DNA of 63,905 nucleotides, filler included, from Candidatus Tectimicrobiota bacterium (GTDB lineage: Bacteria > JACPSX01), in the NCBI GenBank assembly GCA_016193065.1. It is 6 parts of 6 records of this genome, joined end to end, with 100 filler letters (N's around TTAATTAATTAA, not from the genome) between each part and the next. Parts side by side here need not be neighbours in the genome. Positions count along the whole stretch, not along the records: positions 1 to 22,529 come from JACPSX010000172.1; positions 22,630 to 50,186 come from JACPSX010000175.1; positions 50,287 to 52,885 come from JACPSX010000244.1; 3 more parts are not named here. One strand, written 5' to 3'. Below, piece after piece: positions 1 through 63,905 of this stretch (within the stretch, counting starts at the first letter, position 1; every line of letters starts with the position of its first letter). The notes beneath the pieces were generated by a model. That model saw only the letters and a program-made list of their open reading frames with translations, made no database searches and was not told where the DNA came from. Both the position numbers and the translations under genes were made by a program.

Positions 1-486
1 ACGGAGGGGATCCGGCCGGGAGTCATCGCCTGTTCCCATCACCTGGGACGCTGGCGTCTGTCGGATGAAGGGGGGACCGATCGCTGGGCTTCGGCCCTGG
101 TCTCCATTACACGAGAGGAGAGTTCCTGGTTCCTGCGCCAGATCAAAGGGGCGGGGCCCTTCCCGAGCGAGGATCCGGATTCGCAGCGGATCTGGTGGGA
201 AGAGGCCGGCGTGCACCAGAATCTCACCTTCGCCGTGCAGCCCGACCCGGTAAGCGGCCAGCACTGCTGGCACCAGAAGGTGCGTGTGGAGCGAGCTCGA
301 TCGGAAGACCGCTACGGCGATGTGCGCGTCGACACGAAGCGGGCTTTTGAAGTCTACAAACGCTGGCTCGCGATGACCCGGCCCGCCCCCGGACCCGGGA
401 ACCTGCGCCGTCCCCTTTGGCTGTTGCGCCCCCTGAAGCCCACGCCGGAGGCTTACTGTTGCAAAACAGCCCGGACGGGAGACTAA
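1..486 (+). CDS. Molybdopterin oxidoreductase, C-terminal dinucleotide-binding domain (5' partial)
   Basis: Frame open from base 1 (TEGIRPGVIACSHHLGRW...HQNLTFAVQPDPVSGQHCWHQKV), typical of Mo-bisPGD enzyme C-termini. Confidence 0.8.
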   Translation, partial: TEGIRPGVIACSHHLGRWRLSDEGGTDRWASALVSITREESSWFLRQIKGAGPFPSEDPDSQRIWWEEAGVHQNLTFAVQPDPVSGQHCWHQKVRVERARSEDRYGDVRVDTKRAFEVYKRWLAMTRPAPGPGNLRRPLWLLRPLKPTPEAYCCKTARTGD

Positions 487-591
487 TTAGCGCACTTCGC
501 CCGCCGCAAGGGCGGCGGTTGGTTGGGCGCGGGGGCCGCACGCCTGACAGGACGCCAGTGGGCCGGATCCAAATCTGATAGCGAGGCTGAT

Positions 592-1800
592 ATGAGAACC
601 GACTACGCCTTCGAGATGTCCGCGGCCAACCTGCGGTTCGGCGCGGGCGCCACCCGTGAGGTCGGGATGGACCTGGCCGAGCTGGGCGTCCGCCGAGTCA
701 TGGTCCTCACCGACCCGAATCTGAAGGACCTTCCCCCGGTGCACACGGTGCGCGAGTCGCTCCGACGGGAGAAGATCGATCAGGCCCTGTTCGACGGCGT
801 CCGTGTCGAGCCCACCGACGTGTCGTTCAAGCAGGCGGTCGACTTCGCCGTTGAGGGCGGGTTCGATGCCTTCGTGGCCGTGGGCGGCGGCTCCACGATC
901 GATACAGCGAAGGCCGCGAACCTCTACAGCACCTATCCCGACGACTTCCTGGTCTATGTGAACGCCCCCATCGGTGCGGCGAGGCCGGTGCCGGGGCCGC
1001 TCAAGCCCCTGATCGCGGTCCCTACCACGGCCGGCACGGGCAGCGAGACTACGGGCGTGGCCATCTTCGATCTCTCGGATCAGCACGTCAAGACCGGCAT
1101 CGCGCATCGGCGGCTGAAACCGACCCTCGGCATCGTCGACCCGGAGAACACCCGCATCATGCCCCCGATCGTGGCGACCTGCACGGGGCTGGACGTCCTC
1201 TGCCACGCGCTTGAGTCCTACACGGCCATCCCCTATGTCCGGCGGCCACTTCCGGAGCGTCCGATCCTTCGGCCCGCCTACCAGGGCTCGAATCCGATCA
1301 GCGACATCTGGGCGCTGAAGGCCGTCGAACTGGCGTCGAAACACCTCATTCGCGCCGTTGCGGATCCCGGCGACGACGAGGCCCGAAGCGCCATGCTGCT
1401 CGCCTCGAGTATGGCCGGAATGGGCTTCGGCAGCGCCGGCGTGCATCTCTGCCATGGAATGTCCTATCCGGTTTCGGGCATGGTTCGCGACTTCAAACCG
1501 AAGGGCTTTGTCTCCGACCACCCGATCGTGCCGCACGGACTGTCGGTCTTTCTTACCGCGCCCGCCAAGGTTCGCGATCCCGAGACACAGGCAGGACCCC
1601 TGCTGGCGGACCGTCTCGTGGCACTGATGAAGCAGCTTGAGCTGCCCAACGGCCTCAACGCGATCGGCTACACGGAAGATGACATCCCGGCCCTGGTCAC
1701 GGGCACGCTGCCGCAGCAGCGGATCACCAAGCTGTCGCCGCGGCCGGCAGGAAGGGATGAACTGGCCGCGCTGTTCAGGCATTCGATGCGCGCCTGGTGA
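592..1800 (+). CDS. Hydroxyacid-oxoacid transhydrogenase (iron-containing ADH family, ADHFE1-like)
   Basis: GGGSTIDTAK, PTTAGTGSE, GLDVLCHALESYT and GVHLCHGMSYP motifs; ATG 592 follows GAGG. Confidence 0.9.
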   Translation: MRTDYAFEMSAANLRFGAGATREVGMDLAELGVRRVMVLTDPNLKDLPPVHTVRESLRREKIDQALFDGVRVEPTDVSFKQAVDFAVEGGFDAFVAVGGGSTIDTAKAANLYSTYPDDFLVYVNAPIGAARPVPGPLKPLIAVPTTAGTGSETTGVAIFDLSDQHVKTGIAHRRLKPTLGIVDPENTRIMPPIVATCTGLDVLCHALESYTAIPYVRRPLPERPILRPAYQGSNPISDIWALKAVELASKHLIRAVADPGDDEARSAMLLASSMAGMGFGSAGVHLCHGMSYPVSGMVRDFKPKGFVSDHPIVPHGLSVFLTAPAKVRDPETQAGPLLADRLVALMKQLELPNGLNAIGYTEDDIPALVTGTLPQQRITKLSPRPAGRDELAALFRHSMRAW

Positions 1801-1861
1801 CCTTTCGCGGCTTCGGACTATGAACTTTTCTGTGGGGTGCGGCGCAACCTGGCTGTGTTGC

Positions 1862-2386
1862 TCAAGGCCCAGTGTCTGGTGGGGGCTTGGAAATGTTCTT
1901 GAGATAAGGAATCAGCCCATCCGAAGAAATGATATCGAGAAGGAATTCCGGTATCGGTATTCCTTGATGTGCTTTTCCGGAATTCAAATTCTCAATTTTG
2001 CCATTGACAAGATCTATTTCTAGCTCATCTCCTTCATTCACCCCAGCGCTTATTCCCCGGCACTCTATGAGAGGAAGGCCGACATTGATCGCGTTCCGAT
2101 AAAATATTCTCGCGAAGAATTCCGCGAGTATCACGTTCACATTTGCTGCCTTTAAAGCCACCGGCGCCCACTCTCTCGCTGAACCTCCCCCGAAATTCTT
2201 TCCTGCCACAATACAACCGCCGCCTGACAGCTTTTGCAGAAAAGCGGGGTCATAATCTCTTAAGGCGATTTTTGCCAACTCCTCAGGCTTCGTTGAAGTC
2301 ACGTATTTGCTTGAAGTAATCGAATCCGTGGTCACATTATCTCCGTATTTCGCCCTTACCACGCTCCTTATGGCTAAGAGACCCAT
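1862..2386 (-). CDS. 3-isopropylmalate dehydratase/homoaconitase-type small subunit (LeuD/DmdB family)
   Basis: GDNVTTDSI, AGKNFGGGSARE, FARIFYRNAINVG motifs. Confidence 0.9.
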   Translation of the reverse strand: MGLLAIRSVVRAKYGDNVTTDSITSSKYVTSTKPEELAKIALRDYDPAFLQKLSGGGCIVAGKNFGGGSAREWAPVALKAANVNVILAEFFARIFYRNAINVGLPLIECRGISAGVNEGDELEIDLVNGKIENLNSGKAHQGIPIPEFLLDIISSDGLIPYLKNISKPPPDTGP

Positions 2387-2523
2387 GTTTCTCCCTTCTG
2401 CGATTGTGCAAGGCTCTGCCGGAACTATCGCTGATGATCTTTGCCCGCCTCGAGCCTCGGCCGCCGCCGGCCTTTCTCTATAAAGATGGCTTCATCCTAA
2501 TTTCTCTACTATGTGCAAATACT

Positions 2524-3417
2524 CTATGTGCTGCTGACTTGAAGATTGAACTTTTTTTCCAATTCGTTTATCTTTTCAATCCCCATGAGCCCGGATATCT
2601 CGCTAAGGGAAACCATCTTTGAGAGAGACTCCTCTATTGAGCCATTCTCTTTAAATTCTCTCAGCACACTCCTGAAAGCGACAGGGGCAACCTTAAACAG
2701 CACCTGTACAATCGCCATGTTAATTCCCAATTCCTCCAGGCCAGGTCTTGTAAACATCCCCATCTTGGCCGACGGCGGCAGTATGGCTGATGACACCCAT
2801 CCATCAATGCTCCGCCTTATCTCTTTCAATTCATCTATATTTTTCGGAGTTTCAACTGTAATTATATCGGCCCCCGCTTCCCTGTAGATCTTGGCCCGGC
2901 GGATCGCCTCCTCCAAACCGTAAACCGAATTCACATCCGTCCTGGCCTTTATTACCAGCCCTGATTCGGATGCTTCCCGGATAGCCTTAATCTTATAGGC
3001 CATTTCTTCCGCGCTTATGAATTCCTTCCCCCCAAAGTGTCCGCATTTCTTCGGGAATACCTGATCCTCCAGATGGATCCCTGCCGCCCCTGCAATTTCC
3101 AGTTCTTTTACCGTCCTCCAGACATTCAGGGGGTTGCCATAGCCGGTATCTGCGTCGACCATTACGGGAATATCCACACAATTCGCCATATATTTGGTCA
3201 TCATCACCATTTCACTCATCGTGACCAGTCCAACATCAGGCTGCCCTAGTAAGCTCGCCGCAACTCCAAAACCCGTCAACCAGATAGCCTCAAAACCCTC
3301 CTTTTCAACCACCTTCGCGGAAATACCATCATAAGCAGCGACCATAATTAGCATCTGTTTTCTGCTCAATAATTCTCTCAACCTTCTTGCCATTTCGGCC
3401 GATTTTCCCATTTTCAT
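2524..3417 (-). CDS. Isocitrate lyase/PEP mutase family lyase (PrpB/2,3-dimethylmalate lyase-like)
   Basis: DADTGYG, EDQVFPKKCGH, KARTD motifs. Confidence 0.9.
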   Translation of the reverse strand: MKMGKSAEMARRLRELLSRKQMLIMVAAYDGISAKVVEKEGFEAIWLTGFGVAASLLGQPDVGLVTMSEMVMMTKYMANCVDIPVMVDADTGYGNPLNVWRTVKELEIAGAAGIHLEDQVFPKKCGHFGGKEFISAEEMAYKIKAIREASESGLVIKARTDVNSVYGLEEAIRRAKIYREAGADIITVETPKNIDELKEIRRSIDGWVSSAILPPSAKMGMFTRPGLEELGINMAIVQVLFKVAPVAFRSVLREFKENGSIEESLSKMVSLSEISGLMGIEKINELEKKFNLQVSST

Positions 3418-3442
3418 TCCTCCTGTTGGTAGAGGGCGCCGG

Positions 3443-4441
3443 CTAGTTTCTAAGACCCAACTCTTTCTGGGCCATTTCCAGGTACTTCAGATTAATAAAT
3501 TTCCGATAATCCGGAAATGGCGAGGAGATCAAGCCTGCCATTTCCATGAGCACCATCACCTGTTTCATCCCTTCTGGACTTATTTCTCCATCTTGAGAGA
3601 GTGAGCCTAATTTATTCAGATAATCCAATATACGGCCTCCGATTTCCCGCTCCATCGATTCTCTTTTGACTAGGATGTCGATGGCCTTCTCTCTATTCGC
3701 ATTTCCTACCAACCATCGATTGGCTCTTATCATTGCCTTCACATATCCGGTTACAGCATTGGGATTTGCAGCCGCATAATCCGTATTCACGCCAACAACC
3801 AACTGATAGACATCTTTTCCATACTCCCCGATGCCAGCGAGTTTCAAAAAGCCCTCGTCCATTGCCTTAAATCCAGCCGTTGGCGATAGAATGGCCGCAT
3901 CAATCCTACCGGCCTTTAATCCCAGGTATCGTTCTCTTGTGGATCCGACCGTAAGCATAGTGTAATCAGTCTTCGCCAAGCCTTCTTCTTTTAAAATCGC
4001 TTCTGCGATTGTCGTGCTACCCCCGGGGCCTCCCGTGCCGATCATAGCCCCTTTTAGGTCCTTAACGGACCGATACTTTGGTAGCGCGACTAGACTTGAA
4101 GCGTCGTTCTTGATTACGACGGATACGATCGCGATCTTTGCTCCTTGCTTAGCTGCCAATATGGCGGCATCAGGAGCGGGGATGGCAATCGGTGTGGAAT
4201 TTGCGACCACGGATTGGACTGTCACGGAACTTCTCCTGAGTTCTGTAAATTCGACGGCTAGCCCCGCTTCGGAAAAATAACCGTTTTCCAGGGCAACCAA
4301 AATTGGCCAGGAGAGCGTGCCGAGAATTTGTGTACTGCTGGCGAGCCTTGTCGCGGCGAGTGATTTGGAACTACTCAGGAGAAACAAAGAAACGAGAGTA
4401 AGTAGGACCGTTAGTACCTTCTTAAGCGTACCGGGTTTCAT
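3443..4441 (-). CDS. ABC-type substrate-binding protein, NMT1/THI5/SsuA-like
   Basis: Signal peptide, GYFSEAGL, SVKDLKG, GRIDAA motifs. Confidence 0.85.
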   Translation of the reverse strand: MKPGTLKKVLTVLLTLVSLFLLSSSKSLAATRLASSTQILGTLSWPILVALENGYFSEAGLAVEFTELRRSSVTVQSVVANSTPIAIPAPDAAILAAKQGAKIAIVSVVIKNDASSLVALPKYRSVKDLKGAMIGTGGPGGSTTIAEAILKEEGLAKTDYTMLTVGSTRERYLGLKAGRIDAAILSPTAGFKAMDEGFLKLAGIGEYGKDVYQLVVGVNTDYAAANPNAVTGYVKAMIRANRWLVGNANREKAIDILVKRESMEREIGGRILDYLNKLGSLSQDGEISPEGMKQVMVLMEMAGLISSPFPDYRKFINLKYLEMAQKELGLRN

Positions 4442-4457
4442 TCGGATCCCTCCCCTT

Positions 4458-5717
4458 TCACTCCCCGAGGAATTTTCTCGGATCTGTCATCTCCCCGCTC
4501 GCCGCGGACGCCGCAACCGTAGCCGCCGAGCCGAGATAAATCTGTGCCGATGGACTCCCCATCCTTCCCCGAAAATTTCTCGATCCACTACTGATGCAGA
4601 CTTCCCCATCCCCCAATACACCCATATGTCCTCCACCACAGGGTCCACAACTGGAGTTGCATAGGATCGCCCCAGCTTCTAAGAACGTATCAATAATCCC
4701 TTCCTTTATCGCGTTCTGGTAAATTTCTACAGAGCCGGGGAAAATTAGAAACCGCGTATCCTTTGGGATGGTTCTCCCTTTCAATATCTTCGCCGCGATT
4801 CGTAGGTCTTCCATTCTCCCATTCGTGCACGTGCCTAGAAACGCCTGATCAACGTGTATCCCTTCTACCTCTGATATCGGCTTTACATTGTCCGGGCTAT
4901 GAGGACAGGCAACCAGAGGAGTCAATTGCGAGGCGTCAATGTGGAGTGTTTGACTGTACTTGGCATCATCATCACTGCGCACAACGGTGAAGGGCATTCT
5001 TGATTTCTCCCGCACATAATCGGTCATTTTGTCATCGGGCTCGATAATCCCGTTTTTGGCTCCAGCTTCCACGGACATATTGGCTAGCGTTATACGACCA
5101 TCAATGGTTAATTCCCCGATCGCCGTACCCGCAAATTCCAAGGCTTTATAGGTAGCGCCGTCAACCCCCAGCTCCTTGAGTATCGATAACATGATATCCT
5201 TGCCAAAGATTGAAGAGTTGAATTTGCCATCAATTCTCACAAGAATTGTCTCCGGGACTCTGAACCAAAGGGTCCCTTTTGCCAATACATAAACCATTTC
5301 CGTCGCGCCAATTCCGATTGCAACCGCACCAAAAGCGCCATGGGTTACAGTGTGGGATTCCACCCCCACGATTAATTCTCCTGGTCTTATATGGCCAGTC
5401 TCGGGCAGAACCACGTGCATGATTCCTCTATGAGGATAGAAATACTTAATCCCACAGTCCTTGACAAATTGATTTGTCTCTTTGACATTATCAGCTTTCC
5501 ATGTTGCGCTTGGCGGCGAGAAATGGTCTATGACGACAACAACGCGCTCCACATCCCATATCCCGGCGCCGACTTCTTTCAGCCCCCTATAGATTGAGGG
5601 CGTGGTAATTTCCTGCATTAAGGCCAGATCAATATTTGCATCTATGATGTCGCCGGCCCTAACAGACTCTCTCCCCGATGCCCTGGCAAAAATCTTTTCT
5701 GTGATGGTCATTCCCAT
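4458..5717 (-). CDS. 3-isopropylmalate dehydratase/homoaconitase-type large subunit (LeuC/DmdA family)
   Basis: MGMTITEKI start, GTCTNGR, CGPCGG [4Fe-4S] ligands, RNFRGRMG. Confidence 0.92.
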   Translation of the reverse strand: MGMTITEKIFARASGRESVRAGDIIDANIDLALMQEITTPSIYRGLKEVGAGIWDVERVVVVIDHFSPPSATWKADNVKETNQFVKDCGIKYFYPHRGIMHVVLPETGHIRPGELIVGVESHTVTHGAFGAVAIGIGATEMVYVLAKGTLWFRVPETILVRIDGKFNSSIFGKDIMLSILKELGVDGATYKALEFAGTAIGELTIDGRITLANMSVEAGAKNGIIEPDDKMTDYVREKSRMPFTVVRSDDDAKYSQTLHIDASQLTPLVACPHSPDNVKPISEVEGIHVDQAFLGTCTNGRMEDLRIAAKILKGRTIPKDTRFLIFPGSVEIYQNAIKEGIIDTFLEAGAILCNSSCGPCGGGHMGVLGDGEVCISSGSRNFRGRMGSPSAQIYLGSAATVAASAASGEMTDPRKFLGE

Positions 5718-6521
5718 TTCATTCTTCCTTCATGTGGATCTCAGACCGCTTCATAATGCTGCTAGCCCGCTTACTGTCCCTTATGGTACTGGGAGAATTC
5801 CCCGTGGAGGCTAGCAGTTGACTCTCCAAACCTCTCCGCTTTGGATGCCGCCGCCGGACTAAGAAATGCCAAATCCACTCTAGGAAGACCTCCGCAGAGT
5901 GTCTTTACTGGATCGGAATTTCTAGACCTGGATGTTCTGGGAAAATCGCCTTCAATTGTTGAGGTTTTTATAGGATTGTCACAATAATTCGTTTGGGCCA
6001 TTTTACTGGTTAAATTGCACTACCGTTTTTCCTCTCATGCTTCTCTAATAGGGTGTTTTGCTTGCTGACGCGATAACCCTTTTCCGGCTATCTCCTCAGT
6101 ATCACGCACTGAACGCATATAGGCGCTTGTCAACGCCCCTCTGTCTCGCTTAAAATCTTCGCGCAGCGGCTTTTGGGAAGAATGACAACTCCAATGAGTG
6201 ACAAGACCCTGCAAGCGCACGGCCTAGAGCCGCGCCGGTCGCCAGAGCCGTCGCGAATCTTTGTGTGGAGCGTGCAGAGGGGATGCCAAGAGACAACAAA
6301 GCGAAACCTCGCCCGGAGGACCGCAGAAGCCATGGACCGAAAGGGCACTGCGACGGTATGGCATGGCCGGAGGACGACAACTGCGGTGTGAGGAGCAGTG
6401 ACGATGGGTGAAATTCCGGCTCATTCCCACTTCGAAGCAATCAGGGCAGTGCGTCCCGTTCGGGTGCTCCCCGACTTGTTCAGGAGCCTATCAGGAAACA
6501 GCGGTTGAGGGAGGAAACTCC

Positions 6522-7409
6522 ATGAGGAGGTTCTTGATTCTCTTTTGCTTGTTGAGCGCGCTGGCACTGACGGCCCCTCCGGTGGAAACGCAAATGCGCG
6601 GGGGGAAGGGGTTCAAGGGCGAGGGTATGGGTGGCGGAACGATGGGTGGTGGCCCGTCCGAGAGCACGGGATCGGGACTCCGCCTGCCGCCCGAGATCGT
6701 CGGCGCCTTCGCTCCGAGAGGGGCCACGATGGAGCACATGAAGGCAAAGGGGTTTTTTGCCACCGGGCTGGAACCCGTCTACCCCAAGGAGGCAAAGTGC
6801 CTCGAGGTTGAGTCAACCTTCGGATCCTGGACTCGGAGCGACGGCAGCTATCGCTCGCGCCAGTTCTATTTCGGTTATCACGGCGGCATGGACATTCCGG
6901 CCCCTGAAGGCACTCCGATCCTGGCCGTCGCCGCTGGCACGGTCGTCCACAAGTTCGTGGGTACAGGAATCGGAGGGATCGGAGTGGTCCTGCAGCATGC
7001 GCCCCAAGATACCGGCCTGCCGTCCTGGACCTATACGGAATACAAACATCTCCGCGAGATGGCGGACGTGAAAATCGGCCAGCGGGTGGAGATGGGCGAG
7101 GTCATCGCCCACGCCGGCGACACCGGTACTAGGGGAGGGCACTACGGCGAGGCGGGATTCTCGCATTTGCATCTGTCGGCGTACTTCAGCTTACAGAAAG
7201 ACTTCATAACCGCGCTGTTCTTCGCGCCCGTCGATGGCCAGTGGCTGGATCCCCTGGCCCTGTTCCGGGGACCGCCCTTGAGCTCCGCGGAGATCCACGA
7301 TCTCCCCGGTGACCGGAAGAGAGTCCGGTTCGCCTACAAGACCAGCGACGGAAAGGTGGTGCCGGAAGGAGCCAAGCTCATTTGGCCTTTTGCCTGCAAA
7401 CCCCGCTGA
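6522..7409 (+). CDS. Secreted M23 family metallopeptidase
   Basis: Signal peptide, HGGMD (HxxxD) and HLH motifs; GGAGG RBS. Confidence 0.85.
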   Translation: MRRFLILFCLLSALALTAPPVETQMRGGKGFKGEGMGGGTMGGGPSESTGSGLRLPPEIVGAFAPRGATMEHMKAKGFFATGLEPVYPKEAKCLEVESTFGSWTRSDGSYRSRQFYFGYHGGMDIPAPEGTPILAVAAGTVVHKFVGTGIGGIGVVLQHAPQDTGLPSWTYTEYKHLREMADVKIGQRVEMGEVIAHAGDTGTRGGHYGEAGFSHLHLSAYFSLQKDFITALFFAPVDGQWLDPLALFRGPPLSSAEIHDLPGDRKRVRFAYKTSDGKVVPEGAKLIWPFACKPR

Positions 7410-7526
7410 CCCCGACCGTCGAATGGCAAAGCGGGGGTTCGGTTCCGAAATTTCCGGCGGGAGCTGCCCATCGACTGGTTTGTGGAATCCGTCAACCCCT
7501 GAGATTTTTTGCAGAGGTGAGCCCTG

Positions 7527-8723
7527 GTGAAATGGCGCGCCCTGGTCCTGTGCAGTCTCGCCTTTTCCGTCTGTCACGCCTACCGCGTGATCCTGTCCGT
7601 CCTCCTGCCTTCTCTCCAGGAGGAGTTCGGGATGAGCTACGCCTCTCTGTCGGTGTTGGCCTCCGCCTACGATTTCGGATTCTTTCTGACCCTCATCGCC
7701 GGAGGATATGCGGCGGGCCGCCTGGGCCGAAAGCGCGCCGTATGCAGCGGGCTTGCTTTGATCGGCCTGAGCAGTCTTGCTTCGGCGCTGGCGGCGCCCG
7801 GCCCTTTCTGGCTCATGGTTTATCGGGTGATCGGCGGCCTGGGGTTCAGTCTCTATTTCCCCGCGGGGTGGTCTCTTCTGGCGGGCGTCTTCCCTCAGCA
7901 GGAGCGGGGCAGAGCCTTCGGGATCCACACTTCCGGCTCGGCCGTCGGTCGGGTCTACGGCCCCCTGCTCGTGGGAGCCCTCATCGGCTGGGGGAGCTGG
8001 AGGCTACCCTTCGGGAGTTTCGGCTTTTTCAGCCTGGCGGCGGCCTTGCTGCTCCTCTGGGGACTGCGGGGATTCGAGGACTCCCGGGAGAGATCCGCTG
8101 TCCCATTCGGCAACGTGTTCAATTTGCTTTCCCGGAAGGCTTTCCTTGTGCCCTGTATTCTCAATGGCCTGGCGATGATCTACTTCATGGGCACGGTGAA
8201 TTTCTATCCTCTGTTTCTCTCCCGGCAAATGGCGTTGTCCGGATCAGCCGTTTCCTGGCTCGTCTCCCTCATCTCAGTGGTGAGCCTGTTCACCAACCCG
8301 CTGGTCGGGCACCTCTCCGACAAGGTGGGGCGCCGTCGTTTGATCCCGCCGGCTCTGTTCTTCGGCGGTCTCGTCGCCCTGTCCCTGCCATGGTACGGGA
8401 AGCAAGTTTCCCCGCTGGTTTATTCGGGTCTCATCGGGCTCTCGCTCTCCGCCAATTTTTCTCTGGTGATCACCTACTTGACCGAAGTGGACCCCCAATT
8501 TGGTCATCCGCTGGCCATCGGAGTGTATAACACGATTGCGATCGGCAGCGGGTTGATCATCAACGTGATCTTCGGGGTCGTGGCCGATTTCTTCGGTCTC
8601 AACGCCGTCTTCCTCGTGATGGCTCACCTGCTGCTGGCGGGAAGCGGGGCGGCCGCCCTTCTCTTGAAGGCCCCCGCGCTTCCTCAACCGGCGGCCGATT
8701 CTCTCGGAAACGCCGGAGGTTAA
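7527..8723 (+). CDS. MFS transporter
   Basis: About 12 hydrophobic segments; GRLGRK and GHLSDKVGRR MFS loop motifs. Confidence 0.9.
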   Translation: MKWRALVLCSLAFSVCHAYRVILSVLLPSLQEEFGMSYASLSVLASAYDFGFFLTLIAGGYAAGRLGRKRAVCSGLALIGLSSLASALAAPGPFWLMVYRVIGGLGFSLYFPAGWSLLAGVFPQQERGRAFGIHTSGSAVGRVYGPLLVGALIGWGSWRLPFGSFGFFSLAAALLLLWGLRGFEDSRERSAVPFGNVFNLLSRKAFLVPCILNGLAMIYFMGTVNFYPLFLSRQMALSGSAVSWLVSLISVVSLFTNPLVGHLSDKVGRRRLIPPALFFGGLVALSLPWYGKQVSPLVYSGLIGLSLSANFSLVITYLTEVDPQFGHPLAIGVYNTIAIGSGLIINVIFGVVADFFGLNAVFLVMAHLLLAGSGAAALLLKAPALPQPAADSLGNAGG

Positions 8724-8860
8724 ATTCCCCCGGCGTCTTCTGCGGTTCCTTTCGTCGTAACGCAAGAGTATAATGGCGCCAAATCATCCTCAGATGAGAT
8801 GGTATGGGGACCTGTTAGTCTTTCTCCACCAGGAGAATTCCATTTCTCCCTCGCCCCTGG

Positions 8861-9022
8861 GAGACTGTGTCGCAATCCACCGTTCGCCCTTCGACCGCGG
8901 GTACCCGCGAAGCGGGTACGGTTTCCAGGTGAGGACGAACGGGTGAGTGGTTGGATTTCCGTGTGTCGTCGTCCGTTCGTGGTGAGCCTGTCGAACCATG
9001 AACGGACTTATGACACAGTCTC
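8861..9022. mobile_element. MITE-like element (family C) inserted into a REP-like hairpin
   Basis: TIR GAGACTGTGTC/GACACAGTCTC, flanking TGG duplication; second copy at 57739-57893. Confidence 0.8.
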
Positions 9023-9223
9023 TGGGGGGAGAGGGCAAGGGTGAGAGGGGGGTCCTATGAGCCGCGGAAAGGGGCGCTAGGGACCGTGGCACTCCTCCGT
9101 GGTGGGAGAGGAATCGATGCATGATTACGGTGAGTGCCACACCTGCGGTGAGTGGATGAAGGAGAGACGCATCAAGCAGGACTTCTGGATCAAAGGCAAA
9201 CTCATTGTCATTGAGGGCTCGAA

Positions 9224-10822
9224 ATGCGGAGAAGAAAGCTGGTCACTCAGCGACCGATGGTTCAGCGGAACGATCTGATCGGCCTCGGCAAGGAGAAGCT
9301 TGCCGAGCTTCTGGCCGAGCAGATATCGAGCCTGCCGTATCACCGGCAGAAGCAGTGGGTCCGGAGCCATCTGCCTGACAGGGCCAAAGACACGTCCGCT
9401 TCGGAGTCCCGGCGGGCCTCCCTGTTCGATGAAATCGAGGAGTTCTGCGCCCAATCCCGTTCCGGATCGTTCGTCTCCTGGGAGGACGATTATGGATGGG
9501 ACGACAGATATGGCGAGAGCGGCGATCATGAGAAATTCGAAGAGTGGATCGAGCTCTTTACCGATCTCATGAAAGGGGCGTTGGAACTCACCCGGTCGGG
9601 CCGGCACACGGAGGCGGCCGAAGCCTATCGGAAGCTCCTTGGGCTTCTCAAGGAGGCCGGGCAGACCACGGACATTCTTGGCAACCACGGCGCCCCCCAG
9701 GATTCGATCGATCTGGACTTCAGCAAGGTCATTGAAGCCTACGCCCGAAGCCTTCTGGCATCGCCCTCCGGCCAAAGCGTGGACGAGGTCATCACGGAGG
9801 TCCTCCCGGTGGCAAAGAAGTACCGGTACGTCGAGGGCTTCACGGGACTGGCCGGGGCGCTGGACGTGCAAGGAAGAGAGCGGCTCAAGGAGCGGTTGTC
9901 AAGGGCAGTGGAGGAGGGGCTGAAGGCAGACCGGCCGTACTGTCCCGATGAGGTGGAGGGCCTGATCGCTCTGGCCAGGGTCGGGAAGAATCAGACCGAG
10001 GTCCTCGCTCTCAAGGAACGGTTTGCATCCCGGAACGCCGTCTATCTGCGAGAGGTTCTCTCCCATTATGAACGAAAGAAGGACTGGAACGGCGTGGCCC
10101 GGCTGGCTCAGATGGGGGTCAAGCACTTCGGCCACCATGGGGAGTTTGCCAAGGCCCTCATCAAGGCCCGCGAGGCTCTCGGGGATCCGTCGGCCGCCCA
10201 GGAGGCCCAGATTGCGCACTTCCTGCAAGAACCCGGCGCCGCCGAGTTCGCGGCGCTGAGGCGGCGGTCGGAGGCTCTTTCCAACTGGGACGCGGTGTTC
10301 GAGAAACTCCTGCGGGCCTCAGCGTCGTGGCTGAAAACCCAACTCCTCCTGGCCGAGGGCAAAGAGCGTGAGGTTTTGGAAGGAGCCGTAGGACGGCAGA
10401 GTCGGATGGATCTTGACGGGATCAAACTTGTGGCTAAATATGCCGTCGCCAGACTGTCGGAGGGAGTGGACCTCGCCGGGTTCAAAAAGCTCGAGGAGCT
10501 TCAGAAGAGGCTCACGCGGGACAAAGATGAATCGTACGACTGGCTCCGTCTGATCTTCCAGAAACCCGGAACCTTGACTCGGGGCGAGTATGCGAGCTTG
10601 GCCGGTGGCATGTACCGCCGGCTCGTTGATGTCCACCTCAACTCCGGTAAGTCCTCACGGGCTGCACCGGCCGCTCATTACTGCGCCATTGTGGCCGAGC
10701 TCTCCCGGTTACTGGACGAGCCGGGATTGTGGGCGGATCTTCTGGGGCACCTCAAGCAACTCCACGGGAAGAAACGGCTCATCTGGGAAAAACTCAAGGC
10801 TGAGGGGTGTCCACTTGCGTGA
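9224..10822 (+). CDS. Hypothetical alpha-helical (TPR-like) protein
   Basis: 532-aa ORF with coding-like codon usage; helical repeat-like composition; start uncertain. Confidence 0.7.
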   Translation: MRRRKLVTQRPMVQRNDLIGLGKEKLAELLAEQISSLPYHRQKQWVRSHLPDRAKDTSASESRRASLFDEIEEFCAQSRSGSFVSWEDDYGWDDRYGESGDHEKFEEWIELFTDLMKGALELTRSGRHTEAAEAYRKLLGLLKEAGQTTDILGNHGAPQDSIDLDFSKVIEAYARSLLASPSGQSVDEVITEVLPVAKKYRYVEGFTGLAGALDVQGRERLKERLSRAVEEGLKADRPYCPDEVEGLIALARVGKNQTEVLALKERFASRNAVYLREVLSHYERKKDWNGVARLAQMGVKHFGHHGEFAKALIKAREALGDPSAAQEAQIAHFLQEPGAAEFAALRRRSEALSNWDAVFEKLLRASASWLKTQLLLAEGKEREVLEGAVGRQSRMDLDGIKLVAKYAVARLSEGVDLAGFKKLEELQKRLTRDKDESYDWLRLIFQKPGTLTRGEYASLAGGMYRRLVDVHLNSGKSSRAAPAAHYCAIVAELSRLLDEPGLWADLLGHLKQLHGKKRLIWEKLKAEGCPLA

Positions 10823-10889
10823 CCGGTTTCGGCGGTCATCATTCGCTGACGTTCCTGGTGACACCTACCGGCTCGGGCAGGAGTAAAAC

Positions 10890-11228
10890 ATGGCCAGACC
10901 CAGGAAAACCAAGAGGGCCAGTCGCCGCCTCCGGGAACTGATCGAAGAAGCCATTGTAGACTGCTATACGGAGGACGAGGAGCACGGGGGGTTTTTGGTG
11001 ATGTTTCAGGAGCACATTGCCTGCCCGTTCAAGGCGCTCGTGGTCGGGGAGGAAGTGGAGGTCCGGGACCTCGACTGGGATGGGTCCCCACAGGGGATCG
11101 TGGCCATCTGCCGGCGGAAGGGGCGTACCTACCGGGTCAACGCGACCGCCCTCGATTGGTCCGCCCGCCCACCGGTCGGCGCAGAATGGTTCGATGCCTA
11201 CCGGGCCTGGCTGAAGGGCAATTGGTAG
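10890..11228 (+). CDS. CcbP-like calcium-binding family protein
   Basis: IEEAIVDCYTEDEE, CPFKALVVGEEV, WFDAYRAW pattern; AGGAG RBS. Confidence 0.75.
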   Translation: MARPRKTKRASRRLRELIEEAIVDCYTEDEEHGGFLVMFQEHIACPFKALVVGEEVEVRDLDWDGSPQGIVAICRRKGRTYRVNATALDWSARPPVGAEWFDAYRAWLKGNW

Positions 11229-11402
11229 TGGAGGCATTCGAGATGAGTCGGCTGCGTTCGAAACTCCAGCTTCGACCGGCTCTTGCTTCAGGCGCAGTTC
11301 TTTTCTGCTTTGCGGAACGGTATAATAGTTGGGAGTTCCGATTGCCCAGAGATAGCTTTCGCCTGCGAGTGTGATTGACCTCTGACCAAAGGAGTCTTCA
11401 CC

Positions 11403-12425
11403 ATGTTCACCTTTTGCCGAACTCTGTCCCACCGGGCGCTGCTGCAGCTTGCGGTGCTCGGTTTCTGCTCTCTGTCCCTTGTTTCCGGCGCTTCGGCGGC
11501 GGACAAGCTGACGGTGGCATGGACTGCCGTGGCCGGCTCCCAGGCCCCCCTGTGGGTTACGAAGGACGCCGGTCTTTTCGAGAAGAACGGGATCGACGCT
11601 TTCCTGATTTACATCGATGGGGGATCCAAGGCCGCCCAGGCCATGCTGGCCGGGGATGTTCCGTTAGCCGAAGTCGGCGGGAACGCTACCGTGGTTGCCC
11701 GTCTCAAGGGGGCTGACATCCTGTTGATCATGGGCCTCACGAACAAACTCGCTTACTCCCTGATCGTCAGCCCCCAGATTAAACGCCCGGAGGATCTGCG
11801 GGGGAAAAAGCTCACTGTGAGCCGCTTCGGCTCCAATTCGGATTACGCGACCAGGAAGATTCTTCTGAAGTGGGGGTTGCAGCCGGATAAGGACGTGGCC
11901 ATCATCCAGATCCCCGGCGGACAGCCGACCCGGCTGGGAGCACTTCAGGCAGGGCAGGTCGCGGGGCTTGTGGCCCAGCCTCCCGTTACGGCCATCGCCC
12001 GGAAAACGGGCTATCCGATTCTGGCGGGTCCGGAAGACTTCGGGACGGATTATCCCACCACCCCCGTGGCCGCCCTGGGTTCCTTCACGAAGGAGAAGCC
12101 CGACGTGGTCCGGCGCTTTGTGAAGGCCATGGTGGAAGGGATCCACACGTACAAGACGAAAAAGGAGTTCAGCATCCAGGTCATCAGCAAATACATGCGG
12201 GTCAAAGACCAGGAAGCCCTGGAGGACAGCTACGCGTTTTTCGCTCCTCTGGTTCCCGAGAAGCCTTACCCAACGGTGAAAGGCGTGGCGGAAGCTCTGG
12301 AGGAACTGGGTGCCAAGGACCCCAAGGCGCGCAGCGCCAGGCCCGAGGACTTCGTCGATATGCGTTTCGTCAAGGAGCTCGATGAAAGCGGCTTCGTTGA
12401 CCAGCTCTACCGAGGGAGGAGGTGA
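11403..12425 (+). CDS. ABC-type substrate-binding protein, NMT1/THI5/SsuA-like
   Basis: Signal peptide, GLFEKNGI, EDLRGK, SRFGSNSD motifs. Confidence 0.88.
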   Translation: MFTFCRTLSHRALLQLAVLGFCSLSLVSGASAADKLTVAWTAVAGSQAPLWVTKDAGLFEKNGIDAFLIYIDGGSKAAQAMLAGDVPLAEVGGNATVVARLKGADILLIMGLTNKLAYSLIVSPQIKRPEDLRGKKLTVSRFGSNSDYATRKILLKWGLQPDKDVAIIQIPGGQPTRLGALQAGQVAGLVAQPPVTAIARKTGYPILAGPEDFGTDYPTTPVAALGSFTKEKPDVVRRFVKAMVEGIHTYKTKKEFSIQVISKYMRVKDQEALEDSYAFFAPLVPEKPYPTVKGVAEALEELGAKDPKARSARPEDFVDMRFVKELDESGFVDQLYRGRR

Positions 12426-12426
12426 G

Positions 12427-13110
12427 ATGACGACGAGCGACTGGAAAGAGCTGCGCGGCAAGCTTGCCTCCGCCTCCCGGATTCTGTACCGGGAGGGCGT
12501 GGTGGAGGGGTTCGGGCACATCAGCGCCCGCGTTCCCGGCACGGACACGTTTCTCATCCCCCGGCGGATGAGTCCCGCCCTGGTGACCGAGGCCGACCTG
12601 TTGCTGATGAACGTCCGGGGAGAAATTCTGGAAGGAGACGGTCTTCCCAATTCGGAGTCTCACATCCACTCCTCGGTGTACAAAAGGCGTCCCGACGTGG
12701 GGAGCGTGGCTCACACCCACGCTCCCATGGCGACGGTCCTGAGCAACTTCGGCAAGCCGCTGCGGTTTCTGAACAACCACGCCTGCGTTTTCGCCGAAGG
12801 GGTTCCCCTCTTCCACGGGGTCGGTCATATCGATACGGTGCAGATCGGAGACGAGATGGCCGCGGTCATGGGAAATTGCGGCGGCTTGTTTCTGAGGGCT
12901 CACGGCACCGTGACGGCGGGCAAAACCGTCGAGGAGGCGACGATTCTGGCCCTGTACCTGGAGGAAGCCAGCCGCCTGCAATACCAGTGCCTGCTGATCG
13001 GCGAGGATTTCACCTCCATCAGCCCCGAGGAGGCCAGAGCCATCAAGCCGAAGGTCCTGAACCCGACCACGATGGCCCGGGGGTGGGACTACTATCTGTC
13101 CAGGCTCTAG
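12427..13110 (+). CDS. Class II aldolase/adducin family protein
   Basis: GHISAR, ESHIHSSVY, HTH, LRAHG metal-binding motifs. Confidence 0.9.
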   Translation: MTTSDWKELRGKLASASRILYREGVVEGFGHISARVPGTDTFLIPRRMSPALVTEADLLLMNVRGEILEGDGLPNSESHIHSSVYKRRPDVGSVAHTHAPMATVLSNFGKPLRFLNNHACVFAEGVPLFHGVGHIDTVQIGDEMAAVMGNCGGLFLRAHGTVTAGKTVEEATILALYLEEASRLQYQCLLIGEDFTSISPEEARAIKPKVLNPTTMARGWDYYLSRL

Positions 13111-13242
13111 GAACATGCTGAAAGAGCCTTTTTCGTGGTTCGACAAGCTCACCACGAACGGAAAAAGATCAATAATTTCAAGCTCCTTTCCGTTCGCCCT
13201 GAGCATAGTCGAAGGGCGAACGGAGGGTTTTTCAGTACCCTC
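13111..13242. repeat. Degenerate MITE-like element (family D), reverse copy of 25235-25418
   Basis: Shares TTCGTGGTTCGACAAGCTCACCACGAACGG core and GCTGAAA...TTTTCAG ends. Confidence 0.65.
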
Positions 13243-13386
13243 CCCGGAAAAGAGATGAGCGATCAGCCTTCAGCCAGACCCCCGCCCAACCCTCCCCGAG
13301 GGGGAGGGGGGGGGTGGGGGTGACTTTCTGGTGAGTGCTGACGTAGGAAGGTTGCCGGTTATTCCGGGCATGGGAGTTTTAAGTTC

Positions 13387-15237
13387 ATGGAAAAGAAACA
13401 GCAGAGTTTTTCCCTCTGGTATTTTCTCATCGCCTTCTTTTTTGTCCTCTTGCTCCAGAACTATCTTTTTACCCCCCGCGTGGCCAATCTAACCTACAGC
13501 GAGTTTAAGGAATTGGTTCGCCGGGGCCTGGTGAAAGAGGTGGTCATCGAACAGGAGGTGATCCGGGGCGAGCTCAAGATGGAAAACCTGGAAGGAGTCC
13601 TCCCTCCGAAAAAGGTCGAGGAGTTCGGAAAGATGGGGGAAGGGGACCGGAGGTTCTTCTCAGTGCGGGTTGAGGACCCGGGCCTGATCGGCGACCTGGA
13701 GGAGGCGGAGGTAAAGTTTACGGGGGTCAGGATAAACACCTGGTTTCGCACGATCCTTTCCTGGGTGCTTCCGGCTCTTATCTTCGTGGGGATCTGGGTC
13801 CTGCTCATGCGCCGGTTCTCTGCCGGCAGCGGGCTGATGGCCATCGGCAAGAGCAAGGCCAAGGTCTATGTGGAGAAAGAAACCGGAGTCACCTTTGCGG
13901 ATGTGGCGGGGGTGGACGAGGCCAAGGAGGAGGTCCAGGAGATTGTCGAGTTATTGAAGAACCCGCAGCGCTACGGCCGGCTGGGGGGGAAAAATCCCAA
14001 AGGGGTTCTCCTGGTGGGGGTGCCGGGAACGGGAAAAACTCTGCTGGCCCGAGCCATCGCCGGAGAGGCCGGTGTCCCTTTCTTCAGCATGAGCGGATCG
14101 AGCTTCGTGGAGATGTTCGTGGGGGTGGGCGCGGCGCGGGTGCGGGATCTGTTTGCCCAGGCCCAGGCCTCGGCCCCCTGCATCATCTTCATTGACGAGC
14201 TGGACGCCCTCGGCAAGGCCCGCTCGGCGGGACCCACTCTCGGGGGACACGACGAAAGGGAACAGACCCTGAACCAGCTCCTGACCGAGATGGACGGCTT
14301 TGACCCCCGCAAAGGGGTCATTATCCTGGCGGCGACGAACCGCCCGGAAATCCTGGATCCGGCCCTGCTCCGGGCCGGCCGGTTTGATCGACACGTCCTG
14401 GTGGACCGCCCTGATATCAACGGCCGGGAGGCTATTTTAAAGGTGCATGCAAAAGGAGCGAAGCTGGCGTCGGAGGTCAACCTGCGCGAGATTGCCGCCA
14501 AGACCGTAGGGTTTGTGGGGGCCGACCTGGCCAACCTGGTGAACGAGGCGGCCCTGCTGGCGGCCCGCAGGGACAAGGAAGCCATCGACATGAAGGACTT
14601 CAGTGAGGCGATCGACCGGATCGTTGCCGGCCTGGAGAAGAAGAATCGCCTGCTGAACCCCCGCGAACGGGAGGTGGTGGCCTACCATGAAGCGGGCCAC
14701 GCCCTCATCGCGACCGCGCTGCCGGGGGCCGATCCGGTCAGCAAGATCTCGATCATCCCGCGGGGGATTGCGGCCCTGGGTTATACGCAGCAGCTCCCCA
14801 CGGAAGACCGCTACCTGATGCTGCAGTCCGAGCTGGAGACCCGGATCTCCGTTTTGCTCGGCGGGCGGGTGGCCGAGGAGATTATTTTCGAGGACGTCTC
14901 GACCGGTGCCCAGAACGATCTGCAGCGGGTCAGCGACATTGCCCGCCGGATGGTCACCGATTACGGCATGAGCAAGGAACTGGGGCTCATCTCGTATGAC
15001 AACCGGAGTCAGCACTCGTTCCTGCCCATGGTCTCTCCTGGGGTTCGGGAGTACAGCGAGGATACGGCCCAGCGGATCGATCAAGCCGTGGCGAGAATCG
15101 TCGCCGAAGCTCACGACCGGGTCAAACAACTCTTGCAGGAGCGTCGGGGCAAGCTGGAAACGCTGGCCAAGACTCTGCTGGACCGCGAAGTCCTGGAGGG
15201 CAAGGATCTGGAAGAGATCCTCCGTATGAGTGCTTAA
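13387..15237 (+). CDS. ftsH: ATP-dependent zinc metalloprotease FtsH
   Basis: 2 TM segments, Walker [23 protein letters not shown]. Confidence 0.97.
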
Positions 15238-15428
15238 AGAACTGGCTTGCTTTGGAGTTTCATGCTCCCCGCGCAGGTGTGTCTGGGAAAAAGAGGGTGA
15301 GGTGTGCGCGTCGCAAGGGTTCCGCCTGAAACAAGCCTAGAATACCCTCTTGACTTTCTCTGCCCCCAACTTTAATCTATAATCTATCCACAAGTAAATT
15401 CTTGTCACTCACTAGGGAGGGTTCTGAC

Positions 15429-16418
15429 ATGTTAAGGCGTATTCTAACTGCGCTTATAATTTCGGCTCTGATCATCGTCCCATTCTTCGGTCACGCACAG
15501 CCGATTCGAATTAGTTATGGCGGAACATCAGGATTTGGCACGCCCTTGCTGCTTACCCTTCAGATGGGCCTTTTTAAAAAGCACGGGATAGATTTAGAGC
15601 ATATACTCATGCCGGGAATGGGTGTACAAGCGCTATTAGCCCGTGAGGTTCAATTTGCTCACCCCGGAGCGGCCCCCGCAATCTATGCAGCGCTTCAAGG
15701 GGCTGACGTTGTCATGGTGGCCTCGTATTATAACGTCCTACCTTACAGCCTTGTAGTTCATGAGAATATTGTCAATCCCCTAGATCTGAAGGGAAAAAAG
15801 GTTGCGATTTCTCGTGTAGGAGGTATCGACGACTTCTCCGTTCAGCTTGCATTTAAGAAACTTGGCTTGGCTCCCAAGGATACCGCACTTATTCAAGTAG
15901 GCGCAGATGCGGAAAGAATTGCGGCAGTTCGGTCCGGCGCTGCGGCGGCCACGGTCAACGCTCCGCCAGCAGTTTTCACTGCTCAAAAGCTGGGCCTGAA
16001 GGTGCTGGTAGACCTTGGTGAACTGGACATTCCTTATCCTATAGGAGTGGTGGTCACGACGCGTTCCTATTTGTCCGAGAACCGCGCTACCGCCAAGCGT
16101 TTCCTCATGGCGCTTGTTGAAGGGCTAGATATCTACGTCTATGAGAAGGACGTTGCGCTGAGCGTTATGGCGAAGCTTACAAGAATGAGAGACCAAGACC
16201 TATTGTCTAAGTCCTATGACTATTTCGCCAAGGGTATGTCCCTAGTTCCTTTATTGAACCCCACTGCCGTGGAAAATGCCCTATTGGGCGCTGGTGCGAG
16301 CGGCCGTGATGTTGGGAAATTCTATGACAATTCGGTGCTGCAAGAGTTGGTGAAAGAGGGATTTATAGATCGGATTGCCAAAAATCGGATTGCCAAAAAA
16401 CGGAGCGGTGGGTCGTGA
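15429..16418 (+). CDS. ABC-type substrate-binding protein, NMT1/THI5/SsuA-like
   Basis: Signal peptide, GLFKKHGI, DLKGKKVAISR motifs; GGAGG RBS. Confidence 0.85.
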   Translation: MLRRILTALIISALIIVPFFGHAQPIRISYGGTSGFGTPLLLTLQMGLFKKHGIDLEHILMPGMGVQALLAREVQFAHPGAAPAIYAALQGADVVMVASYYNVLPYSLVVHENIVNPLDLKGKKVAISRVGGIDDFSVQLAFKKLGLAPKDTALIQVGADAERIAAVRSGAAAATVNAPPAVFTAQKLGLKVLVDLGELDIPYPIGVVVTTRSYLSENRATAKRFLMALVEGLDIYVYEKDVALSVMAKLTRMRDQDLLSKSYDYFAKGMSLVPLLNPTAVENALLGAGASGRDVGKFYDNSVLQELVKEGFIDRIAKNRIAKKRSGGS

Positions 16419-16705
16419 CAATGAATCTTGAGCCTGAAGTGACAAGTTTAGTAAAGAACACACAGATGTGCTCCACGATTTGGGGCGACTCCCACGATAT
16501 TATAAATCGTATGATGGTTTTGAGAAGGATTGAATTGGTCCTTTGCTTTCCAATCGAAGAGAACCTGCAGATTGCTAACCCTAAATCCGAGCAGCCCGCG
16601 GATATGAGGTTACCCTGCGGCAACGAGTTCTTAGAGTTTGTTAATAACCTGCACATTGTAAGAGATGAGCTTTGACTTATAAATTTATGGAAGGGAGGAT
16701 GTTCC

Positions 16706-17143
16706 ATGCAGCAAGCTGGTAAGATGTTTGTTTCGAAGTTCAAGGAAATACGTCCGCATTGGTCACAGCCGGGTGGGCCGGGCACCCAGATGGCGACGAA
16801 CACACTCGTCGGTGGCCCTCCACCTTACCTTCACTGGGATCGTGATAGGGGGATCGTTTGTGATTCCTGCGCGGCTGGGACCTTTCTTCTTCCTCGTGAC
16901 TGCATTCAAGTCCTCCACCGCCATCCAGTCGATGAGGTGTATGTACTAGTCCGAGGAAGAGCTACATTCAGGAGCGATGAAGGACCGGAGATTGAGGCGG
17001 AGCCGTTTGACTGCATGTACGCACCAGCAGGGGTCTACCACGCAGCAAGGAACATAGGACTGGAAGATGCGTGGATCATTTGGTTCTGGGTAGGGTTGTG
17101 TAGACCCGAAGACTTTGAAATATACCCCGACGCGTCCAAGTAG
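16706..17143 (+). CDS. Cupin domain protein
   Basis: HRHPVDEVY and PAGVYH cupin motifs; GGAGG RBS. Confidence 0.8.
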   Translation: MQQAGKMFVSKFKEIRPHWSQPGGPGTQMATNTLVGGPPPYLHWDRDRGIVCDSCAAGTFLLPRDCIQVLHRHPVDEVYVLVRGRATFRSDEGPEIEAEPFDCMYAPAGVYHAARNIGLEDAWIIWFWVGLCRPEDFEIYPDASK

Positions 17144-17224
17144 CGGTCATACATTTATAGCATCCTTTTGACAAGAGCCGCGGAGCGGGCGATGTTGAGG
17201 CCTGTCGCCAAAGGAGTCAAAGCC

Positions 17225-18220
17225 ATGGAGAAGGCCACCCTCCTCTCCCTCTATCGTACCATGCGGCTGATCCGCCGGTTCGAGGAGCGGATCGTCGAGC
17301 TGATCAACCGCAACGAGATCCCGGGCGTGACGCACGAGTATGTCGGGGAGGAAGCGGTCGCCACCGGCGTGTGCTCGGTGCTTCGGCCGGACGACGTGAT
17401 CACGTCGACCCACCGCGGGCACGGCCACATCCTGGCGAAGGGCGGCCAGCCGCGCCGGATGATTGCCGAGCTGATGGGGCGCGAGAGCGGCTACAACCGT
17501 GGCCGCGGCGGCTCGATGCACATCGCCGACCTCTCGCTCGGCATCTACGGCGCCAACGGCATCGTGGGCGCCGGCGCCCCGATCGCCTGCGGCGCGGCAT
17601 TCGCCGCGAAGCTGAACGGCAAGGATCGCGTGGCCGTGGCGTTCTTCGGTGATGGCGCCACGAACCAGGGCGTCGTCCACGAGGCCATGAACCTCGCCGC
17701 GATCTGGTCTCTGCCGGTGATCTTCGTCTGCGAGAACAACGGCTACGCCATCAGCGCGTCCATCAAGGAGATGGCGACCATCGAGCGGCTCTCGGATCGC
17801 GCGCGCGGCTACGGCATGCCGGGCGAGTGGGTGGACGGCATGGATGTGCTGGCCGTCCGCGGCGCGGCCGAGAAGGCGGTGGCGCACGCGCGACGCGGCG
17901 AGGGGCCGACGTTCCTCGAGTGCCGCACCTATCGCTTCGTCGGCCACTTCACCGCCGAGCGGGCGCTCAACATCCGCTACCGGGGCGACGAGGAGATCGC
18001 AGAGTGGCGCAAGCGCGACCCGGTCGAGACCTTCCCGGCCTGGCTCGAGCGCGAGGGCATCGCGACGGCGGCAGAGACCGAAGGGGTGCGTCGCGAGGTG
18101 GAGGGCGCGTTGGAAGATGCCATCGCCTTCGCGCGCGCGAGCCCGTTCCCCCAGGGCGAGGAAGCGCTCGACGGGATGTACGCGACGTCCTATCCCAACC
18201 TGCCGGCGAGAGGGGTCTAG
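17225..18220 (+). CDS. TPP-dependent dehydrogenase E1 alpha (acetoin/pyruvate dehydrogenase-like)
   Basis: STHRGHGH, GGSMH, GDGA...ENNGY, YRFVGH motifs. Confidence 0.93.
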   Translation: MEKATLLSLYRTMRLIRRFEERIVELINRNEIPGVTHEYVGEEAVATGVCSVLRPDDVITSTHRGHGHILAKGGQPRRMIAELMGRESGYNRGRGGSMHIADLSLGIYGANGIVGAGAPIACGAAFAAKLNGKDRVAVAFFGDGATNQGVVHEAMNLAAIWSLPVIFVCENNGYAISASIKEMATIERLSDRARGYGMPGEWVDGMDVLAVRGAAEKAVAHARRGEGPTFLECRTYRFVGHFTAERALNIRYRGDEEIAEWRKRDPVETFPAWLEREGIATAAETEGVRREVEGALEDAIAFARASPFPQGEEALDGMYATSYPNLPARGV

Positions 18221-18222
18221 CC

Positions 18223-19194
18223 ATGCGAGAGATCCGTTACCTCGAGGCCCTGAGCGAGGCGCTGCGGGAGGAGATGCGGCGCGACCCGCGGGTCGTCGTG
18301 ATCGGCGAGGACATCCGCCACAGCCTGCGTGGGATGACGAAGGGCATCCTCCAGGAGTTCGGTCCAAATCGGATCTTCGACACGCCGATCTCGGAGGCCG
18401 GGTTCACCGGACTCGCCACCGGCGCCGCCATGGCCGGGATGCGGCCCGTCGTCGAGTTCCAGATCAACGCGTTGCTCTTCCTGGCGTTCGACCAGCTCGT
18501 CGACCAGGCGCTCAAGCTCCGCTACATGATGGGCGGACAGGGGAAGGTCCCGGTGACTTACATTCTTCCAGCATCCGGCGCGCGCCCCGGCCTGGCCGGA
18601 CAGCACGCGGATCATCCGTACCCGCTCCTGCTCCACATGGGGATGAAGGCTGCCATGCCCTCGACGCCGCGTGATGCGAAGGGCCTGTTCACGGCGGCCC
18701 TGCGCGACGACGATCCGGTGATGATATTCGCGCCAGCCGCGCTCGGCGGGACGCGGGGGCCGGTGCCGGAGGGCGACTTCGTGATTCAGCTCGGGCAGGC
18801 GGAGGTGAAGCGGAAGGGCAACGACATGACGATCGTCGCAGTCGGGCCGCTCGTCCCCGCCGCGCTCAAGGTCGCCGAGGAGCTGGCGGGCGACGGAATC
18901 TCGGCGGAGGTTGTCGATCCGCGGAGCCTGTTGCCGATCGACCACGAGACGATCGTCGGCTCCGTGAGGAAGACGGGCCGCGTGGTGATCTTCGACGACT
19001 CGAACCGCACGTGCGGCTTCGCCGCCGAGCTGGCGGCGATCATCGCCGACGAGGCCTTCGAGTCACTGCGCGCTCCGGTGAAGCGCGTCACTCGCGCCGA
19101 CGTGCCGGTGCCGTTCAGCCCGCCGCTCGAGAACTATGTGTTGCCGACGCGCGACAAGCTCCTCGCCAAGTGCCGCGCGCTCGCGAAAGCCTAG
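18223..19194 (+). CDS. TPP-dependent dehydrogenase E1 beta
   Basis: IGEDI, DTPISEAG, GMRPVVE, VDPRSL, SVRKTGR motifs. Confidence 0.93.
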   Translation: MREIRYLEALSEALREEMRRDPRVVVIGEDIRHSLRGMTKGILQEFGPNRIFDTPISEAGFTGLATGAAMAGMRPVVEFQINALLFLAFDQLVDQALKLRYMMGGQGKVPVTYILPASGARPGLAGQHADHPYPLLLHMGMKAAMPSTPRDAKGLFTAALRDDDPVMIFAPAALGGTRGPVPEGDFVIQLGQAEVKRKGNDMTIVAVGPLVPAALKVAEELAGDGISAEVVDPRSLLPIDHETIVGSVRKTGRVVIFDDSNRTCGFAAELAAIIADEAFESLRAPVKRVTRADVPVPFSPPLENYVLPTRDKLLAKCRALAKA

Positions 19195-19245
19195 GAGCCA
19201 GGAGCCAAATTGATGAACACCGAGCCAACACTGGCGCTGTAGAAC

Positions 19246-19485
19246 ATGCACGAGATCAGGATTCCGAAGCTGGGCATGGACACAACGGAGGCCGAGGTCA
19301 AGACCTGGCTGGTGAACGTCGGCGACCGGGTCGACGTGGGCGCGCCGCTGCTCGAGGTGGAGACAGAGAAGGCCGAGGTCGTCATCGAGGCCGAGGTGGC
19401 CGGGATGGTCCGCGAGATCCGCGCGCCGGCCGGCCAGGTCGTTCCCATCGGCGACATCGTCGGTCTCATCGACGACCAGGCCTGA
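19246..19485 (+). CDS. Stand-alone lipoyl/biotinyl attachment domain protein
   Basis: PKLG...ETEKA lipoyl-lysine motif, 79 aa with its own stop. Confidence 0.88.
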   Translation: MHEIRIPKLGMDTTEAEVKTWLVNVGDRVDVGAPLLEVETEKAEVVIEAEVAGMVREIRAPAGQVVPIGDIVGLIDDQA

Positions 19486-19492
19486 GGTCTCC

Positions 19493-19585
19493 GTGAAGCT
19501 CGCCGAGGGCGACTGGTACCGCGTGCTCGCCATCAACCTCACCGGCGTCTTTCTGGCGTGCCGAGTCGCGGGACGGCGAAAGGTG
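19493..19585 (+). pseudogene. Internal fragment of an SDR gene
   Basis: Translates as VKLAEGDWYRVLAINLTGVFLACR (SDR NxxG helix). Confidence 0.6.
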
Positions 19586-19634
19586 GCCCGCCGGATGGTC
19601 ACCGATTACGGCATGAGCAAGGAACTGGGGCTCA
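19586..19634 (+). repeat. 49-bp exact duplicate of ftsH 14941-14989
   Basis: GCCCGCCGGATGGTCACCGATTACGGCATGAGCAAGGAACTGGGGCTCA is identical at both sites. Confidence 0.95.
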
Positions 19635-19679
19635 GTGTGCCCGGGAACGAATAAAACCGTGCTTGCAAGGGGGTAGCTC

Positions 19680-20426
19680 ATGAGGCTGAAAGATCAGGTG
19701 GCCATCATTACCGGGGCCGCCCAGGGGATTGGAGCGGCCTACGCCCGGGGATTGGCCAAGGAAGGGGCCGAGGTCGTGGTAGTCGATATTCTGGATCCGA
19801 AGCCGGTGGTGCGGGAAATCAACGCAGCCGGTGGAAACGCCCACGGTCTGGTGGTCGATGTCTCCTCGGAAAGCCGGGCCCGGGAAATGGCCAAGCAGGT
19901 GGCCGAAACCTGCGGCCGCATCGACATTCTCATCAACAACGCCGCCGTGTACGCGGCCATCGCCCGCAAGGGGTTTGAAGAAATCACCGAGGAAGAGTGG
20001 GACAAGGTCATGGCCGTCAACGTGAAAGGGGTCTTCTTCTGCGTGAAGGCGGTCGCTCCGTACATGAAGGCCCACAAAAAGGGGAAGATCATCAACGTGG
20101 CCTCCAGCACGTTCTTCAAGGGGACCGATCATTTCTTGCACTACGTGAGCTCCAAAGGGGCCGTGGTGGCCATGACCCGGGCTCTGGCCCGTGAGCTCGG
20201 GGATTACAACATCAACGTGAATACCCTGGCCCCCGGCCAGACCATGAGCGAGGCGAACCTGAAGCGGGGGGAGGAGACGGATAAAGGCCAGATGGCCAGG
20301 CGGGTTCTCAAGCGCCGCCTGTATCCGGAAGACATGGTGGGAACGGCGATCTATCTGAGTTCCTCGGACAGCGACATGGTCACCGGGGGAATCTTCCTGG
20401 TGGACGGCGGCACCGTGTTCTACTAA
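19680..20426 (+). CDS. Short-chain dehydrogenase/reductase
   Basis: TGAAQGIG, NNAA, YVSSK, VDGG motifs. Confidence 0.93.
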   Translation: MRLKDQVAIITGAAQGIGAAYARGLAKEGAEVVVVDILDPKPVVREINAAGGNAHGLVVDVSSESRAREMAKQVAETCGRIDILINNAAVYAAIARKGFEEITEEEWDKVMAVNVKGVFFCVKAVAPYMKAHKKGKIINVASSTFFKGTDHFLHYVSSKGAVVAMTRALARELGDYNINVNTLAPGQTMSEANLKRGEETDKGQMARRVLKRRLYPEDMVGTAIYLSSSDSDMVTGGIFLVDGGTVFY

Positions 20427-20497
20427 CGGCGCGCGGGGTCTCGTGCCCCCTCCAGTTCTTACAGCTCCATAGGAAGGGGCCCCCTCGGCGTTCTCCT

Positions 20498-20785
20498 TCC
20501 GAGGGAGTAGCCCCCGGACCTCAGCGGTTGTAGAAAGGGACCGGGTGTGCCCCGTAGGGCGACTTAAAGTTTTGCAGGCGCCGCCCTCCCGAATGGTGAA
20601 ACCTCCCTGCAGTCCAAACACCTCCGAACTCAAATCGCCCTCCCGCGCAAAAGTTTACTGGAGCCTCAAGGGGCACCCCGGTCCCTCCCCTTGCTCTTGT
20701 CGCAAGCGCTTCGGGAGCCCAAGAGGGCACCCCCGAGGATCTGCAGAGGCTGGCAATTCCTCAGTATGAACCCGAGGTGGGCAGG
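20498..20785 (+). repeat. Promoter-adjacent repeat family A, copy 1, with nested family B element (20537-20685)
   Basis: GTCGCAAGCGCTTCGGGAGCC...CCCGAGGA core shared with 24.3, 34.2, 45.5 and 52.8 kb. Confidence 0.85.
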
Positions 20786-20798
20786 CGCGGGTTCTGGC

Positions 20799-20827
20799 TT
20801 GACCCGAGCAGGCCCCATGAGTAGTAT
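20799..20827 (+). promoter_or_regulatory. sigma70-type promoter of MFS gene
   Basis: TTGACC-N17-TAGTAT. Confidence 0.6.
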
Positions 20828-20889
20828 AGCGTGCGGTGTTTGTTGAACCATTCGTCCCGGGTTTCCCATAGGACAACTGCGGAGGTGGA

Positions 20890-22155
20890 GTGGACGATCC
20901 GGCTAAGGCGGAGTCAAAGGCGGGAGTTTTGCAGTGGGGACTTATCAAGATCATTCTTACCTTGCTTCTGCTCACCGCCGCTTTTGGCACCACCTCCATC
21001 CTTTTCCCGCCTTTTCTTGACGGCCTGGGATATCACATATCGGCCATCGGGGTTCTCGTCTCTCTGCTCAATGTTGCGGCCCTTCTCTCCCGCCTCCCTT
21101 CCGGTTTGCTCTACAACGCCGGCCGCGCCGGCCGCCTGATCCGCCTTTCCCTGATCCTCTTTGGCGTCACGACGGCCCTTTACCCCTTTGCCAAGGATCC
21201 TCTGTTTTTGTGGTCCTTGCGTTTCGTAAACGGGCTCTTTTATGGCGTGGCCACTACGGTCAACTTCGCCATGTACATGGATGCAATTCCCCCTCAGGTG
21301 GCCCGGCACCGGGCCCTGGCTCTCTATGCCGGCGGGCTGGCGGCCGGACACATGGTTGGCAATACAATCGGAGGCTACACGCACGACATTTTCGGCATGG
21401 ATAATGCCTTCTTCATCACCGCGTTTTTCTCTTCCGCGGCGCTGCTCTTTACCTTCCGGATCCAGCTCTACCCCCAGCCTCCGGCCAAACGGCCGGTGGG
21501 TCATGGAGAAGCGGGGGAGGATGCGCAGGCCGCAAAGACCGCGGGACCCTCCTGGCTTTCCCGGATCCGCCGCTTCGTTCCCGCGTTTCTCGATCCCCTG
21601 GTCGTCGATATGTTCATGGTGGCCTTTTTCCTGAACCTCTTCTTTTCCCTGGCGGGCACCTACGTGACCCTTTACGCGCTGGCTGTCGGGCTCACATTGG
21701 GACACGTGGGGGTGATCAAGGGCGCCCTGTCGCTCACGAACGCTGTCACCCGCCCGTTCAGCGGTGACCTGGCCAGCCGCTTTGGTGAGGATCGCATCTC
21801 GAACATCGGTCTCACCGTAACCACCTGCCTGTTGATGGTAATCCCCTTCCTGTCCACGCTGGTACCCTTGGTGATTCTCTTCGTCCTCATGGGGTTCATG
21901 CGGGCGGGGGTGCTGGTTTCCAATACGGTGAAAGCGGCCCGGGTGGGGGAAAAGCGCATGAGCCGGGGGATGGCCTCGGGGCTTTATAATGCGGCTACAG
22001 ACCTGGGAACCGTTGCCGGGCCCATTTACGGCGGGCTCGTTGCCTCCCAGGTTGGAATCAAGCCCATGTTCTGGGTCTCACCCGTCATCGGGCTGGGGGC
22101 CTATTTCCTGGTGCAGTGGGTCGCCCGCCGCCGCGCCCCGCTGATGTCCGCGTAA
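20890..22155 (+). CDS. MFS transporter
   Basis: About 12 TM segments, two-fold internal symmetry; GGAGG RBS. Confidence 0.88.
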   Translation: MDDPAKAESKAGVLQWGLIKIILTLLLLTAAFGTTSILFPPFLDGLGYHISAIGVLVSLLNVAALLSRLPSGLLYNAGRAGRLIRLSLILFGVTTALYPFAKDPLFLWSLRFVNGLFYGVATTVNFAMYMDAIPPQVARHRALALYAGGLAAGHMVGNTIGGYTHDIFGMDNAFFITAFFSSAALLFTFRIQLYPQPPAKRPVGHGEAGEDAQAAKTAGPSWLSRIRRFVPAFLDPLVVDMFMVAFFLNLFFSLAGTYVTLYALAVGLTLGHVGVIKGALSLTNAVTRPFSGDLASRFGEDRISNIGLTVTTCLLMVIPFLSTLVPLVILFVLMGFMRAGVLVSNTVKAARVGEKRMSRGMASGLYNAATDLGTVAGPIYGGLVASQVGIKPMFWVSPVIGLGAYFLVQWVARRRAPLMSA

Positions 22156-22322
22156 GAGGCACTTGCCGGCCTTCCGTCCATGATCCCAAGGAGATCGGGC
22201 GTTTCGGTGTAACCGCTTGACAAGCAAAGAAGATCCGGCCTAAGATTCCCCACTGTGGAGGCTGGTCCGGCTCAGAGGGACTTGCCATCGACCCGCCGCC
22301 GTTTCCTTTTGGAGGTTCCACC

Positions 22323-22529
22323 ATGCGAGTCGTCATTGTGGGGTGCGGGAGAGTTGGATCAGAGTTGGCCAACGCCCTGTCGGTCGAAAGGCACGAGGTC
22401 GTGGTCATTGATCGCAACCCGCTCTCCTTCGGGCGGCTGTCGCGGGACTTCAGCGGCCGCATGCTCACGGGGATCGGGTTTGATCGCGACGTCCTCCAAA
22501 AAGCCGAGATCGAGGGTGCCGAGGCTTTG
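22323..22529 (+). CDS. TrkA-family potassium uptake NAD-binding protein (3' partial)
   Basis: MRVVIVGCGRVG Rossmann motif, GIGFDRDVL. Confidence 0.85.
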
Positions 22530-22629
22530 NNNNNNNNNNNNNNNNNNNNNNNNNNNNNNNNNNNNNNNNNNNNTTAATTAATTAANNNNNNNNNNNNNNN
22601 NNNNNNNNNNNNNNNNNNNNNNNNNNNNN
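22530..22629. other. Artificial contig linker
   Basis: N44-TTAATTAATTAA-N44. Confidence 0.99.
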
Positions 22630-22917
22630 GTCCCCGATCATTTTCCCCTTTGGGGTCAGCAGGGTTGCATAGGTCCCCTCACCAGCTTTCAGGTTCTTTA
22701 CATTGTTGGAGACCAAGCTGTGCAGAAACTCCTGCCGGTCTTTTCCCACGAGCCGTATTTTTCCCAGGAAGCTGCGATCGCACAAACCCGCACCCCCACG
22801 CACGGCTCCGTGCTCTGTGGTGGAGTCCCCGTAGTGGCCGGGGATTTCCCACCCGTCGAGGGTTGCCAAGACGGCGCCGAGCCGGCAGTGAACTGTGGAC
22901 AAAGGAGACTGTTTCAT
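22630..22917 (-). CDS. GcvT/YgfZ-family aminomethyltransferase-like protein (3' partial)
   Basis: SPL...H, GWEIPGHYG, DRSFLGK, LLTPKGK motifs. Confidence 0.85.
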
Positions 22918-23178
22918 CCGGTGTTCTCCACGGAGCGGGCACACCACAATACCGCGGCTCAACCTCATTCTGGATGAAGAAGAAGCTGGCGTCAAGAGTC
23001 GCCTGTTCCTGTCCGTCCAGGTTTCGGGTTGAGGGATTCGGACACCAGCGGCGTCCTCAAGTGTGCCGAAGAGCTTGCAGTGGGGTATCGGAGTCGGTCG
23101 CCGACGGGGCGCCTCTCAGACCCGGACGATCGAGGAGGTTGCCGGGCTGCGCTTCGGATGGCCCGGCAGGGGATGGTG

Positions 23179-24123
23179 TCAAAGCGCCTCGGAAGGCAGC
23201 AGGTAGGAAAAACTCAGGAACCGGGAGATTTCCGCTGCTACCGCGGCATTGTTCTTGAGCAGCGCCAGGTTAGCTCGCAGGCAGCGGCCCCCGCTCAGGT
23301 GATCCATCCTCTCCAGGAGAAACGGGGTCAGGTGGGGACCCCGGATCTTCTGGCAATCCGCTTCCTCTTGAGCTTGGGCGAGGAGGGTCTCCATTTCGGA
23401 GAAATCCACACCGGACTCCTCAGAAACAGGAATGGTGACCAACAACGCGGAAGAACCAGACAGCGCCCAGTGGCAGCGGGCCACCCGGGCGATCTTTGCG
23501 AAGCTGGTCGTGGAGTGTGTGAGCCTCAGGCCGCTGCGGGGCGAATAGAAAGCAGGGAGTTCCTGGGTACCAAACCCGATGATGGGGACTCCGAGCGTTT
23601 CCAGAAGCTCGACGGTCTTGGGCAAGTCAAGAAGGGACTTCATCCCCGAACAGGTGACCACCAAAGGGGAGCAGCTCAGAGCTGACAGGTCGGCGGAAAC
23701 GTCGAATCTCCCGGGAAACTGGCGATGGATCCCTCCAATCCCGCCGGTGGCAAGAACCTGGATGTTGGCCCGGCAGGCGAGCCGGAGCGTGGCGGACACC
23801 GTTGTTCCGCCCCATTTTCCGCTGCAGACGACCTGCGCCAGGTTTCCCAGGTTCGCTTTGGAGCTGTCCTCCCGCTCGGCCAGCGCCCGAATCTCCTGGT
23901 TGGTGAGGCCCACCCGGATTTTTCCGGCCACCACTCCAATGACAGCCGGAGTCGCGCCGGCGCCGCTGACAATTTCCTTCAATTCGCACACGGTCTCCCA
24001 GCTCGTAGGAGACGGCAGGCCGTGCGAGAGTAGAGCAGACTCCAGGGCGACGACCGGTCTCCCTGCCCGGATGGCGCCGGCCACAGAAGGATCGATTCGG
24101 AAGTAGTCATTGGGAATTTCCAA
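23179..24123 (-). CDS. psuG: Pseudouridine-5'-phosphate glycosidase
   Basis: VVALES...HGLP, TTVSAT, ATGGIGG, DVSADL, TPFLL motifs. Confidence 0.93.
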   Translation of the reverse strand: MEIPNDYFRIDPSVAGAIRAGRPVVALESALLSHGLPSPTSWETVCELKEIVSGAGATPAVIGVVAGKIRVGLTNQEIRALAEREDSSKANLGNLAQVVCSGKWGGTTVSATLRLACRANIQVLATGGIGGIHRQFPGRFDVSADLSALSCSPLVVTCSGMKSLLDLPKTVELLETLGVPIIGFGTQELPAFYSPRSGLRLTHSTTSFAKIARVARCHWALSGSSALLVTIPVSEESGVDFSEMETLLAQAQEEADCQKIRGPHLTPFLLERMDHLSGGRCLRANLALLKNNAAVAAEISRFLSFSYLLPSEAL

Positions 24124-24287
24124 GGATTTTCCTTCGGGCTGAGGTTTGCCCGGACGCTAACAGATTTTCCTGCGCAAGTCAACGCCGCCCCGGCGCCAGC
24201 AGAGGGGCCAGCGACAGAGGGCACCCACCTGTCTGCGTGCGGACCTGTCTGCCGTGGCGGCACAGGCAGGCGCAGAGGTGCCCCTAC

Positions 24288-24404
24288 AGTCCGAGGGGGT
24301 TCCTCCCCTTCCTCACGTCGCAAGCGCTTCGGGAGCCCGAGGGGGCTGCCCCGAGGACCTTGCCAAAAGGGGCTCCCCCAGGTGGTAAACTGGGAGTGGG
24401 CAAG
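24288..24404 (+). repeat. Promoter-adjacent repeat family A, copy 2 (short form)
   Basis: GTCCGAGGG...GTCGCAAGCGCTTCGGGAGCC...CCCCGAGGACCT...AAACTGGGAGTGGGCAAG. Confidence 0.85.
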
Positions 24405-24417
24405 CGGGAAATGGTCC

Positions 24418-24446
24418 TTGATCTGCCCTGACCCCTATGATAGGTT
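24418..24446 (+). promoter_or_regulatory. sigma70-type promoter of rsmE
   Basis: TTGATC-N17-TAGGTT with extended TG. Confidence 0.55.
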
Positions 24447-24487
24447 CAAGAAAAATTCGCTGGCGCTGACGCGGTGAGGTTTACCGG

Positions 24488-25228
24488 GTGCATCGGTTCT
24501 TTGTTGGCCGCGGGCAATTTACCCCACCCCAAATCACGATTTCCGGAAGCGATGTCGCACATATCCGCAAGGTTCTGCGCTTGAAGCCCGGAGACAGGAT
24601 TGAAGTCGTCGATGAGGAAGGGGGTCTCTACGCCGTCCAATTGGAACAAGTAGAGGTGGACAGGGTCAGGGGGGAAGTAATCGGGAAGATTCCGACAGCG
24701 GCTCCGCAGGGTCTTGCCATTACGATCGCACAGGCGGTTCCCAAAGGCGACAAGATGGATTGGATCGTGCAGAAGGCGACGGAGCTGGGGGTCTCCCGGA
24801 TCGTTCCTCTGCTGAGCGAACGCGTGATCGTTCGCTTAAACCCAGCCCTGGAGGCCCGCCGGGTGGCGCGCTGGGAGAAACTGGCCCTGGAAGCTGCCAA
24901 ACAGTGCAAGCGCCTGTCCGTTCCGCAGATTTCCCGGTTTCTCTCTCTGGACGTTTTCTGCCAGGAAAGGGAAGCTCAGGATCTCGGTCTCATTCTCTGG
25001 GAAGGGGAGACAGCAACCCGACTGCGCTCCGTGCTGGCGGAAGCGAAACGGGGGGGGAATCTCTCGGTCATCATCGGTCCCGAAGGAGGATTTTCGGACT
25101 CCGAGGTCGAAACGGCCCGGTCCCGGGGCTTCCGTCCGGTGACGCTGGGATCCCGAATCCTGCGCACTGAGACGGTAGCCTTGAGTGTTTTGAGCGTGCT
25201 TCAGTACGAGTTGGGAGATTTTGGTTAG
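24488..25228 (+). CDS. rsmE: 16S rRNA m3U1498 methyltransferase
   Basis: HIRKVLRL, QKATELG, IGPEGG, LGSRILRTETV motifs. Confidence 0.95.
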   Translation: MHRFFVGRGQFTPPQITISGSDVAHIRKVLRLKPGDRIEVVDEEGGLYAVQLEQVEVDRVRGEVIGKIPTAAPQGLAITIAQAVPKGDKMDWIVQKATELGVSRIVPLLSERVIVRLNPALEARRVARWEKLALEAAKQCKRLSVPQISRFLSLDVFCQEREAQDLGLILWEGETATRLRSVLAEAKRGGNLSVIIGPEGGFSDSEVETARSRGFRPVTLGSRILRTETVALSVLSVLQYELGDFG

Positions 25229-25234
25229 CATTAG

Positions 25235-25418
25235 CAGGCTGCTGAAAACCCTCCGTTCACCCTTCGACCGCGGGTACCCGCGAAGCGGGTGCGGTTTCCG
25301 GGTGAGGGCGAACGGAGGAAGTCCTGAAATTGCTGATGATTTTCCGTTCGTGGTGAGCCCTTCGACCAGGCTCAGGACAGGCTTGTCGAACCACGAAAAG
25401 GATTTTTTCAGAATCCTG
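25235..25418. mobile_element. MITE-like element (family D)
   Basis: Imperfect TIR CAGGCTGCTGAAAA/TTTTCAGAATCCTG; internal core shared with family C. Confidence 0.7.
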
Positions 25419-25437
25419 TGAGAGGAGAAATCGGCCG

Positions 25438-27000
25438 ATGGAGAAGATCAGCCGCGCCCTTATCAGCGTGTCGGATAAAAGGGGAGTTGTGGAACTGGCC
25501 CGTGGCCTTCAAGAAATGGGGGTCGAAATCCTCTCCACGGGAGGAACGGCCGGCCTCTTGCAGAAAGAGGGCATCCGGGTCATCAGCGTCTCCGATTACA
25601 CGGGCTTCCCGGAGATCCTGGGAGGAAGGGTCAAGACGTTGCAGCCCCGCATTCACGGCGGGATTCTGGCTAGGCGGGGGGACCCCGCCCATGTCCAGGA
25701 TCTAAAGGCCCATGGCATTCTTCCCATCGACCTGGTGGTGGTGAATTTGTATCCCTTCATTGAAACCGTCGCCCGTGCGGCCCTCTGCGCCTTGGAAGAA
25801 GCCATCGAGACCATCGACATTGGCGGGCCCTCGATGATCCGGGCTGCTGCGAAGAACTTCACGGACGTAGCCGTGGTTGTCGATCCGGAAGATTACCCCG
25901 CTCTTCTACAGGAACTGCGGGATCAGGGGGGGACCTTGTCGCGGCAGAAGCGGTTCGAGATGGCCTGCAAGGCCTTTGAGCATACGGCCCGCTATGATTC
26001 CTGCATTGCTTCCTACTTCCGCGGCCAGGTTGGAAAGGAGCTTTATCCCTCCACCATCACACTGGCTCTGGAGAAGGTCCAGGATCTTCGCTACGGGGAA
26101 AACCCCCACCAGTCTGCGGCCTTTTACCGGGAGATGGTGGTCGCGGAGCCCTGCCTGGCCAATGCTCGCCAGCTTCAGGGAAAGGAACTCTCCTACAACA
26201 ACATCGTGGACCTGGACGCTGCTCTCGCTCTGGTCAAGGAATTTACGGATCCGACAGTGGCCATCATCAAGCACACGAATCCCTGCGGGGTTGCCCGGGG
26301 CGGCTCTCTGGCGGAAGCGTACGCAGGCGCCCTGGAGACGGACCCGGTATCGGCCTTTGGCGGCATCGTTGCCGTAAACCGGGCACTGGATCGCGGGACC
26401 GCTGCGGAGTTAAGCAAGACCTTTTATGAAGCCGTTGTAGCACCCGGCTATGAGGCGGGCGCCCTGGAGGTGTTCAGCACCAAGAAGAACCTCCGTGTCT
26501 TGGAGGTACCGCCGTGGGAACACAGGAAAGGGTGGAATCCCGAGACTTGGGATATGCGCAAGGTTGCCGGCGGCTATCTGCTCCAGCAGCGGGACTTGCT
26601 CGGGTGGCTCGGGATGGAGATCCGGGTGGTGACCCGCCGGGAGCCGACTCCGCAGGAATGGCAGGGCCTGGAATTTGTCTGGCTCGTTTCCAAACACGTG
26701 AAATCCAATGCGATTGTTTACGGGAATGCGAACCGCTCTTTGGCGATCGGGGCAGGACAGATGAGCCGCGTCGATTCTTGCCGGGTTGCCGCCATGAAGG
26801 CGCGTGGCTCTCTGCGGGGAGCGGTGATGGCTTCCGATGCATTCTTCCCGTTTCGAGATGGAATTGATGAGGCGGCTTCCGTGGGCATCACGGCCGTGGT
26901 CCAGCCCGGAGGTTCCATCCGGGATCAAGAAGTTATCGAAGCGGCCAACGAACATGGGATGGCCATGGTCTTTACCGGGGTTCGGCACTTCAAGCACTGA
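25438..27000 (+). CDS. purH: Bifunctional AICAR transformylase/IMP cyclohydrolase
   Basis: RALISVSDK, IDIGGP, LRYGENPHQ, KHTNPCG, SDAFFPF motifs. Confidence 0.98.
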   Translation: MEKISRALISVSDKRGVVELARGLQEMGVEILSTGGTAGLLQKEGIRVISVSDYTGFPEILGGRVKTLQPRIHGGILARRGDPAHVQDLKAHGILPIDLVVVNLYPFIETVARAALCALEEAIETIDIGGPSMIRAAAKNFTDVAVVVDPEDYPALLQELRDQGGTLSRQKRFEMACKAFEHTARYDSCIASYFRGQVGKELYPSTITLALEKVQDLRYGENPHQSAAFYREMVVAEPCLANARQLQGKELSYNNIVDLDAALALVKEFTDPTVAIIKHTNPCGVARGGSLAEAYAGALETDPVSAFGGIVAVNRALDRGTAAELSKTFYEAVVAPGYEAGALEVFSTKKNLRVLEVPPWEHRKGWNPETWDMRKVAGGYLLQQRDLLGWLGMEIRVVTRREPTPQEWQGLEFVWLVSKHVKSNAIVYGNANRSLAIGAGQMSRVDSCRVAAMKARGSLRGAVMASDAFFPFRDGIDEAASVGITAVVQPGGSIRDQEVIEAANEHGMAMVFTGVRHFKH

Positions 27001-27010
27001 GGGTCCAAAC

Positions 27011-28318
27011 ATGAAAATTCTGCTGGTTGGCAGCGGGGGGAGAGAACACGCTTTGGCCTGGAAGCTGAGCCAGAGCCCGCAGATCGACAAGGTCTACTGT
27101 GCCCCTGGCAATGCCGGCACGGCGGAGGTGGCCGAGAACCTCCCGGTGGGCAGCGAAGAGATTGGTGTGTTGTGCAGCATTGCCCAGCAAGCTCAAATCG
27201 ATCTCACCGTGGTGGGGCCCGAACTCCCTCTGGTGGCTGGGATTGTGGACCTCTTTGAGGACAAGAACTTAAAAATTTTTGGACCCCGAAAGCAAGCCGC
27301 CATGCTCGAGGGAAGCAAGGTCTTTGCCAAAGAGTTCATGAGACGCCATGGCATTCCCACGGCGGATTTCCGGGTCTTTGATGAGCCCGGCGCAGCCCGC
27401 GACTTTATCGAGAAGAAGGGAGCCCCCCTGGTAGTGAAAGCAGACGGGCTGGCGGGCGGAAAAGGGGTCTTTGTCTGCACCACCGTGGCTCACGGGCTGG
27501 CGGCCGTTGAGAATCTAATGGAAAAAAAGATCCTCGGTCCGGCCGGAGAGAAGATTCTGGTGGAAGATTTTCTCCCCGGTGAGGAAGCCTCCTTCCTGGC
27601 TTTTTGCGATGGTGAGAGAGTTCTCCCGCTCCCCGCCAGCCAAGACCACAAGCCTCTCCTCGACGGGGATCGGGGACCGAATACGGGAGGGATGGGCGCG
27701 TACTCCCCGGCTCCGGTCGTGACCCCGGAGTTAAGCCGGGCTGTGATCGACACGGTCATGATCCCCACGGTGAAAGCCATGGCTAAGGAGGGGAATCCTT
27801 ACCAGGGCGTTCTTTATGCCGGCCTGATGATCTCGAAGGGAAAAGCCTCGGTGCTGGAGTTCAACGTGCGCTTCGGAGACCCTGAGGCCCAGCCCCTTCT
27901 CTGCCGCCTGGAAACCGACCTGGTCCCCATCTTCGAGGCGTGCTGCAGCGGGTCCCTGGAGCGGATTCAACCTCAATGGAATTCCCAAGCGGCGGTCTGC
28001 GTGGTGATGGCTTCCCGGGGGTATCCCGACCGCTATGAGAAGGGGAAGGTCATCCGCGGTGTTCCGGATGCCGCAGCAATTCCGGGAGTGACGGTTTTCC
28101 ACGCCGGCACTGCCCGGCGCGATGGGACGCTGGTCACCAACGGGGGGAGGGTTCTCGGGGTGACGGGCCTGGGCCCCGATGTTGCTTCGGCCATCGCTAC
28201 GACTTATCGTGCCGTGAAGAAGATCTCTTGGGATGGGATGCACTTCCGCACGGACATCGGCGCAAAAGCCCTGCTGAAATCTCCAGGAGCCGGTCGGGCG
28301 GCACCGGGTTCGGGCTAA
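27011..28318 (+). CDS. purD: Phosphoribosylamine-glycine ligase
   Basis: GSGGREHAL, KADGLAGGKGV, GPNTGGMG, EFNVRFGDPE motifs. Confidence 0.98.
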   Translation: MKILLVGSGGREHALAWKLSQSPQIDKVYCAPGNAGTAEVAENLPVGSEEIGVLCSIAQQAQIDLTVVGPELPLVAGIVDLFEDKNLKIFGPRKQAAMLEGSKVFAKEFMRRHGIPTADFRVFDEPGAARDFIEKKGAPLVVKADGLAGGKGVFVCTTVAHGLAAVENLMEKKILGPAGEKILVEDFLPGEEASFLAFCDGERVLPLPASQDHKPLLDGDRGPNTGGMGAYSPAPVVTPELSRAVIDTVMIPTVKAMAKEGNPYQGVLYAGLMISKGKASVLEFNVRFGDPEAQPLLCRLETDLVPIFEACCSGSLERIQPQWNSQAAVCVVMASRGYPDRYEKGKVIRGVPDAAAIPGVTVFHAGTARRDGTLVTNGGRVLGVTGLGPDVASAIATTYRAVKKISWDGMHFRTDIGAKALLKSPGAGRAAPGSG

Positions 28319-29106
28319 GGCCGCAAAGTCATTAGGTCTTCGCCAACCACCACGGGTCCTTGAAATGCCCTGCGAGCCTCCCGGGCGTATTCTTCCCCTC
28401 GATCTCCCTCTCGCAGGTGCACAAGCACCAGTTGTTTGACTCCACAACTGCGGGCGATTTCCCCGGCTTCCTGGGCCGTGGTGTGTCCCCGGCCTTTGCC
28501 TCCCGGCAGTGGGTGCAAAAAAGTAGCTTCCATCACCAGCAGATCCACTCCTCGAGCAAAGCGGGCCAAGGACTCGCAGGGGGAGGTGTCGCTCGAGTAG
28601 ACGATTCGCTTGCCGCTCGAAAGGCTGGTGACTCGTACGGCTACTGTTGGAGGCCCATGGTCCACAGGGCAAGACTCGACCACAAAACCCCGGCCGCAAT
28701 ACAGCCTGTGACGCCGGCGGGCCGGGATGAGGCGGAGTTGCAGAGGAAACGGGAGGCGGGTTCGCCCCCCTAAGTGTATCGAAATCATTGACCGGATCAG
28801 GGTGTCTGCCTCCGGTGGGGCCCACAGCTTGAGGGGAAGCCGGCGGCCAAAGAGGTAAAGGGAGTGGACGAGAGAAGGGAGGCCGTAGCAGTGGTCGATG
28901 TGGCGATGGGTCAGGACGACGCCGCGGACTCGCCCCGGATCGATTCCAGACTGCAGGAGCTTGCGGAACGGGCTCGCGCTGCTGTCGATTAGGACCGCAT
29001 CCCGGCCGTCCCAGATGCCCAGCGCCGTGTTGTCGCGGTCCACGCTCGGCATCCCCGCAGAGGTCCCGAACAAGATCATTTGCAACGAGTTATCCGAAGT
29101 TGCCAT
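28315..29106 (-). CDS. Metallo-beta-lactamase fold hydrolase, RNase Z/BN-like
   Basis: FGTSAG, THRHIDH, YSSDT, EATF, GHTT motifs. Confidence 0.85.
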   Translation of the reverse strand: MATSDNSLQMILFGTSAGMPSVDRDNTALGIWDGRDAVLIDSSASPFRKLLQSGIDPGRVRGVVLTHRHIDHCYGLPSLVHSLYLFGRRLPLKLWAPPEADTLIRSMISIHLGGRTRLPFPLQLRLIPARRRHRLYCGRGFVVESCPVDHGPPTVAVRVTSLSSGKRIVYSSDTSPCESLARFARGVDLLVMEATFLHPLPGGKGRGHTTAQEAGEIARSCGVKQLVLVHLREGDRGEEYAREARRAFQGPVVVGEDLMTLRP

Positions 29107-29340
29107 GGCCCCTTCCTGAACTCACAGCCAAAAGTTTCGCGGTCTGTTCGCACCGCTATCCTAACGACTCGCAAACCGGGGTGGCAACTTCTCCGCTACC
29201 CCAGCGCCGGAAAAATCATAAAAAAACCGGCGATTTCAGGTGAAATCTTACAAATAATACCCTGATTTTTCGTTTTTTTCCCAGCAGGTAGGTTTCTAAG
29301 GGAGAGATTCCTGTTGATTTCTTCTCCCGCTAGTTCTAAA

Positions 29341-29367
29341 TTAGCACTCACTTCAGTTGAGTGCTGA
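29341..29367 (+). promoter_or_regulatory. CIRCE element (HrcA operator)
   Basis: TTAGCACTC-N9-GAGTGCTGA, one mismatch to consensus, upstream of groES. Confidence 0.92.
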
Positions 29368-29428
29368 TAATTACTTCGGCGAAAAACAGCTTCTACGGTA
29401 AATCAGCCGGTCAAGAAGGAGGAAGAGC

Positions 29429-31380
<1,952 letters not shown>

Positions 31381-31394
31381 GCGAAAGAGCAACC

Positions 31395-31430
31395 TCAAAG
31401 AGCCCCCGCTCGGAGGCAGGGGCTCTTTGA
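31395..31430 (+). terminator. Intrinsic terminator after groEL
   Basis: TCAAAGAGCCCC...GGGGCTCTTTGA hairpin. Confidence 0.75.
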
Positions 31431-31431
31431 T

Positions 31432-31547
31432 TGCCTATTTCTTAGTCATCCGGAGGCGGCGCTGTATATGGAATAATCAACCTTAACCCCCGGCCCCATC
31501 GGCTTTTCCCTTCCTATCGCCCAATTCCTCTGGGCATTTTTTGGGCA
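31432..31547. promoter_or_regulatory. Putative NtrC-type enhancer sites (31432-31448, 31531-31547)
   Basis: 17-bp TGCCTATTTCTTAGTCA and TGGGCATTTTTTGGGCA upstream of a sigma54 promoter. Confidence 0.5.
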
Positions 31548-31662
31548 TCTCTCCCGGGTGGAGCCCAGGGTCCCGCATTGAAAACCAATGGATCCTGTGA
31601 AACCCTTTGAAATTCAAAAGATGGTTTTTGACCTGGGGGCAAATTGGGTTCATCTGCAGCTC

Positions 31663-31678
31663 TGGCACCATTCCTGCA
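31663..31678 (+). promoter_or_regulatory. sigma54 (-24/-12) promoter of glnB-glnA
   Basis: TGGCAC-N5-CTGCA with GG-N10-GC spacing. Confidence 0.75.
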
Positions 31679-31944
31679 CGAAGGGGGGGCGAGTCCGCCA
31701 CTCCAGGGGCGGAATTAGGGCCCGGAATCAGGAAGGTAACTCCCGTTAGCTTCGGGGTTTACAGAGGGAAAACCGGATTTACTTTTAGAGGGGAGATGTG
31801 TTAAGGTCCGTAACCATCGCAGCTTTTTCAGGCTTATTTCAACCCGCACATCGAAGTGGGAAGCAGAAAGGGAGTGTTGCCGTTCGGGTCAAGAGATCAC
31901 GCAATTACCCCTGGAGCGACAGCCAATTCCCAAGGAGGTGATGA

Positions 31945-32289
<345 letters not shown>

Positions 32290-32400
32290 CCCCCTGCTTA
32301 TTTCTTGGCTCAAGAGCGAAGAAACTCAGACTACAGATTCTAAGCGGTGAGCGGCGGGGGCTTGTCTCATCGGCCGCACCGCATGTGGAGAGGAGGTTTC

Positions 32401-33700
32401 ATGACACCCAACGAAGTACTGAAATTTGCCAAGGAGAAGGGCGCCAAGATCCTCGACTTGCGGTTCAAGGATTTTCCCGGACTCTGGCAGCACTTTTCGG
32501 TTCCCATCCACAATCTTGAGGAGAGCAGTTTCGAGGAGGGGTTCGGCTTTGACGGGTCCAGTATCCGGGGTTGGCAGTCGATTCACGCGAGCGACATGCT
32601 GGTGCTTCCGGACCCCGCCACCGCCGTACTGGACCCCTTTTGCAAAGAAACGACCCTGGTTATGATCTGCAATATTCTCGATCCCATCACGAAGGAAAAG
32701 TACTCCCGGGACCCCCGCTACATTGCCCAGAAGGCTGAGGCTGGATTCTATCGAGGGGCAGTGGAACACCGGACGGGATGAGAGACCGAACCTGGGATAC
32801 AAGCCCCGCTACAAAGAGGGGTACTTCCCCGTTCCCCCATCTGATACTCTGCAGGACATCCGCACGGAAATGGTCGGGATCATGGGCGAGGTCGGGATTC
32901 CTGTGGAAGCCCACCACCACGAGGTGTCAACGGGGGGGCAAAACGAAATCGACATGAAGTTCGACGGGCTAGTCCGCATGGGCGACAACATGATGTGGTA
33001 CAAATACATCGTCAAGAACGTCGCCCGCAAACACAACAAGACAGCGACTTTCATGCCCAAACCCATCTTCGGGGACAACGGCAGCGGAATGCACGTTCAC
33101 CAGAGCCTGTGGAAAGAAGGGAAACCGCTCTTTGCGGGGGATCGCTATGGCGGGCTGAGCGCTCTGGCTTTAAACTACATCGGCGGTATTCTCAAGCACG
33201 CCTCAGCCCTGTGTGCCTTTGTGGCTCCCACCACAAACTCGTACAAGAGGTTGGTCCCGGGGTTTGAGGCACCGGTGAACCTGGCCTACTCCGTGCGCAA
33301 TCGCAGCGCTGGGGTGCGGATCCCCATGTACTCCCCCAGCCCGAAGGCGAAGAGAATCGAGGTGCGGTTTCCGGACCCCGCCTGCAACGCGTACCTGGCC
33401 TTTGCGGCCATGCTTATGGCCGGACTCGATGGTATCCAAAACAAGATTCCTCCGGGAGATCCTCTGGACAAGGACATCTATGCCCTGACCCCGGAAGAGT
33501 TGAAGGGAGTGCCAACGGTTCCCAGCTCTCTGGAGGCGGCTCTCAATACCCTGGAGGAGGATCACGATTTTCTGTTCAAAGGGGACGTGTTCACGGAGGA
33601 CGCTCTGTCCACCTGGATCAACTACAAGCGCAACAACGAGGTGGATCCTTTGCGCTTGAGGCCCCACCCTTACGAGTTCGCCCTTTACTTCGACATCTAG
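32401..33700 (+). pseudogene. glnA: Type I glutamine synthetase with internal deletion and frameshift at 32740/32741 (real or assembly error)
   Basis: N-part FDGSSI...[10 protein letters not shown] jumps to another frame at LDSIEGQW; C-part has HHEV, GSGMH, EVRFPD, DIY. Confidence 0.9.
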
Positions 33701-33708
33701 GACCTGCG

Positions 33709-33738
33709 GGGGCCGGCGGAAAGGCCGGCCCCATTTTT
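33709..33738 (+). terminator. Intrinsic terminator after glnA
   Basis: GGGGCCGGC-GGAAAG-GCCGGCCCC followed by ATTTTT. Confidence 0.75.
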
Positions 33739-33894
33739 CCCCTCTCTCTCATCTTTGCCTGACCGCGCATTGAACGGCTGCCGGGATCTCTTTTTTCCTC
33801 TCTCAAGTTCCTCACGCAGGCGGGGGAGCACCAGGGGGCTGCCCCAAGGACCCCGCCGATTCAGCATCACTGCACCCAACGGCACGGCAAATGG

Positions 33895-34095
33895 GGCTGC
33901 CCAGCCTGCCCTTCGCTTCACGCCTCCCGCAGCGACCCCTTCGGGGCGCCCAGGGTGGGACCCCTCCGCTACCGCCACGATATCTCCTCTGCTATCCGCA
34001 AACGGGTCTAGGCTGCCCGGTTTCCCATCCCTGGCCGCTCCCGATGGGTTTCCCCGCTGCTCCCGGCAGTTCCGCTCAAGGCAGGCAGGGCAGCC
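33895..34095. repeat. ~200-bp non-coding element with 16-bp terminal inverted repeats
   Basis: GGCTGCCCAGCCTGCC vs GGCAGGCAGGGCAGCC (15/16 match). Confidence 0.55.
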
Positions 34096-34102
34096 TGACC
34101 GG

Positions 34103-34326
34103 TAGTCCGAGGGAGTTGGCCCCCGCAGGCGACCTAAGCGGTTGCGAGGCAGGGAACCCCCGATCCAGCCGACATGATTCACGTCGCAAGCGCTTCGGGA
34201 GCCGCACCCATAGGATGGGTACCCGCATCCTGGGTGTGGGTACTCCCGAGGACCTTGCCCAAAGAGGCTCCCCCGAGGGTCTAGTGAGGGTAGCAATTCC
34301 TCGGTGACAAACCGGGGGTGGTCACG
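34103..34326 (+). repeat. Promoter-adjacent repeat family A, copy 3
   Basis: Near-collinear with reverse complement of 45439-45603; carries a nested GGGTACCCGC palindrome. Confidence 0.88.
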
Positions 34327-34405
34327 GGCTGGAAAGGTATTGACAAGCTCCTTCACGGATGGTCTTCTAAAACCGGTTGAGAGGGGCAGCCGGTGATGGA
34401 GGTCC

Positions 34406-37400
34406 ATGAGCCAGGTGAATGTGCAGAGCCTCTGCGGGGAATTGGCCGGACTGGTGGCAAGGGGCGAACCTTTCCACGACCGGTCTCGGGATCTGTTGAG
34501 CGCCCTGGGGTTTCTGGACCCTCCTGCCGCCTGGAAAAATCTCGGTCAGATCTGGGGCCAGGCGAATTTCAACCGCCTCTTTCCCGACTTCTTTCCCCGG
34601 TTTTGCGAGGCCTGTGCCCGGTCCTTCGATCCGGATCAGGCCCTCAACAATTTTGAGCGCTTCTCAGCCCTAATCTACGACAAGAATTATCTCTACACGA
34701 TTTTGTCCCAGCAGTCGCCCGTCCTGGCATCCCTGCTGGCCATTTTTTCGGGGAGCCAGTTCTTGACCGATTTTCTTCTCAAGGACCCTTCCTACTTTGA
34801 TCAGGCGGTCCGCCAGGAAACCACGTTCCGCAGCCGGATGAAGGAGGATCTGGAGAGAGATCTCACCACTTGCCTGGCTTCCACCCGGACTTCCCAGGAT
34901 CTCATGAAGGCGCTGCGGCGCTTCAAGAACAGAGAAATCCTCCGCATCGGGCTGCGGGATTTGATGCGGTACAGCGACCTGCCGGAAACCATGGAAGACC
35001 TCTCGAACCTGGCGGATGTGTGCGTGCAGGCGATTCTGGATTTCTGCTTGACGGAGTTGACCAGCCAGTACGGGCGCCCCATTGCCGAGGAAGGGGATTC
35101 GCGAAGCCCCTGTGAGTTTACCGTGATCGGTCTCGGGAAACTGGGGGGGCGGGAGCTCAACTTCAGCTCCGACATCGATGTGATTTATCTCTATTCCTCG
35201 GACAAGGGAGCCACGACGGGCATTCCCGCAGCCCGGGGTGAACGGGTCAACACCATCAGCAACCACGAGTTTTACACCAAGCTGGCCCAGATGATCACAC
35301 GCTATTTGAACGAGATCACCCCCGAGGGCCAGCTCTTTCGCGTCGACTTGAACCTGCGCCCGGAAGGGCACAGCGGCGACGTGACCAACTCCTTAAGAAG
35401 CATGGAAATCTACTACGAGTCCTGGGGGCAGACCTGGGAACGCCAGGTCTTGATCAAGGCCCGCAGGATTGCCGGCAGTGAGAATCTTTCCCGGCAGTTC
35501 CTCGCCATGGTCACCCCTTTCATCTTCCGAAAGCATCTGGACTTCGGATCTCTGCACGAGATCCGGGAGATGAAGGAAAAAATCAACCGGGAGCTGGCTG
35601 GCCGGGGAAGCGGTGAGGGCAACGTAAAGTTGGGTTACGGCGGGATCCGCGAAGTGGAGTTCATCGTGCAGGCCTTCCAACTGATTTACGGTGGCAGAGA
35701 CCGCTGGCTGCAGCAGCGCAATACCCTGCGCTCCCTGCACCGGCTCTCTGAGAAGGGCTACATCACTTACCGGGATTACGCGGACCTCAATAAAGCCTAT
35801 GTTTACCTGCGCGAGCTCGAGCATCGGATCCAGATTCAGCAAGGCCGGCAGACCCACGAGATTCCACGCTCGGTGCGGGAGCGGGCCGTGCTGGCCCGGA
35901 AGATGGGCCTGGAGGGGGGGCACCCGCAAGGCGGGTACCCGGAAATGTTGAGCGAGAAGCTCCTTGAGCTGTATCGCTTTCATACCGGGAACGTGCGCAG
36001 GGTCTACGACGAGCTTTTCTCGGCTCTGCAGGAAGAAGCCGCGGAGGAAGAGGACGATGTTTCCCTTCTCCTGGAAGGAGGGGCCAGCACAGAGGCCCTG
36101 GAAGCCCTGCGGCGTCGCGGGTTTCAGATTCCCGAGCGGGCTCTTCAGAACCTGCAGAGTCTCTATCAAGGCCCTCCCTTCTCCCACCCCTCTGCCGCCA
36201 ACCGCGCCCAGATGCGGCGCTTGATCTCCCGCCTGCTGGCCTGCTGCCCCACACTTGCGGATCCCGACTTTGCCCTGAATCACCTGGAGAAGTTCGTCAA
36301 TACCTCAGGTTTGAGGGAATCCCTCACGGCCATGCTGGCCGAACGTCCACTGCTCCTTGAACACCTGCTCTCCCTGTTTGCCAGCAGCGAGTTTCTGTCT
36401 TCGGCCCTCATGCAGAGTCCGGAGCTCATGGATCTCATCCTGGAGGAGATCGACCAGGATCGCCCGGTCCGCAAGGAAGAAATGTCCTCCCAGCTTTTAC
36501 AGAATCTCCAAAATGCAACTTCCTATGAAGATAAGCTGGAGATTCTGCGTGTCTTTAAGAAAGGGACGGAGCTGAAAATCGCCCTCCGGGACCTGCAGGG
36601 GAAGGCCGATTTAACCGAGGTGATGGAGTCGCTGTCGGATCTGGGGGATGTCATTTTGGAGGCGGCGGCGGGGATCGCCTTGGGAGAGTTGAACACCCGA
36701 TACGGTGTTCCCAAGTTGTCTGCGGGCTTGCGCACCCACTCCGTGGGTACCCGCGCTTTGCGGGTGTGCCGTTTTGCAGTGATTGCTCTGGGAAAGTACG
36801 GCGGGAGGGAACTGAGCTTTGGCTCCGACCTGGACGTGGTCTTCGTTTATGAAGGTGAGGGGGAAAGTGAGGTTTCAGCGCGGGGCCCGGACCGCGGATG
36901 GAAACCGGAAGCCTCCATCGGAAACCAGCTTTTCTTCGCCAAGTTGGGAGAGAAGATCGTCCAGGCCATCAGCGGAGTGACCCGGATGGGGCACGTATAC
37001 CGGCTGGACTTACGTCTGCGGCCCGAAGGGGAGAAGGGACCCCTGGCGGTTTCCCTGGAAACTCTCGAGGACTATCACCGTTGCCGGGCCGCTCTGTGGG
37101 AGGGGCAATCGTGGCTGAAAGCCAGGCCGGCGGCCGGCGACCCGGCCTTTGGAAAGATCGTGGTCTTCCGGATCCAGGAGACTTGGGCCGCCAGGCCCCT
37201 GGGTGCCCAGGCCGCTGAAGACTTCAAGGGGATGCGCCAGCGCATGGAGGCCGAGAGGGTTTGGCCGCAGGGAGGCGGGCAGCACATCAAGCTGGGACCC
37301 GGAGGCATTACCGACGTTGAGTTCATCACCCAGTACTTGCAGTTGAAGTATGGGGGGCAGGATCCTGATCTACGCACGCCCTCGACTCTGGAATCCCTGC

Positions 37401-37672
37401 GCAGGATCGCCCGGGGGGGCTACCTGGGTCCGGCAGAGTGTTCCCGGCTGCAGGAGGCCTATCTTTTCTTGCGCGGTTTGGAAAATCGGTTGCGGGTCTT
37501 TGAGTCTCTGTCCACCAGCGTGCTGCCGGCCGATACCGGGCGCTTGAGAATCCTGGCCAGACGCCTGGGCTACCCGGACGGGCGACACAACGCCCCGGAA
37601 GCCCAGCTTCTAACCGATTACGAGCGGCATACCTCCGCGGTCCGTGAAATCTTTGCGCGCGTCTTTGCTTAG
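34406..37672 (+). CDS. glnE: Glutamine synthetase adenylyltransferase/adenylyl-removing enzyme
   Basis: Two NT domains: GKLGGRELNFSSDID and GKYGGRELSFGSDLD; two DxxLRPEG; GGIREVEF. Confidence 0.96.
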   Translation: MSQVNVQSLCGELAGLVARGEPFHDRSRDLLSALGFLDPPAAWKNLGQIWGQANFNRLFPDFFPRFCEACARSFDPDQALNNFERFSALIYDKNYLYTILSQQSPVLASLLAIFSGSQFLTDFLLKDPSYFDQAVRQETTFRSRMKEDLERDLTTCLASTRTSQDLMKALRRFKNREILRIGLRDLMRYSDLPETMEDLSNLADVCVQAILDFCLTELTSQYGRPIAEEGDSRSPCEFTVIGLGKLGGRELNFSSDIDVIYLYSSDKGATTGIPAARGERVNTISNHEFYTKLAQMITRYLNEITPEGQLFRVDLNLRPEGHSGDVTNSLRSMEIYYESWGQTWERQVLIKARRIAGSENLSRQFLAMVTPFIFRKHLDFGSLHEIREMKEKINRELAGRGSGEGNVKLGYGGIREVEFIVQAFQLIYGGRDRWLQQRNTLRSLHRLSEKGYITYRDYADLNKAYVYLRELEHRIQIQQGRQTHEIPRSVRERAVLARKMGLEGGHPQGGYPEMLSEKLLELYRFHTGNVRRVYDELFSALQEEAAEEEDDVSLLLEGGASTEALEALRRRGFQIPERALQNLQSLYQGPPFSHPSAANRAQMRRLISRLLACCPTLADPDFALNHLEKFVNTSGLRESLTAMLAERPLLLEHLLSLFASSEFLSSALMQSPELMDLILEEIDQDRPVRKEEMSSQLLQNLQNATSYEDKLEILRVFKKGTELKIALRDLQGKADLTEVMESLSDLGDVILEAAAGIALGELNTRYGVPKLSAGLRTHSVGTRALRVCRFAVIALGKYGGRELSFGSDLDVVFVYEGEGESEVSARGPDRGWKPEASIGNQLFFAKLGEKIVQAISGVTRMGHVYRLDLRLRPEGEKGPLAVSLETLEDYHRCRAALWEGQSWLKARPAAGDPAFGKIVVFRIQETWAARPLGAQAAEDFKGMRQRMEAERVWPQGGGQHIKLGPGGITDVEFITQYLQLKYGGQDPDLRTPSTLESLRRIARGGYLGPAECSRLQEAYLFLRGLENRLRVFESLSTSVLPADTGRLRILARRLGYPDGRHNAPEAQLLTDYERHTSAVREIFARVFA

Positions 37673-37692
37673 AAGCAGGCAAGTCGCGAGGG

Positions 37693-38730
37693 TCAGGGGA
37701 TGCCTTCGATCAGCTTGCGATAGAGCCTAAGATAAGAAGACACTTCCCGGTCCGGGGGAAATTCTCGCCGGATCAACTCTCTTCCAGCCTCTCCCAGCCG
37801 GTGTCGCAGATCCCCGTCCGCTACGAGGAGCCGAGCTTTTTCCAAAAACTCTTCCTCACCGGAGAAGAGAAACCCGTTCACCCCGTCTTCCACAATGGTC
37901 GTGTTTCCCTGGATGCGGGAGGCCAGGACGGGGACTCCCACGCTCATGGCCTCCAGCAGGCTGTTCGCCATTCCCCCCTCCGACCGGGAGGAGTTAATGA
38001 GAACCTGAACCGCTTCGTAAAGGGCGCGCATCTGATGATGGGGGACGGCCTCCAGGTAGTGGACCCAGGGGAGCACCGAAATTTGCTCCAAGAAGGTCTT
38101 CCCCAGTACTGGATCCAAGATGGGCCCTGCAATCACTAAGCGGACTTGGGGGAAGCTCCTCACGAGGCGCGATAAGGGAGCCAAGGAGAAGCTCACGTTC
38201 TTCACCGGGCGGATGCCGGCAGCGATCAGAAACAGGAACCGATTAGGGGCTGGCGGAATCCTTTCCAGGGGATCTCCTTCCCCCTCGGGCAGATCCACCG
38301 CCTGTGGGATCACGACCACCTTGGCAACGACTCCCGGAGCGTGCAGGCTCAGGTGGGCGCGCACCGCTTCGTGGAAGACCACAATGGCGTCCACCGAGTT
38401 CAGGATCTCGACAACTCTGGGTCGCTGGGATTCATCTGGCAGGTTCTGATAGGCGTCGGTGCCGGTAATGGTCAGCACCGTGGGAAGCCCGAGCTTTTGC
38501 GCCGTCTCCAGCAGCAAGTTTCCGGTCCGGAAGGCATTGAGGCCGTGCAGGACCTCGGGAGCGAAATCCTCCAAACGGGAAAGAATCCGGGCGGGATCTT
38601 GGTCGATTTCCGTATTGACGATCTCCACCTCGGCACCGCGGGCAGCCAGGCCTTTGGCAAGCCGGCCGGCGGTGACTGAGTTGCCTGTAACGGACGGGAA
38701 GAAATGGGGTGTCAGGATGGCGACTCTCAT
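37693..38730 (-). CDS. GT4 family glycosyltransferase (SenB/GLT1D1-like)
   Basis: GNSVTAGR, ITGTD, RPVKN, SRSEGGMANSLLEA motifs. Confidence 0.85.
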   Translation of the reverse strand: MRVAILTPHFFPSVTGNSVTAGRLAKGLAARGAEVEIVNTEIDQDPARILSRLEDFAPEVLHGLNAFRTGNLLLETAQKLGLPTVLTITGTDAYQNLPDESQRPRVVEILNSVDAIVVFHEAVRAHLSLHAPGVVAKVVVIPQAVDLPEGEGDPLERIPPAPNRFLFLIAAGIRPVKNVSFSLAPLSRLVRSFPQVRLVIAGPILDPVLGKTFLEQISVLPWVHYLEAVPHHQMRALYEAVQVLINSSRSEGGMANSLLEAMSVGVPVLASRIQGNTTIVEDGVNGFLFSGEEEFLEKARLLVADGDLRHRLGEAGRELIRREFPPDREVSSYLRLYRKLIEGIP

Positions 38731-38916
38731 GCCGTTCTGGCTCGGAGTTCCTCTGCCTTGCGGATCCTGTCATAGACCCGGCAGCAGATTGGGATATTTT
38801 TTCCCTGGCTTCTGTGCAACGCTTAATTAGTGTATTATATCCACCGGATATTGCCACCTCCCATCCTTGCTACCTTCAGCCAGTCACGAGGGCCATTCTC
38901 CAAGGAGGACGTAGCC

Positions 38917-40371
38917 ATGGCATTTGATGATCTCAAGGATTTCCTCAAGGTTCTTCGGGACCGCGGCGAACTTCACGAAGTCGAGGTGGAAATGGATCCC
39001 ACTTGGGAAGTCTCCGCCGTCTGCCGCAGGGTCTTTGACGAGCGCGGACCGGCTCTGCTCTTCCGGCGGGTCGGGAACCATCGCACGCCCCTTCTGGTAG
39101 GAGCCCTGGCGACCCGGACCCGCTACCAGATCGGCCTGGGTCTGGGAGATCAACCGACCTCCATTGGCCTGATCCGGGAGAGATGGGGCAATGCCTTCCA
39201 AAACCCAATTCCTCCCCAAAAGGTTTCCGGGAACCAGGCCCCCTGCAAGCAGGTCAAGGCGAAAGGGATCGACCTCTACGCGGATCCCTTCCCGGTCCCC
39301 CTTTGGCATTATCAGGACAGCGCACCTTATCTGGGGACCCTGCACGCGGTGATCTCAAAGGATCCCGAAACGGGTTGGATCAACCTGGGGAATTACCGCA
39401 ACGAGATTCGCTCCCGGGACACCCTGGGCGTCTTCATCATTCCTTACCGCCATATCGGTCTGCACTTGCAGAAGTGGAAAGCGATTGGTAAGCCGATGCC
39501 GATTGCCATTGCGGTGGGCCTGGAGACCGCTCTCAATCTGGTGGCGGTCGCCCCCGTAAAGGCCGGGCAAAGTGAATACGATGTGGCTGGGGGGCTCAAG
39601 GGGAAGCCGGTCGAGGTGGTGGAAGCCGAAACCTGCGATTTGCTGGTCCCGGCCCATGCCCAGATCGTCATTGAGGGCTACGTGCCCATCGACGAGACTC
39701 TCCCCCAGGAGGGCCCCTTTGGAGAATTTGCCGGATATATTGGAGAGCAGGTGTACAATTGCAACTTCATGAAGGTGACGGCCGTCACCTATCAGGAAAA
39801 CCCCATTTTCCAGGGGACCTATGAAGGTCTCCCCCCTAATGAAAGCACGACGGTTCGGAGCATCGGGCGTTCCGCTTCCCTGTACAATCACTTGACGGGG
39901 GTGGTCGGTTTGCCCGGAATCGTGGACGTGTGCGTCACGGAAGGGGGCTGCGCTGGATTTCACGCCGTGGTGTCGATTCACAACAGCTACCCGGGTCACG
40001 TGCGCGACGTGATGACGAACTGTTGGGGCCAGCCCACCCTGTTCGTCAAAAACGTCATCGTGGTCGATGAGGACATCGATCCCTGGGACCCCGTCAAGGT
40101 CGAGTGGGCCATTGCGACCACCATGAAGCCCACCCGGGATATTGAGATCGTCAAGCGGGGGACCTCGATCAGCATCGACCCTTCCTCGCCGCGGCCCGGA
40201 TCCGGGCAGAGCGGTGCCATTGTCACCGATCTGCTGGGCATTGACGCGACCCGCCCCCATTTCGAATACGCAGAGAAAGGGTGCACCTTCCCGCAACTGG
40301 CCGTGCCGAAACCGGAACACATGGAGGCGGTTCGGAAGAATTGGTCCCGCTACGGGTTCCGGTCGTCCTGA
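38917..40371 (+). CDS. UbiD family (prFMN-dependent) decarboxylase
   Basis: NLGNYR, EGPFGEFAGY, VVDEDID, VEWAIAT, GIDAT motifs. Confidence 0.93.
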   Translation: MAFDDLKDFLKVLRDRGELHEVEVEMDPTWEVSAVCRRVFDERGPALLFRRVGNHRTPLLVGALATRTRYQIGLGLGDQPTSIGLIRERWGNAFQNPIPPQKVSGNQAPCKQVKAKGIDLYADPFPVPLWHYQDSAPYLGTLHAVISKDPETGWINLGNYRNEIRSRDTLGVFIIPYRHIGLHLQKWKAIGKPMPIAIAVGLETALNLVAVAPVKAGQSEYDVAGGLKGKPVEVVEAETCDLLVPAHAQIVIEGYVPIDETLPQEGPFGEFAGYIGEQVYNCNFMKVTAVTYQENPIFQGTYEGLPPNESTTVRSIGRSASLYNHLTGVVGLPGIVDVCVTEGGCAGFHAVVSIHNSYPGHVRDVMTNCWGQPTLFVKNVIVVDEDIDPWDPVKVEWAIATTMKPTRDIEIVKRGTSISIDPSSPRPGSGQSGAIVTDLLGIDATRPHFEYAEKGCTFPQLAVPKPEHMEAVRKNWSRYGFRSS

Positions 40372-40380
40372 AAGTTGGGG

Positions 40381-40857
40381 TCAGCGGATAGAGATGTCCA
40401 AAATGGTGAATTCCCGGATACCGGAAGGGGTTTTCACCTTGACCGCATCATCCAGGGCGTGACCGATCAAGGCCCGGCCCACGGGGGAATTCACGGAGAT
40501 CTTGCCCTGCTCGATATCGGCCTCGTCGGCGCCCACGATGCGGTAGCGCACGCGCTCTCCGCTTTCACAGTCTTCCAGGAGGACCGTGGCTCCAAAGACA
40601 ACGCGATCATTGGGTAAATTGGAGGTGTCGATCACCTGGGCGCGGCCAAGTTTGTCCTGTAGGAGTCGGATCCGGCCTTCCACGAATGATTGTTGTTCCT
40701 TGGCAGCGTGGTATTCGGCGTTCTCGCTCAAATCACCATGAGCACGGGCTTCGGCAATGGCTTGGATGACCCGAGGCCGCTCCTCCTGCTGCAGGCGCTT
40801 CAACTCCTGGCCGAGTTGTTCATAACCTTCCCTGGTCATTGGAACTCGTTCAACCAT
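40381..40857 (-). CDS. greA: Transcription elongation factor GreA
   Basis: [27 protein letters not shown]. Confidence 0.97.
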
Positions 40858-41176
40858 CGCGATCAAGGCTCCTGCTCATTCAGATTACGAGGGGATTGAG
40901 GCGCCCGAAAGCGCTCCGAGAACTCTGCGATCCACCCGGCAGCAAGCGGTGCTGGACGGCAAAACGGTCTTCGCCCCGACTGTGGCTGAAGAGGTTATTG
41001 GGCTCCAGTTCAAGTGATCCGGTTGCGGAATCCGTCCCTGGATCCCCGGGCCGGGAAATCGATCGACTCGGAAGATTGGACCGCGATGCAATTCGGATCC
41101 CTTGGTGGTTCATGGCCAGAGAGAATCAACCTTGGCTCCGGTTCACTTACCCACTGCACTGATTTTCCCGGCCCGC

Positions 41177-42496
41177 TTATCCGGCCTTGGCCGGCTGGAC
41201 CATATTTTTAAAGATGCTCCAGCTTTTGAGGAGATCAATGGCCCGGTTTAGCTGGGGATCCTGGACTGGATCATCGGGCTTGCCGTTGTTCGAATCGTCC
41301 TTGCCTTCTTCCTTGGCGGGGGGAGATCCCTCCAGGTGTCCCTTGAGATCCTTTTCCCGCACCACTCGCTCCTCTTGTTTTGCCGCCTGGGTGGGGACAA
41401 TCTCGGCTACCACGATATCCGGAGTGATCCCTTTGGCTTGAATCTCTCGGCCTTTGGGGGTGAAGTACTTCGCCGTTGTGAGCCTGAGGGCTGAGCCGTC
41501 ACTCAGGGGCAGAATCGATTGCACGGAAGCCTTCCCAAAGGTCCGAACTCCAAGGATCACAGCTCTTCCCTGGTCTTGAAGAGCCCCAGCTACGATTTCC
41601 GAGGCACTGGCGCTTCCGGCGTTGACCAGCACAACCAGGGGCTCCGTGATAGAAACATTCGAGGAGTTGGCGCGGTAGCGTTTGCTGGTGCCGCTTGCTC
41701 GCCCCTCTGTGTAAACCACCAGTTCTCCCTTGGGGAGGAACAGACCGGACACTTTGATGGCCTGGTCCAAAAGGCCTCCGGGGTTGTTCCGGAGATCCAG
41801 AATGATCCCCTTGGGCTTGACCTTTTTGATCTCGGTGAGGATCTTCTCCATCTCCTCTCCCGAATTGCGGTTGAAAGTCCTGAGACGGATGTAGCCGATG
41901 TTGCCGTCGATGACCCGGGAACGCACACTTTGGATTCGGATCACGTCCCGCGTCATGGTGAAATCCTTAGGTGCCGGGAGCCCTTCCCGGACAATGGTCA
42001 GGGTGACGGTGGAACCCTTCGGTCCCCTCATCCGCTTTACTGCCTCTTGGAGGTTCATGTCTTTGGTCGATTCCCCGTCGATCCGGATGATCTTATCCCC
42101 GGCCTTTAAGCCGACCCGGGAGGCCGGTGTGCCCTCGATGGGAGCCACGATCGTCAACTGGTCGTCTTTGACGGTGATTTCTATCCCGAGTCCCCCGAAA
42201 CTCCCCTCGGTTTCCACCTGCATTTCCTTGTACATCGCCGGTTCCATGAACGCGGAGTGGGGATCCAGCGTCTTGAGCATCCCCTGAATGGCACCGTAGA
42301 GGATCTGCTGGGGCTTGAGCTCCTCCACGTAGTTGGCTTGAATCAAGTACAGGGCGTCGTTGAAAATCCGCAGGTTTTCGTAAGTGGAACTGACGGCCCT
42401 GACCTTTTGGCTCGTGAAGGCACCGGCTGCCAGAATGATCGCTACAAACACAAGGCCCCAGAAAAGCCATTTCTTGCGGCCGCACGCTGAAATCAT
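41177..42496 (-). CDS. S41 carboxy-terminal processing protease (CtpA)
   Basis: LDPHS, GLGI PDZ, DLRNNPGG, SASASEIVAG, FGKAS; start uncertain. Confidence 0.95.
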   Translation of the reverse strand: MISACGRKKWLFWGLVFVAIILAAGAFTSQKVRAVSSTYENLRIFNDALYLIQANYVEELKPQQILYGAIQGMLKTLDPHSAFMEPAMYKEMQVETEGSFGGLGIEITVKDDQLTIVAPIEGTPASRVGLKAGDKIIRIDGESTKDMNLQEAVKRMRGPKGSTVTLTIVREGLPAPKDFTMTRDVIRIQSVRSRVIDGNIGYIRLRTFNRNSGEEMEKILTEIKKVKPKGIILDLRNNPGGLLDQAIKVSGLFLPKGELVVYTEGRASGTSKRYRANSSNVSITEPLVVLVNAGSASASEIVAGALQDQGRAVILGVRTFGKASVQSILPLSDGSALRLTTAKYFTPKGREIQAKGITPDIVVAEIVPTQAAKQEERVVREKDLKGHLEGSPPAKEEGKDDSNNGKPDDPVQDPQLNRAIDLLKSWSIFKNMVQPAKAG

Positions 42497-42584
42497 ACAA
42501 AGCCTCCCGGGGGAAAGCTCATCTCCCCACAAACACTTTAAACGCCACTGAGTCATCGCCCGTAAGCACCCCAAGTATACGGTC

Positions 42585-43787
42585 CTAGGGGGCCTTTTTC
42601 AACCAATTTAAGGGATCTTCGGGTTTTCCCTGGCGGCGGATCTCGAAGTAGAGCGTGGGGTCGGACTCGGAATTCCCATGGCCCAGACGGGCGATCGGTT
42701 GCCCCCCACTGACCTGATCCCCCACCTTCACCAGGATCTGGGCCAGATGGCCGTAAATGGAGTAGAGGCTGTTGCCGTGGTCGATAATCAGGATGTTGCC
42801 GTAGCCCTTCAGTTCGTTGGCATAGAGAACTTCTCCGCCGGCCACGGTGCGGATGGAACTGCCCGAGGCTGCTGCAATATCGATCCCCTTGTTGAACGTG
42901 TAGACGTCGTACTTGGGATGCAGGGTTTTGCCGAAAAAGGCGGAGACTTCGCCGGAGACGGGCCAGGGCAGGGTGCCCCGGCCGACGGGCTCTGTCTTCC
43001 CGCGCTGGCCGTTGCGCGGGCGCAAGGAGGCTTGTCTTCTTTCCAATTCCTGAATCAGCTTCTGCAGGCGCTGCGCGGTCGATTCCAGCTCCTTCTGGGC
43101 CTGCACTTGACCCGCTTTGGTCAGACGAATTTTGGCGAGCAGGCGGCTTTTTTCAGCCCGCTCCTCGGCCATCTGCCTCTGGGCCTCTGCGGCCTTTTTC
43201 TGGTAAGCCAGGATGGAGGTTTCCAGGCGGCGCAGGCGGTCTTGAGAGGTTTCCAGAACAGTCCTCTGGGCGGCAAATTTCACCATCCGTTCCCGGTCCC
43301 GCTGCAGCACTGCCCTAAGGTACTTGATCCGGGTGAGAAGGTCCATCCAGTCGCTCCCTGTAAAGGCCGCTTGGGACGTGAAGTCATGCCCCTGTTTGTA
43401 GAGAGCGCGGAGCCTGTCCTTGAACTGAGCCTCCTTTTCTAAGAATTGGGAGCTGAGCTTTTTCAGATCACTCTCTACCTTCCTTTTTTCCGCCTGGTTG
43501 CGCTCCAGGTTCAACTTGTAGACCTGCAGTTCCCGCTTGAACTTGGCGATGCGGCTTTCGATGGCTGCCAGCTTTTCCATCGTGTTCCCCTCGGCGGCCT
43601 CGGTTTTGCGGACGGCCTCTTTCTGGCGCTCGATAGCCTCTTGGATCTGGCGCAGCTTCGTTCTCTGCTCCCGGGCTTTGGCCGCAGAAGAGGTGGCTGC
43701 CCAACTTGGAAGCGCTCCCCAGCAGAGAACAGTCAGGAGAACAACCAAGGCTGCCATTGGGACGGTGCGACACTCGCTACGCGCCAT
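42585..43787 (-). CDS. envC: Murein hydrolase activator EnvC (coiled coil plus degenerate M23)
   Basis: Signal peptide, long coiled coil, LPWPV, NKGIDI, LYFEIR; follows ftsEX. Confidence 0.88.
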   Translation of the reverse strand: MARSECRTVPMAALVVLLTVLCWGALPSWAATSSAAKAREQRTKLRQIQEAIERQKEAVRKTEAAEGNTMEKLAAIESRIAKFKRELQVYKLNLERNQAEKRKVESDLKKLSSQFLEKEAQFKDRLRALYKQGHDFTSQAAFTGSDWMDLLTRIKYLRAVLQRDRERMVKFAAQRTVLETSQDRLRRLETSILAYQKKAAEAQRQMAEERAEKSRLLAKIRLTKAGQVQAQKELESTAQRLQKLIQELERRQASLRPRNGQRGKTEPVGRGTLPWPVSGEVSAFFGKTLHPKYDVYTFNKGIDIAAASGSSIRTVAGGEVLYANELKGYGNILIIDHGNSLYSIYGHLAQILVKVGDQVSGGQPIARLGHGNSESDPTLYFEIRRQGKPEDPLNWLKKAP

Positions 43788-44682
43788 GCTTTCTCGACAG
43801 GGGTCTGCAGGCAAAAGAGCTCCCTACAACCCCAAGAGCAACGCCGGCCGCCACACCCCCTCCGATGACCTGGCGGGAAAAAAAGACCGGAGGGGGCAAC
43901 CCCAGGAAAGGAGCGCTTAGATTCAGCCGGCTCTGGAGCGCCCAGAAGAGGGCTCCCAGCAGGGCCAGGGCCAGGACGGCACAGCACCCCCCTAGAAACG
44001 CTCCTTCGCACAGGATCGGCATCCGCATCATCGTCCGGGTCGCGCCCGCCCATTGCAGAACCTCGAGTTCCTCCTGGCGCTGGGCCATGGACCTCTGAAT
44101 GCTGGAGGCGATGATAAAGAGGACGGAAAAACCAAGCAGGGACCCGATCACGATTCCGGCGACTCTAACAGTGGCCACTACGGCTTCAAAGCGCTCAAGC
44201 CACTTCTTCCCGTACTCCACATCTTCGATGCCCGCCACGGAGGACAGGGTTCGGGACAAGCGCTCCAGGTCCCGGCCCTGGCGAAATTCCCCTTTCAAAG
44301 ACACCAGATAAGAGGCTGGCAGCGGGTTCCCCTCGATCCCTGCCAGCAGATTCCGGTTCCCAGGAAAACTTTGGGTGAACTGCGCATAGGCCTCTTCTTT
44401 GGAAACAAAGCGAAACCTTTCCACCTCGGACTGGCGGCGCAGGGTATCCTCCAGGCGGGAACGCTGGGTCGGAGTCAGGTCGTCCCGCAAGAAGACAACC
44501 ACCCGCACCTGCTCTCCAAGATTCTCCAGAGCCCGTTCGAGATTCGTCAGCAAGAGACCGAAAGCTCCCAGGATGACCATCGACACCGTCACGGCGCTGG
44601 TCACGAAAAAGGCCTCCCCCTTGCGCCGCAGGAAGTTGCCTACGGTCTCGCGAATGACGAAGGTCATGCTGGACCAGTTCAT
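43777..44682 (-). CDS. ftsX: Cell division permease FtsX
   Basis: 4 TM segments, NPLPAS, GAT motif. Confidence 0.92.
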   Translation of the reverse strand: MNWSSMTFVIRETVGNFLRRKGEAFFVTSAVTVSMVILGAFGLLLTNLERALENLGEQVRVVVFLRDDLTPTQRSRLEDTLRRQSEVERFRFVSKEEAYAQFTQSFPGNRNLLAGIEGNPLPASYLVSLKGEFRQGRDLERLSRTLSSVAGIEDVEYGKKWLERFEAVVATVRVAGIVIGSLLGFSVLFIIASSIQRSMAQRQEELEVLQWAGATRTMMRMPILCEGAFLGGCCAVLALALLGALFWALQSRLNLSAPFLGLPPPVFFSRQVIGGGVAAGVALGVVGSSFACRPLSRKHGA

Positions 44683-45368
44683 CGCGACTCCACGATCTGC
44701 CCCTGGCGCAGGACAATCGCCCGCCTGCCCGAGCGCTCCGCGAGCTGCCGGGCATGGGTGGCAAACAGGATCGTTGTCCCCCGGCGATTTATTTCTTCAA
44801 AGAGCTTGTAAATCTCGGCTGCGAACTTCTCGTCCAGGTTTCCCGTGGGCTCGTCGGCGATCAGGATCAGAGGAGAATCCACCAGCGCCCGCGCCACGGC
44901 GACTTTCTGCCGTTCCCCTTCGGAGAGGCGCGCGGGATAGGCCTCTTTCTTCTCTTCCAGCCCGGCCCACTGGAGAGTCTCCCAAGTCCTTTTTTTCACG
45001 ACCTTGTTTGGAATTCCCTGGGCCTGCAGTGTGATGGCCACATTGTCAAAAACCGTTCTGTGGGAAAGGAATTTGCTCTGCTGAAAGATGATTCCGAGCT
45101 GCCGTCGGTAGTGGGACAATTCAGCAGGCCGCAGGCGGGAGAGGTTGCGGCCATTGACGATGATCTGTCCCCGGGTTGGGGGTTCTGCAGCAATCAGCAG
45201 GCGCAGCAAGGTCGTTTTCCCGGCCCCGCTGGGTCCCGTGAGGAACACGAAATCACCGCGAGTGATGCCCAGAGAAATTTCTTCGAGAGCAGTACAATTG
45301 GGGCCGTAGGATTTGCTGACCCCGAACATCTGGATGATTTCCGGGGAGTTAAGCTTTTGCCTAAGCAA
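44679..45368 (-). CDS. ftsE: Cell division ATP-binding protein FtsE
   Basis: GPSGAGKT, ADEPTGNLD, ATH; TTG start chosen because it lies downstream of the predicted promoter and GGAGG. Confidence 0.92.
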   Translation of the reverse strand: MLRQKLNSPEIIQMFGVSKSYGPNCTALEEISLGITRGDFVFLTGPSGAGKTTLLRLLIAAEPPTRGQIIVNGRNLSRLRPAELSHYRRQLGIIFQQSKFLSHRTVFDNVAITLQAQGIPNKVVKKRTWETLQWAGLEEKKEAYPARLSEGERQKVAVARALVDSPLILIADEPTGNLDEKFAAEIYKLFEEINRRGTTILFATHARQLAERSGRRAIVLRQGQIVESR

Positions 45369-45396
45369 AGCCCTTTTAACCTCCAGAGTTTGGAAG

Positions 45397-45425
45397 AAAT
45401 TATCATTTCTCACCAGTTCCGGCAA
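45397..45425 (-). promoter_or_regulatory. sigma70-type promoter of ftsE
   Basis: TTGCCG-N17-TAATTT with extended TG. Confidence 0.55.
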
Positions 45426-45438
45426 TAGAAAATCTACC

Positions 45439-45783
45439 CTTGCCTACCTCCAGTTTTTCATCGAGGGATTGCACACAGGTGAGGTCCTCGGGGTGCCCCC
45501 TTGGGCTCCCGAAGCGCTTGCGACGCGAATTATGTTGGCCGGATTGGGGATTCTCTTCCTCGCAACCGCTTAGGTCGCCTGCGGGGGCTACCCCTCGGAC
45601 TAGAGGTGGTCGAGAAGGGGAGACCGGGTGTGGCCCGCAGGGCGACTTAAAGTTTTGCAGGTGTCGCCGCCGGAAAACTCGACTTCCCTGGCATGCGAAA
45701 GAGAGATGACTTCAAATCGCCCTCGCGCGCAAAAGTTTACCGGGTACCCGCAGAGCGGGTGCCCAAGGGGCACCCCGGTCTCC
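45439..45783 (-). repeat. Repeat family A copy 4 (45439-45603) plus family B element (45619-45783)
   Basis: Matches 34103-34326 and 20537-20685 respectively. Confidence 0.88.
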
Positions 45784-45997
45784 TCCTTGCAGCTGCCTAG
45801 CCCGCTTGGCCGAGGCTACCCCTCGGAAAAGGACGACGGAGCAGGCTCCCTCTCTTGCGATTTTGCAGACACAAACCAGGAGTGAACAAAGGAGAATGCT
45901 GCCTTGACTCGCCTTGCTCCTTGCTCCTATAGTGACTGCCGGAACGCGCGGGCTGTGCGGGCACACCTGGCCAAGGGATCAGATTCTCGGAGTCTCC

Positions 45998-47233
45998 ATG
46001 CTGAGTTTGCAGGACATCGAAAGGGCAAGGGCCGTCCTCGCAGATGCAATTGACGTGACTCCACTGGTCTTTTCTCGGTCCCTCAGTGAGATGACGGGCT
46101 GTCAGGTCTACTTGAAGATGGAGAACCTGCAAAAAACGGGATCCTTCAAAGTCCGGGGGGCGTATACGAAAATGTCCGGCCTCTCTGCTGCCGAGCGGAA
46201 GGCGGGTGTGTTTGCCGCCTCGGCCGGAAATCATGCCCAGGGAGTTGCCTATGCGGCCCGCAAGTTTCGCGTGCGCTCCACGATCGTAATGCCCCAAAGC
46301 TCCGCCATTGCCAAACTGCTGGCCACCCAGAGCTACGGAGCCCGCACTGTTCTCTGGGGTCAATCGTTCGAAGATGCCTTTCGCCGGGCCCGGGAGCTGG
46401 CGCGCCAGAAAAAGGGGACTTTTATTCATGCCTTTGATGACTACGCGGTCATGGCAGGCCAAGGCACTATCGCTCTCGAAATCCTCGACGTCTTGTCCCA
46501 GGTGGATGCGGTCCTGGTTCCCGTCGGGGGCGGAGGACTGCTGGCGGGGATCAGCACGGCCCTCAAGGAGACCCGGCCCCGCATTCGGGTCCTGGGCGTG
46601 GAGGCAGCCGGGGCTGCCTCGCTGGCATTCTCCCGCCGGGAGGGGCACAGGGTGATCCTGTCCCGAGTCCACACTCTGGCGGACGGCATCGCGCTCAAGA
46701 GCGTGGGGCGCCTGACCTACCCGATTTTAGAGAAGTACGTGGATGATGTGGTGACCGTGCAGGAGGATTCCATTGCCCGGGCCATCACGCTTTTGCTGGA
46801 GCGCAAAAAGGTCGTTGTGGAGGGGGCCGGAGCCGTGCCGCTGGCCGCACTCCTGGAAGGAGTTTCCTCCCTGCGGGGGAAAAGGGTTGTCCTGATCTTG
46901 AGCGGCGGCAACATCGATGTGACCCTGCTGGATCGGATCATCGAAAAAGGGCTGGTCACTTCCGGGCGGTGCATGCGCCTGGAAGTGGAATTGCAGGACA
47001 TCCCTGGGGCTCTCTCTCGGCTTACTCAGTTAATTGCCGATGCCCGGGCCAACATTCTGCACGTTTCCCACGACCGCCTCAGCCAGGACGTCCCCATCGG
47101 ATCCACTAAAGTGGATCTCGCCTTGGAGACCCGGGGCGACGACCATATGCAGGAGGTTCTCAAGATTCTAACGCGGAAAGGATACTCGGCGGTCCTTCTG
47201 GGCTCTGGGCGGGACGCACGTCGTGGACCTTGA
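45998..47233 (+). CDS. ilvA: Threonine ammonia-lyase with C-terminal ACT domain
   Basis: ENLQKTGSFKVRGA, SAGNHAQG, PVGGGGL, SGGNID, ACT domain. Confidence 0.93.
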   Translation: MLSLQDIERARAVLADAIDVTPLVFSRSLSEMTGCQVYLKMENLQKTGSFKVRGAYTKMSGLSAAERKAGVFAASAGNHAQGVAYAARKFRVRSTIVMPQSSAIAKLLATQSYGARTVLWGQSFEDAFRRARELARQKKGTFIHAFDDYAVMAGQGTIALEILDVLSQVDAVLVPVGGGGLLAGISTALKETRPRIRVLGVEAAGAASLAFSRREGHRVILSRVHTLADGIALKSVGRLTYPILEKYVDDVVTVQEDSIARAITLLLERKKVVVEGAGAVPLAALLEGVSSLRGKRVVLILSGGNIDVTLLDRIIEKGLVTSGRCMRLEVELQDIPGALSRLTQLIADARANILHVSHDRLSQDVPIGSTKVDLALETRGDDHMQEVLKILTRKGYSAVLLGSGRDARRGP

Positions 47234-48956
47234 GCTGGACGCTCAAAGAGCCCTGCCACAGGTTCGCCTGGGGCGTGGCGGCCAAATCCAGAAGAGGTGA
47301 GCTGCGCAGGACCTCTGCCGCTTCTTGCGGACAGCCAAAAGCAATGGCATCCATGACCTTGCGGCCGTCGCTGACGAGGAATTTGACGTGTTCCCCTTCT
47401 CTTCCCACCCTCCGGGCCTTGCTCGCGCAGCGCAGGCCCCGCCAGAGAAAAACCGGTGCGGGGTGGCCCGCTCCAAAGGGGGAGAGGTTTTCCAGGTCCG
47501 AAATGGCCTGGGTGTGCAGGTCGCTTAACGTTGCTTCCCCGTCGACCTCAAGAGGAGCGGGGATCTCTATCCCGGAGGTCAAGGAAGCGGCCACTTCCTG
47601 GAAGCGACTCTTGAACCTTTCCAGGTTTCCCGCCTGCACAGTAAATCCGGCGGCGCCCGTGTGGCCGCCAAATTGCTTGAGTTCCGCTGCACACAGCCGC
47701 AGGCACTCGTAGAGGTCCAGGCCGGGGATGCTGCGGGAAGACCCTCTTCCCTGGCCGTTTTCCAAGGCGATGAGTGCAACCGGTCGCAGGTACTCCTCGG
47801 CGATCTTGCTGGCCACGATGCCAATGATCCCAGGATGCCACTGCTGGGAGGCCAGGACAATCGCGGGGTTGTCCTGCTCCCCGCTCTGCTGCAGTTGGGC
47901 CTTCACGTCCCGATAAATTTCCTCCTGAACCTGCTGACGCCTGCGGTTTTCCGCTTCCAGAAGAGAGGCGAGCTCTGCGGATTCCTCAAGACGGGTGGAC
48001 AGGAGCAGATTCACAGCCGCGCTGGCCGCCCCCAGACGCCCCACCGCATTGAGGCGGGGGGCCAGGCGGAATCCGATGTCGGCCGCCGTGACCGCTCCTT
48101 TCAATCCCGCTTCCCCCTTCAAAGATTGCAGGCCCGGCTTGGAGGTGACGCTGAGTTCCTGGAGGCCGTGCCGCAGCAGGGTGTGGTTTTCCCCGCCCAG
48201 GGGTGCCACGTCGGCCACCGTTCCCAGGGCAACGAGGTCAAGATGGCGCTTCAAATTGGGCAGCGGAGCGCGGTCAAACCCCCTCTGCCGCAGCCGGTTG
48301 CGCAAGGCCAGGAGTAACTTGAAGGCCACGCCGACGCCCGAGAGAGATTTGAACGGATATTCGCACTGCGGTCTGCGGGGGTTCAGAATCGCCAGGGCCC
48401 GGGGCAGCAGTTCGGGGGGTTCATGGTGATCGGTGATGATCAGATCGAGCCCCAGACGGTGAGCTGTTTCTGCCGGCTCGAGGGCGCTGATGCCGTTGTC
48501 GACCGTAATGACCAGCCGGGCCCCTTCTTTTCTGAGAAGCTCCAGGGCCTCGGAGTTGAGTCCGTATCCATCCTCAATCCGGTGGGGAAGGAAAAAGCGC
48601 GCCGGGAACCCGATCTCGGAAAAAAAAGTGCACAGCAGCGCCGTCCCCGCAATCCCGTCGACGTCGTAATCACCGTAAACGACGATCTGTTCCCCGTGTT
48701 CCAGGGCCGTTAGAATCCGCTCGACGGCCTTTTCCATATCCGTCATTGCGAAGGGATTGTGCAGGTCTTCCAGGGAAGCTTGCCAGAAGGCGCGGGCTTG
48801 GTTTGGATCTTCCAGCCCCCGGTGCACGAGGAAGCGGGCGGCCAGGAGGCTCAGCCCGAGAGTTTTTGCTAATTGAGTCTCCTGATCCGGTTTGGCTTCA
48901 CGGACAATCCACCTCTTGGGCGGCAATGTTCTCCCTTTCCCGGATGAAGGTAACAA
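47160..48956 (-). CDS. recJ: Single-stranded DNA exonuclease RecJ
   Basis: YGDYDVDG, TVDNG, TDHH, GTVADV, GGH...AAG; start uncertain. Confidence 0.96.
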   Translation of the reverse strand: MLPSSGKGRTLPPKRWIVREAKPDQETQLAKTLGLSLLAARFLVHRGLEDPNQARAFWQASLEDLHNPFAMTDMEKAVERILTALEHGEQIVVYGDYDVDGIAGTALLCTFFSEIGFPARFFLPHRIEDGYGLNSEALELLRKEGARLVITVDNGISALEPAETAHRLGLDLIITDHHEPPELLPRALAILNPRRPQCEYPFKSLSGVGVAFKLLLALRNRLRQRGFDRAPLPNLKRHLDLVALGTVADVAPLGGENHTLLRHGLQELSVTSKPGLQSLKGEAGLKGAVTAADIGFRLAPRLNAVGRLGAASAAVNLLLSTRLEESAELASLLEAENRRRQQVQEEIYRDVKAQLQQSGEQDNPAIVLASQQWHPGIIGIVASKIAEEYLRPVALIALENGQGRGSSRSIPGLDLYECLRLCAAELKQFGGHTGAAGFTVQAGNLERFKSRFQEVAASLTSGIEIPAPLEVDGEATLSDLHTQAISDLENLSPFGAGHPAPVFLWRGLRCASKARRVGREGEHVKFLVSDGRKVMDAIAFGCPQEAAEVLRSSPLLDLAATPQANLWQGSLSVQLKVHDVRPAQSPEGPPSILSALES

Positions 48957-49101
48957 ATGCCATGCTGGGGCGGTGGGAAGACTCCCGGGTCACGAAGTGG
49001 ATCCCATCCAAGAACCAGCCCGCCTGAACCCCCTCATTGATTAACTTTTCGAGGACTTCGTCGGAAACCACGCTGGTCTCCATGACCCGGTACACTAACA
49101 C
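48898..49101 (-). CDS. Small conserved hypothetical protein (DUF4177-like)
   Basis: YRVMETS...LEKLINE...GWFLDGI...MAFV pattern; strong AGGAGG RBS. Confidence 0.65.
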   Translation of the reverse strand: MLVYRVMETSVVSDEVLEKLINEGVQAGWFLDGIHFVTRESSHRPSMAFVTFIRERENIAAQEVDCP

Positions 49102-49203
49102 GGTGGTCCCTCCTCCTGTCAAGACAAAAGGTACAAGATATGGGATGATCCTATGTCGGCCGCGCTACAAATTGTGTGCAGGCGAATAGGATTCCTTAAA
49201 TAA

Positions 49204-50186
49204 CTAGCGTCCTCCAACTAAGATGGCGGCTAGGCGGGCCTGGATTTCATCCAGATCCCCGGGCGAGCAAGAAGAGCCGTTCCACAGAAAAGAAAACGTG
49301 AGGACCTCCCCTTCCTTGGATCCCCCGTAACCGGACAGGGCTTTGACACCTTGCAGTGATCCCGTCTTGACCCGCAAGCGGCCCCGGACAGGAGAGGAGG
49401 AAAAGCGCCGTTCCACCACCCCGTCCAGCCCCAGGAGTCCCAGGGAGGCCAGGAACTCGGCCTGCACAGAGAAGTTGTGATACATGGCCCCCAAAACAAA
49501 CACCAGTCCTGCGGCCGAGAGACGATTTTCCCGGGACAGGCCCGAGCCATCCTGGAGACGGTAGGAATCCGGTGGGAGTCCAATGCCTGCCAGATAGTCC
49601 CTCAAGACCTGCAGTCCATTTTCCCGGGTCCCTGGACTGCCGTAAAGTTCACTCCCAAGGGTCCTCAAGAGCTGCTCCGCGATGAAATTGTTGCTCCACT
49701 TGTTCATGTCCTGAAGGATCAGTGAAAGCGGCTTAGAGCGGTGAGTGTAGAGAACTCGTGCTTGCGGGGGAACCATCCCCTGGCGCACAGTCCCCCTCAG
49801 GGAGATCCCCATCTCTTCAAGAAACTTGGCGAAGGTCCGGGCGGTGTAGAGGGCAGGTTGCTCAATGCTGCGGTAGAGGCTGAGGCGACCTGCTCCGGGT
49901 GACACGGAACCCCTGACCTGGAGGATCTCCCGGTTGCCGGAGGAAGTCACTTGAACGCCCAGCGGCTTGCCTCTTCCCTGTGTCTCTGTCGTCGCCTGGT
50001 TGTCGATCTCCAGGTGAGGAGTTTCGGGATCAATCCGGACCCGGGGTGGGGCTCCTCTTTTCCCGGCGGCTTCCACCGTCACCTCGACGGAGTTGAAGTT
50101 CAAGGAGAGCGCGCCGGGCTTGGCCGCGTAGGCGCGGCTCCTCTCCTCCGGAGTCCAATCGTAAGGAAGCGAGTCAAGGGCCATCC
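49204..50186 (-). CDS. dacB: D-alanyl-D-alanine carboxypeptidase/endopeptidase, peptidase S13 (5' partial)
   Basis: SNNFIAEQL, DGSGLSR, KTGSL motifs. Confidence 0.92.
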
Positions 50187-50286
50187 NNNNNNNNNNNNNN
50201 NNNNNNNNNNNNNNNNNNNNNNNNNNNNNNTTAATTAATTAANNNNNNNNNNNNNNNNNNNNNNNNNNNNNNNNNNNNNNNNNNNN
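50187..50286. other. Artificial contig linker
   Basis: N44-TTAATTAATTAA-N44. Confidence 0.99.
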
Positions 50287-50452
50287 CATCCACTGCAACC
50301 ACCAAGTATTCACCGCTTGGTTTCTGCCGATAAAACTGGATGCCTGGAAGCTGTTTATTTTGCCAACGTGACCAAAGAGCGCTTTCGCTGTCTGTCAAGT
50401 TCTTGCGCAACTCCCGCGCTTTATCTTTGAGATTCGAATTGTACCTCAACAT
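50287..50452 (-). CDS. DUF559/Vsr-like endonuclease domain protein (3' partial or degraded)
   Basis: YNSNLKDKARELRKNLTDSE...LW...FYRQKP. Confidence 0.8.
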
Positions 50453-50601
50453 CTCTCGATCCTCTCAAAATCCCCCCTGCCCCCCCTTTTTCAAAGGGGG
50501 GTTATGTTAGCGCTTATGCCCTCAAGGGGGGAGGGTGAGGGAGGGGGTTCCTTACATTCCGCTTCTCCGCTGGAAAGAGGCTCGGGGAAGGCCTCGCGCA
50601 A

Positions 50602-51519
50602 TTAGTCGAGTCTCCAGGGATCCATGCGGGTGCTGGCAGGCGCGGGCTCAAGAACTTCCTGGATCTTCCGGTAGACCCTGCGATTGTAGAGATAGGCAAT
50701 GTGCCCCAGGGCTTCCAGAGGGACGTTCAGAGAGTGATCTCCCTCCAGATGAGAGCTCTCGGCCGGAATCACGATTTCGTCGAAGTCTGAGTAAAGGGAT
50801 ACGACGGGCACTGCAGAAGTGTTTGCCGGATCGGTTTCCAGAGAATGGAGGAACGGGCTCCCGGGCCGCATCTGCAAGGCGCAGGGACCCAGTGCGAAGG
50901 TCCACAATTTCGTGCCATGGTGAGGTGTCCCCAAAGAGATGACTTTCTCGACCCGTTGGGAGCCCCCGAGCCGGGACACGTAGTATCGGGCGATAAGCCC
51001 TCCCATGCTGTGGCCGATGAGGATTACCTTGGTCCGGCCGCAAGCCTCGTACACCTCTTCGACCTTCTCCTTGAGCTGCTCGGCCAGGAGCATCAGGTCT
51101 CCCCAGGGGGGTGCTAGTGAAAGGGCCACCGCCGGCCTCCATCCCTGGCGCTCCAACCACCATTTCAAAGGATAGAGAGTAAAAGATCCCATCATGTAAC
51201 CTGGTACAAGCACCACCGGGGTATATGGGTCCTCGCCCTCCAGGGGCTGCAGGAGCGGCGAGAGGGGTATCCGGAAAACCCTGGCCACCAGATGCCGCAC
51301 GGCGTCCGCAGCGCTGAGAGTCAGCGCCACGAGATGGTAGAGATATTCGGCCAGGAATGGACCCCAGCGAGATACTCTTTTGGAGGCTTCCAGCGCCCTC
51401 CTGGGGATCTGAACGCTGTCCGAGTTGGCGATCTCGATCCACCGTAGGCTGTATAGCCAGAGATGCTCGAGGAGGAGAAGGAGAAGGAACAGGAGGATGA
51501 GGTTCGTGATGAGTTCCAT
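50602..51519 (-). CDS. Membrane-anchored alpha/beta hydrolase (lipase/esterase)
   Basis: GHSMGG nucleophile elbow, LGTPHHG, Asp/His triad candidates. Confidence 0.88.
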   Translation of the reverse strand: MELITNLILLFLLLLLLEHLWLYSLRWIEIANSDSVQIPRRALEASKRVSRWGPFLAEYLYHLVALTLSAADAVRHLVARVFRIPLSPLLQPLEGEDPYTPVVLVPGYMMGSFTLYPLKWWLERQGWRPAVALSLAPPWGDLMLLAEQLKEKVEEVYEACGRTKVILIGHSMGGLIARYYVSRLGGSQRVEKVISLGTPHHGTKLWTFALGPCALQMRPGSPFLHSLETDPANTSAVPVVSLYSDFDEIVIPAESSHLEGDHSLNVPLEALGHIAYLYNRRVYRKIQEVLEPAPASTRMDPWRLD

Positions 51520-51526
51520 CCGCGCC

Positions 51527-52624
51527 TTATCCGATCTTTACGGCGCGCGCTTGCCCCCGGGTCTCCAGTGCCAGATCGATCAGGCGATCGAGGAGCCGGG
51601 GATAGGAGAGGCCGCTTGCTTCCCAGAGCTTGGGATAGATGCTGGTGGCGGTAAATCCGGGAATGGTGTTGATTTCGTTCAAATAGATTTTTCCCGTCCC
51701 CTTTTCCCAGAAGAAGTCCACCCGGGCCATTCCGGTGGCGGCAATCGCCTTGAATGCCTCCAGCGCCAAGCGGCGGACGGTCTGAGACGTTTCGGCAGGG
51801 ATCGGGGCCGGGATGATGATGTCCGTGAGACCCTCGGTGTACTTGGCTTCATAATCGTAAAATTCCCGGTGCGGCACGAGTTCCGCCACCCCCGAGACTT
51901 GCGGCTCGTCATTGCCCAGTACCCCGCATTCCAGTTCCCGGCAATCGATCCCTTTTTCCACCACCACCCTGCGGTCGTACTGGAAGGCAAGTTCCAGGGC
52001 CTGTTTCAAATCCGCCTGCTCTTTTGCTTTCGAGATTCCCACGCTGGAGCCCAGGTTGGCCGGTTTTACGAAAACCGGATAGCCCAGAGCCTTCTCGATG
52101 CGATCCTGCTCCCGGTTCGGGTCAGACTGCCATTCATGGCGCAGCACCAGGGTGAAAGGGGGATTGGGCAGGTTCCGGTACTGGAAAAGCGCCTTCATGA
52201 CAGCTTTGTCCATTCCGATAGCGGAGGCCAAGACGCCGGCGCCCACGTAGGGGACGCCGGCCAGCTCGAAGAGACCCTGGATCGTGCCGTCCTCGCCGCG
52301 TGGGCCGTGGAGCACGGGGAAGGCCACGTCGATAGGAACTCGTTCGGGAGGCGCTTTCTGCTTGAGGACCAGAAGTCCGCCGCAGGAAGGATCGGCGGGC
52401 AGAACAACAGGAGACTCGTTTCGCGGATCAGGGAAGGTGCCTCCCCGGAAGGAAGGGAGCCAGCGCCACTGCCCATCGGGCTCAATGTAAACGGGGAGGA
52501 CTTCGTACTGGTTGGGATCCAGGGTGGCAATCACCGAGGAAGCCGAAGCTTTGGAGACTTCGTGCTCCCCGGATTGGCCGCCAAAGAAAACGGCCACCCG
52601 CAGCTTCTTAGATGGATTTGCCAA
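51527..52624 (-). CDS. ddl: D-alanine--D-alanine ligase
   Basis: GGQSGEHEVS, LHGPRGEDG, GSSVG, FYDYEAKY, NEINTIPG. Confidence 0.97.
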   Translation of the reverse strand: MANPSKKLRVAVFFGGQSGEHEVSKASASSVIATLDPNQYEVLPVYIEPDGQWRWLPSFRGGTFPDPRNESPVVLPADPSCGGLLVLKQKAPPERVPIDVAFPVLHGPRGEDGTIQGLFELAGVPYVGAGVLASAIGMDKAVMKALFQYRNLPNPPFTLVLRHEWQSDPNREQDRIEKALGYPVFVKPANLGSSVGISKAKEQADLKQALELAFQYDRRVVVEKGIDCRELECGVLGNDEPQVSGVAELVPHREFYDYEAKYTEGLTDIIIPAPIPAETSQTVRRLALEAFKAIAATGMARVDFFWEKGTGKIYLNEINTIPGFTATSIYPKLWEASGLSYPRLLDRLIDLALETRGQARAVKIG

Positions 52625-52656
52625 TCTCGCGCCTTCCTCCCCCAAAGTGTCAGCCG

Positions 52657-52685
52657 TTTCTATCACACCCCCCGGAACCTGTCAA
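52657..52685 (-). promoter_or_regulatory. sigma70-type promoter of ddl
   Basis: TTGACA-N17-TAGAAA with extended TG. Confidence 0.55.
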
Positions 52686-52698
52686 CGGCCAGAGGGCA

Positions 52699-52885
52699 CT
52701 TGCCCACCCTCAGTTTCTCTTCGGCATCCTCGGGAGTGCTCAGACCCAGGATGCGGGTACCCACAAAGTGCACCCGCTCTGCGGGTACCCGGCTCCCGAA
52801 GGGCTTACGGCGAGGCAAGGGGGACCGGGGTGCCCCTTGGGGCTCCAGTAAACTTTTGCCCGCCAGGGCGATTTGTTCTCGGTGC
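52699..52885 (-). repeat. Repeat family A copy 5 with nested palindromes and partial family B element
   Basis: Reverse complement matches CTTCGGGAGCC...CCCGAGGA and GCAAAAGTTTAC...GGGGCACCCCGGTCC. Confidence 0.85.
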
Positions 52886-52985
52886 NNNNNNNNNNNNNNN
52901 NNNNNNNNNNNNNNNNNNNNNNNNNNNNNTTAATTAATTAANNNNNNNNNNNNNNNNNNNNNNNNNNNNNNNNNNNNNNNNNNNN
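52886..52985. other. Artificial contig linker
   Basis: N44-TTAATTAATTAA-N44. Confidence 0.99.
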
Positions 52986-53053
52986 GGATGGACCTGATTG
53001 AGGCTCGTCCTGTCCGCCGAGTTGACCAGGTGGTCAATTTACGAAACGAGTAG

Positions 53054-53317
53054 TTAGCGAGTACCCGAAGACTCCCCAGTTTGGGCTAGCACGATCGCCA
53101 TAAGTTCCTCACTAATCCAAAGCCCGGAGGCGCGCAAGTCCTCGAGGAATTCCACGCGTGACATCCCAGCTAACTGGGCAGCCCGTCCGGATGACAACTT
53201 TCCCAGCTCGAACAACTTCACGGCAGCTAGCAGACGCAGATCCTGAGAAAAGGACTCAGGGTCTTGCTTCAAGCTGATAAGGGTTTCCTCAGGAATTTCG
53301 ATGTGGACAATTGGCAT
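53054..53317 (-). CDS. UPF0175-family antitoxin, apparently fused to a DUF3368 toxin C-terminus
   Basis: AAVKLFELGKLSSGRAAQLAGMSRVEF, then LRASGLWISEEL...LAQTGE. Confidence 0.75.
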   Translation of the reverse strand: MPIVHIEIPEETLISLKQDPESFSQDLRLLAAVKLFELGKLSSGRAAQLAGMSRVEFLEDLRASGLWISEELMAIVLAQTGESSGTR

Positions 53318-53602
53318 TCAATCACCCTCATTCGTCACATTTATTTTTATTTTGTACCACTGATTGACCCTTTATGCAACCCATGAAGTGAACAGGGGAT
53401 TGACTGTCACATCTCCTACCCCCCATCGGGGGAGAATTCCTACAACCCTCGCCCCCTTTGGGGGGAGGGTGCAGGTCGGGGAAAACCGTCCCCTCCGCTC
53501 GCGGCAACTCCATCCGCCCCCGTTCGTGCTGAGCCTGTTTCTCCCCGTTCGTGCTGGTGGAGCACTTTATCCGAGAAGATGTGGAGTGGGGCCTGCGTAG
53601 CA

Positions 53603-53880
53603 ATGAATGAGAAGGTGATAACCGCCATTTGTGATGCGGGGCCAATCCTTCACTTGGACGAGTTAGGCAGCCTGAACCTATTAGCTGACTTTCGCAACCC
53701 CCAAGCCCACATGGTAGTATCGGTATTCTCCTGCGGGCCATCCGCCGCGGTCAGCTCACCGCTGCCCAAGCCATCTCTTGCTTGCATGCCATCCCACAGC
53801 ACTCTTCACTTCACATCAGTCCCGTTCTATTGCAGGAAATTATAAGCCGCGTGAAACAAGAATACAGGATTGAGGAATGA
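53603..53880 (+). pseudogene. PIN/DUF3368-family toxin remnant with internal deletion and frameshift
   Basis: ICDAGPILHLDELG N-terminus joined out of frame to HGSIGILLRAIRRG...LHISPVLLQEII. Confidence 0.75.
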
Positions 53881-54164
53881 GCCCTCGACCTGTTGCCTCT
53901 GATTTGTAATTTCCACGCTGTTCCCTCATCCCTCAGTCTTCATGCCGATCCTTCTCCTCTTTCCCGGAACGATCCCCTGTCCGTTCATGGAAAAGAACCT
54001 CTTTCTCCCTTTCTCTCACTGGGGAGAAGGGTGCAGGTGAAGGAAAATTGAGGCTGAAGAGGGGAGTCTTTCATGGGAAGCTACGACGCGGCGAGCCTTA
54101 CCCCTCCTCCCCCCATTGGGGGAAAGAGCCATCGGGGAAGGGACTGTCATCAGGCCTCTTACTC

Positions 54165-54503
54165 CTAACCTTTTTCGCCAACTTTGACCACGCGTCCTCG
54201 GATATCTCCTGTCGCACTCGGAAACAGCTCCTTTTTTATCCCCTCCGCCAACCACTGTCTGATGAGGGTTTGGTAGGGGATCGATTTCATCGTGGCAATT
54301 TTGCGGAGGGCTTGGATCTGAGCCGGATCAAGCTTAATTGAGATGTTCTGCAGGCGTCTCGTCCTTCTTCCGCTCAAGATCTCCTTACGCAATTCTTCTT
54401 CCAGTGCGAACTCAACAGGGCTCTCATCAAGTTCGCTGAGCACCCCGGATCGATCGTAGTACTCTGCCGGGGTCTCCTTGACCTTGCCGGATCGCTTTTC
54501 CAT
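54165..54503 (-). CDS. CopG/BrnA-like RHH antitoxin
   Basis: NISIKL...IPYQTLIRQWL motif, downstream of BrnT. Confidence 0.8.
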   Translation of the reverse strand: MEKRSGKVKETPAEYYDRSGVLSELDESPVEFALEEELRKEILSGRRTRRLQNISIKLDPAQIQALRKIATMKSIPYQTLIRQWLAEGIKKELFPSATGDIRGRVVKVGEKG

Positions 54504-54506
54504 CGT

Positions 54507-54782
54507 TCAGATCCTCCGATGCCGCTGGCAATATTTGCGCTCAGCTACATCCATGTCCCATCCCGTGACTACACGGACAAGGCCCTTCCCTTTTTTTTCA
54601 AAGACCACAACAAGCAAGCGGCCTGATCGGGTGCGCCCGAAGGCCGCATAATGGCCTCGCTTTGTCTTTCGAAAAATTGGGGCGATGGCAAATATCTCTT
54701 CAGCCTCTTCTGGCTCAATCCCATGACCGAGCGCAACGTGCAACACATTCCCGTCATCCCACTCAAATCCTGAGATTCGCAA
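54507..54782 (-). CDS. BrnT-family toxin
   Basis: FEWDDGN...HGI...EAEEIF, GRT..GRLLVVVF, RVVT. Confidence 0.85.
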   Translation of the reverse strand: MRISGFEWDDGNVLHVALGHGIEPEEAEEIFAIAPIFRKTKRGHYAAFGRTRSGRLLVVVFEKKGKGLVRVVTGWDMDVAERKYCQRHRRI

Positions 54783-55236
54783 CCCATATCTCCACTTGGT
54801 AATACATTACACTCCCCGAACATTTTTCGTCAAGTGCCACCTCCGGTACTACCCCACCCCCCATGGGCGGAGGATCTACCCTCATATCTTCTCCCCTCTC
54901 AGGTAGGAGGATTCAGCATCACATCTCCTCCCCCCTTCGCGGGGGCGGAACCACGCTGACATTTTCTCCCTCCCACACTGGGGGAAGGGTCTGGGTTAGG
55001 GAGCAAAGACCCATCCGTCCGTGCTGAGCTTGTCCACCTCCGTTCGTGCTGAGATGGTCGAAGCACGAACCCCTGTCCCCTTGATTCGTCGTCGGGAGAT
55101 ATCTTCAACCCCTCTCCCCATCTGGGAAGAATCACCATCTTCCCTGCCCATCCGGGAGAAATTTTCGTTTCCCCGCGCCCCCCTCTGGGGAGAACCCATT
55201 TCCCCAGCACCGGGGAAAGGTGGGGGACTCTGGCGC

Positions 55237-55515
55237 CTAGCCTTCCCCCGCTCCAGCAAGCTTTTCACCCGGGTCTCCAGAATGTTCACCTCCCCCATTC
55301 TCCCGCTTGATCTTCTGGCACAGCCGGGGGATGTTCACGCTGGGCAGGTGAAAATCGAGGATCACCAGATGCGGCTCGCACTGCTTCACGCGCAGGAGTG
55401 CCTGGCGGTCATTCTCCGCCTCAAAAACCTGATAGCGCGCCTGCAAAATGCGCTTCAAGGTCGTGCGGGTATACGGGTCATTCTCGACCACAAGGACTCT
55501 CTTCTCCCTTGACAA
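55237..55515 (-). pseudogene. Response regulator receiver domain remnant
   Basis: RVLVVEND, PHLVILD N-part; ILETRVKSLL C-terminal helix in another frame; middle missing. Confidence 0.6.
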
Positions 55516-55605
55516 CAGTTGCTTGACTGAGAAGGAATCACTGGGTATACTTCATTTGCAGTTATAGCATCATATACAGCCTTTCCTGGAAAGGAGGCAA
55601 ATCCA

Positions 55606-55833
55606 ATGCCGCGCGGCAAAATGGTTTACGTCTCGGAGGAAGCCCACCGGAAGCTCAAGCTACTGGCCGCCCGTCGCAACCGCCCAATGGGGGAGGTGGT
55701 CGAAGAATTGGTTGGACAGGAACTGGCGGATTTGCTCAACCTCTGGACGAGTCCGGAGGGCCTGATGCTGCAGCAAAAACTGCTGGCCCAGATCTGGGAG
55801 GACCCAGCCCTGGATGTCTACAATGATGATTAA
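55606..55833 (+). CDS. Putative antitoxin (RHH-like) upstream of MazF
   Basis: MVYVSEEAHRKLK beta-alpha-alpha start, WEDPALDVY end; overlaps toxin start; AGGAGG RBS. Confidence 0.75.
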   Translation: MPRGKMVYVSEEAHRKLKLLAARRNRPMGEVVEELVGQELADLLNLWTSPEGLMLQQKLLAQIWEDPALDVYNDD

Positions 55834-56045
55834 GCTCTCCCGTGGAGATACCGTGCTCGTGGCATTCCCCTTCGTGACTCAGACGCATGTGCAGCGCAGG
55901 CGGAGACCAGCCCTGGTGGTACAAGCGGATCGGTATAACCGTCGGCGGGCTGCCGTGATCCTGGCCGCCATCACCAGCAGCCGGGCTGGACCGCATCGAC
56001 CAAGCTCTGGCAGATGCCCTCGGACTTGTCTCTTCGTCCACCTAG
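55823..56045 (+). pseudogene. PemK/MazF toxin with internal deletion and frameshift
   Basis: RGDTVLVAFPF...RRPALVVQ...AAITS, then LDRIDQALADALGL in another frame. Confidence 0.8.
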
Positions 56046-56248
56046 CCCCCCGCACCCAGCTTTCCTATCCATGATCATGCATTGGAACTCCTTGCCCTCT
56101 TTCTCCAGCATTTCCTTCCACCTTCCCCTTATCCCCTAGATCACCCACTGGCCCGGCCAGCTCCGCATCTCCTTCAGGAACCGAATATGCGAGTCCGCAC
56201 CCCAGGCAGAATGGTCCTCCCCCACCCCTATCAGGGAGAACTCTTCTT

Positions 56249-56448
56249 TTCCCTCGCCCACATCTGGGGAGAGGGTCTGGGTGAGGGGGCGCAGGTCAGG
56301 ACAAGCAGGGTCAGTGTGAGGGAAAGGATCTACGAGGCAGCAGGAATTACGACTCCTCCCCCCTCGCAGGGGAGGATGCAGGAGGGGGGGAAGCGTCATC
56401 AGCCCCCATGGCGAGGACCTGATTGAGGCTCGTCGTGCCCGCCGAGTT
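56249..56448 (+). repeat. Long direct repeat unit; left part repeated at 57931-58012, right part at 52990-53023
   Basis: 82-bp near-identical match and 34-bp match with 2 mismatches. Confidence 0.85.
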
Positions 56449-56675
56449 CGCCACCGAACCCGCTCCGACCCTCGACTGGGCCGCCGCCTCGTGAGCCGCG
56501 CCCCCCGCGGCCCCCACTCCTCCAACCTCTGACGCTTCATCGCCTCCTCAATCGCTCCCGGCAGATCCTCCGGCTCGCAGGCCCGATCAACGGGCCATTC
56601 GCTCTTGACAGCGTCGCATAATTATGTTATACGTTTTGACAGCTTCGTTTAACCCAATTAAAAGGAGGCAGAACC

Positions 56676-56903
56676 ATGCCGGCCGTGAAAATATTAGCCA
56701 AGGGTCAACTGGTCATCCCGGCCAAACTCCGCAAGAAATACCACATCCGGCACGGCTCCGAGCTCCAGATCCTCGAATACGGCGGGATGCTTCATCTGAT
56801 TCCGCCTGTCACCGATCCGATCAAGGCCGCCGCCGGTTTTTTGCCCAAAAGGCCTTCTCTCGCCAAAAAGCTGTTGAAGGAGCACCAAAAGGATTTTGCG
56901 TGA
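56676..56903 (+). CDS. AbrB/MazE/SpoVT-family antitoxin
   Basis: KGQLVIPAKLRKKY motif; AGGAGG RBS. Confidence 0.9.
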   Translation: MPAVKILAKGQLVIPAKLRKKYHIRHGSELQILEYGGMLHLIPPVTDPIKAAAGFLPKRPSLAKKLLKEHQKDFA

Positions 56904-57301
56904 CATCCCGACTCGTCTTCGACAGCAATGCTCTCCTCAAATTTTTCCAGGGAGAAGCGGGGGCGTCCGCCGTTGAAAAGTGGCTCCGGACGGCCGAGCG
57001 CCGGCGCTGGATCAAATATCTCTGCGCGATCAATCTGGGCGAAATCATCTACGCCACCAAACGCCAATACGGCGACCAGCGGAAGATCGAGGTGCTGGGG
57101 CACATTCACCGGATGAACTTTACCATTCTTCCGGCGCCCGACGACTTGATCTTCCAGGCCGCGGAGTATAAGGCCGCATACAGCATCTCCTACGCCGACT
57201 GTTTCGTCCTGGCCTGCGCGGTGAATCACGCCGCCGCAATTATCACCGGAGACCCGGAATTCAAAAAGGTCAGCCACCTTGCAAAGATCCATTGGGTCTA
57301 A
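56900..57301 (+). CDS. VapC PIN-domain toxin
   Basis: VFDSNAL, NLGEI, SYADCF, ITGDPEF; GTGA overlap with antitoxin. Confidence 0.9.
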   Translation: MTSRLVFDSNALLKFFQGEAGASAVEKWLRTAERRRWIKYLCAINLGEIIYATKRQYGDQRKIEVLGHIHRMNFTILPAPDDLIFQAAEYKAAYSISYADCFVLACAVNHAAAIITGDPEFKKVSHLAKIHWV

Positions 57302-57537
57302 ACTCTTCACTCCTCACTTCCTCACCAGTTCCTCAATCGCCGCCGCGACCAGCTTCCCGTCGAGCGCCGGCTCTCAGAAGAATTCGGGAAGCCGAATGAG
57401 CGCCTGACCACCGAGATCGGGAAGGTCAACCTGGAATTTGCCAGAGTCCGCTGTACTTCTCGCCTCTCATCTTCCGCATCCGGCTTTCCCGTCCCTCCTA
57501 TGTCCCTTGTAGGCGCCAATGACCGAAACGATCACCG

Positions 57538-57568
57538 AAAAAGGCCTTCCGTGTCCGGAGGGCCTTTT
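57538..57568 (-). terminator. Hairpin with U-tract (bidirectional-capable)
   Basis: AAAAGGCCTTCCG-TGTC-CGGAGGGCCTTTT. Confidence 0.7.
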
Positions 57569-57738
57569 ATACTGAGAACCGATGATCGTCTCGTTCCTTC
57601 CGGGTCTGCCAGGAATAACGTCAGGCGAATCACAAAAGCCTGGCGCACAACAAAAGAGACCTCGGTTACGATGCGCCGGGGATTGCCTCTCCTCCCCCCT
57701 CGCGGGGGAGGATCATCTTCATATCCCCTCCCCCCTGG

Positions 57739-57893
57739 GAGACTGTGTCGCAATCTGCCATTCGCCCTTCGACAAGCCTGTCCTGAGCGAAGTCGAAGGG
57801 CTCAGCGCGAACGGCTATGTGATTGACTTTCGGTTTGTCATCATCCGTTCGTGGTGAGCCTGTCGAACCATGAACGGATGATGACACAGTCTC
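57739..57893. mobile_element. MITE-like element (family C), copy 2
   Basis: TIR GAGACTGTGTC/GACACAGTCTC with TGG duplication. Confidence 0.8.
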
Positions 57894-58012
57894 TGGCGGG
57901 GGAGGATGCAGGTGGGGGGCAAAAGTAATCTTCCCTCGCCCCCACCGGGGGAGAGGGTCTGGGTGAGGGGGCGCAGGTCAGGACAAGCAGGGTCAGTGTG
58001 AGGGAAAGGATC

Positions 58013-58112
58013 NNNNNNNNNNNNNNNNNNNNNNNNNNNNNNNNNNNNNNNNNNNNTTAATTAATTAANNNNNNNNNNNNNNNNNNNNNNNNNNNNNNNN
58101 NNNNNNNNNNNN
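58013..58112. other. Artificial contig linker
   Basis: N44-TTAATTAATTAA-N44. Confidence 0.99.
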
Positions 58113-58420
58113 CGCTGTTGGATCTTCTGGCTCGTACTGATATTGACCACAGCAGGCATCGCTCCCTTTGCCAGAGATGCAAACGATTCGGAGCGGGTCG
58201 CTCCAGGCAGTCCAGCAGGTACCACCCCAACATTTGCCTCCCTGGGGGCTCCGATGGCATGAGCGACAAACGATCTATCCCGCCAAGCGGAGCCGCCAAT
58301 AAAACCGAGCCCTACAGCTACCGCAACGATGAGAACTAGAGAACGAACGTGCATTTTTCCCAGGAGCCCAGGTTTCGGGCTTTCCTCGACCGGTTTCCTT
58401 TCAATAATCCAGATGCTCAT
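58113..58420 (-). CDS. HtrA/DegP-family serine protease N-terminus (3' partial)
   Basis: TM segment followed by SFASLAK...PAVVNIST. Confidence 0.7.
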
Positions 58421-59621
58421 TCCGTGAACTCCTTTCAATACTATGCTGTGATTTACTCTTCCAAGATTCTGCTGGCCCTTCGTGAGCGACTTTTGCACCG
58501 CAGGAAACCCACTCTTCTTCCTCTTCCCGGGTCGGGGAAAATGCCTGCGCGGACTCCGGCGCCGCTTTGGGAACAGACGAGGGAATCCGCTCGAAGTCGG
58601 TAAAGCCGATGTAAGCCCGCATCACCAGGGAAAGAAGGGGCTCTCGGCAGATTCTCAACAGAAACTGACTGGCCAGCCCCCGGGGGAGGATGATCAGGAG
58701 CCGCTGGCAGAGCTGCAGATACCAGTAAAGTTTGCGATGGGAGAGGACGGTCTCCCGATACCTACTGAGTCCTTCCGGCAAGCTCCTCTTTCCCTCAAGA
58801 ACCTCTTGGATGATGGCGCCACACATGAGCCCAAAGTAAATAGCCGGCCGAATCCCTTCCCCTGTCAAAGGGAGACACTGGCCTGCCGCATCTCCCACCA
58901 GAAATAGATTACCCATGGTAGGTTCGCCGAGAGCCGACGGGAAATAGCCGCCATGGATCTCGTCCTCTCGAGAAAGCGTCAGATCATCAAGAAACTCCTG
59001 CAAATCAGGTCCGAGACGGGTCTTTCCAGTATAGGCCCCGACACCCACCCGGCTCCCCCGGTCAATGGGAAAAAACCAGGCGACCCCCTTGGGAACTTCT
59101 ACAGGATCAAACCAGAAGCAGAGTTTCTCGCCGCCCCTTGGGGTCGTAGTCTCAATCCCGAAGCTCATGGATCTCCTGGAGCCACGGCAAGGTTGCACGG
59201 AATTGCCCAGCACCCGCCGCCACCCGGAAGCATCCACCAGAATGTCTCCTTCAAAGCGCCCCTTGTTGGTGACGACCCGATTCCCTTCGCAACCCAGAAC
59301 CCGGGCATGGAGGATCTGTGCCCTTGCTGCCGCCACCATCCCCTGACAGAACTGCGGATAATCGAAGGTGCAAAACGGACTTCTTGAAACATCCAGGACC
59401 TGAGTCCAGGAAGGGGTGTGAACGGCAATTTCGTTCTGGACCTGTAAAACGGCCCCCATGAGCCCGAGACACTTGGGAACATCGAGAAGGGTGCCACAGG
59501 CGGAGGTCTGCGTCTCCCCGATCGAGTGCGGTTCGATGAGAAGCACCTTGCCTTTGAGCTGGGTGGCTACCGCCAGCCCCCCGAAACTTGCTCCGGCAAT
59601 GATCACGTCATATCGCTCCAT
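58401..59621 (-). CDS. FAD-dependent oxidoreductase, geranylgeranyl reductase-like
   Basis: YDVIIAGASFGG, VDASG, WFFP, VGDAAG...GEGI. Confidence 0.88.
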   Translation of the reverse strand: MERYDVIIAGASFGGLAVATQLKGKVLLIEPHSIGETQTSACGTLLDVPKCLGLMGAVLQVQNEIAVHTPSWTQVLDVSRSPFCTFDYPQFCQGMVAAARAQILHARVLGCEGNRVVTNKGRFEGDILVDASGWRRVLGNSVQPCRGSRRSMSFGIETTTPRGGEKLCFWFDPVEVPKGVAWFFPIDRGSRVGVGAYTGKTRLGPDLQEFLDDLTLSREDEIHGGYFPSALGEPTMGNLFLVGDAAGQCLPLTGEGIRPAIYFGLMCGAIIQEVLEGKRSLPEGLSRYRETVLSHRKLYWYLQLCQRLLIILPRGLASQFLLRICREPLLSLVMRAYIGFTDFERIPSSVPKAAPESAQAFSPTREEEEEWVSCGAKVAHEGPAESWKSKSQHSIERSSRNEHLDY

Positions 59622-59641
59622 CGCTCCCTCCCCACGTAGCC

Positions 59642-59947
59642 CTAAAGAGGGACTGGATCTTGATAAGTATCGCTGCCAAACCAACCGGGACATACGGGAA
59701 GACGGGTTAAAAGCACCCTGCCTTTCCGGCGGGCTACCGAACGCGCCCTGTCTTCGAGAACCCTGGCTCCAAACTGGTAGATCGTCTCCGTATTGGCAAA
59801 GTCGAGAAAGACGGGAAACCTTTCGGCGGGAAGATCCGTCAGAAAATTCACGATCTCGCAGGCCGACGAGCCGTCAACAATCCCCCGGATTTCCAGAACA
59901 CTTCCCTTTCTCTCCTGGTGTTTCCGCAGATGAAATGTCACACCCAT
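59642..59947 (-). CDS. STAS-like small protein
   Basis: LEIRGIVDGSSACE, LDFANTETIYQFG; AGGAGG RBS. Confidence 0.6.
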   Translation of the reverse strand: MGVTFHLRKHQERKGSVLEIRGIVDGSSACEIVNFLTDLPAERFPVFLDFANTETIYQFGARVLEDRARSVARRKGRVLLTRLPVCPGWFGSDTYQDPVPL

Positions 59948-60000
59948 CGAACCCCTCCTGGCTTTCTTTATAAGTAATCATTATTCCCAAAAGTTAGCCG

Positions 60001-60492
60001 CTAGAAACGGATCACCTCGCGCGTCGCAGGGTAAGCAGCATAGATGGTGAGACTATCTTCTCCCCTGGCAGCTTCCTTGAAATACATCGCCCGCTGGTGC
60101 GCAAGCGCCGCCTGAAATCGTTTCTCGCCTAGAAGTCGCGATCCCCGAGAGGCGTCCAGCGCCGCCCTGGAGTCGTCGAAGATCATGACCACCATGTTGT
60201 CCCGGTCTTGAAACTCCTGGTGGAGATTCCTCCCTAGAGTTCGCAGTTCGTCCACACTGGGTTCCGGCTTGACGGCGATGAAAAGCCCCTCCCCTTCGGG
60301 ATAGTTCCAGCCCACTACCCGACGATATCCACCACTCGGGGAAGTCCTTGGATAAAGGCGAAAGCCCGAGACCATGGCCGCCGCAGCTACCCCGGCTCCA
60401 GCCAGCGTCAAGGTCAAAAGGCGGCGCCTGCTCGAATGAGTCTCGCCGACCACGTCCGGAAGGGAACCACGTTTCCGCAACATGCCTTTCAT
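60001..60492 (-). CDS. Hypothetical exported/membrane protein (possible Tat signal)
   Basis: SRRRLL followed by a hydrophobic stretch; 163-aa ORF. Confidence 0.6.
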   Translation of the reverse strand: MKGMLRKRGSLPDVVGETHSSRRRLLTLTLAGAGVAAAAMVSGFRLYPRTSPSGGYRRVVGWNYPEGEGLFIAVKPEPSVDELRTLGRNLHQEFQDRDNMVVMIFDDSRAALDASRGSRLLGEKRFQAALAHQRAMYFKEAARGEDSLTIYAAYPATREVIRF

Positions 60493-60731
60493 CCTTCTCC
60501 ACTCCTCTGTTTCTCCAAATTGTTTTCCACCACAAAACCCCCAGGAAGGTCGCTTTCCGATCTTATCTCCCCAATCCGAAATTGCCCGTCGGGCTCATTC
60601 GGCATTGGCCCGCGGGTGGCGTTGGGGATGCCTCCGCAGAGCCGCGCGAAAGTGGGACCCTCGTCAGGGTGACGTAGCGCGGATCGAGGAGGCGCCCCGG
60701 CGACAGGTCCTGCGGGCCAACCGCGCGGATC

Positions 60732-60831
60732 NNNNNNNNNNNNNNNNNNNNNNNNNNNNNNNNNNNNNNNNNNNNTTAATTAATTAANNNNNNNNNNNNN
60801 NNNNNNNNNNNNNNNNNNNNNNNNNNNNNNN
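60732..60831. other. Artificial contig linker
   Basis: N44-TTAATTAATTAA-N44. Confidence 0.99.
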
Positions 60832-61082
60832 CCATGGCCACCTCCTTCTCATGGCACCATACGGCAGACTCCTCTTGGCTGTCAAGGGCCGAATCCCCGG
60901 ACAAGCAACCCCTGGGCAACGCCGGAACGGCCCGGTCCCCTTCATTCGGTCTGTCCCTGGCTGACGCGATGCTATCCGTCTCTGAACGTCAGGTCCTTCA
61001 GGCGGATTCTTGACCGGCAAGACGAGCAGGCGAAGCCCATGTGACCTACTTGGCCGGGTCCCCCCTTACCTGCCTTGAGGCA

Positions 61083-61319
61083 CTACCGGCTGCGGTTCCT
61101 GCGGTTCTGGTGGATCCGGTCGATGTGGGCCTTGGCCGCCGTCAGGGCGGAGGCCTTTGACGGATGCTCTCCCGACACCCGGCCTTGCTGCGGGGTGCGG
61201 CTGTGCTCCGCGCCCTCCGACGCGGGCACCTCCACCAGCGCGACGCGCCAGCCCCCGGCCCGGATTTCCTCCGTGAAGATGTTGAACCCGCGGTAGAGCT
61301 CAGTCTTCTTCAGGGTCAT
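61083..61319 (-). CDS. Hypothetical protein
   Basis: GGAGG RBS, high GC3 codon usage, 78 aa. Confidence 0.6.
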   Translation of the reverse strand: MTLKKTELYRGFNIFTEEIRAGGWRVALVEVPASEGAEHSRTPQQGRVSGEHPSKASALTAAKAHIDRIHQNRRNRSR

Positions 61320-61436
61320 GTCCTGCCCCTCCGGCGATCCGGCCCCCTCCCGATCGCCGGCCAGGAGACACCGGGTTCCGCGTCCCGGCGTCTGCCCCGT
61401 TCCCCCGCAGGGCTTGCCGCTGTGCCGCAATACCCC

Positions 61437-61458
61437 TGATAACCGTGCTACGCCCCGC
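61437..61458 (+). repeat. 22-bp direct repeat (partner at 62227-62248) flanking a TA module
   Basis: TGATAACCGTGCTACG(C/T)CCCGC. Confidence 0.85.
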
Positions 61459-61555
61459 CTTTCAGTCGAAACCGGTTACGCCTTGACCGACGGCTGAACT
61501 CCACGTATAGTAGCCGCTGGTAACACTTTCCAACTTTCTTACAAGGAGGGCAGCC

Positions 61556-61819
61556 ATGCCTTTGGTCAGGGTCAAGGAGAAGTTCCAAGTAACCCTGCCC
61601 GCTTCGGTCCGCCAGAAGACGGGATTGGCCGTGGGGGACTTGCTGGAGGCGAATGTCGAGGGGAAGAAAATTACGCTCACCCCAAAGTCCGTCATTGACC
61701 GCGAACTCGCTTTGGCTCTCGAGGACGTGAAGAAAGGTCGCGTCTATGGCCCGTTCCGATCAGCGAAAGAAATGCTCCGCTCCCTCCGTGGCGTAAAGAA
61801 AACCAGAACCGCCTCATGA
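61556..61819 (+). CDS. AbrB/MazE/SpoVT-family antitoxin
   Basis: KFQVTLPASVR...GLAVGD, GRVYGPF. Confidence 0.88.
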   Translation: MPLVRVKEKFQVTLPASVRQKTGLAVGDLLEANVEGKKITLTPKSVIDRELALALEDVKKGRVYGPFRSAKEMLRSLRGVKKTRTAS

Positions 61820-62217
61820 AGCTGTTCTATACGGAGCGCTTCCGCCGAGGCTATGAGAGCGCCCCGCCGCACATTCAACGCGCCTTCGACCGACGAGCCA
61901 CCTTCTTGGTTCGCGACCTCCGGCACCCTTCCCTCCGCGCCAAGAAATATGACGAGACGCGTGGAATTTGGCAGGCCAGGGTGAATGGAGGCTGGCGATT
62001 CTATTTCACCATCCTTGCCCTGACGGGGTTACAACATCCACCCGAGGAGACTGCTTCCCCGCCCCTCTGCTCCTCCGCTCCTCTGCCCCTCTGCATCCCG
62101 GCTCTCGGCTCGCGGCTCGCGGCTCTCGGCTCTGTTCGGAAGTCAACGGAGTCAACAACATCCCCCACTCTTGACAGCGAAGAAAGGGCTGGGCGCCCTT
62201 TGCTGAGCCATCCATGA
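61816..62217 (+). CDS. RelE/ParE-family toxin, native C-terminus probably lost
   Basis: YTERF, HPSLRAKK, WQARVN..WRFYF, then low-complexity read-through; ATGA overlap. Confidence 0.75.
   Translation: MKLFYTERFRRGYESAPPHIQRAFDRRATFLVRDLRHPSLRAKKYDETRGIWQARVNGGWRFYFTILALTGLQHPPEETASPPLCSSAPLPLCIPALGSRLAALGSVRKSTESTTSPTLDSEERAGRPLLSHP
62061..62132 (+). repeat. Short tandem 8-mer and 7-mer repeats
   Basis: (CCTCTGCY)n followed by (GGCTCKC)n. Confidence 0.75.
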
Positions 62218-62308
62218 GAATAACAGTGATAACCGTGCTACGTCCCGCATTACATGAAGTCGAAGAATCACCTGCTCGCGATCGATCTCACCCCCTCGGC
62301 CCTCTTCA

Positions 62309-63905
62309 CTACTCTCTCCCAAGCAAGATCTTGAAACCCGCCTCACGCTTCTCAACTACGAAATCGAACTGCTGAAGAATTCGCAGATGCACGCGTTGAC
62401 GCAGCCTCCGGACAGCCTCCGTATCTTCGAGCTCCTTCCCGGTATCCTGGTCCTTCTTGAACTCGGGCTGCTCGGCAATTAGCTTCCTGGCGTGCTCTTC
62501 GGAAACCGGCTCCACAGCGAACAGGACATGCTCGCCCACGATCTCTTCTGCCGAGCTTTCGCTCCGCACCTCGTACTGCCTCCAACGCCCGATCGCTTTA
62601 AGGTCAACGACGAGCACTATATGTCGTAAACGCGAAGAGAGCTTGAACACTGGGACCTGCCTGTACTTTCCACAGAGCGGTCCGGTGACTGCTCCGCCTG
62701 CGGCGATGAAGTCCTGACTTTCCTCGATCATAAGGGCCGCACGCCATTCGCCAAGTATCAAGACTGCTGGCGACAGGCCGTCCCGCTGGCACGATCCTAG
62801 AGCAGCATCGATCGAGCCGAGAACTTCCTCAGGTTTTACACCCAATCGTTCCTTCCGCGGAAGGGCGTCGACGAATTGTTTGAGAACCAGCTGGTTTTCG
62901 CTTTCTCCGAACCAGCGACCGAATTCCCGTCCCAGATCCCCCATCGACATGAATTCAGCCTGCGCGAACACCTCTTTCAACTCAAGGCGGTTCAGCCCGA
63001 ACCAGTCGTGCCCCTTTGGCGCGAACCGCCCAACTTCAAAGTTGCCGTGTTCTTTGACAACGGCGCGTAAACCTGCATGTTCCTGCCACGACTCCAGAAA
63101 TTCTTCCTTGAACTGTCGGACCCGATCTTGATCAAGGGGAGCAGCAATGAGCTGATCGATCTCCTCTTCTCGCCCAAGGGCTCTTGCCTCACTGGCCATG
63201 TCGAGGACTCTTCGTAACCCCTCAATCCCGCCATCACTGAGGACGGCGCGCCATTTCGCTTCAGCCTCGATCATTCCCCGGACCACTTCCGCTACACGGT
63301 CCGCTACGTAGCGCGTGTCCCGGGTCACCGGCAGCTTCAAGTGAGTCCACGCCTCGGCTGGCCGGCCTTTCAGTTCCTCAGCCGCTCGCAAGCAGAAGAG
63401 CTGCATCAAGGAGATGTCCAGGTCTATTTTGACAACTTCGCCCTCGTGCTGATCGAGAAGCCACCAATCCCACCCGAAACGCTCCTCTGTTTCGTGCTGA
63501 ACACACTGAAGCAAGGTTTCCCACAGCACAACGGGGCCGCCAAGTCCGCCAATCGCCTTGTGCCACGACGAAAACACATCCGCGGTTAGCTTGCCGCCCT
63601 CCCACTCACGCAGCATCCATGCATTGAGGCCAACTAGGAGCTGCTTTCGCCCATCACTGAGCCTCCTCGAAAAGCTCAAGATGCGTTGCAGAAGCGCCAT
63701 CTCCGTCTCAACTCGCCGACTCTCCTCGGGCGACAAATTTCCCCGCTCCCGCTGCCACTTCAGTACGGCGATTTCTTCCCCATACGATCTCATATCTCGA
63801 AATTCGAAGCACTTCAAGAGTGCGCTTCGGAACGCTTCGAAACTCGACACATCTCGAGCATCAAACGCTTTCCGCAATAAGTCGCTAAACACGCGCAGGA
63901 GCCCT
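62309..63905 (-). CDS. Large hypothetical protein (5' partial)
   Basis: More than 527 codons, frame open to window end; no recognised motif. Confidence 0.75.
   Translation of the reverse strand, partial: GLLRVFSDLLRKAFDARDVSSFEAFRSALLKCFEFRDMRSYGEEIAVLKWQRERGNLSPEESRRVETEMALLQRILSFSRRLSDGRKQLLVGLNAWMLREWEGGKLTADVFSSWHKAIGGLGGPVVLWETLLQCVQHETEERFGWDWWLLDQHEGEVVKIDLDISLMQLFCLRAAEELKGRPAEAWTHLKLPVTRDTRYVADRVAEVVRGMIEAEAKWRAVLSDGGIEGLRRVLDMASEARALGREEEIDQLIAAPLDQDRVRQFKEEFLESWQEHAGLRAVVKEHGNFEVGRFAPKGHDWFGLNRLELKEVFAQAEFMSMGDLGREFGRWFGESENQLVLKQFVDALPRKERLGVKPEEVLGSIDAALGSCQRDGLSPAVLILGEWRAALMIEESQDFIAAGGAVTGPLCGKYRQVPVFKLSSRLRHIVLVVDLKAIGRWRQYEVRSESSAEEIVGEHVLFAVEPVSEEHARKLIAEQPEFKKDQDTGKELEDTEAVRRLRQRVHLRILQQFDFVVEKREAGFKILLGRE

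Follow-up and report, generated by a model that had tools for sequence, protein, structure and literature searches.

The analysed window, 63,905 nt of DNA from a Candidatus Tectimicrobiota bacterium (GCA_016193065.1) composed of six contigs with N linkers between them, contains five copies of a GC-rich repeat located upstream of genes that according to Pfam encode an MFS protein, RsmE, GlnE, an FtsE-like ABC ATPase and Ddl (copies 1 to 5, respectively). Reading of the sequence confirmed the places and strands of all five copies and the arrangement described in the first-pass annotation, in which the terminal 9-mer of each copy (GTGGGCAGG, GTGGGCAAG, GTGGTCACG, GTAGGCAAG and again GTGGGCAAG in copies 1 to 5) is followed by 13 nt, a TTG-type -35 hexamer, another 17 nt and a -10-like hexamer. 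The same holds for its assignment of the downstream genes, the fourth of which it had named ftsE, and for the right ends of the copies; the start of copy 1 had to be moved from 20498 to 20442 and the end of copy 4 from 45603 to at least 45614. Copies 1-4 carry the core GTCGCAAGCGCTTCGGGAGCC without any change, and copy 5 has GCCGTAAGCCCTTCGGGAGCC instead. Neither the 13-nt nor the 17-nt spacers show any similarity between the copies, and the chance of a TTG at one fixed offset is about 0.012 per copy given the base composition of the window. A search of both strands for the pattern AAC-N5-GT[GA]G[GT]CA matched the window in these five places only, and a model built on the terminal 40 nt found the five copies at 18-28 bits, the next-best match in the window reaching 8.3 bits. 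No solo end motif without the element was revealed in the window by the pattern or by the model, the motif being found together with the element only.

Copy 1 (20442..20785, plus strand, 344 bp) appears to be a complete MITE. Its left inverted repeat (20442-20460) was recognised by local alignment to the reverse-complemented right end (score 22), and its right inverted repeat (20765-20785) is the terminal motif of the first-pass annotation. The interior consists of nested repeats including the R hairpin core (20699-20742). The element is flanked by a putative 10-bp target-site duplication, the left copy of which (CGCGGGGTCT, 20432..20441) is identical in 9/10 positions to the right copy (CGCGGGTTCT, 20786-20795) that ends 3 bp before the -35 box. 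The promoter of the MFS gene (20890-22155) extends over 20786..20827 on the plus strand and comprises TTGACC (20799-20804), the 17-nt spacer and TAGTAT (20822-20827).

Copy 2 (24193..24404, plus strand) corresponds to an insertion of about 210 bp that is absent at the orthologous site of G001, the sole related genome found, which is available as a fragmentary 2.7-Mb assembly. Its right inverted repeat is located at 24384-24404; the left end is truncated and a search there found no left repeat. The rsmE promoter (24405..24446, plus strand) is composed of the 13 nt (24405-24417), TTGATC (24418-24423) and TAGGTT (24441-24446). On the other side, 9-10 bp left of the insertion, lies the -35 hexamer (24177..24182, minus strand) of a divergent psuG-like gene, whose promoter reads TTGACT, 17 nt, TAGCGT.

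Copy 3 (34103..34326, plus strand) represents the right part of a presumed MITE with the right inverted repeat at 34306-34326 and a GGGTACCC-type hairpin nested in the loop of its R hairpin. The left-repeat search did not identify its left end, which is not intact. The adjacent glnE promoter region (34327..34368, plus strand) contains the 13 nt followed by TTGACA (34340-34345) and the -10-like TCTTCT (34363-34368).

Copy 4 (45439..45614, minus strand), a presumed MITE of about 176 bp, has its right inverted repeat at 45459-45439 and a candidate left repeat at 45614-45599, both on the minus strand, the latter matching the consensus in 12/16 positions; no recognisable target duplication was found (3/10). 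The promoter of the ftsE-like gene (45397..45438, minus strand) is formed by the 13 nt (45438-45426), TTGCCG (45425-45420) and TAATTT (45402-45397). Beyond copy 4 the sequence continues with further repeat modules up to about 45891, and a second stretch resembling the left repeat is located there, 12 nt from a divergent promoter. This promoter of a PALP/ACT-domain gene (45904..45933, plus strand; TTGACT, 18 nt, TATAGT; 10/12 in the promoter scan) marks the far side of the composite.

Copy 5 (52699..52885, minus strand) is likewise the right part of a presumed MITE, with the right inverted repeat at 52719-52699, and is interrupted at 52885, where its contig ends. The ddl promoter (52657..52698, minus strand) consists of the 13 nt (52698-52686), TTGACA (52685-52680) and the -10-like TAGAAA (52662-52657). 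An orthologous element (L091) was detected at the ddl site of G001. In a strict consensus promoter scan only the promoter next to copy 1 was called among the five on the element side (9/12); the rsmE promoter was under the threshold, and those of glnE and ddl were not called.

Complete copies are closed at their left end by an inverted repeat with the consensus CTTGCCCACCCCCAGTTTT, the reverse complement of the terminal motif. It is present in eight copies, namely copy 1 and seven copies from G001 or a metagenome contig (g30, g63, g60, g31, L088, L091, L096), with alignment scores of 22-34 compared to a median of 16, a 95th percentile of 20 and a maximum of 26 in shuffled controls. The flanking 10-mers of these two-ended copies are identical in 9/10 positions in copy 1, g30 and g60, 8/10 in L096, 7/10 in g63, 6/10 in g31, 3/10 in L088 and 1/10 in L091. 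This amounts to 52/80 identical positions versus 20.1 ± 3.9 by chance, a value that none of 20,000 draws of random 10-mers from the same sources reached, with 2 of the 8 copies failing the duplication test unless the boundary is shifted. The terminal inverted repeats measure 19-21 bp and the elements 115-456 bp, with a variable interior that holds a long GC-rich hairpin, the core, and further short nested repeats. Five copies in the 64 kb window and at least 13 in G001 were counted, and the sequencing depth in bins containing the element was roughly 10-40x that of the flanks in four DNA runs.

As judged from these sequence features, the repeats almost certainly constitute a family of non-autonomous MITEs with these ends and a 10-bp target duplication. 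The family is restricted to this lineage and its elements are too small for a transposase gene. Since the terminal motif is the right inverted repeat and is flanked by a 10-bp duplication, the 13 nt would consist of this duplication plus 3 bp. The first-pass annotation had rightly described 13 non-conserved nt and missed the left inverted repeat and the duplication that explain them.

A search for autonomous elements with these ends in the fragmentary G001 assembly and in plasmid and viral collections gave none. The G001 assembly contains one IS1380 copy only, with different inverted repeats. The candidate family assignment and the presumed DDE chemistry are therefore deduced from the repeats and the duplication. 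Members of the IS4 family produce duplications of about 10 bp, and two of its subgroups have 5'-NT ends according to PMC2266710. The 10 bp observed here fall within the range of about one helical turn (9-12 bp) typical of this family, and together with the 5'-CT tips they fit it best, making IS4 the candidate assignment.

The geometry was analysed over 19 copies with the end motif, comprising the five of the window, 13 of G001 and one on a metagenome contig. In 12/19 copies a TTG-type hexamer lies at exactly 13 bp from the tip on the right side, or in 13/19 if L091 is counted, whose -35 box lies at 12 bp, or at 13 bp after a boundary shift of 1 nt that also lifts its duplication to 7/10. The left tip is found at a -35 box in one or two of the 19 copies: L096 has TTGACT-17-TATTTT exactly 13 bp off its left tip, and L088 fits only when 4 extra bases are counted into its end. 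In four of the 19 copies (g39, L087, L090, L099) a -35 box is missing at 13 bp; the left ends of these four could not be located or fall outside the contig, and two of them, g39 and L090, point toward the 3' end of a gene in convergent orientation. Seven of the G001 copies came from a model that left the promoter out; among them L083 and L091 have a right-tip box at 12-13 bp, L096 and L088 a left-tip box, and L087, L090 and L099 (3/7) none. The orientation is biased, with 13 right tips versus one or two left tips at promoters, and the tips are near-identical.

Comparison with G001, in which RsmE shares 80% amino-acid identity with the window protein, revealed that its rsmE site lacks the element and retains GGGAAATGGCCC-TTGATC and the remaining promoter. 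The divergent -35 boxes are just 25 bp apart at this locus. Either an insertion in the window genome or a loss in G001 may account for the difference; RsmE of the next relatives is at most 42% identical. The promoters of glnE, ftsE, the MFS gene and ddl are conserved in G001 from the -35 box onward, and the sequence upstream of about -49 differs. In detail, the -35 box, spacer and -10 box of the MFS promoter are conserved, as are those of ddl (spacer 15/17); the conserved stretch at glnE runs from 14 nt upstream of the -35 box through the -10 box; and at ftsE the -35 and -10 boxes are identical next to a decayed remnant of the tip (a 3-nt deletion and several changes). On this comparative sequence evidence the promoters are taken to pre-exist and to be separable from the element, outside of which both boxes lie. 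Of the three ideas put forward in the first-pass annotation, that of a non-autonomous element positioned with respect to the promoter was thereby substantiated in essence by the inverted repeats, the 10-bp duplications and the empty site with its promoter, the last being the outcome of the comparison of orthologous sites that it had proposed.

We consider it probable that the MITE family is mobilised in trans and lands at pre-existing promoters as a result of target choice by the transposase. A putative DDE-type transposase would make staggered cuts at promoters already in place, 3 and 13 bp upstream of their -35 hexamer, leaving the order tip, 10-bp duplication, 3 bp and -35 box after insertion. 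It would more likely read the TTGAC-like hexamer or the local DNA shape directly and less likely be tethered to promoter-bound RNA polymerase. Placement relative to bound RNA polymerase or sigma had been suggested initially; the placement at promoters stands, and the polymerase would enter only by this less likely route. An asymmetric transpososome or later selection may account for the right end facing the gene. In a more far-reaching version, which we regard as doubtful, the transposase complex would not rely on the DNA sequence alone. It would dock at the upstream edge of the footprint of a holoenzyme bound to the promoter, either on the C-terminal domain of alpha or on region 4 of sigma, and cut one helical turn of DNA from a point 3 bp upstream of the -35 box. 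It would be a bacterial counterpart of Ty3-type tethering and could reflect a general 'duplication + 3 bp' rule of IS4-like elements in several uncultivated phyla.

That target choice rather than selection sets the spacing seems likely to us, although selection in a population of large size might favour one exact spacing even if nothing were targeted. In that case insertion would be near-random and the tip (GTGGGCAAG), which occupies about -57 to -49 at a distance of two helical turns from the -35 box, would serve as an activator site or an upstream promoter element, with insertions at this spacing alone being favoured and fixed. The centre-to-centre distance of about 20.5 bp between the 9-mer and the -35 box would place both on the same helix face, copies facing no promoter show that insertion is not limited to promoters, and the strong orientation bias exists despite the near-identical tips. 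The orthologous ddl copies furthermore share 15/21 tip positions; however, with an identity of 0.57-0.63 at four-fold sites this is not clearly above the neutral level. Taking furthermore into account that the rsmE promoter is present and conserved in G001 without the element, that the ftsE tip has decayed there next to identical -35 and -10 boxes, and that the genes served are unrelated housekeeping genes, selection seems unlikely to be the cause, and the portable upstream regulatory module of the first-pass annotation persists in this form as a weaker rival. Even less can be said for a promoter imported with the element, as known from the outward promoters of some insertion sequences and from Correia elements. 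Promoter-like hexamers do follow every window copy at the same spacing, but the spacers are dissimilar among the copies, and an element-borne promoter is contradicted by the target duplication between tip and -35 box, which assigns both boxes to the flanking DNA, and by their presence at the empty rsmE site; it is the most improbable of the explanations considered.

The interior of the elements could be read as a REP/BIME-like repeat moved as single-stranded hairpin DNA by a Y1 transposase (RAYT, IS200-like), given the strong GC-rich hairpin with its conserved 5' flank and smaller hairpins nested in the loop, the inverted doublet at 20539-20690 that folds as a long hairpin, the mosaic make-up, and a Y1_Tnp fragment in G001 that is separated by about 35 nt from a truncated copy of the core. 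This seems very unlikely, as terminal inverted repeats and 10-bp duplications are hallmarks of DDE rather than HUH/Y1 enzymes, and the G001 gene is a pseudogene fragment of about 50 residues at a contig end (25.9 bits, internal stop) with no counterpart in the window. The flank of the core hairpin reads GTCGCAAG and has neither a GTAG nor a CGTC tag, the tags being those named in PMC3733652. The repeat was also considered as a structured non-coding RNA encoded by one or the other strand, which would act as a cis-regulatory leader or a multi-copy sRNA. Its core hairpin includes a plus-strand G-T pair (CTTCGGG with CCCGAGG), and 5/10 copies fold better than shuffled sequences (z -2 to -5). Against this, Rfam 15 gave no match at the gathering score over the whole window and only chance-level matches at E up to 5, the terminal hairpin was not above shuffles in 12/12 copies, the copies differ by large indels and module swaps, and the transposon hallmarks already explain the repeat. 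The stems are invariant, so that the proposed covariation analysis had nothing to count. The divergently transcribed RNA, one of the options of the first-pass annotation, is accordingly regarded as highly improbable.

Placement at a fixed short distance upstream of the transcription start region is known from the Pol III-directed retroelements Ty3 of yeast and TRE5-A and DGLT-A of Dictyostelium, which are tethered by their integrase to transcription factors and avoid gene disruption in gene-dense genomes. The elements described here resemble them in their fixed distance; they would be derivatives of a bacterial DNA transposon, for which tethering to the polymerase is only proposed. Correia elements of Neisseria and the hybrid promoters at IS ends likewise represent small mobile repeats by promoters that can alter expression and carry -35 or -10 boxes in their ends, unlike the present family, in which both boxes are pre-existing and outside the element. 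The target preferences known for IS4-family members are symmetric sequence consensuses within the duplicated site, and a promoter box on one side only, 3 bp beyond that site, is not known to be among them.

Full-text searches, covering the main text of openly accessible papers, found no report of fixed-distance promoter homing of this geometry. The IS4 family (IS10/IS50, IS231 and others) is comparable in having some members with defined target preferences (PMC2266710); a transposase with the DDE and YREK motifs that characterise this family was not found for the present elements. MITEs derived from insertion sequences such as MITEAba12 (PMC6382973) are similarly short, non-coding, multi-copy and intergenic, with inverted repeats, a duplication and presence/absence differences between related genomes. 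Unlike these, the present elements have their tip 13 bp upstream of a -35 box in 13/19 copies and mostly in one orientation, an interior that is a mosaic of small repeats, and no known parent insertion sequence. REPs, BIMEs and REPINs (PMC3116915, PMC3733652) share the GC-rich imperfect palindromes, the nested mosaic and the lineage-specific families, but REPs have neither terminal inverted repeats and target duplications nor a fixed promoter spacing. Promoter-coupled terminators (bioRxiv 10.64898/2026.08.19.745784) also keep a hairpin at a preferred spacing to the promoter that follows it, the terminator stem being the -35 box and the T-tract the spacer; here, the hairpin is located 60-100 nt upstream, lacks a T-tract and lies inside a presumed transposon.

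For genome annotation, the ends of such repeats should not be taken for regulator sites or RNAs. Should the spacing result from target choice, the order tip, 10-bp duplication, 3 bp and -35 box would constitute a testable target rule, and the elements would be natural markers by which true promoters could be recognised in uncultivated lineages. In that case they could furthermore rewire upstream regulatory DNA, and by settling in the short stretch directly ahead of promoters a DNA transposon would be able to persist in a compact bacterial genome without breaking either gene or promoter.

The core GTCGCAAGCGCTTCGGGAGCC that the first-pass annotation had described was found at all five of its places in the window, exactly in copies 1-4 and as a variant in copy 5, and reading of the sequence downstream of the core recovered the terminal motif AAC-N5-GTGGGCAAG in every copy (20442-20785(+), 24193-24404(+), 34103-34326(+), 45439-45614(-) and 52699-52885(-)). 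Pfam assigned the downstream genes as they had been named, namely to an MFS protein, RsmE, GlnE, an FtsE-like ABC ATPase and Ddl, and in all five copies the terminal 9-mer indeed stands before 13 unrelated bases, after which come a TTGNNN hexamer and, at a distance of 17 bases, a -10-like hexamer. According to a pattern count the terminal motif occurs at these five places of the window and at no others, and a model built on the sequence of the final 40 nt, applied to the window without filters, gave five hits of 18-28 bits, the next one scoring 8.3 bits. Divergent genes flank copies 2 and 4, and co-directional genes flank copies 1 and 3 (Pfam). A strict consensus promoter scan called the promoter of copy 1 alone (TTGACC-17-TAGTAT, 9/12); since the other four fall below its threshold, the window promoters would be rated moderate by E. 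coli standards. The window itself consists of six contigs and has a GC content of 59%, its linkers read N44-TTAATTAATTAA-N44 (N runs at 22530-22629, 50187-50286, 52886-52985, 58013-58112 and 60732-60831), and the public DNA runs that contain it are groundwater metagenomes from a single study; no RNA run was among those listed for it.

A left partner of the terminal motif was sought by local alignment of the motif's reverse complement against the 700 nt upstream of each copy, including copies in G001, the only related genome found, and in a metagenome contig. Copy 1 carries a left inverted repeat at 20442-20460 with a score of 22, and the scores elsewhere were 34 (g30), 30 (L096), 28 (L091), 26 (g63), 24 (g60 and L088) and 22 (g31), compared with a median of 16, a 95th percentile of 20 and a maximum of 26 in shuffled controls. 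At the same junctions the left and right flanking 10-mers resemble each other as direct repeats: CGCGGGGTCT and CGCGGGTTCT in copy 1, GCTAATCACT and GCGAATCACT in g30 and CTTCAGACTT and CTTCAGAGTT in g60 (9/10 each), GATTAAGAGT and GATTCAGGGT in L096 (8/10), AAGTAATGGA and AAGCGACGGA in g63 (7/10), GGAAGAAAGG and CAGAGGAAGG in g31 (6/10), ATGGCTCCTT and TTAGATGAAC in L088 (3/10) and GCGCACCGGC and CGAACCGAAT in L091 (1/10). With untuned boundaries 52 of the 80 positions are thus identical in the eight two-ended copies, as against 20.1 ± 3.9 for 10-mers drawn at random from the same sources; in 20,000 such draws 52 was never reached. On manual reading the L091 duplication rises to 7/10 if the tip is moved one base earlier, and that of L088 to 6/10 if four more bases are assigned to the left end. 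Based on the inverted repeats together with these duplications the element is, as judged from sequence, a MITE (miniature inverted-repeat transposable element) that measures 115-456 bp, ends in inverted repeats of 19-21 bp and is flanked by a 10-bp target duplication. Of the earlier claim of exactly 13 non-conserved nucleotides the spacing therefore stands, whereas the bases themselves are to be read as the 10-bp duplication in its right-hand copy, followed by 3 bp.

Between these ends lie the core hairpin, a CAATTCC stretch and other modules. The CTTCGGG and CCCGAGG arms of the core can pair around an insert of variable length, and the core loop holds smaller nested hairpins in some copies. 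Structural forms with common ends comprise a short one of ~138-170 bp, a medium one of ~233 bp and a long one of ~345-380 bp, the last of which contains an inverted doublet predicted to fold into one long hairpin. A small hairpin unit of the GGGTACCCGCATCCTGGGTGTGGG type, a repeat within the repeat, was observed in the core-hairpin loop of some copies (window 34204-34247 and 52792-52738; L066, L063 and L050) and not of others.

Scanning of a species-representative genome collection and a metagenome collection with the core 21-mer yielded 28 stretches in the former, of which five were true copies, all in the single assembly G001; the other 23 come from unrelated organisms, Mycolicibacterium among them, and appear to be chance matches located in genes. 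Five of the 19 metagenome stretches were true copies, including L060 and L063, the latter completing a G001 copy that is cut at a contig end. G001 is a fragmentary 2.7-Mb MAG with about a dozen core copies. It is a close relative of the window organism, with RsmE, GlnE, Ddl and FtsE being 80-86% and four-fold degenerate sites 57-63% identical between the two. A BLAST search of copy 2 against 40 relatives of G001 found a match in G001 only and none in the 39 others at E ≤ 0.001, and the RsmE orthologues of 24 other relatives share at most 42% identity and are too distant to serve as outgroups. When the search was restricted to the phylum of G001, that assembly was the one genome it contained, and the lineage appears to be without close sequenced relatives in the genome collection examined.

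Comparison of orthologous promoters between the two organisms for empty sites, as the first-pass annotation had proposed, revealed one upstream of rsmE. The G001 locus carries no element, its divergent -35 hexamers AGTCAA and TTGATC lie 25 bp apart, and its rsmE promoter (GGGAAATGGCCC TTGATC ...) matches that of the window (GGGAAATGGTCC TTGATC ...), where ~210 additional bases ending in GTGGGCAAG(C) stand immediately before the shared flank. At the other four loci conservation with G001 begins at the -35 box or at most 14 bp upstream of it. For glnE the two genomes are identical over the entire promoter and over 14 bases in front of its -35 box, and a different repeat module lies upstream in G001. 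At ftsE, all that G001 retains of the element is a decayed stretch corresponding to its last ~45 bases, with 9/13 of the bases between tip and -35 box the same and the -35 and -10 boxes identical. The G001 MFS gene has another repeat family upstream and the same -35 box, spacer and -10 box as the window, and at ddl both genomes carry an element of one core subtype, the -35 box, 15/17 of the spacer and the -10 box being conserved and the 13 bases before them not. The promoters are thus older than, or independent of, the element. The empty rsmE site and the conservation at the other loci show that the -35 and -10 boxes are host DNA, with turnover of the region that lies upstream of about -49. 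In four DNA runs the contigs are interrupted at the elements, and none of them spans copy 2 or copy 3 as an empty allele. In these four runs the summed depth of element bins was roughly 10-40x that of their flanks, a coarse estimate that fits many copies.

In order to follow the geometry beyond the window, an end model built without the promoter was searched against G001, and seven copies outside its training set served as the test set. In L083 the distance from the right tip to TTGACA is 13 bp. In L091, upstream of the ddl orthologue, TTGACA follows after 12 bp, or after 13 bp given the one-base shift of the tip, and for L087, L088, L090, L096 and L099 there is no box at 13 bp on the right-tip side. 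The gene context explains the missing right-tip boxes in part, as Pfam places the 3' end of a convergent gene in front of g39, L088, L090 and L096 (the genes being lptD-like, a FAD oxidase, aspS and one for a sigma-70 factor). The left tip of L096 is followed by 13 bases and TTGACT-17-TATTTT, and that of L088 by TTGACA after 17 bases, or after 13 if the four extra bases belong to the end. Altogether, 13 of 19 distinct end-motif copies have a -35 box 13 bp from the right tip (TTGACC, TTGATC, TTGACA, TTGCCG, TTGACA, TTTACT, TTGACA, TTGACC, TTGCTT, TTGACG, TTGACC, TTGACA and TTGACA), and one or two have it at the left tip. The remaining class (g39, L087, L090 and L099; 4/19) has left ends that were not found or lie past the contig end; L099, whose tip is followed by TATAAT at 27 nt, departs from the rule. 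Neither the duplicated 10-mers nor the 3-bp linkers have a consensus. A symmetric target was considered as well; because the far flank carries no -35-like half-site in any of the six two-ended copies with a promoter at the right end, the target is one-sided. Among the 28 TTGAC pentamers in intergenic DNA of the window, eight are followed by a strict TAnnnT at 16-18 nt; promoter-like partners therefore occur next to the element more often than next to intergenic TTGAC overall, on small samples and rough gene calls.

Target capture offers the simplest account of the exact placement. The MITE would be mobilised in trans by a DDE transposase, and the 10-bp stagger and the 5'-CT tips fit the IS4 family, for which De Palmenaer et al. 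(PMC2266710) give ~10-bp duplications and 5'-NT ends in two subgroups. One target arm, a TTGAC-like hexamer 3 bp outside the cut, may be recognised either as DNA or via promoter-bound RNA polymerase. The degenerate hexamers (TTGCCG, TTTACT and TTGCTT) and the -10 boxes point towards recognition of real promoters, though both could also result from later drift and survival. The 13 right tips at promoters, against one or two left tips, reflect either an asymmetric complex or selection on orientation. The main rival explanation is selection, under which insertion is random and those copies are favoured whose tip lies two helical turns upstream of the -35 box. However, the rsmE promoter is intact at the empty G001 site, the tip has decayed at the ftsE locus of G001 and the genes served are unrelated, all of which speaks against selection and leaves target capture as the preferred reading.

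No autonomous parent was identified in G001, where the sole PF01609 gene belongs to an IS1380 element with unrelated inverted repeats. This element (L138, on contig C378) is apparently intact, with a 475-residue transposase (NF033539, 189.7 bits) and perfect 15-bp inverted repeats 1641 nt apart, and is itself unrelated to the MITE. The search for a parent in a plasmid collection gave two chance hits only, and a pattern scan of viral contigs four partnerless chance hits. A fragment of a Y1 (IS200/RAYT-like) transposase gene that encodes the HUH motif, is interrupted by an internal stop and is cut at a contig end (L082/L037, C132:4196-4390) lies ~35 nt from a truncated core hairpin copy in G001. 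It at first pointed to a REP/RAYT system, against which the inverted repeats and duplications speak; the Y1 gene is a pseudogene fragment only. With regard to a structured RNA, there were no Rfam matches, and a terminal hairpin formed by the C-rich arm and the G-rich part of the motif did not exceed shuffled sequences in any of 12 copies. Directly after glnA (33709-33732) the window has a canonical intrinsic terminator with a 9-bp GC stem and a T-run. Ordinary terminators are therefore in use in this organism, which has no need of the MITE hairpins for termination.

The window also holds other repeats. A second short family, which has inverted ends of the CCGTTCG...CGAACGG type and a GGGTACCCGC hairpin in its interior (repeat families D2, D3, D9, D10 and D18), occurs at 8848-9010, 25247-25365, 53495-53556, 55014-55061 and 57726-57878, with one copy just downstream of rsmE. 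Two short contigs (53300-58010) contain dense G-rich direct repeats (D5-D7, D11, D16 and D19) and few long reading frames, and a 49-nt stretch is 100% identical at 14941-14989 and 19586-19634, 4.6 kb apart (D14). In G001 a repeat module rich in GCTGAC/CAGC units lies left of some elements (L083, L066 (=L040) and L079), and its end at the MFS locus, which has no terminal motif, falls 13 nt before the -35 box. The glnA frame of the window is short, 32723-33700 matching positions 51-344 of Gln-synt_C only, and contigs of two public runs (X1 and X3) have 113 additional letters between 32741 and 32742, which suggests that the window assembly may lack 113 bases there, shifting the glnA frame.

In the full texts covered by our literature search, with most subscription journals and supplements outside its scope, no bacterial transposon was reported at a fixed distance from -35 boxes. 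The geometry of promoter-coupled terminators, as described in a 2026 preprint (bioRxiv 10.64898/2026.08.19.745784), differs from that of the MITE. The element is of an ordinary kind, a MITE, and its target position is unusual and sharply defined; the family makes a 10-bp duplication and belongs to an uncultivated lineage that branches deeply.
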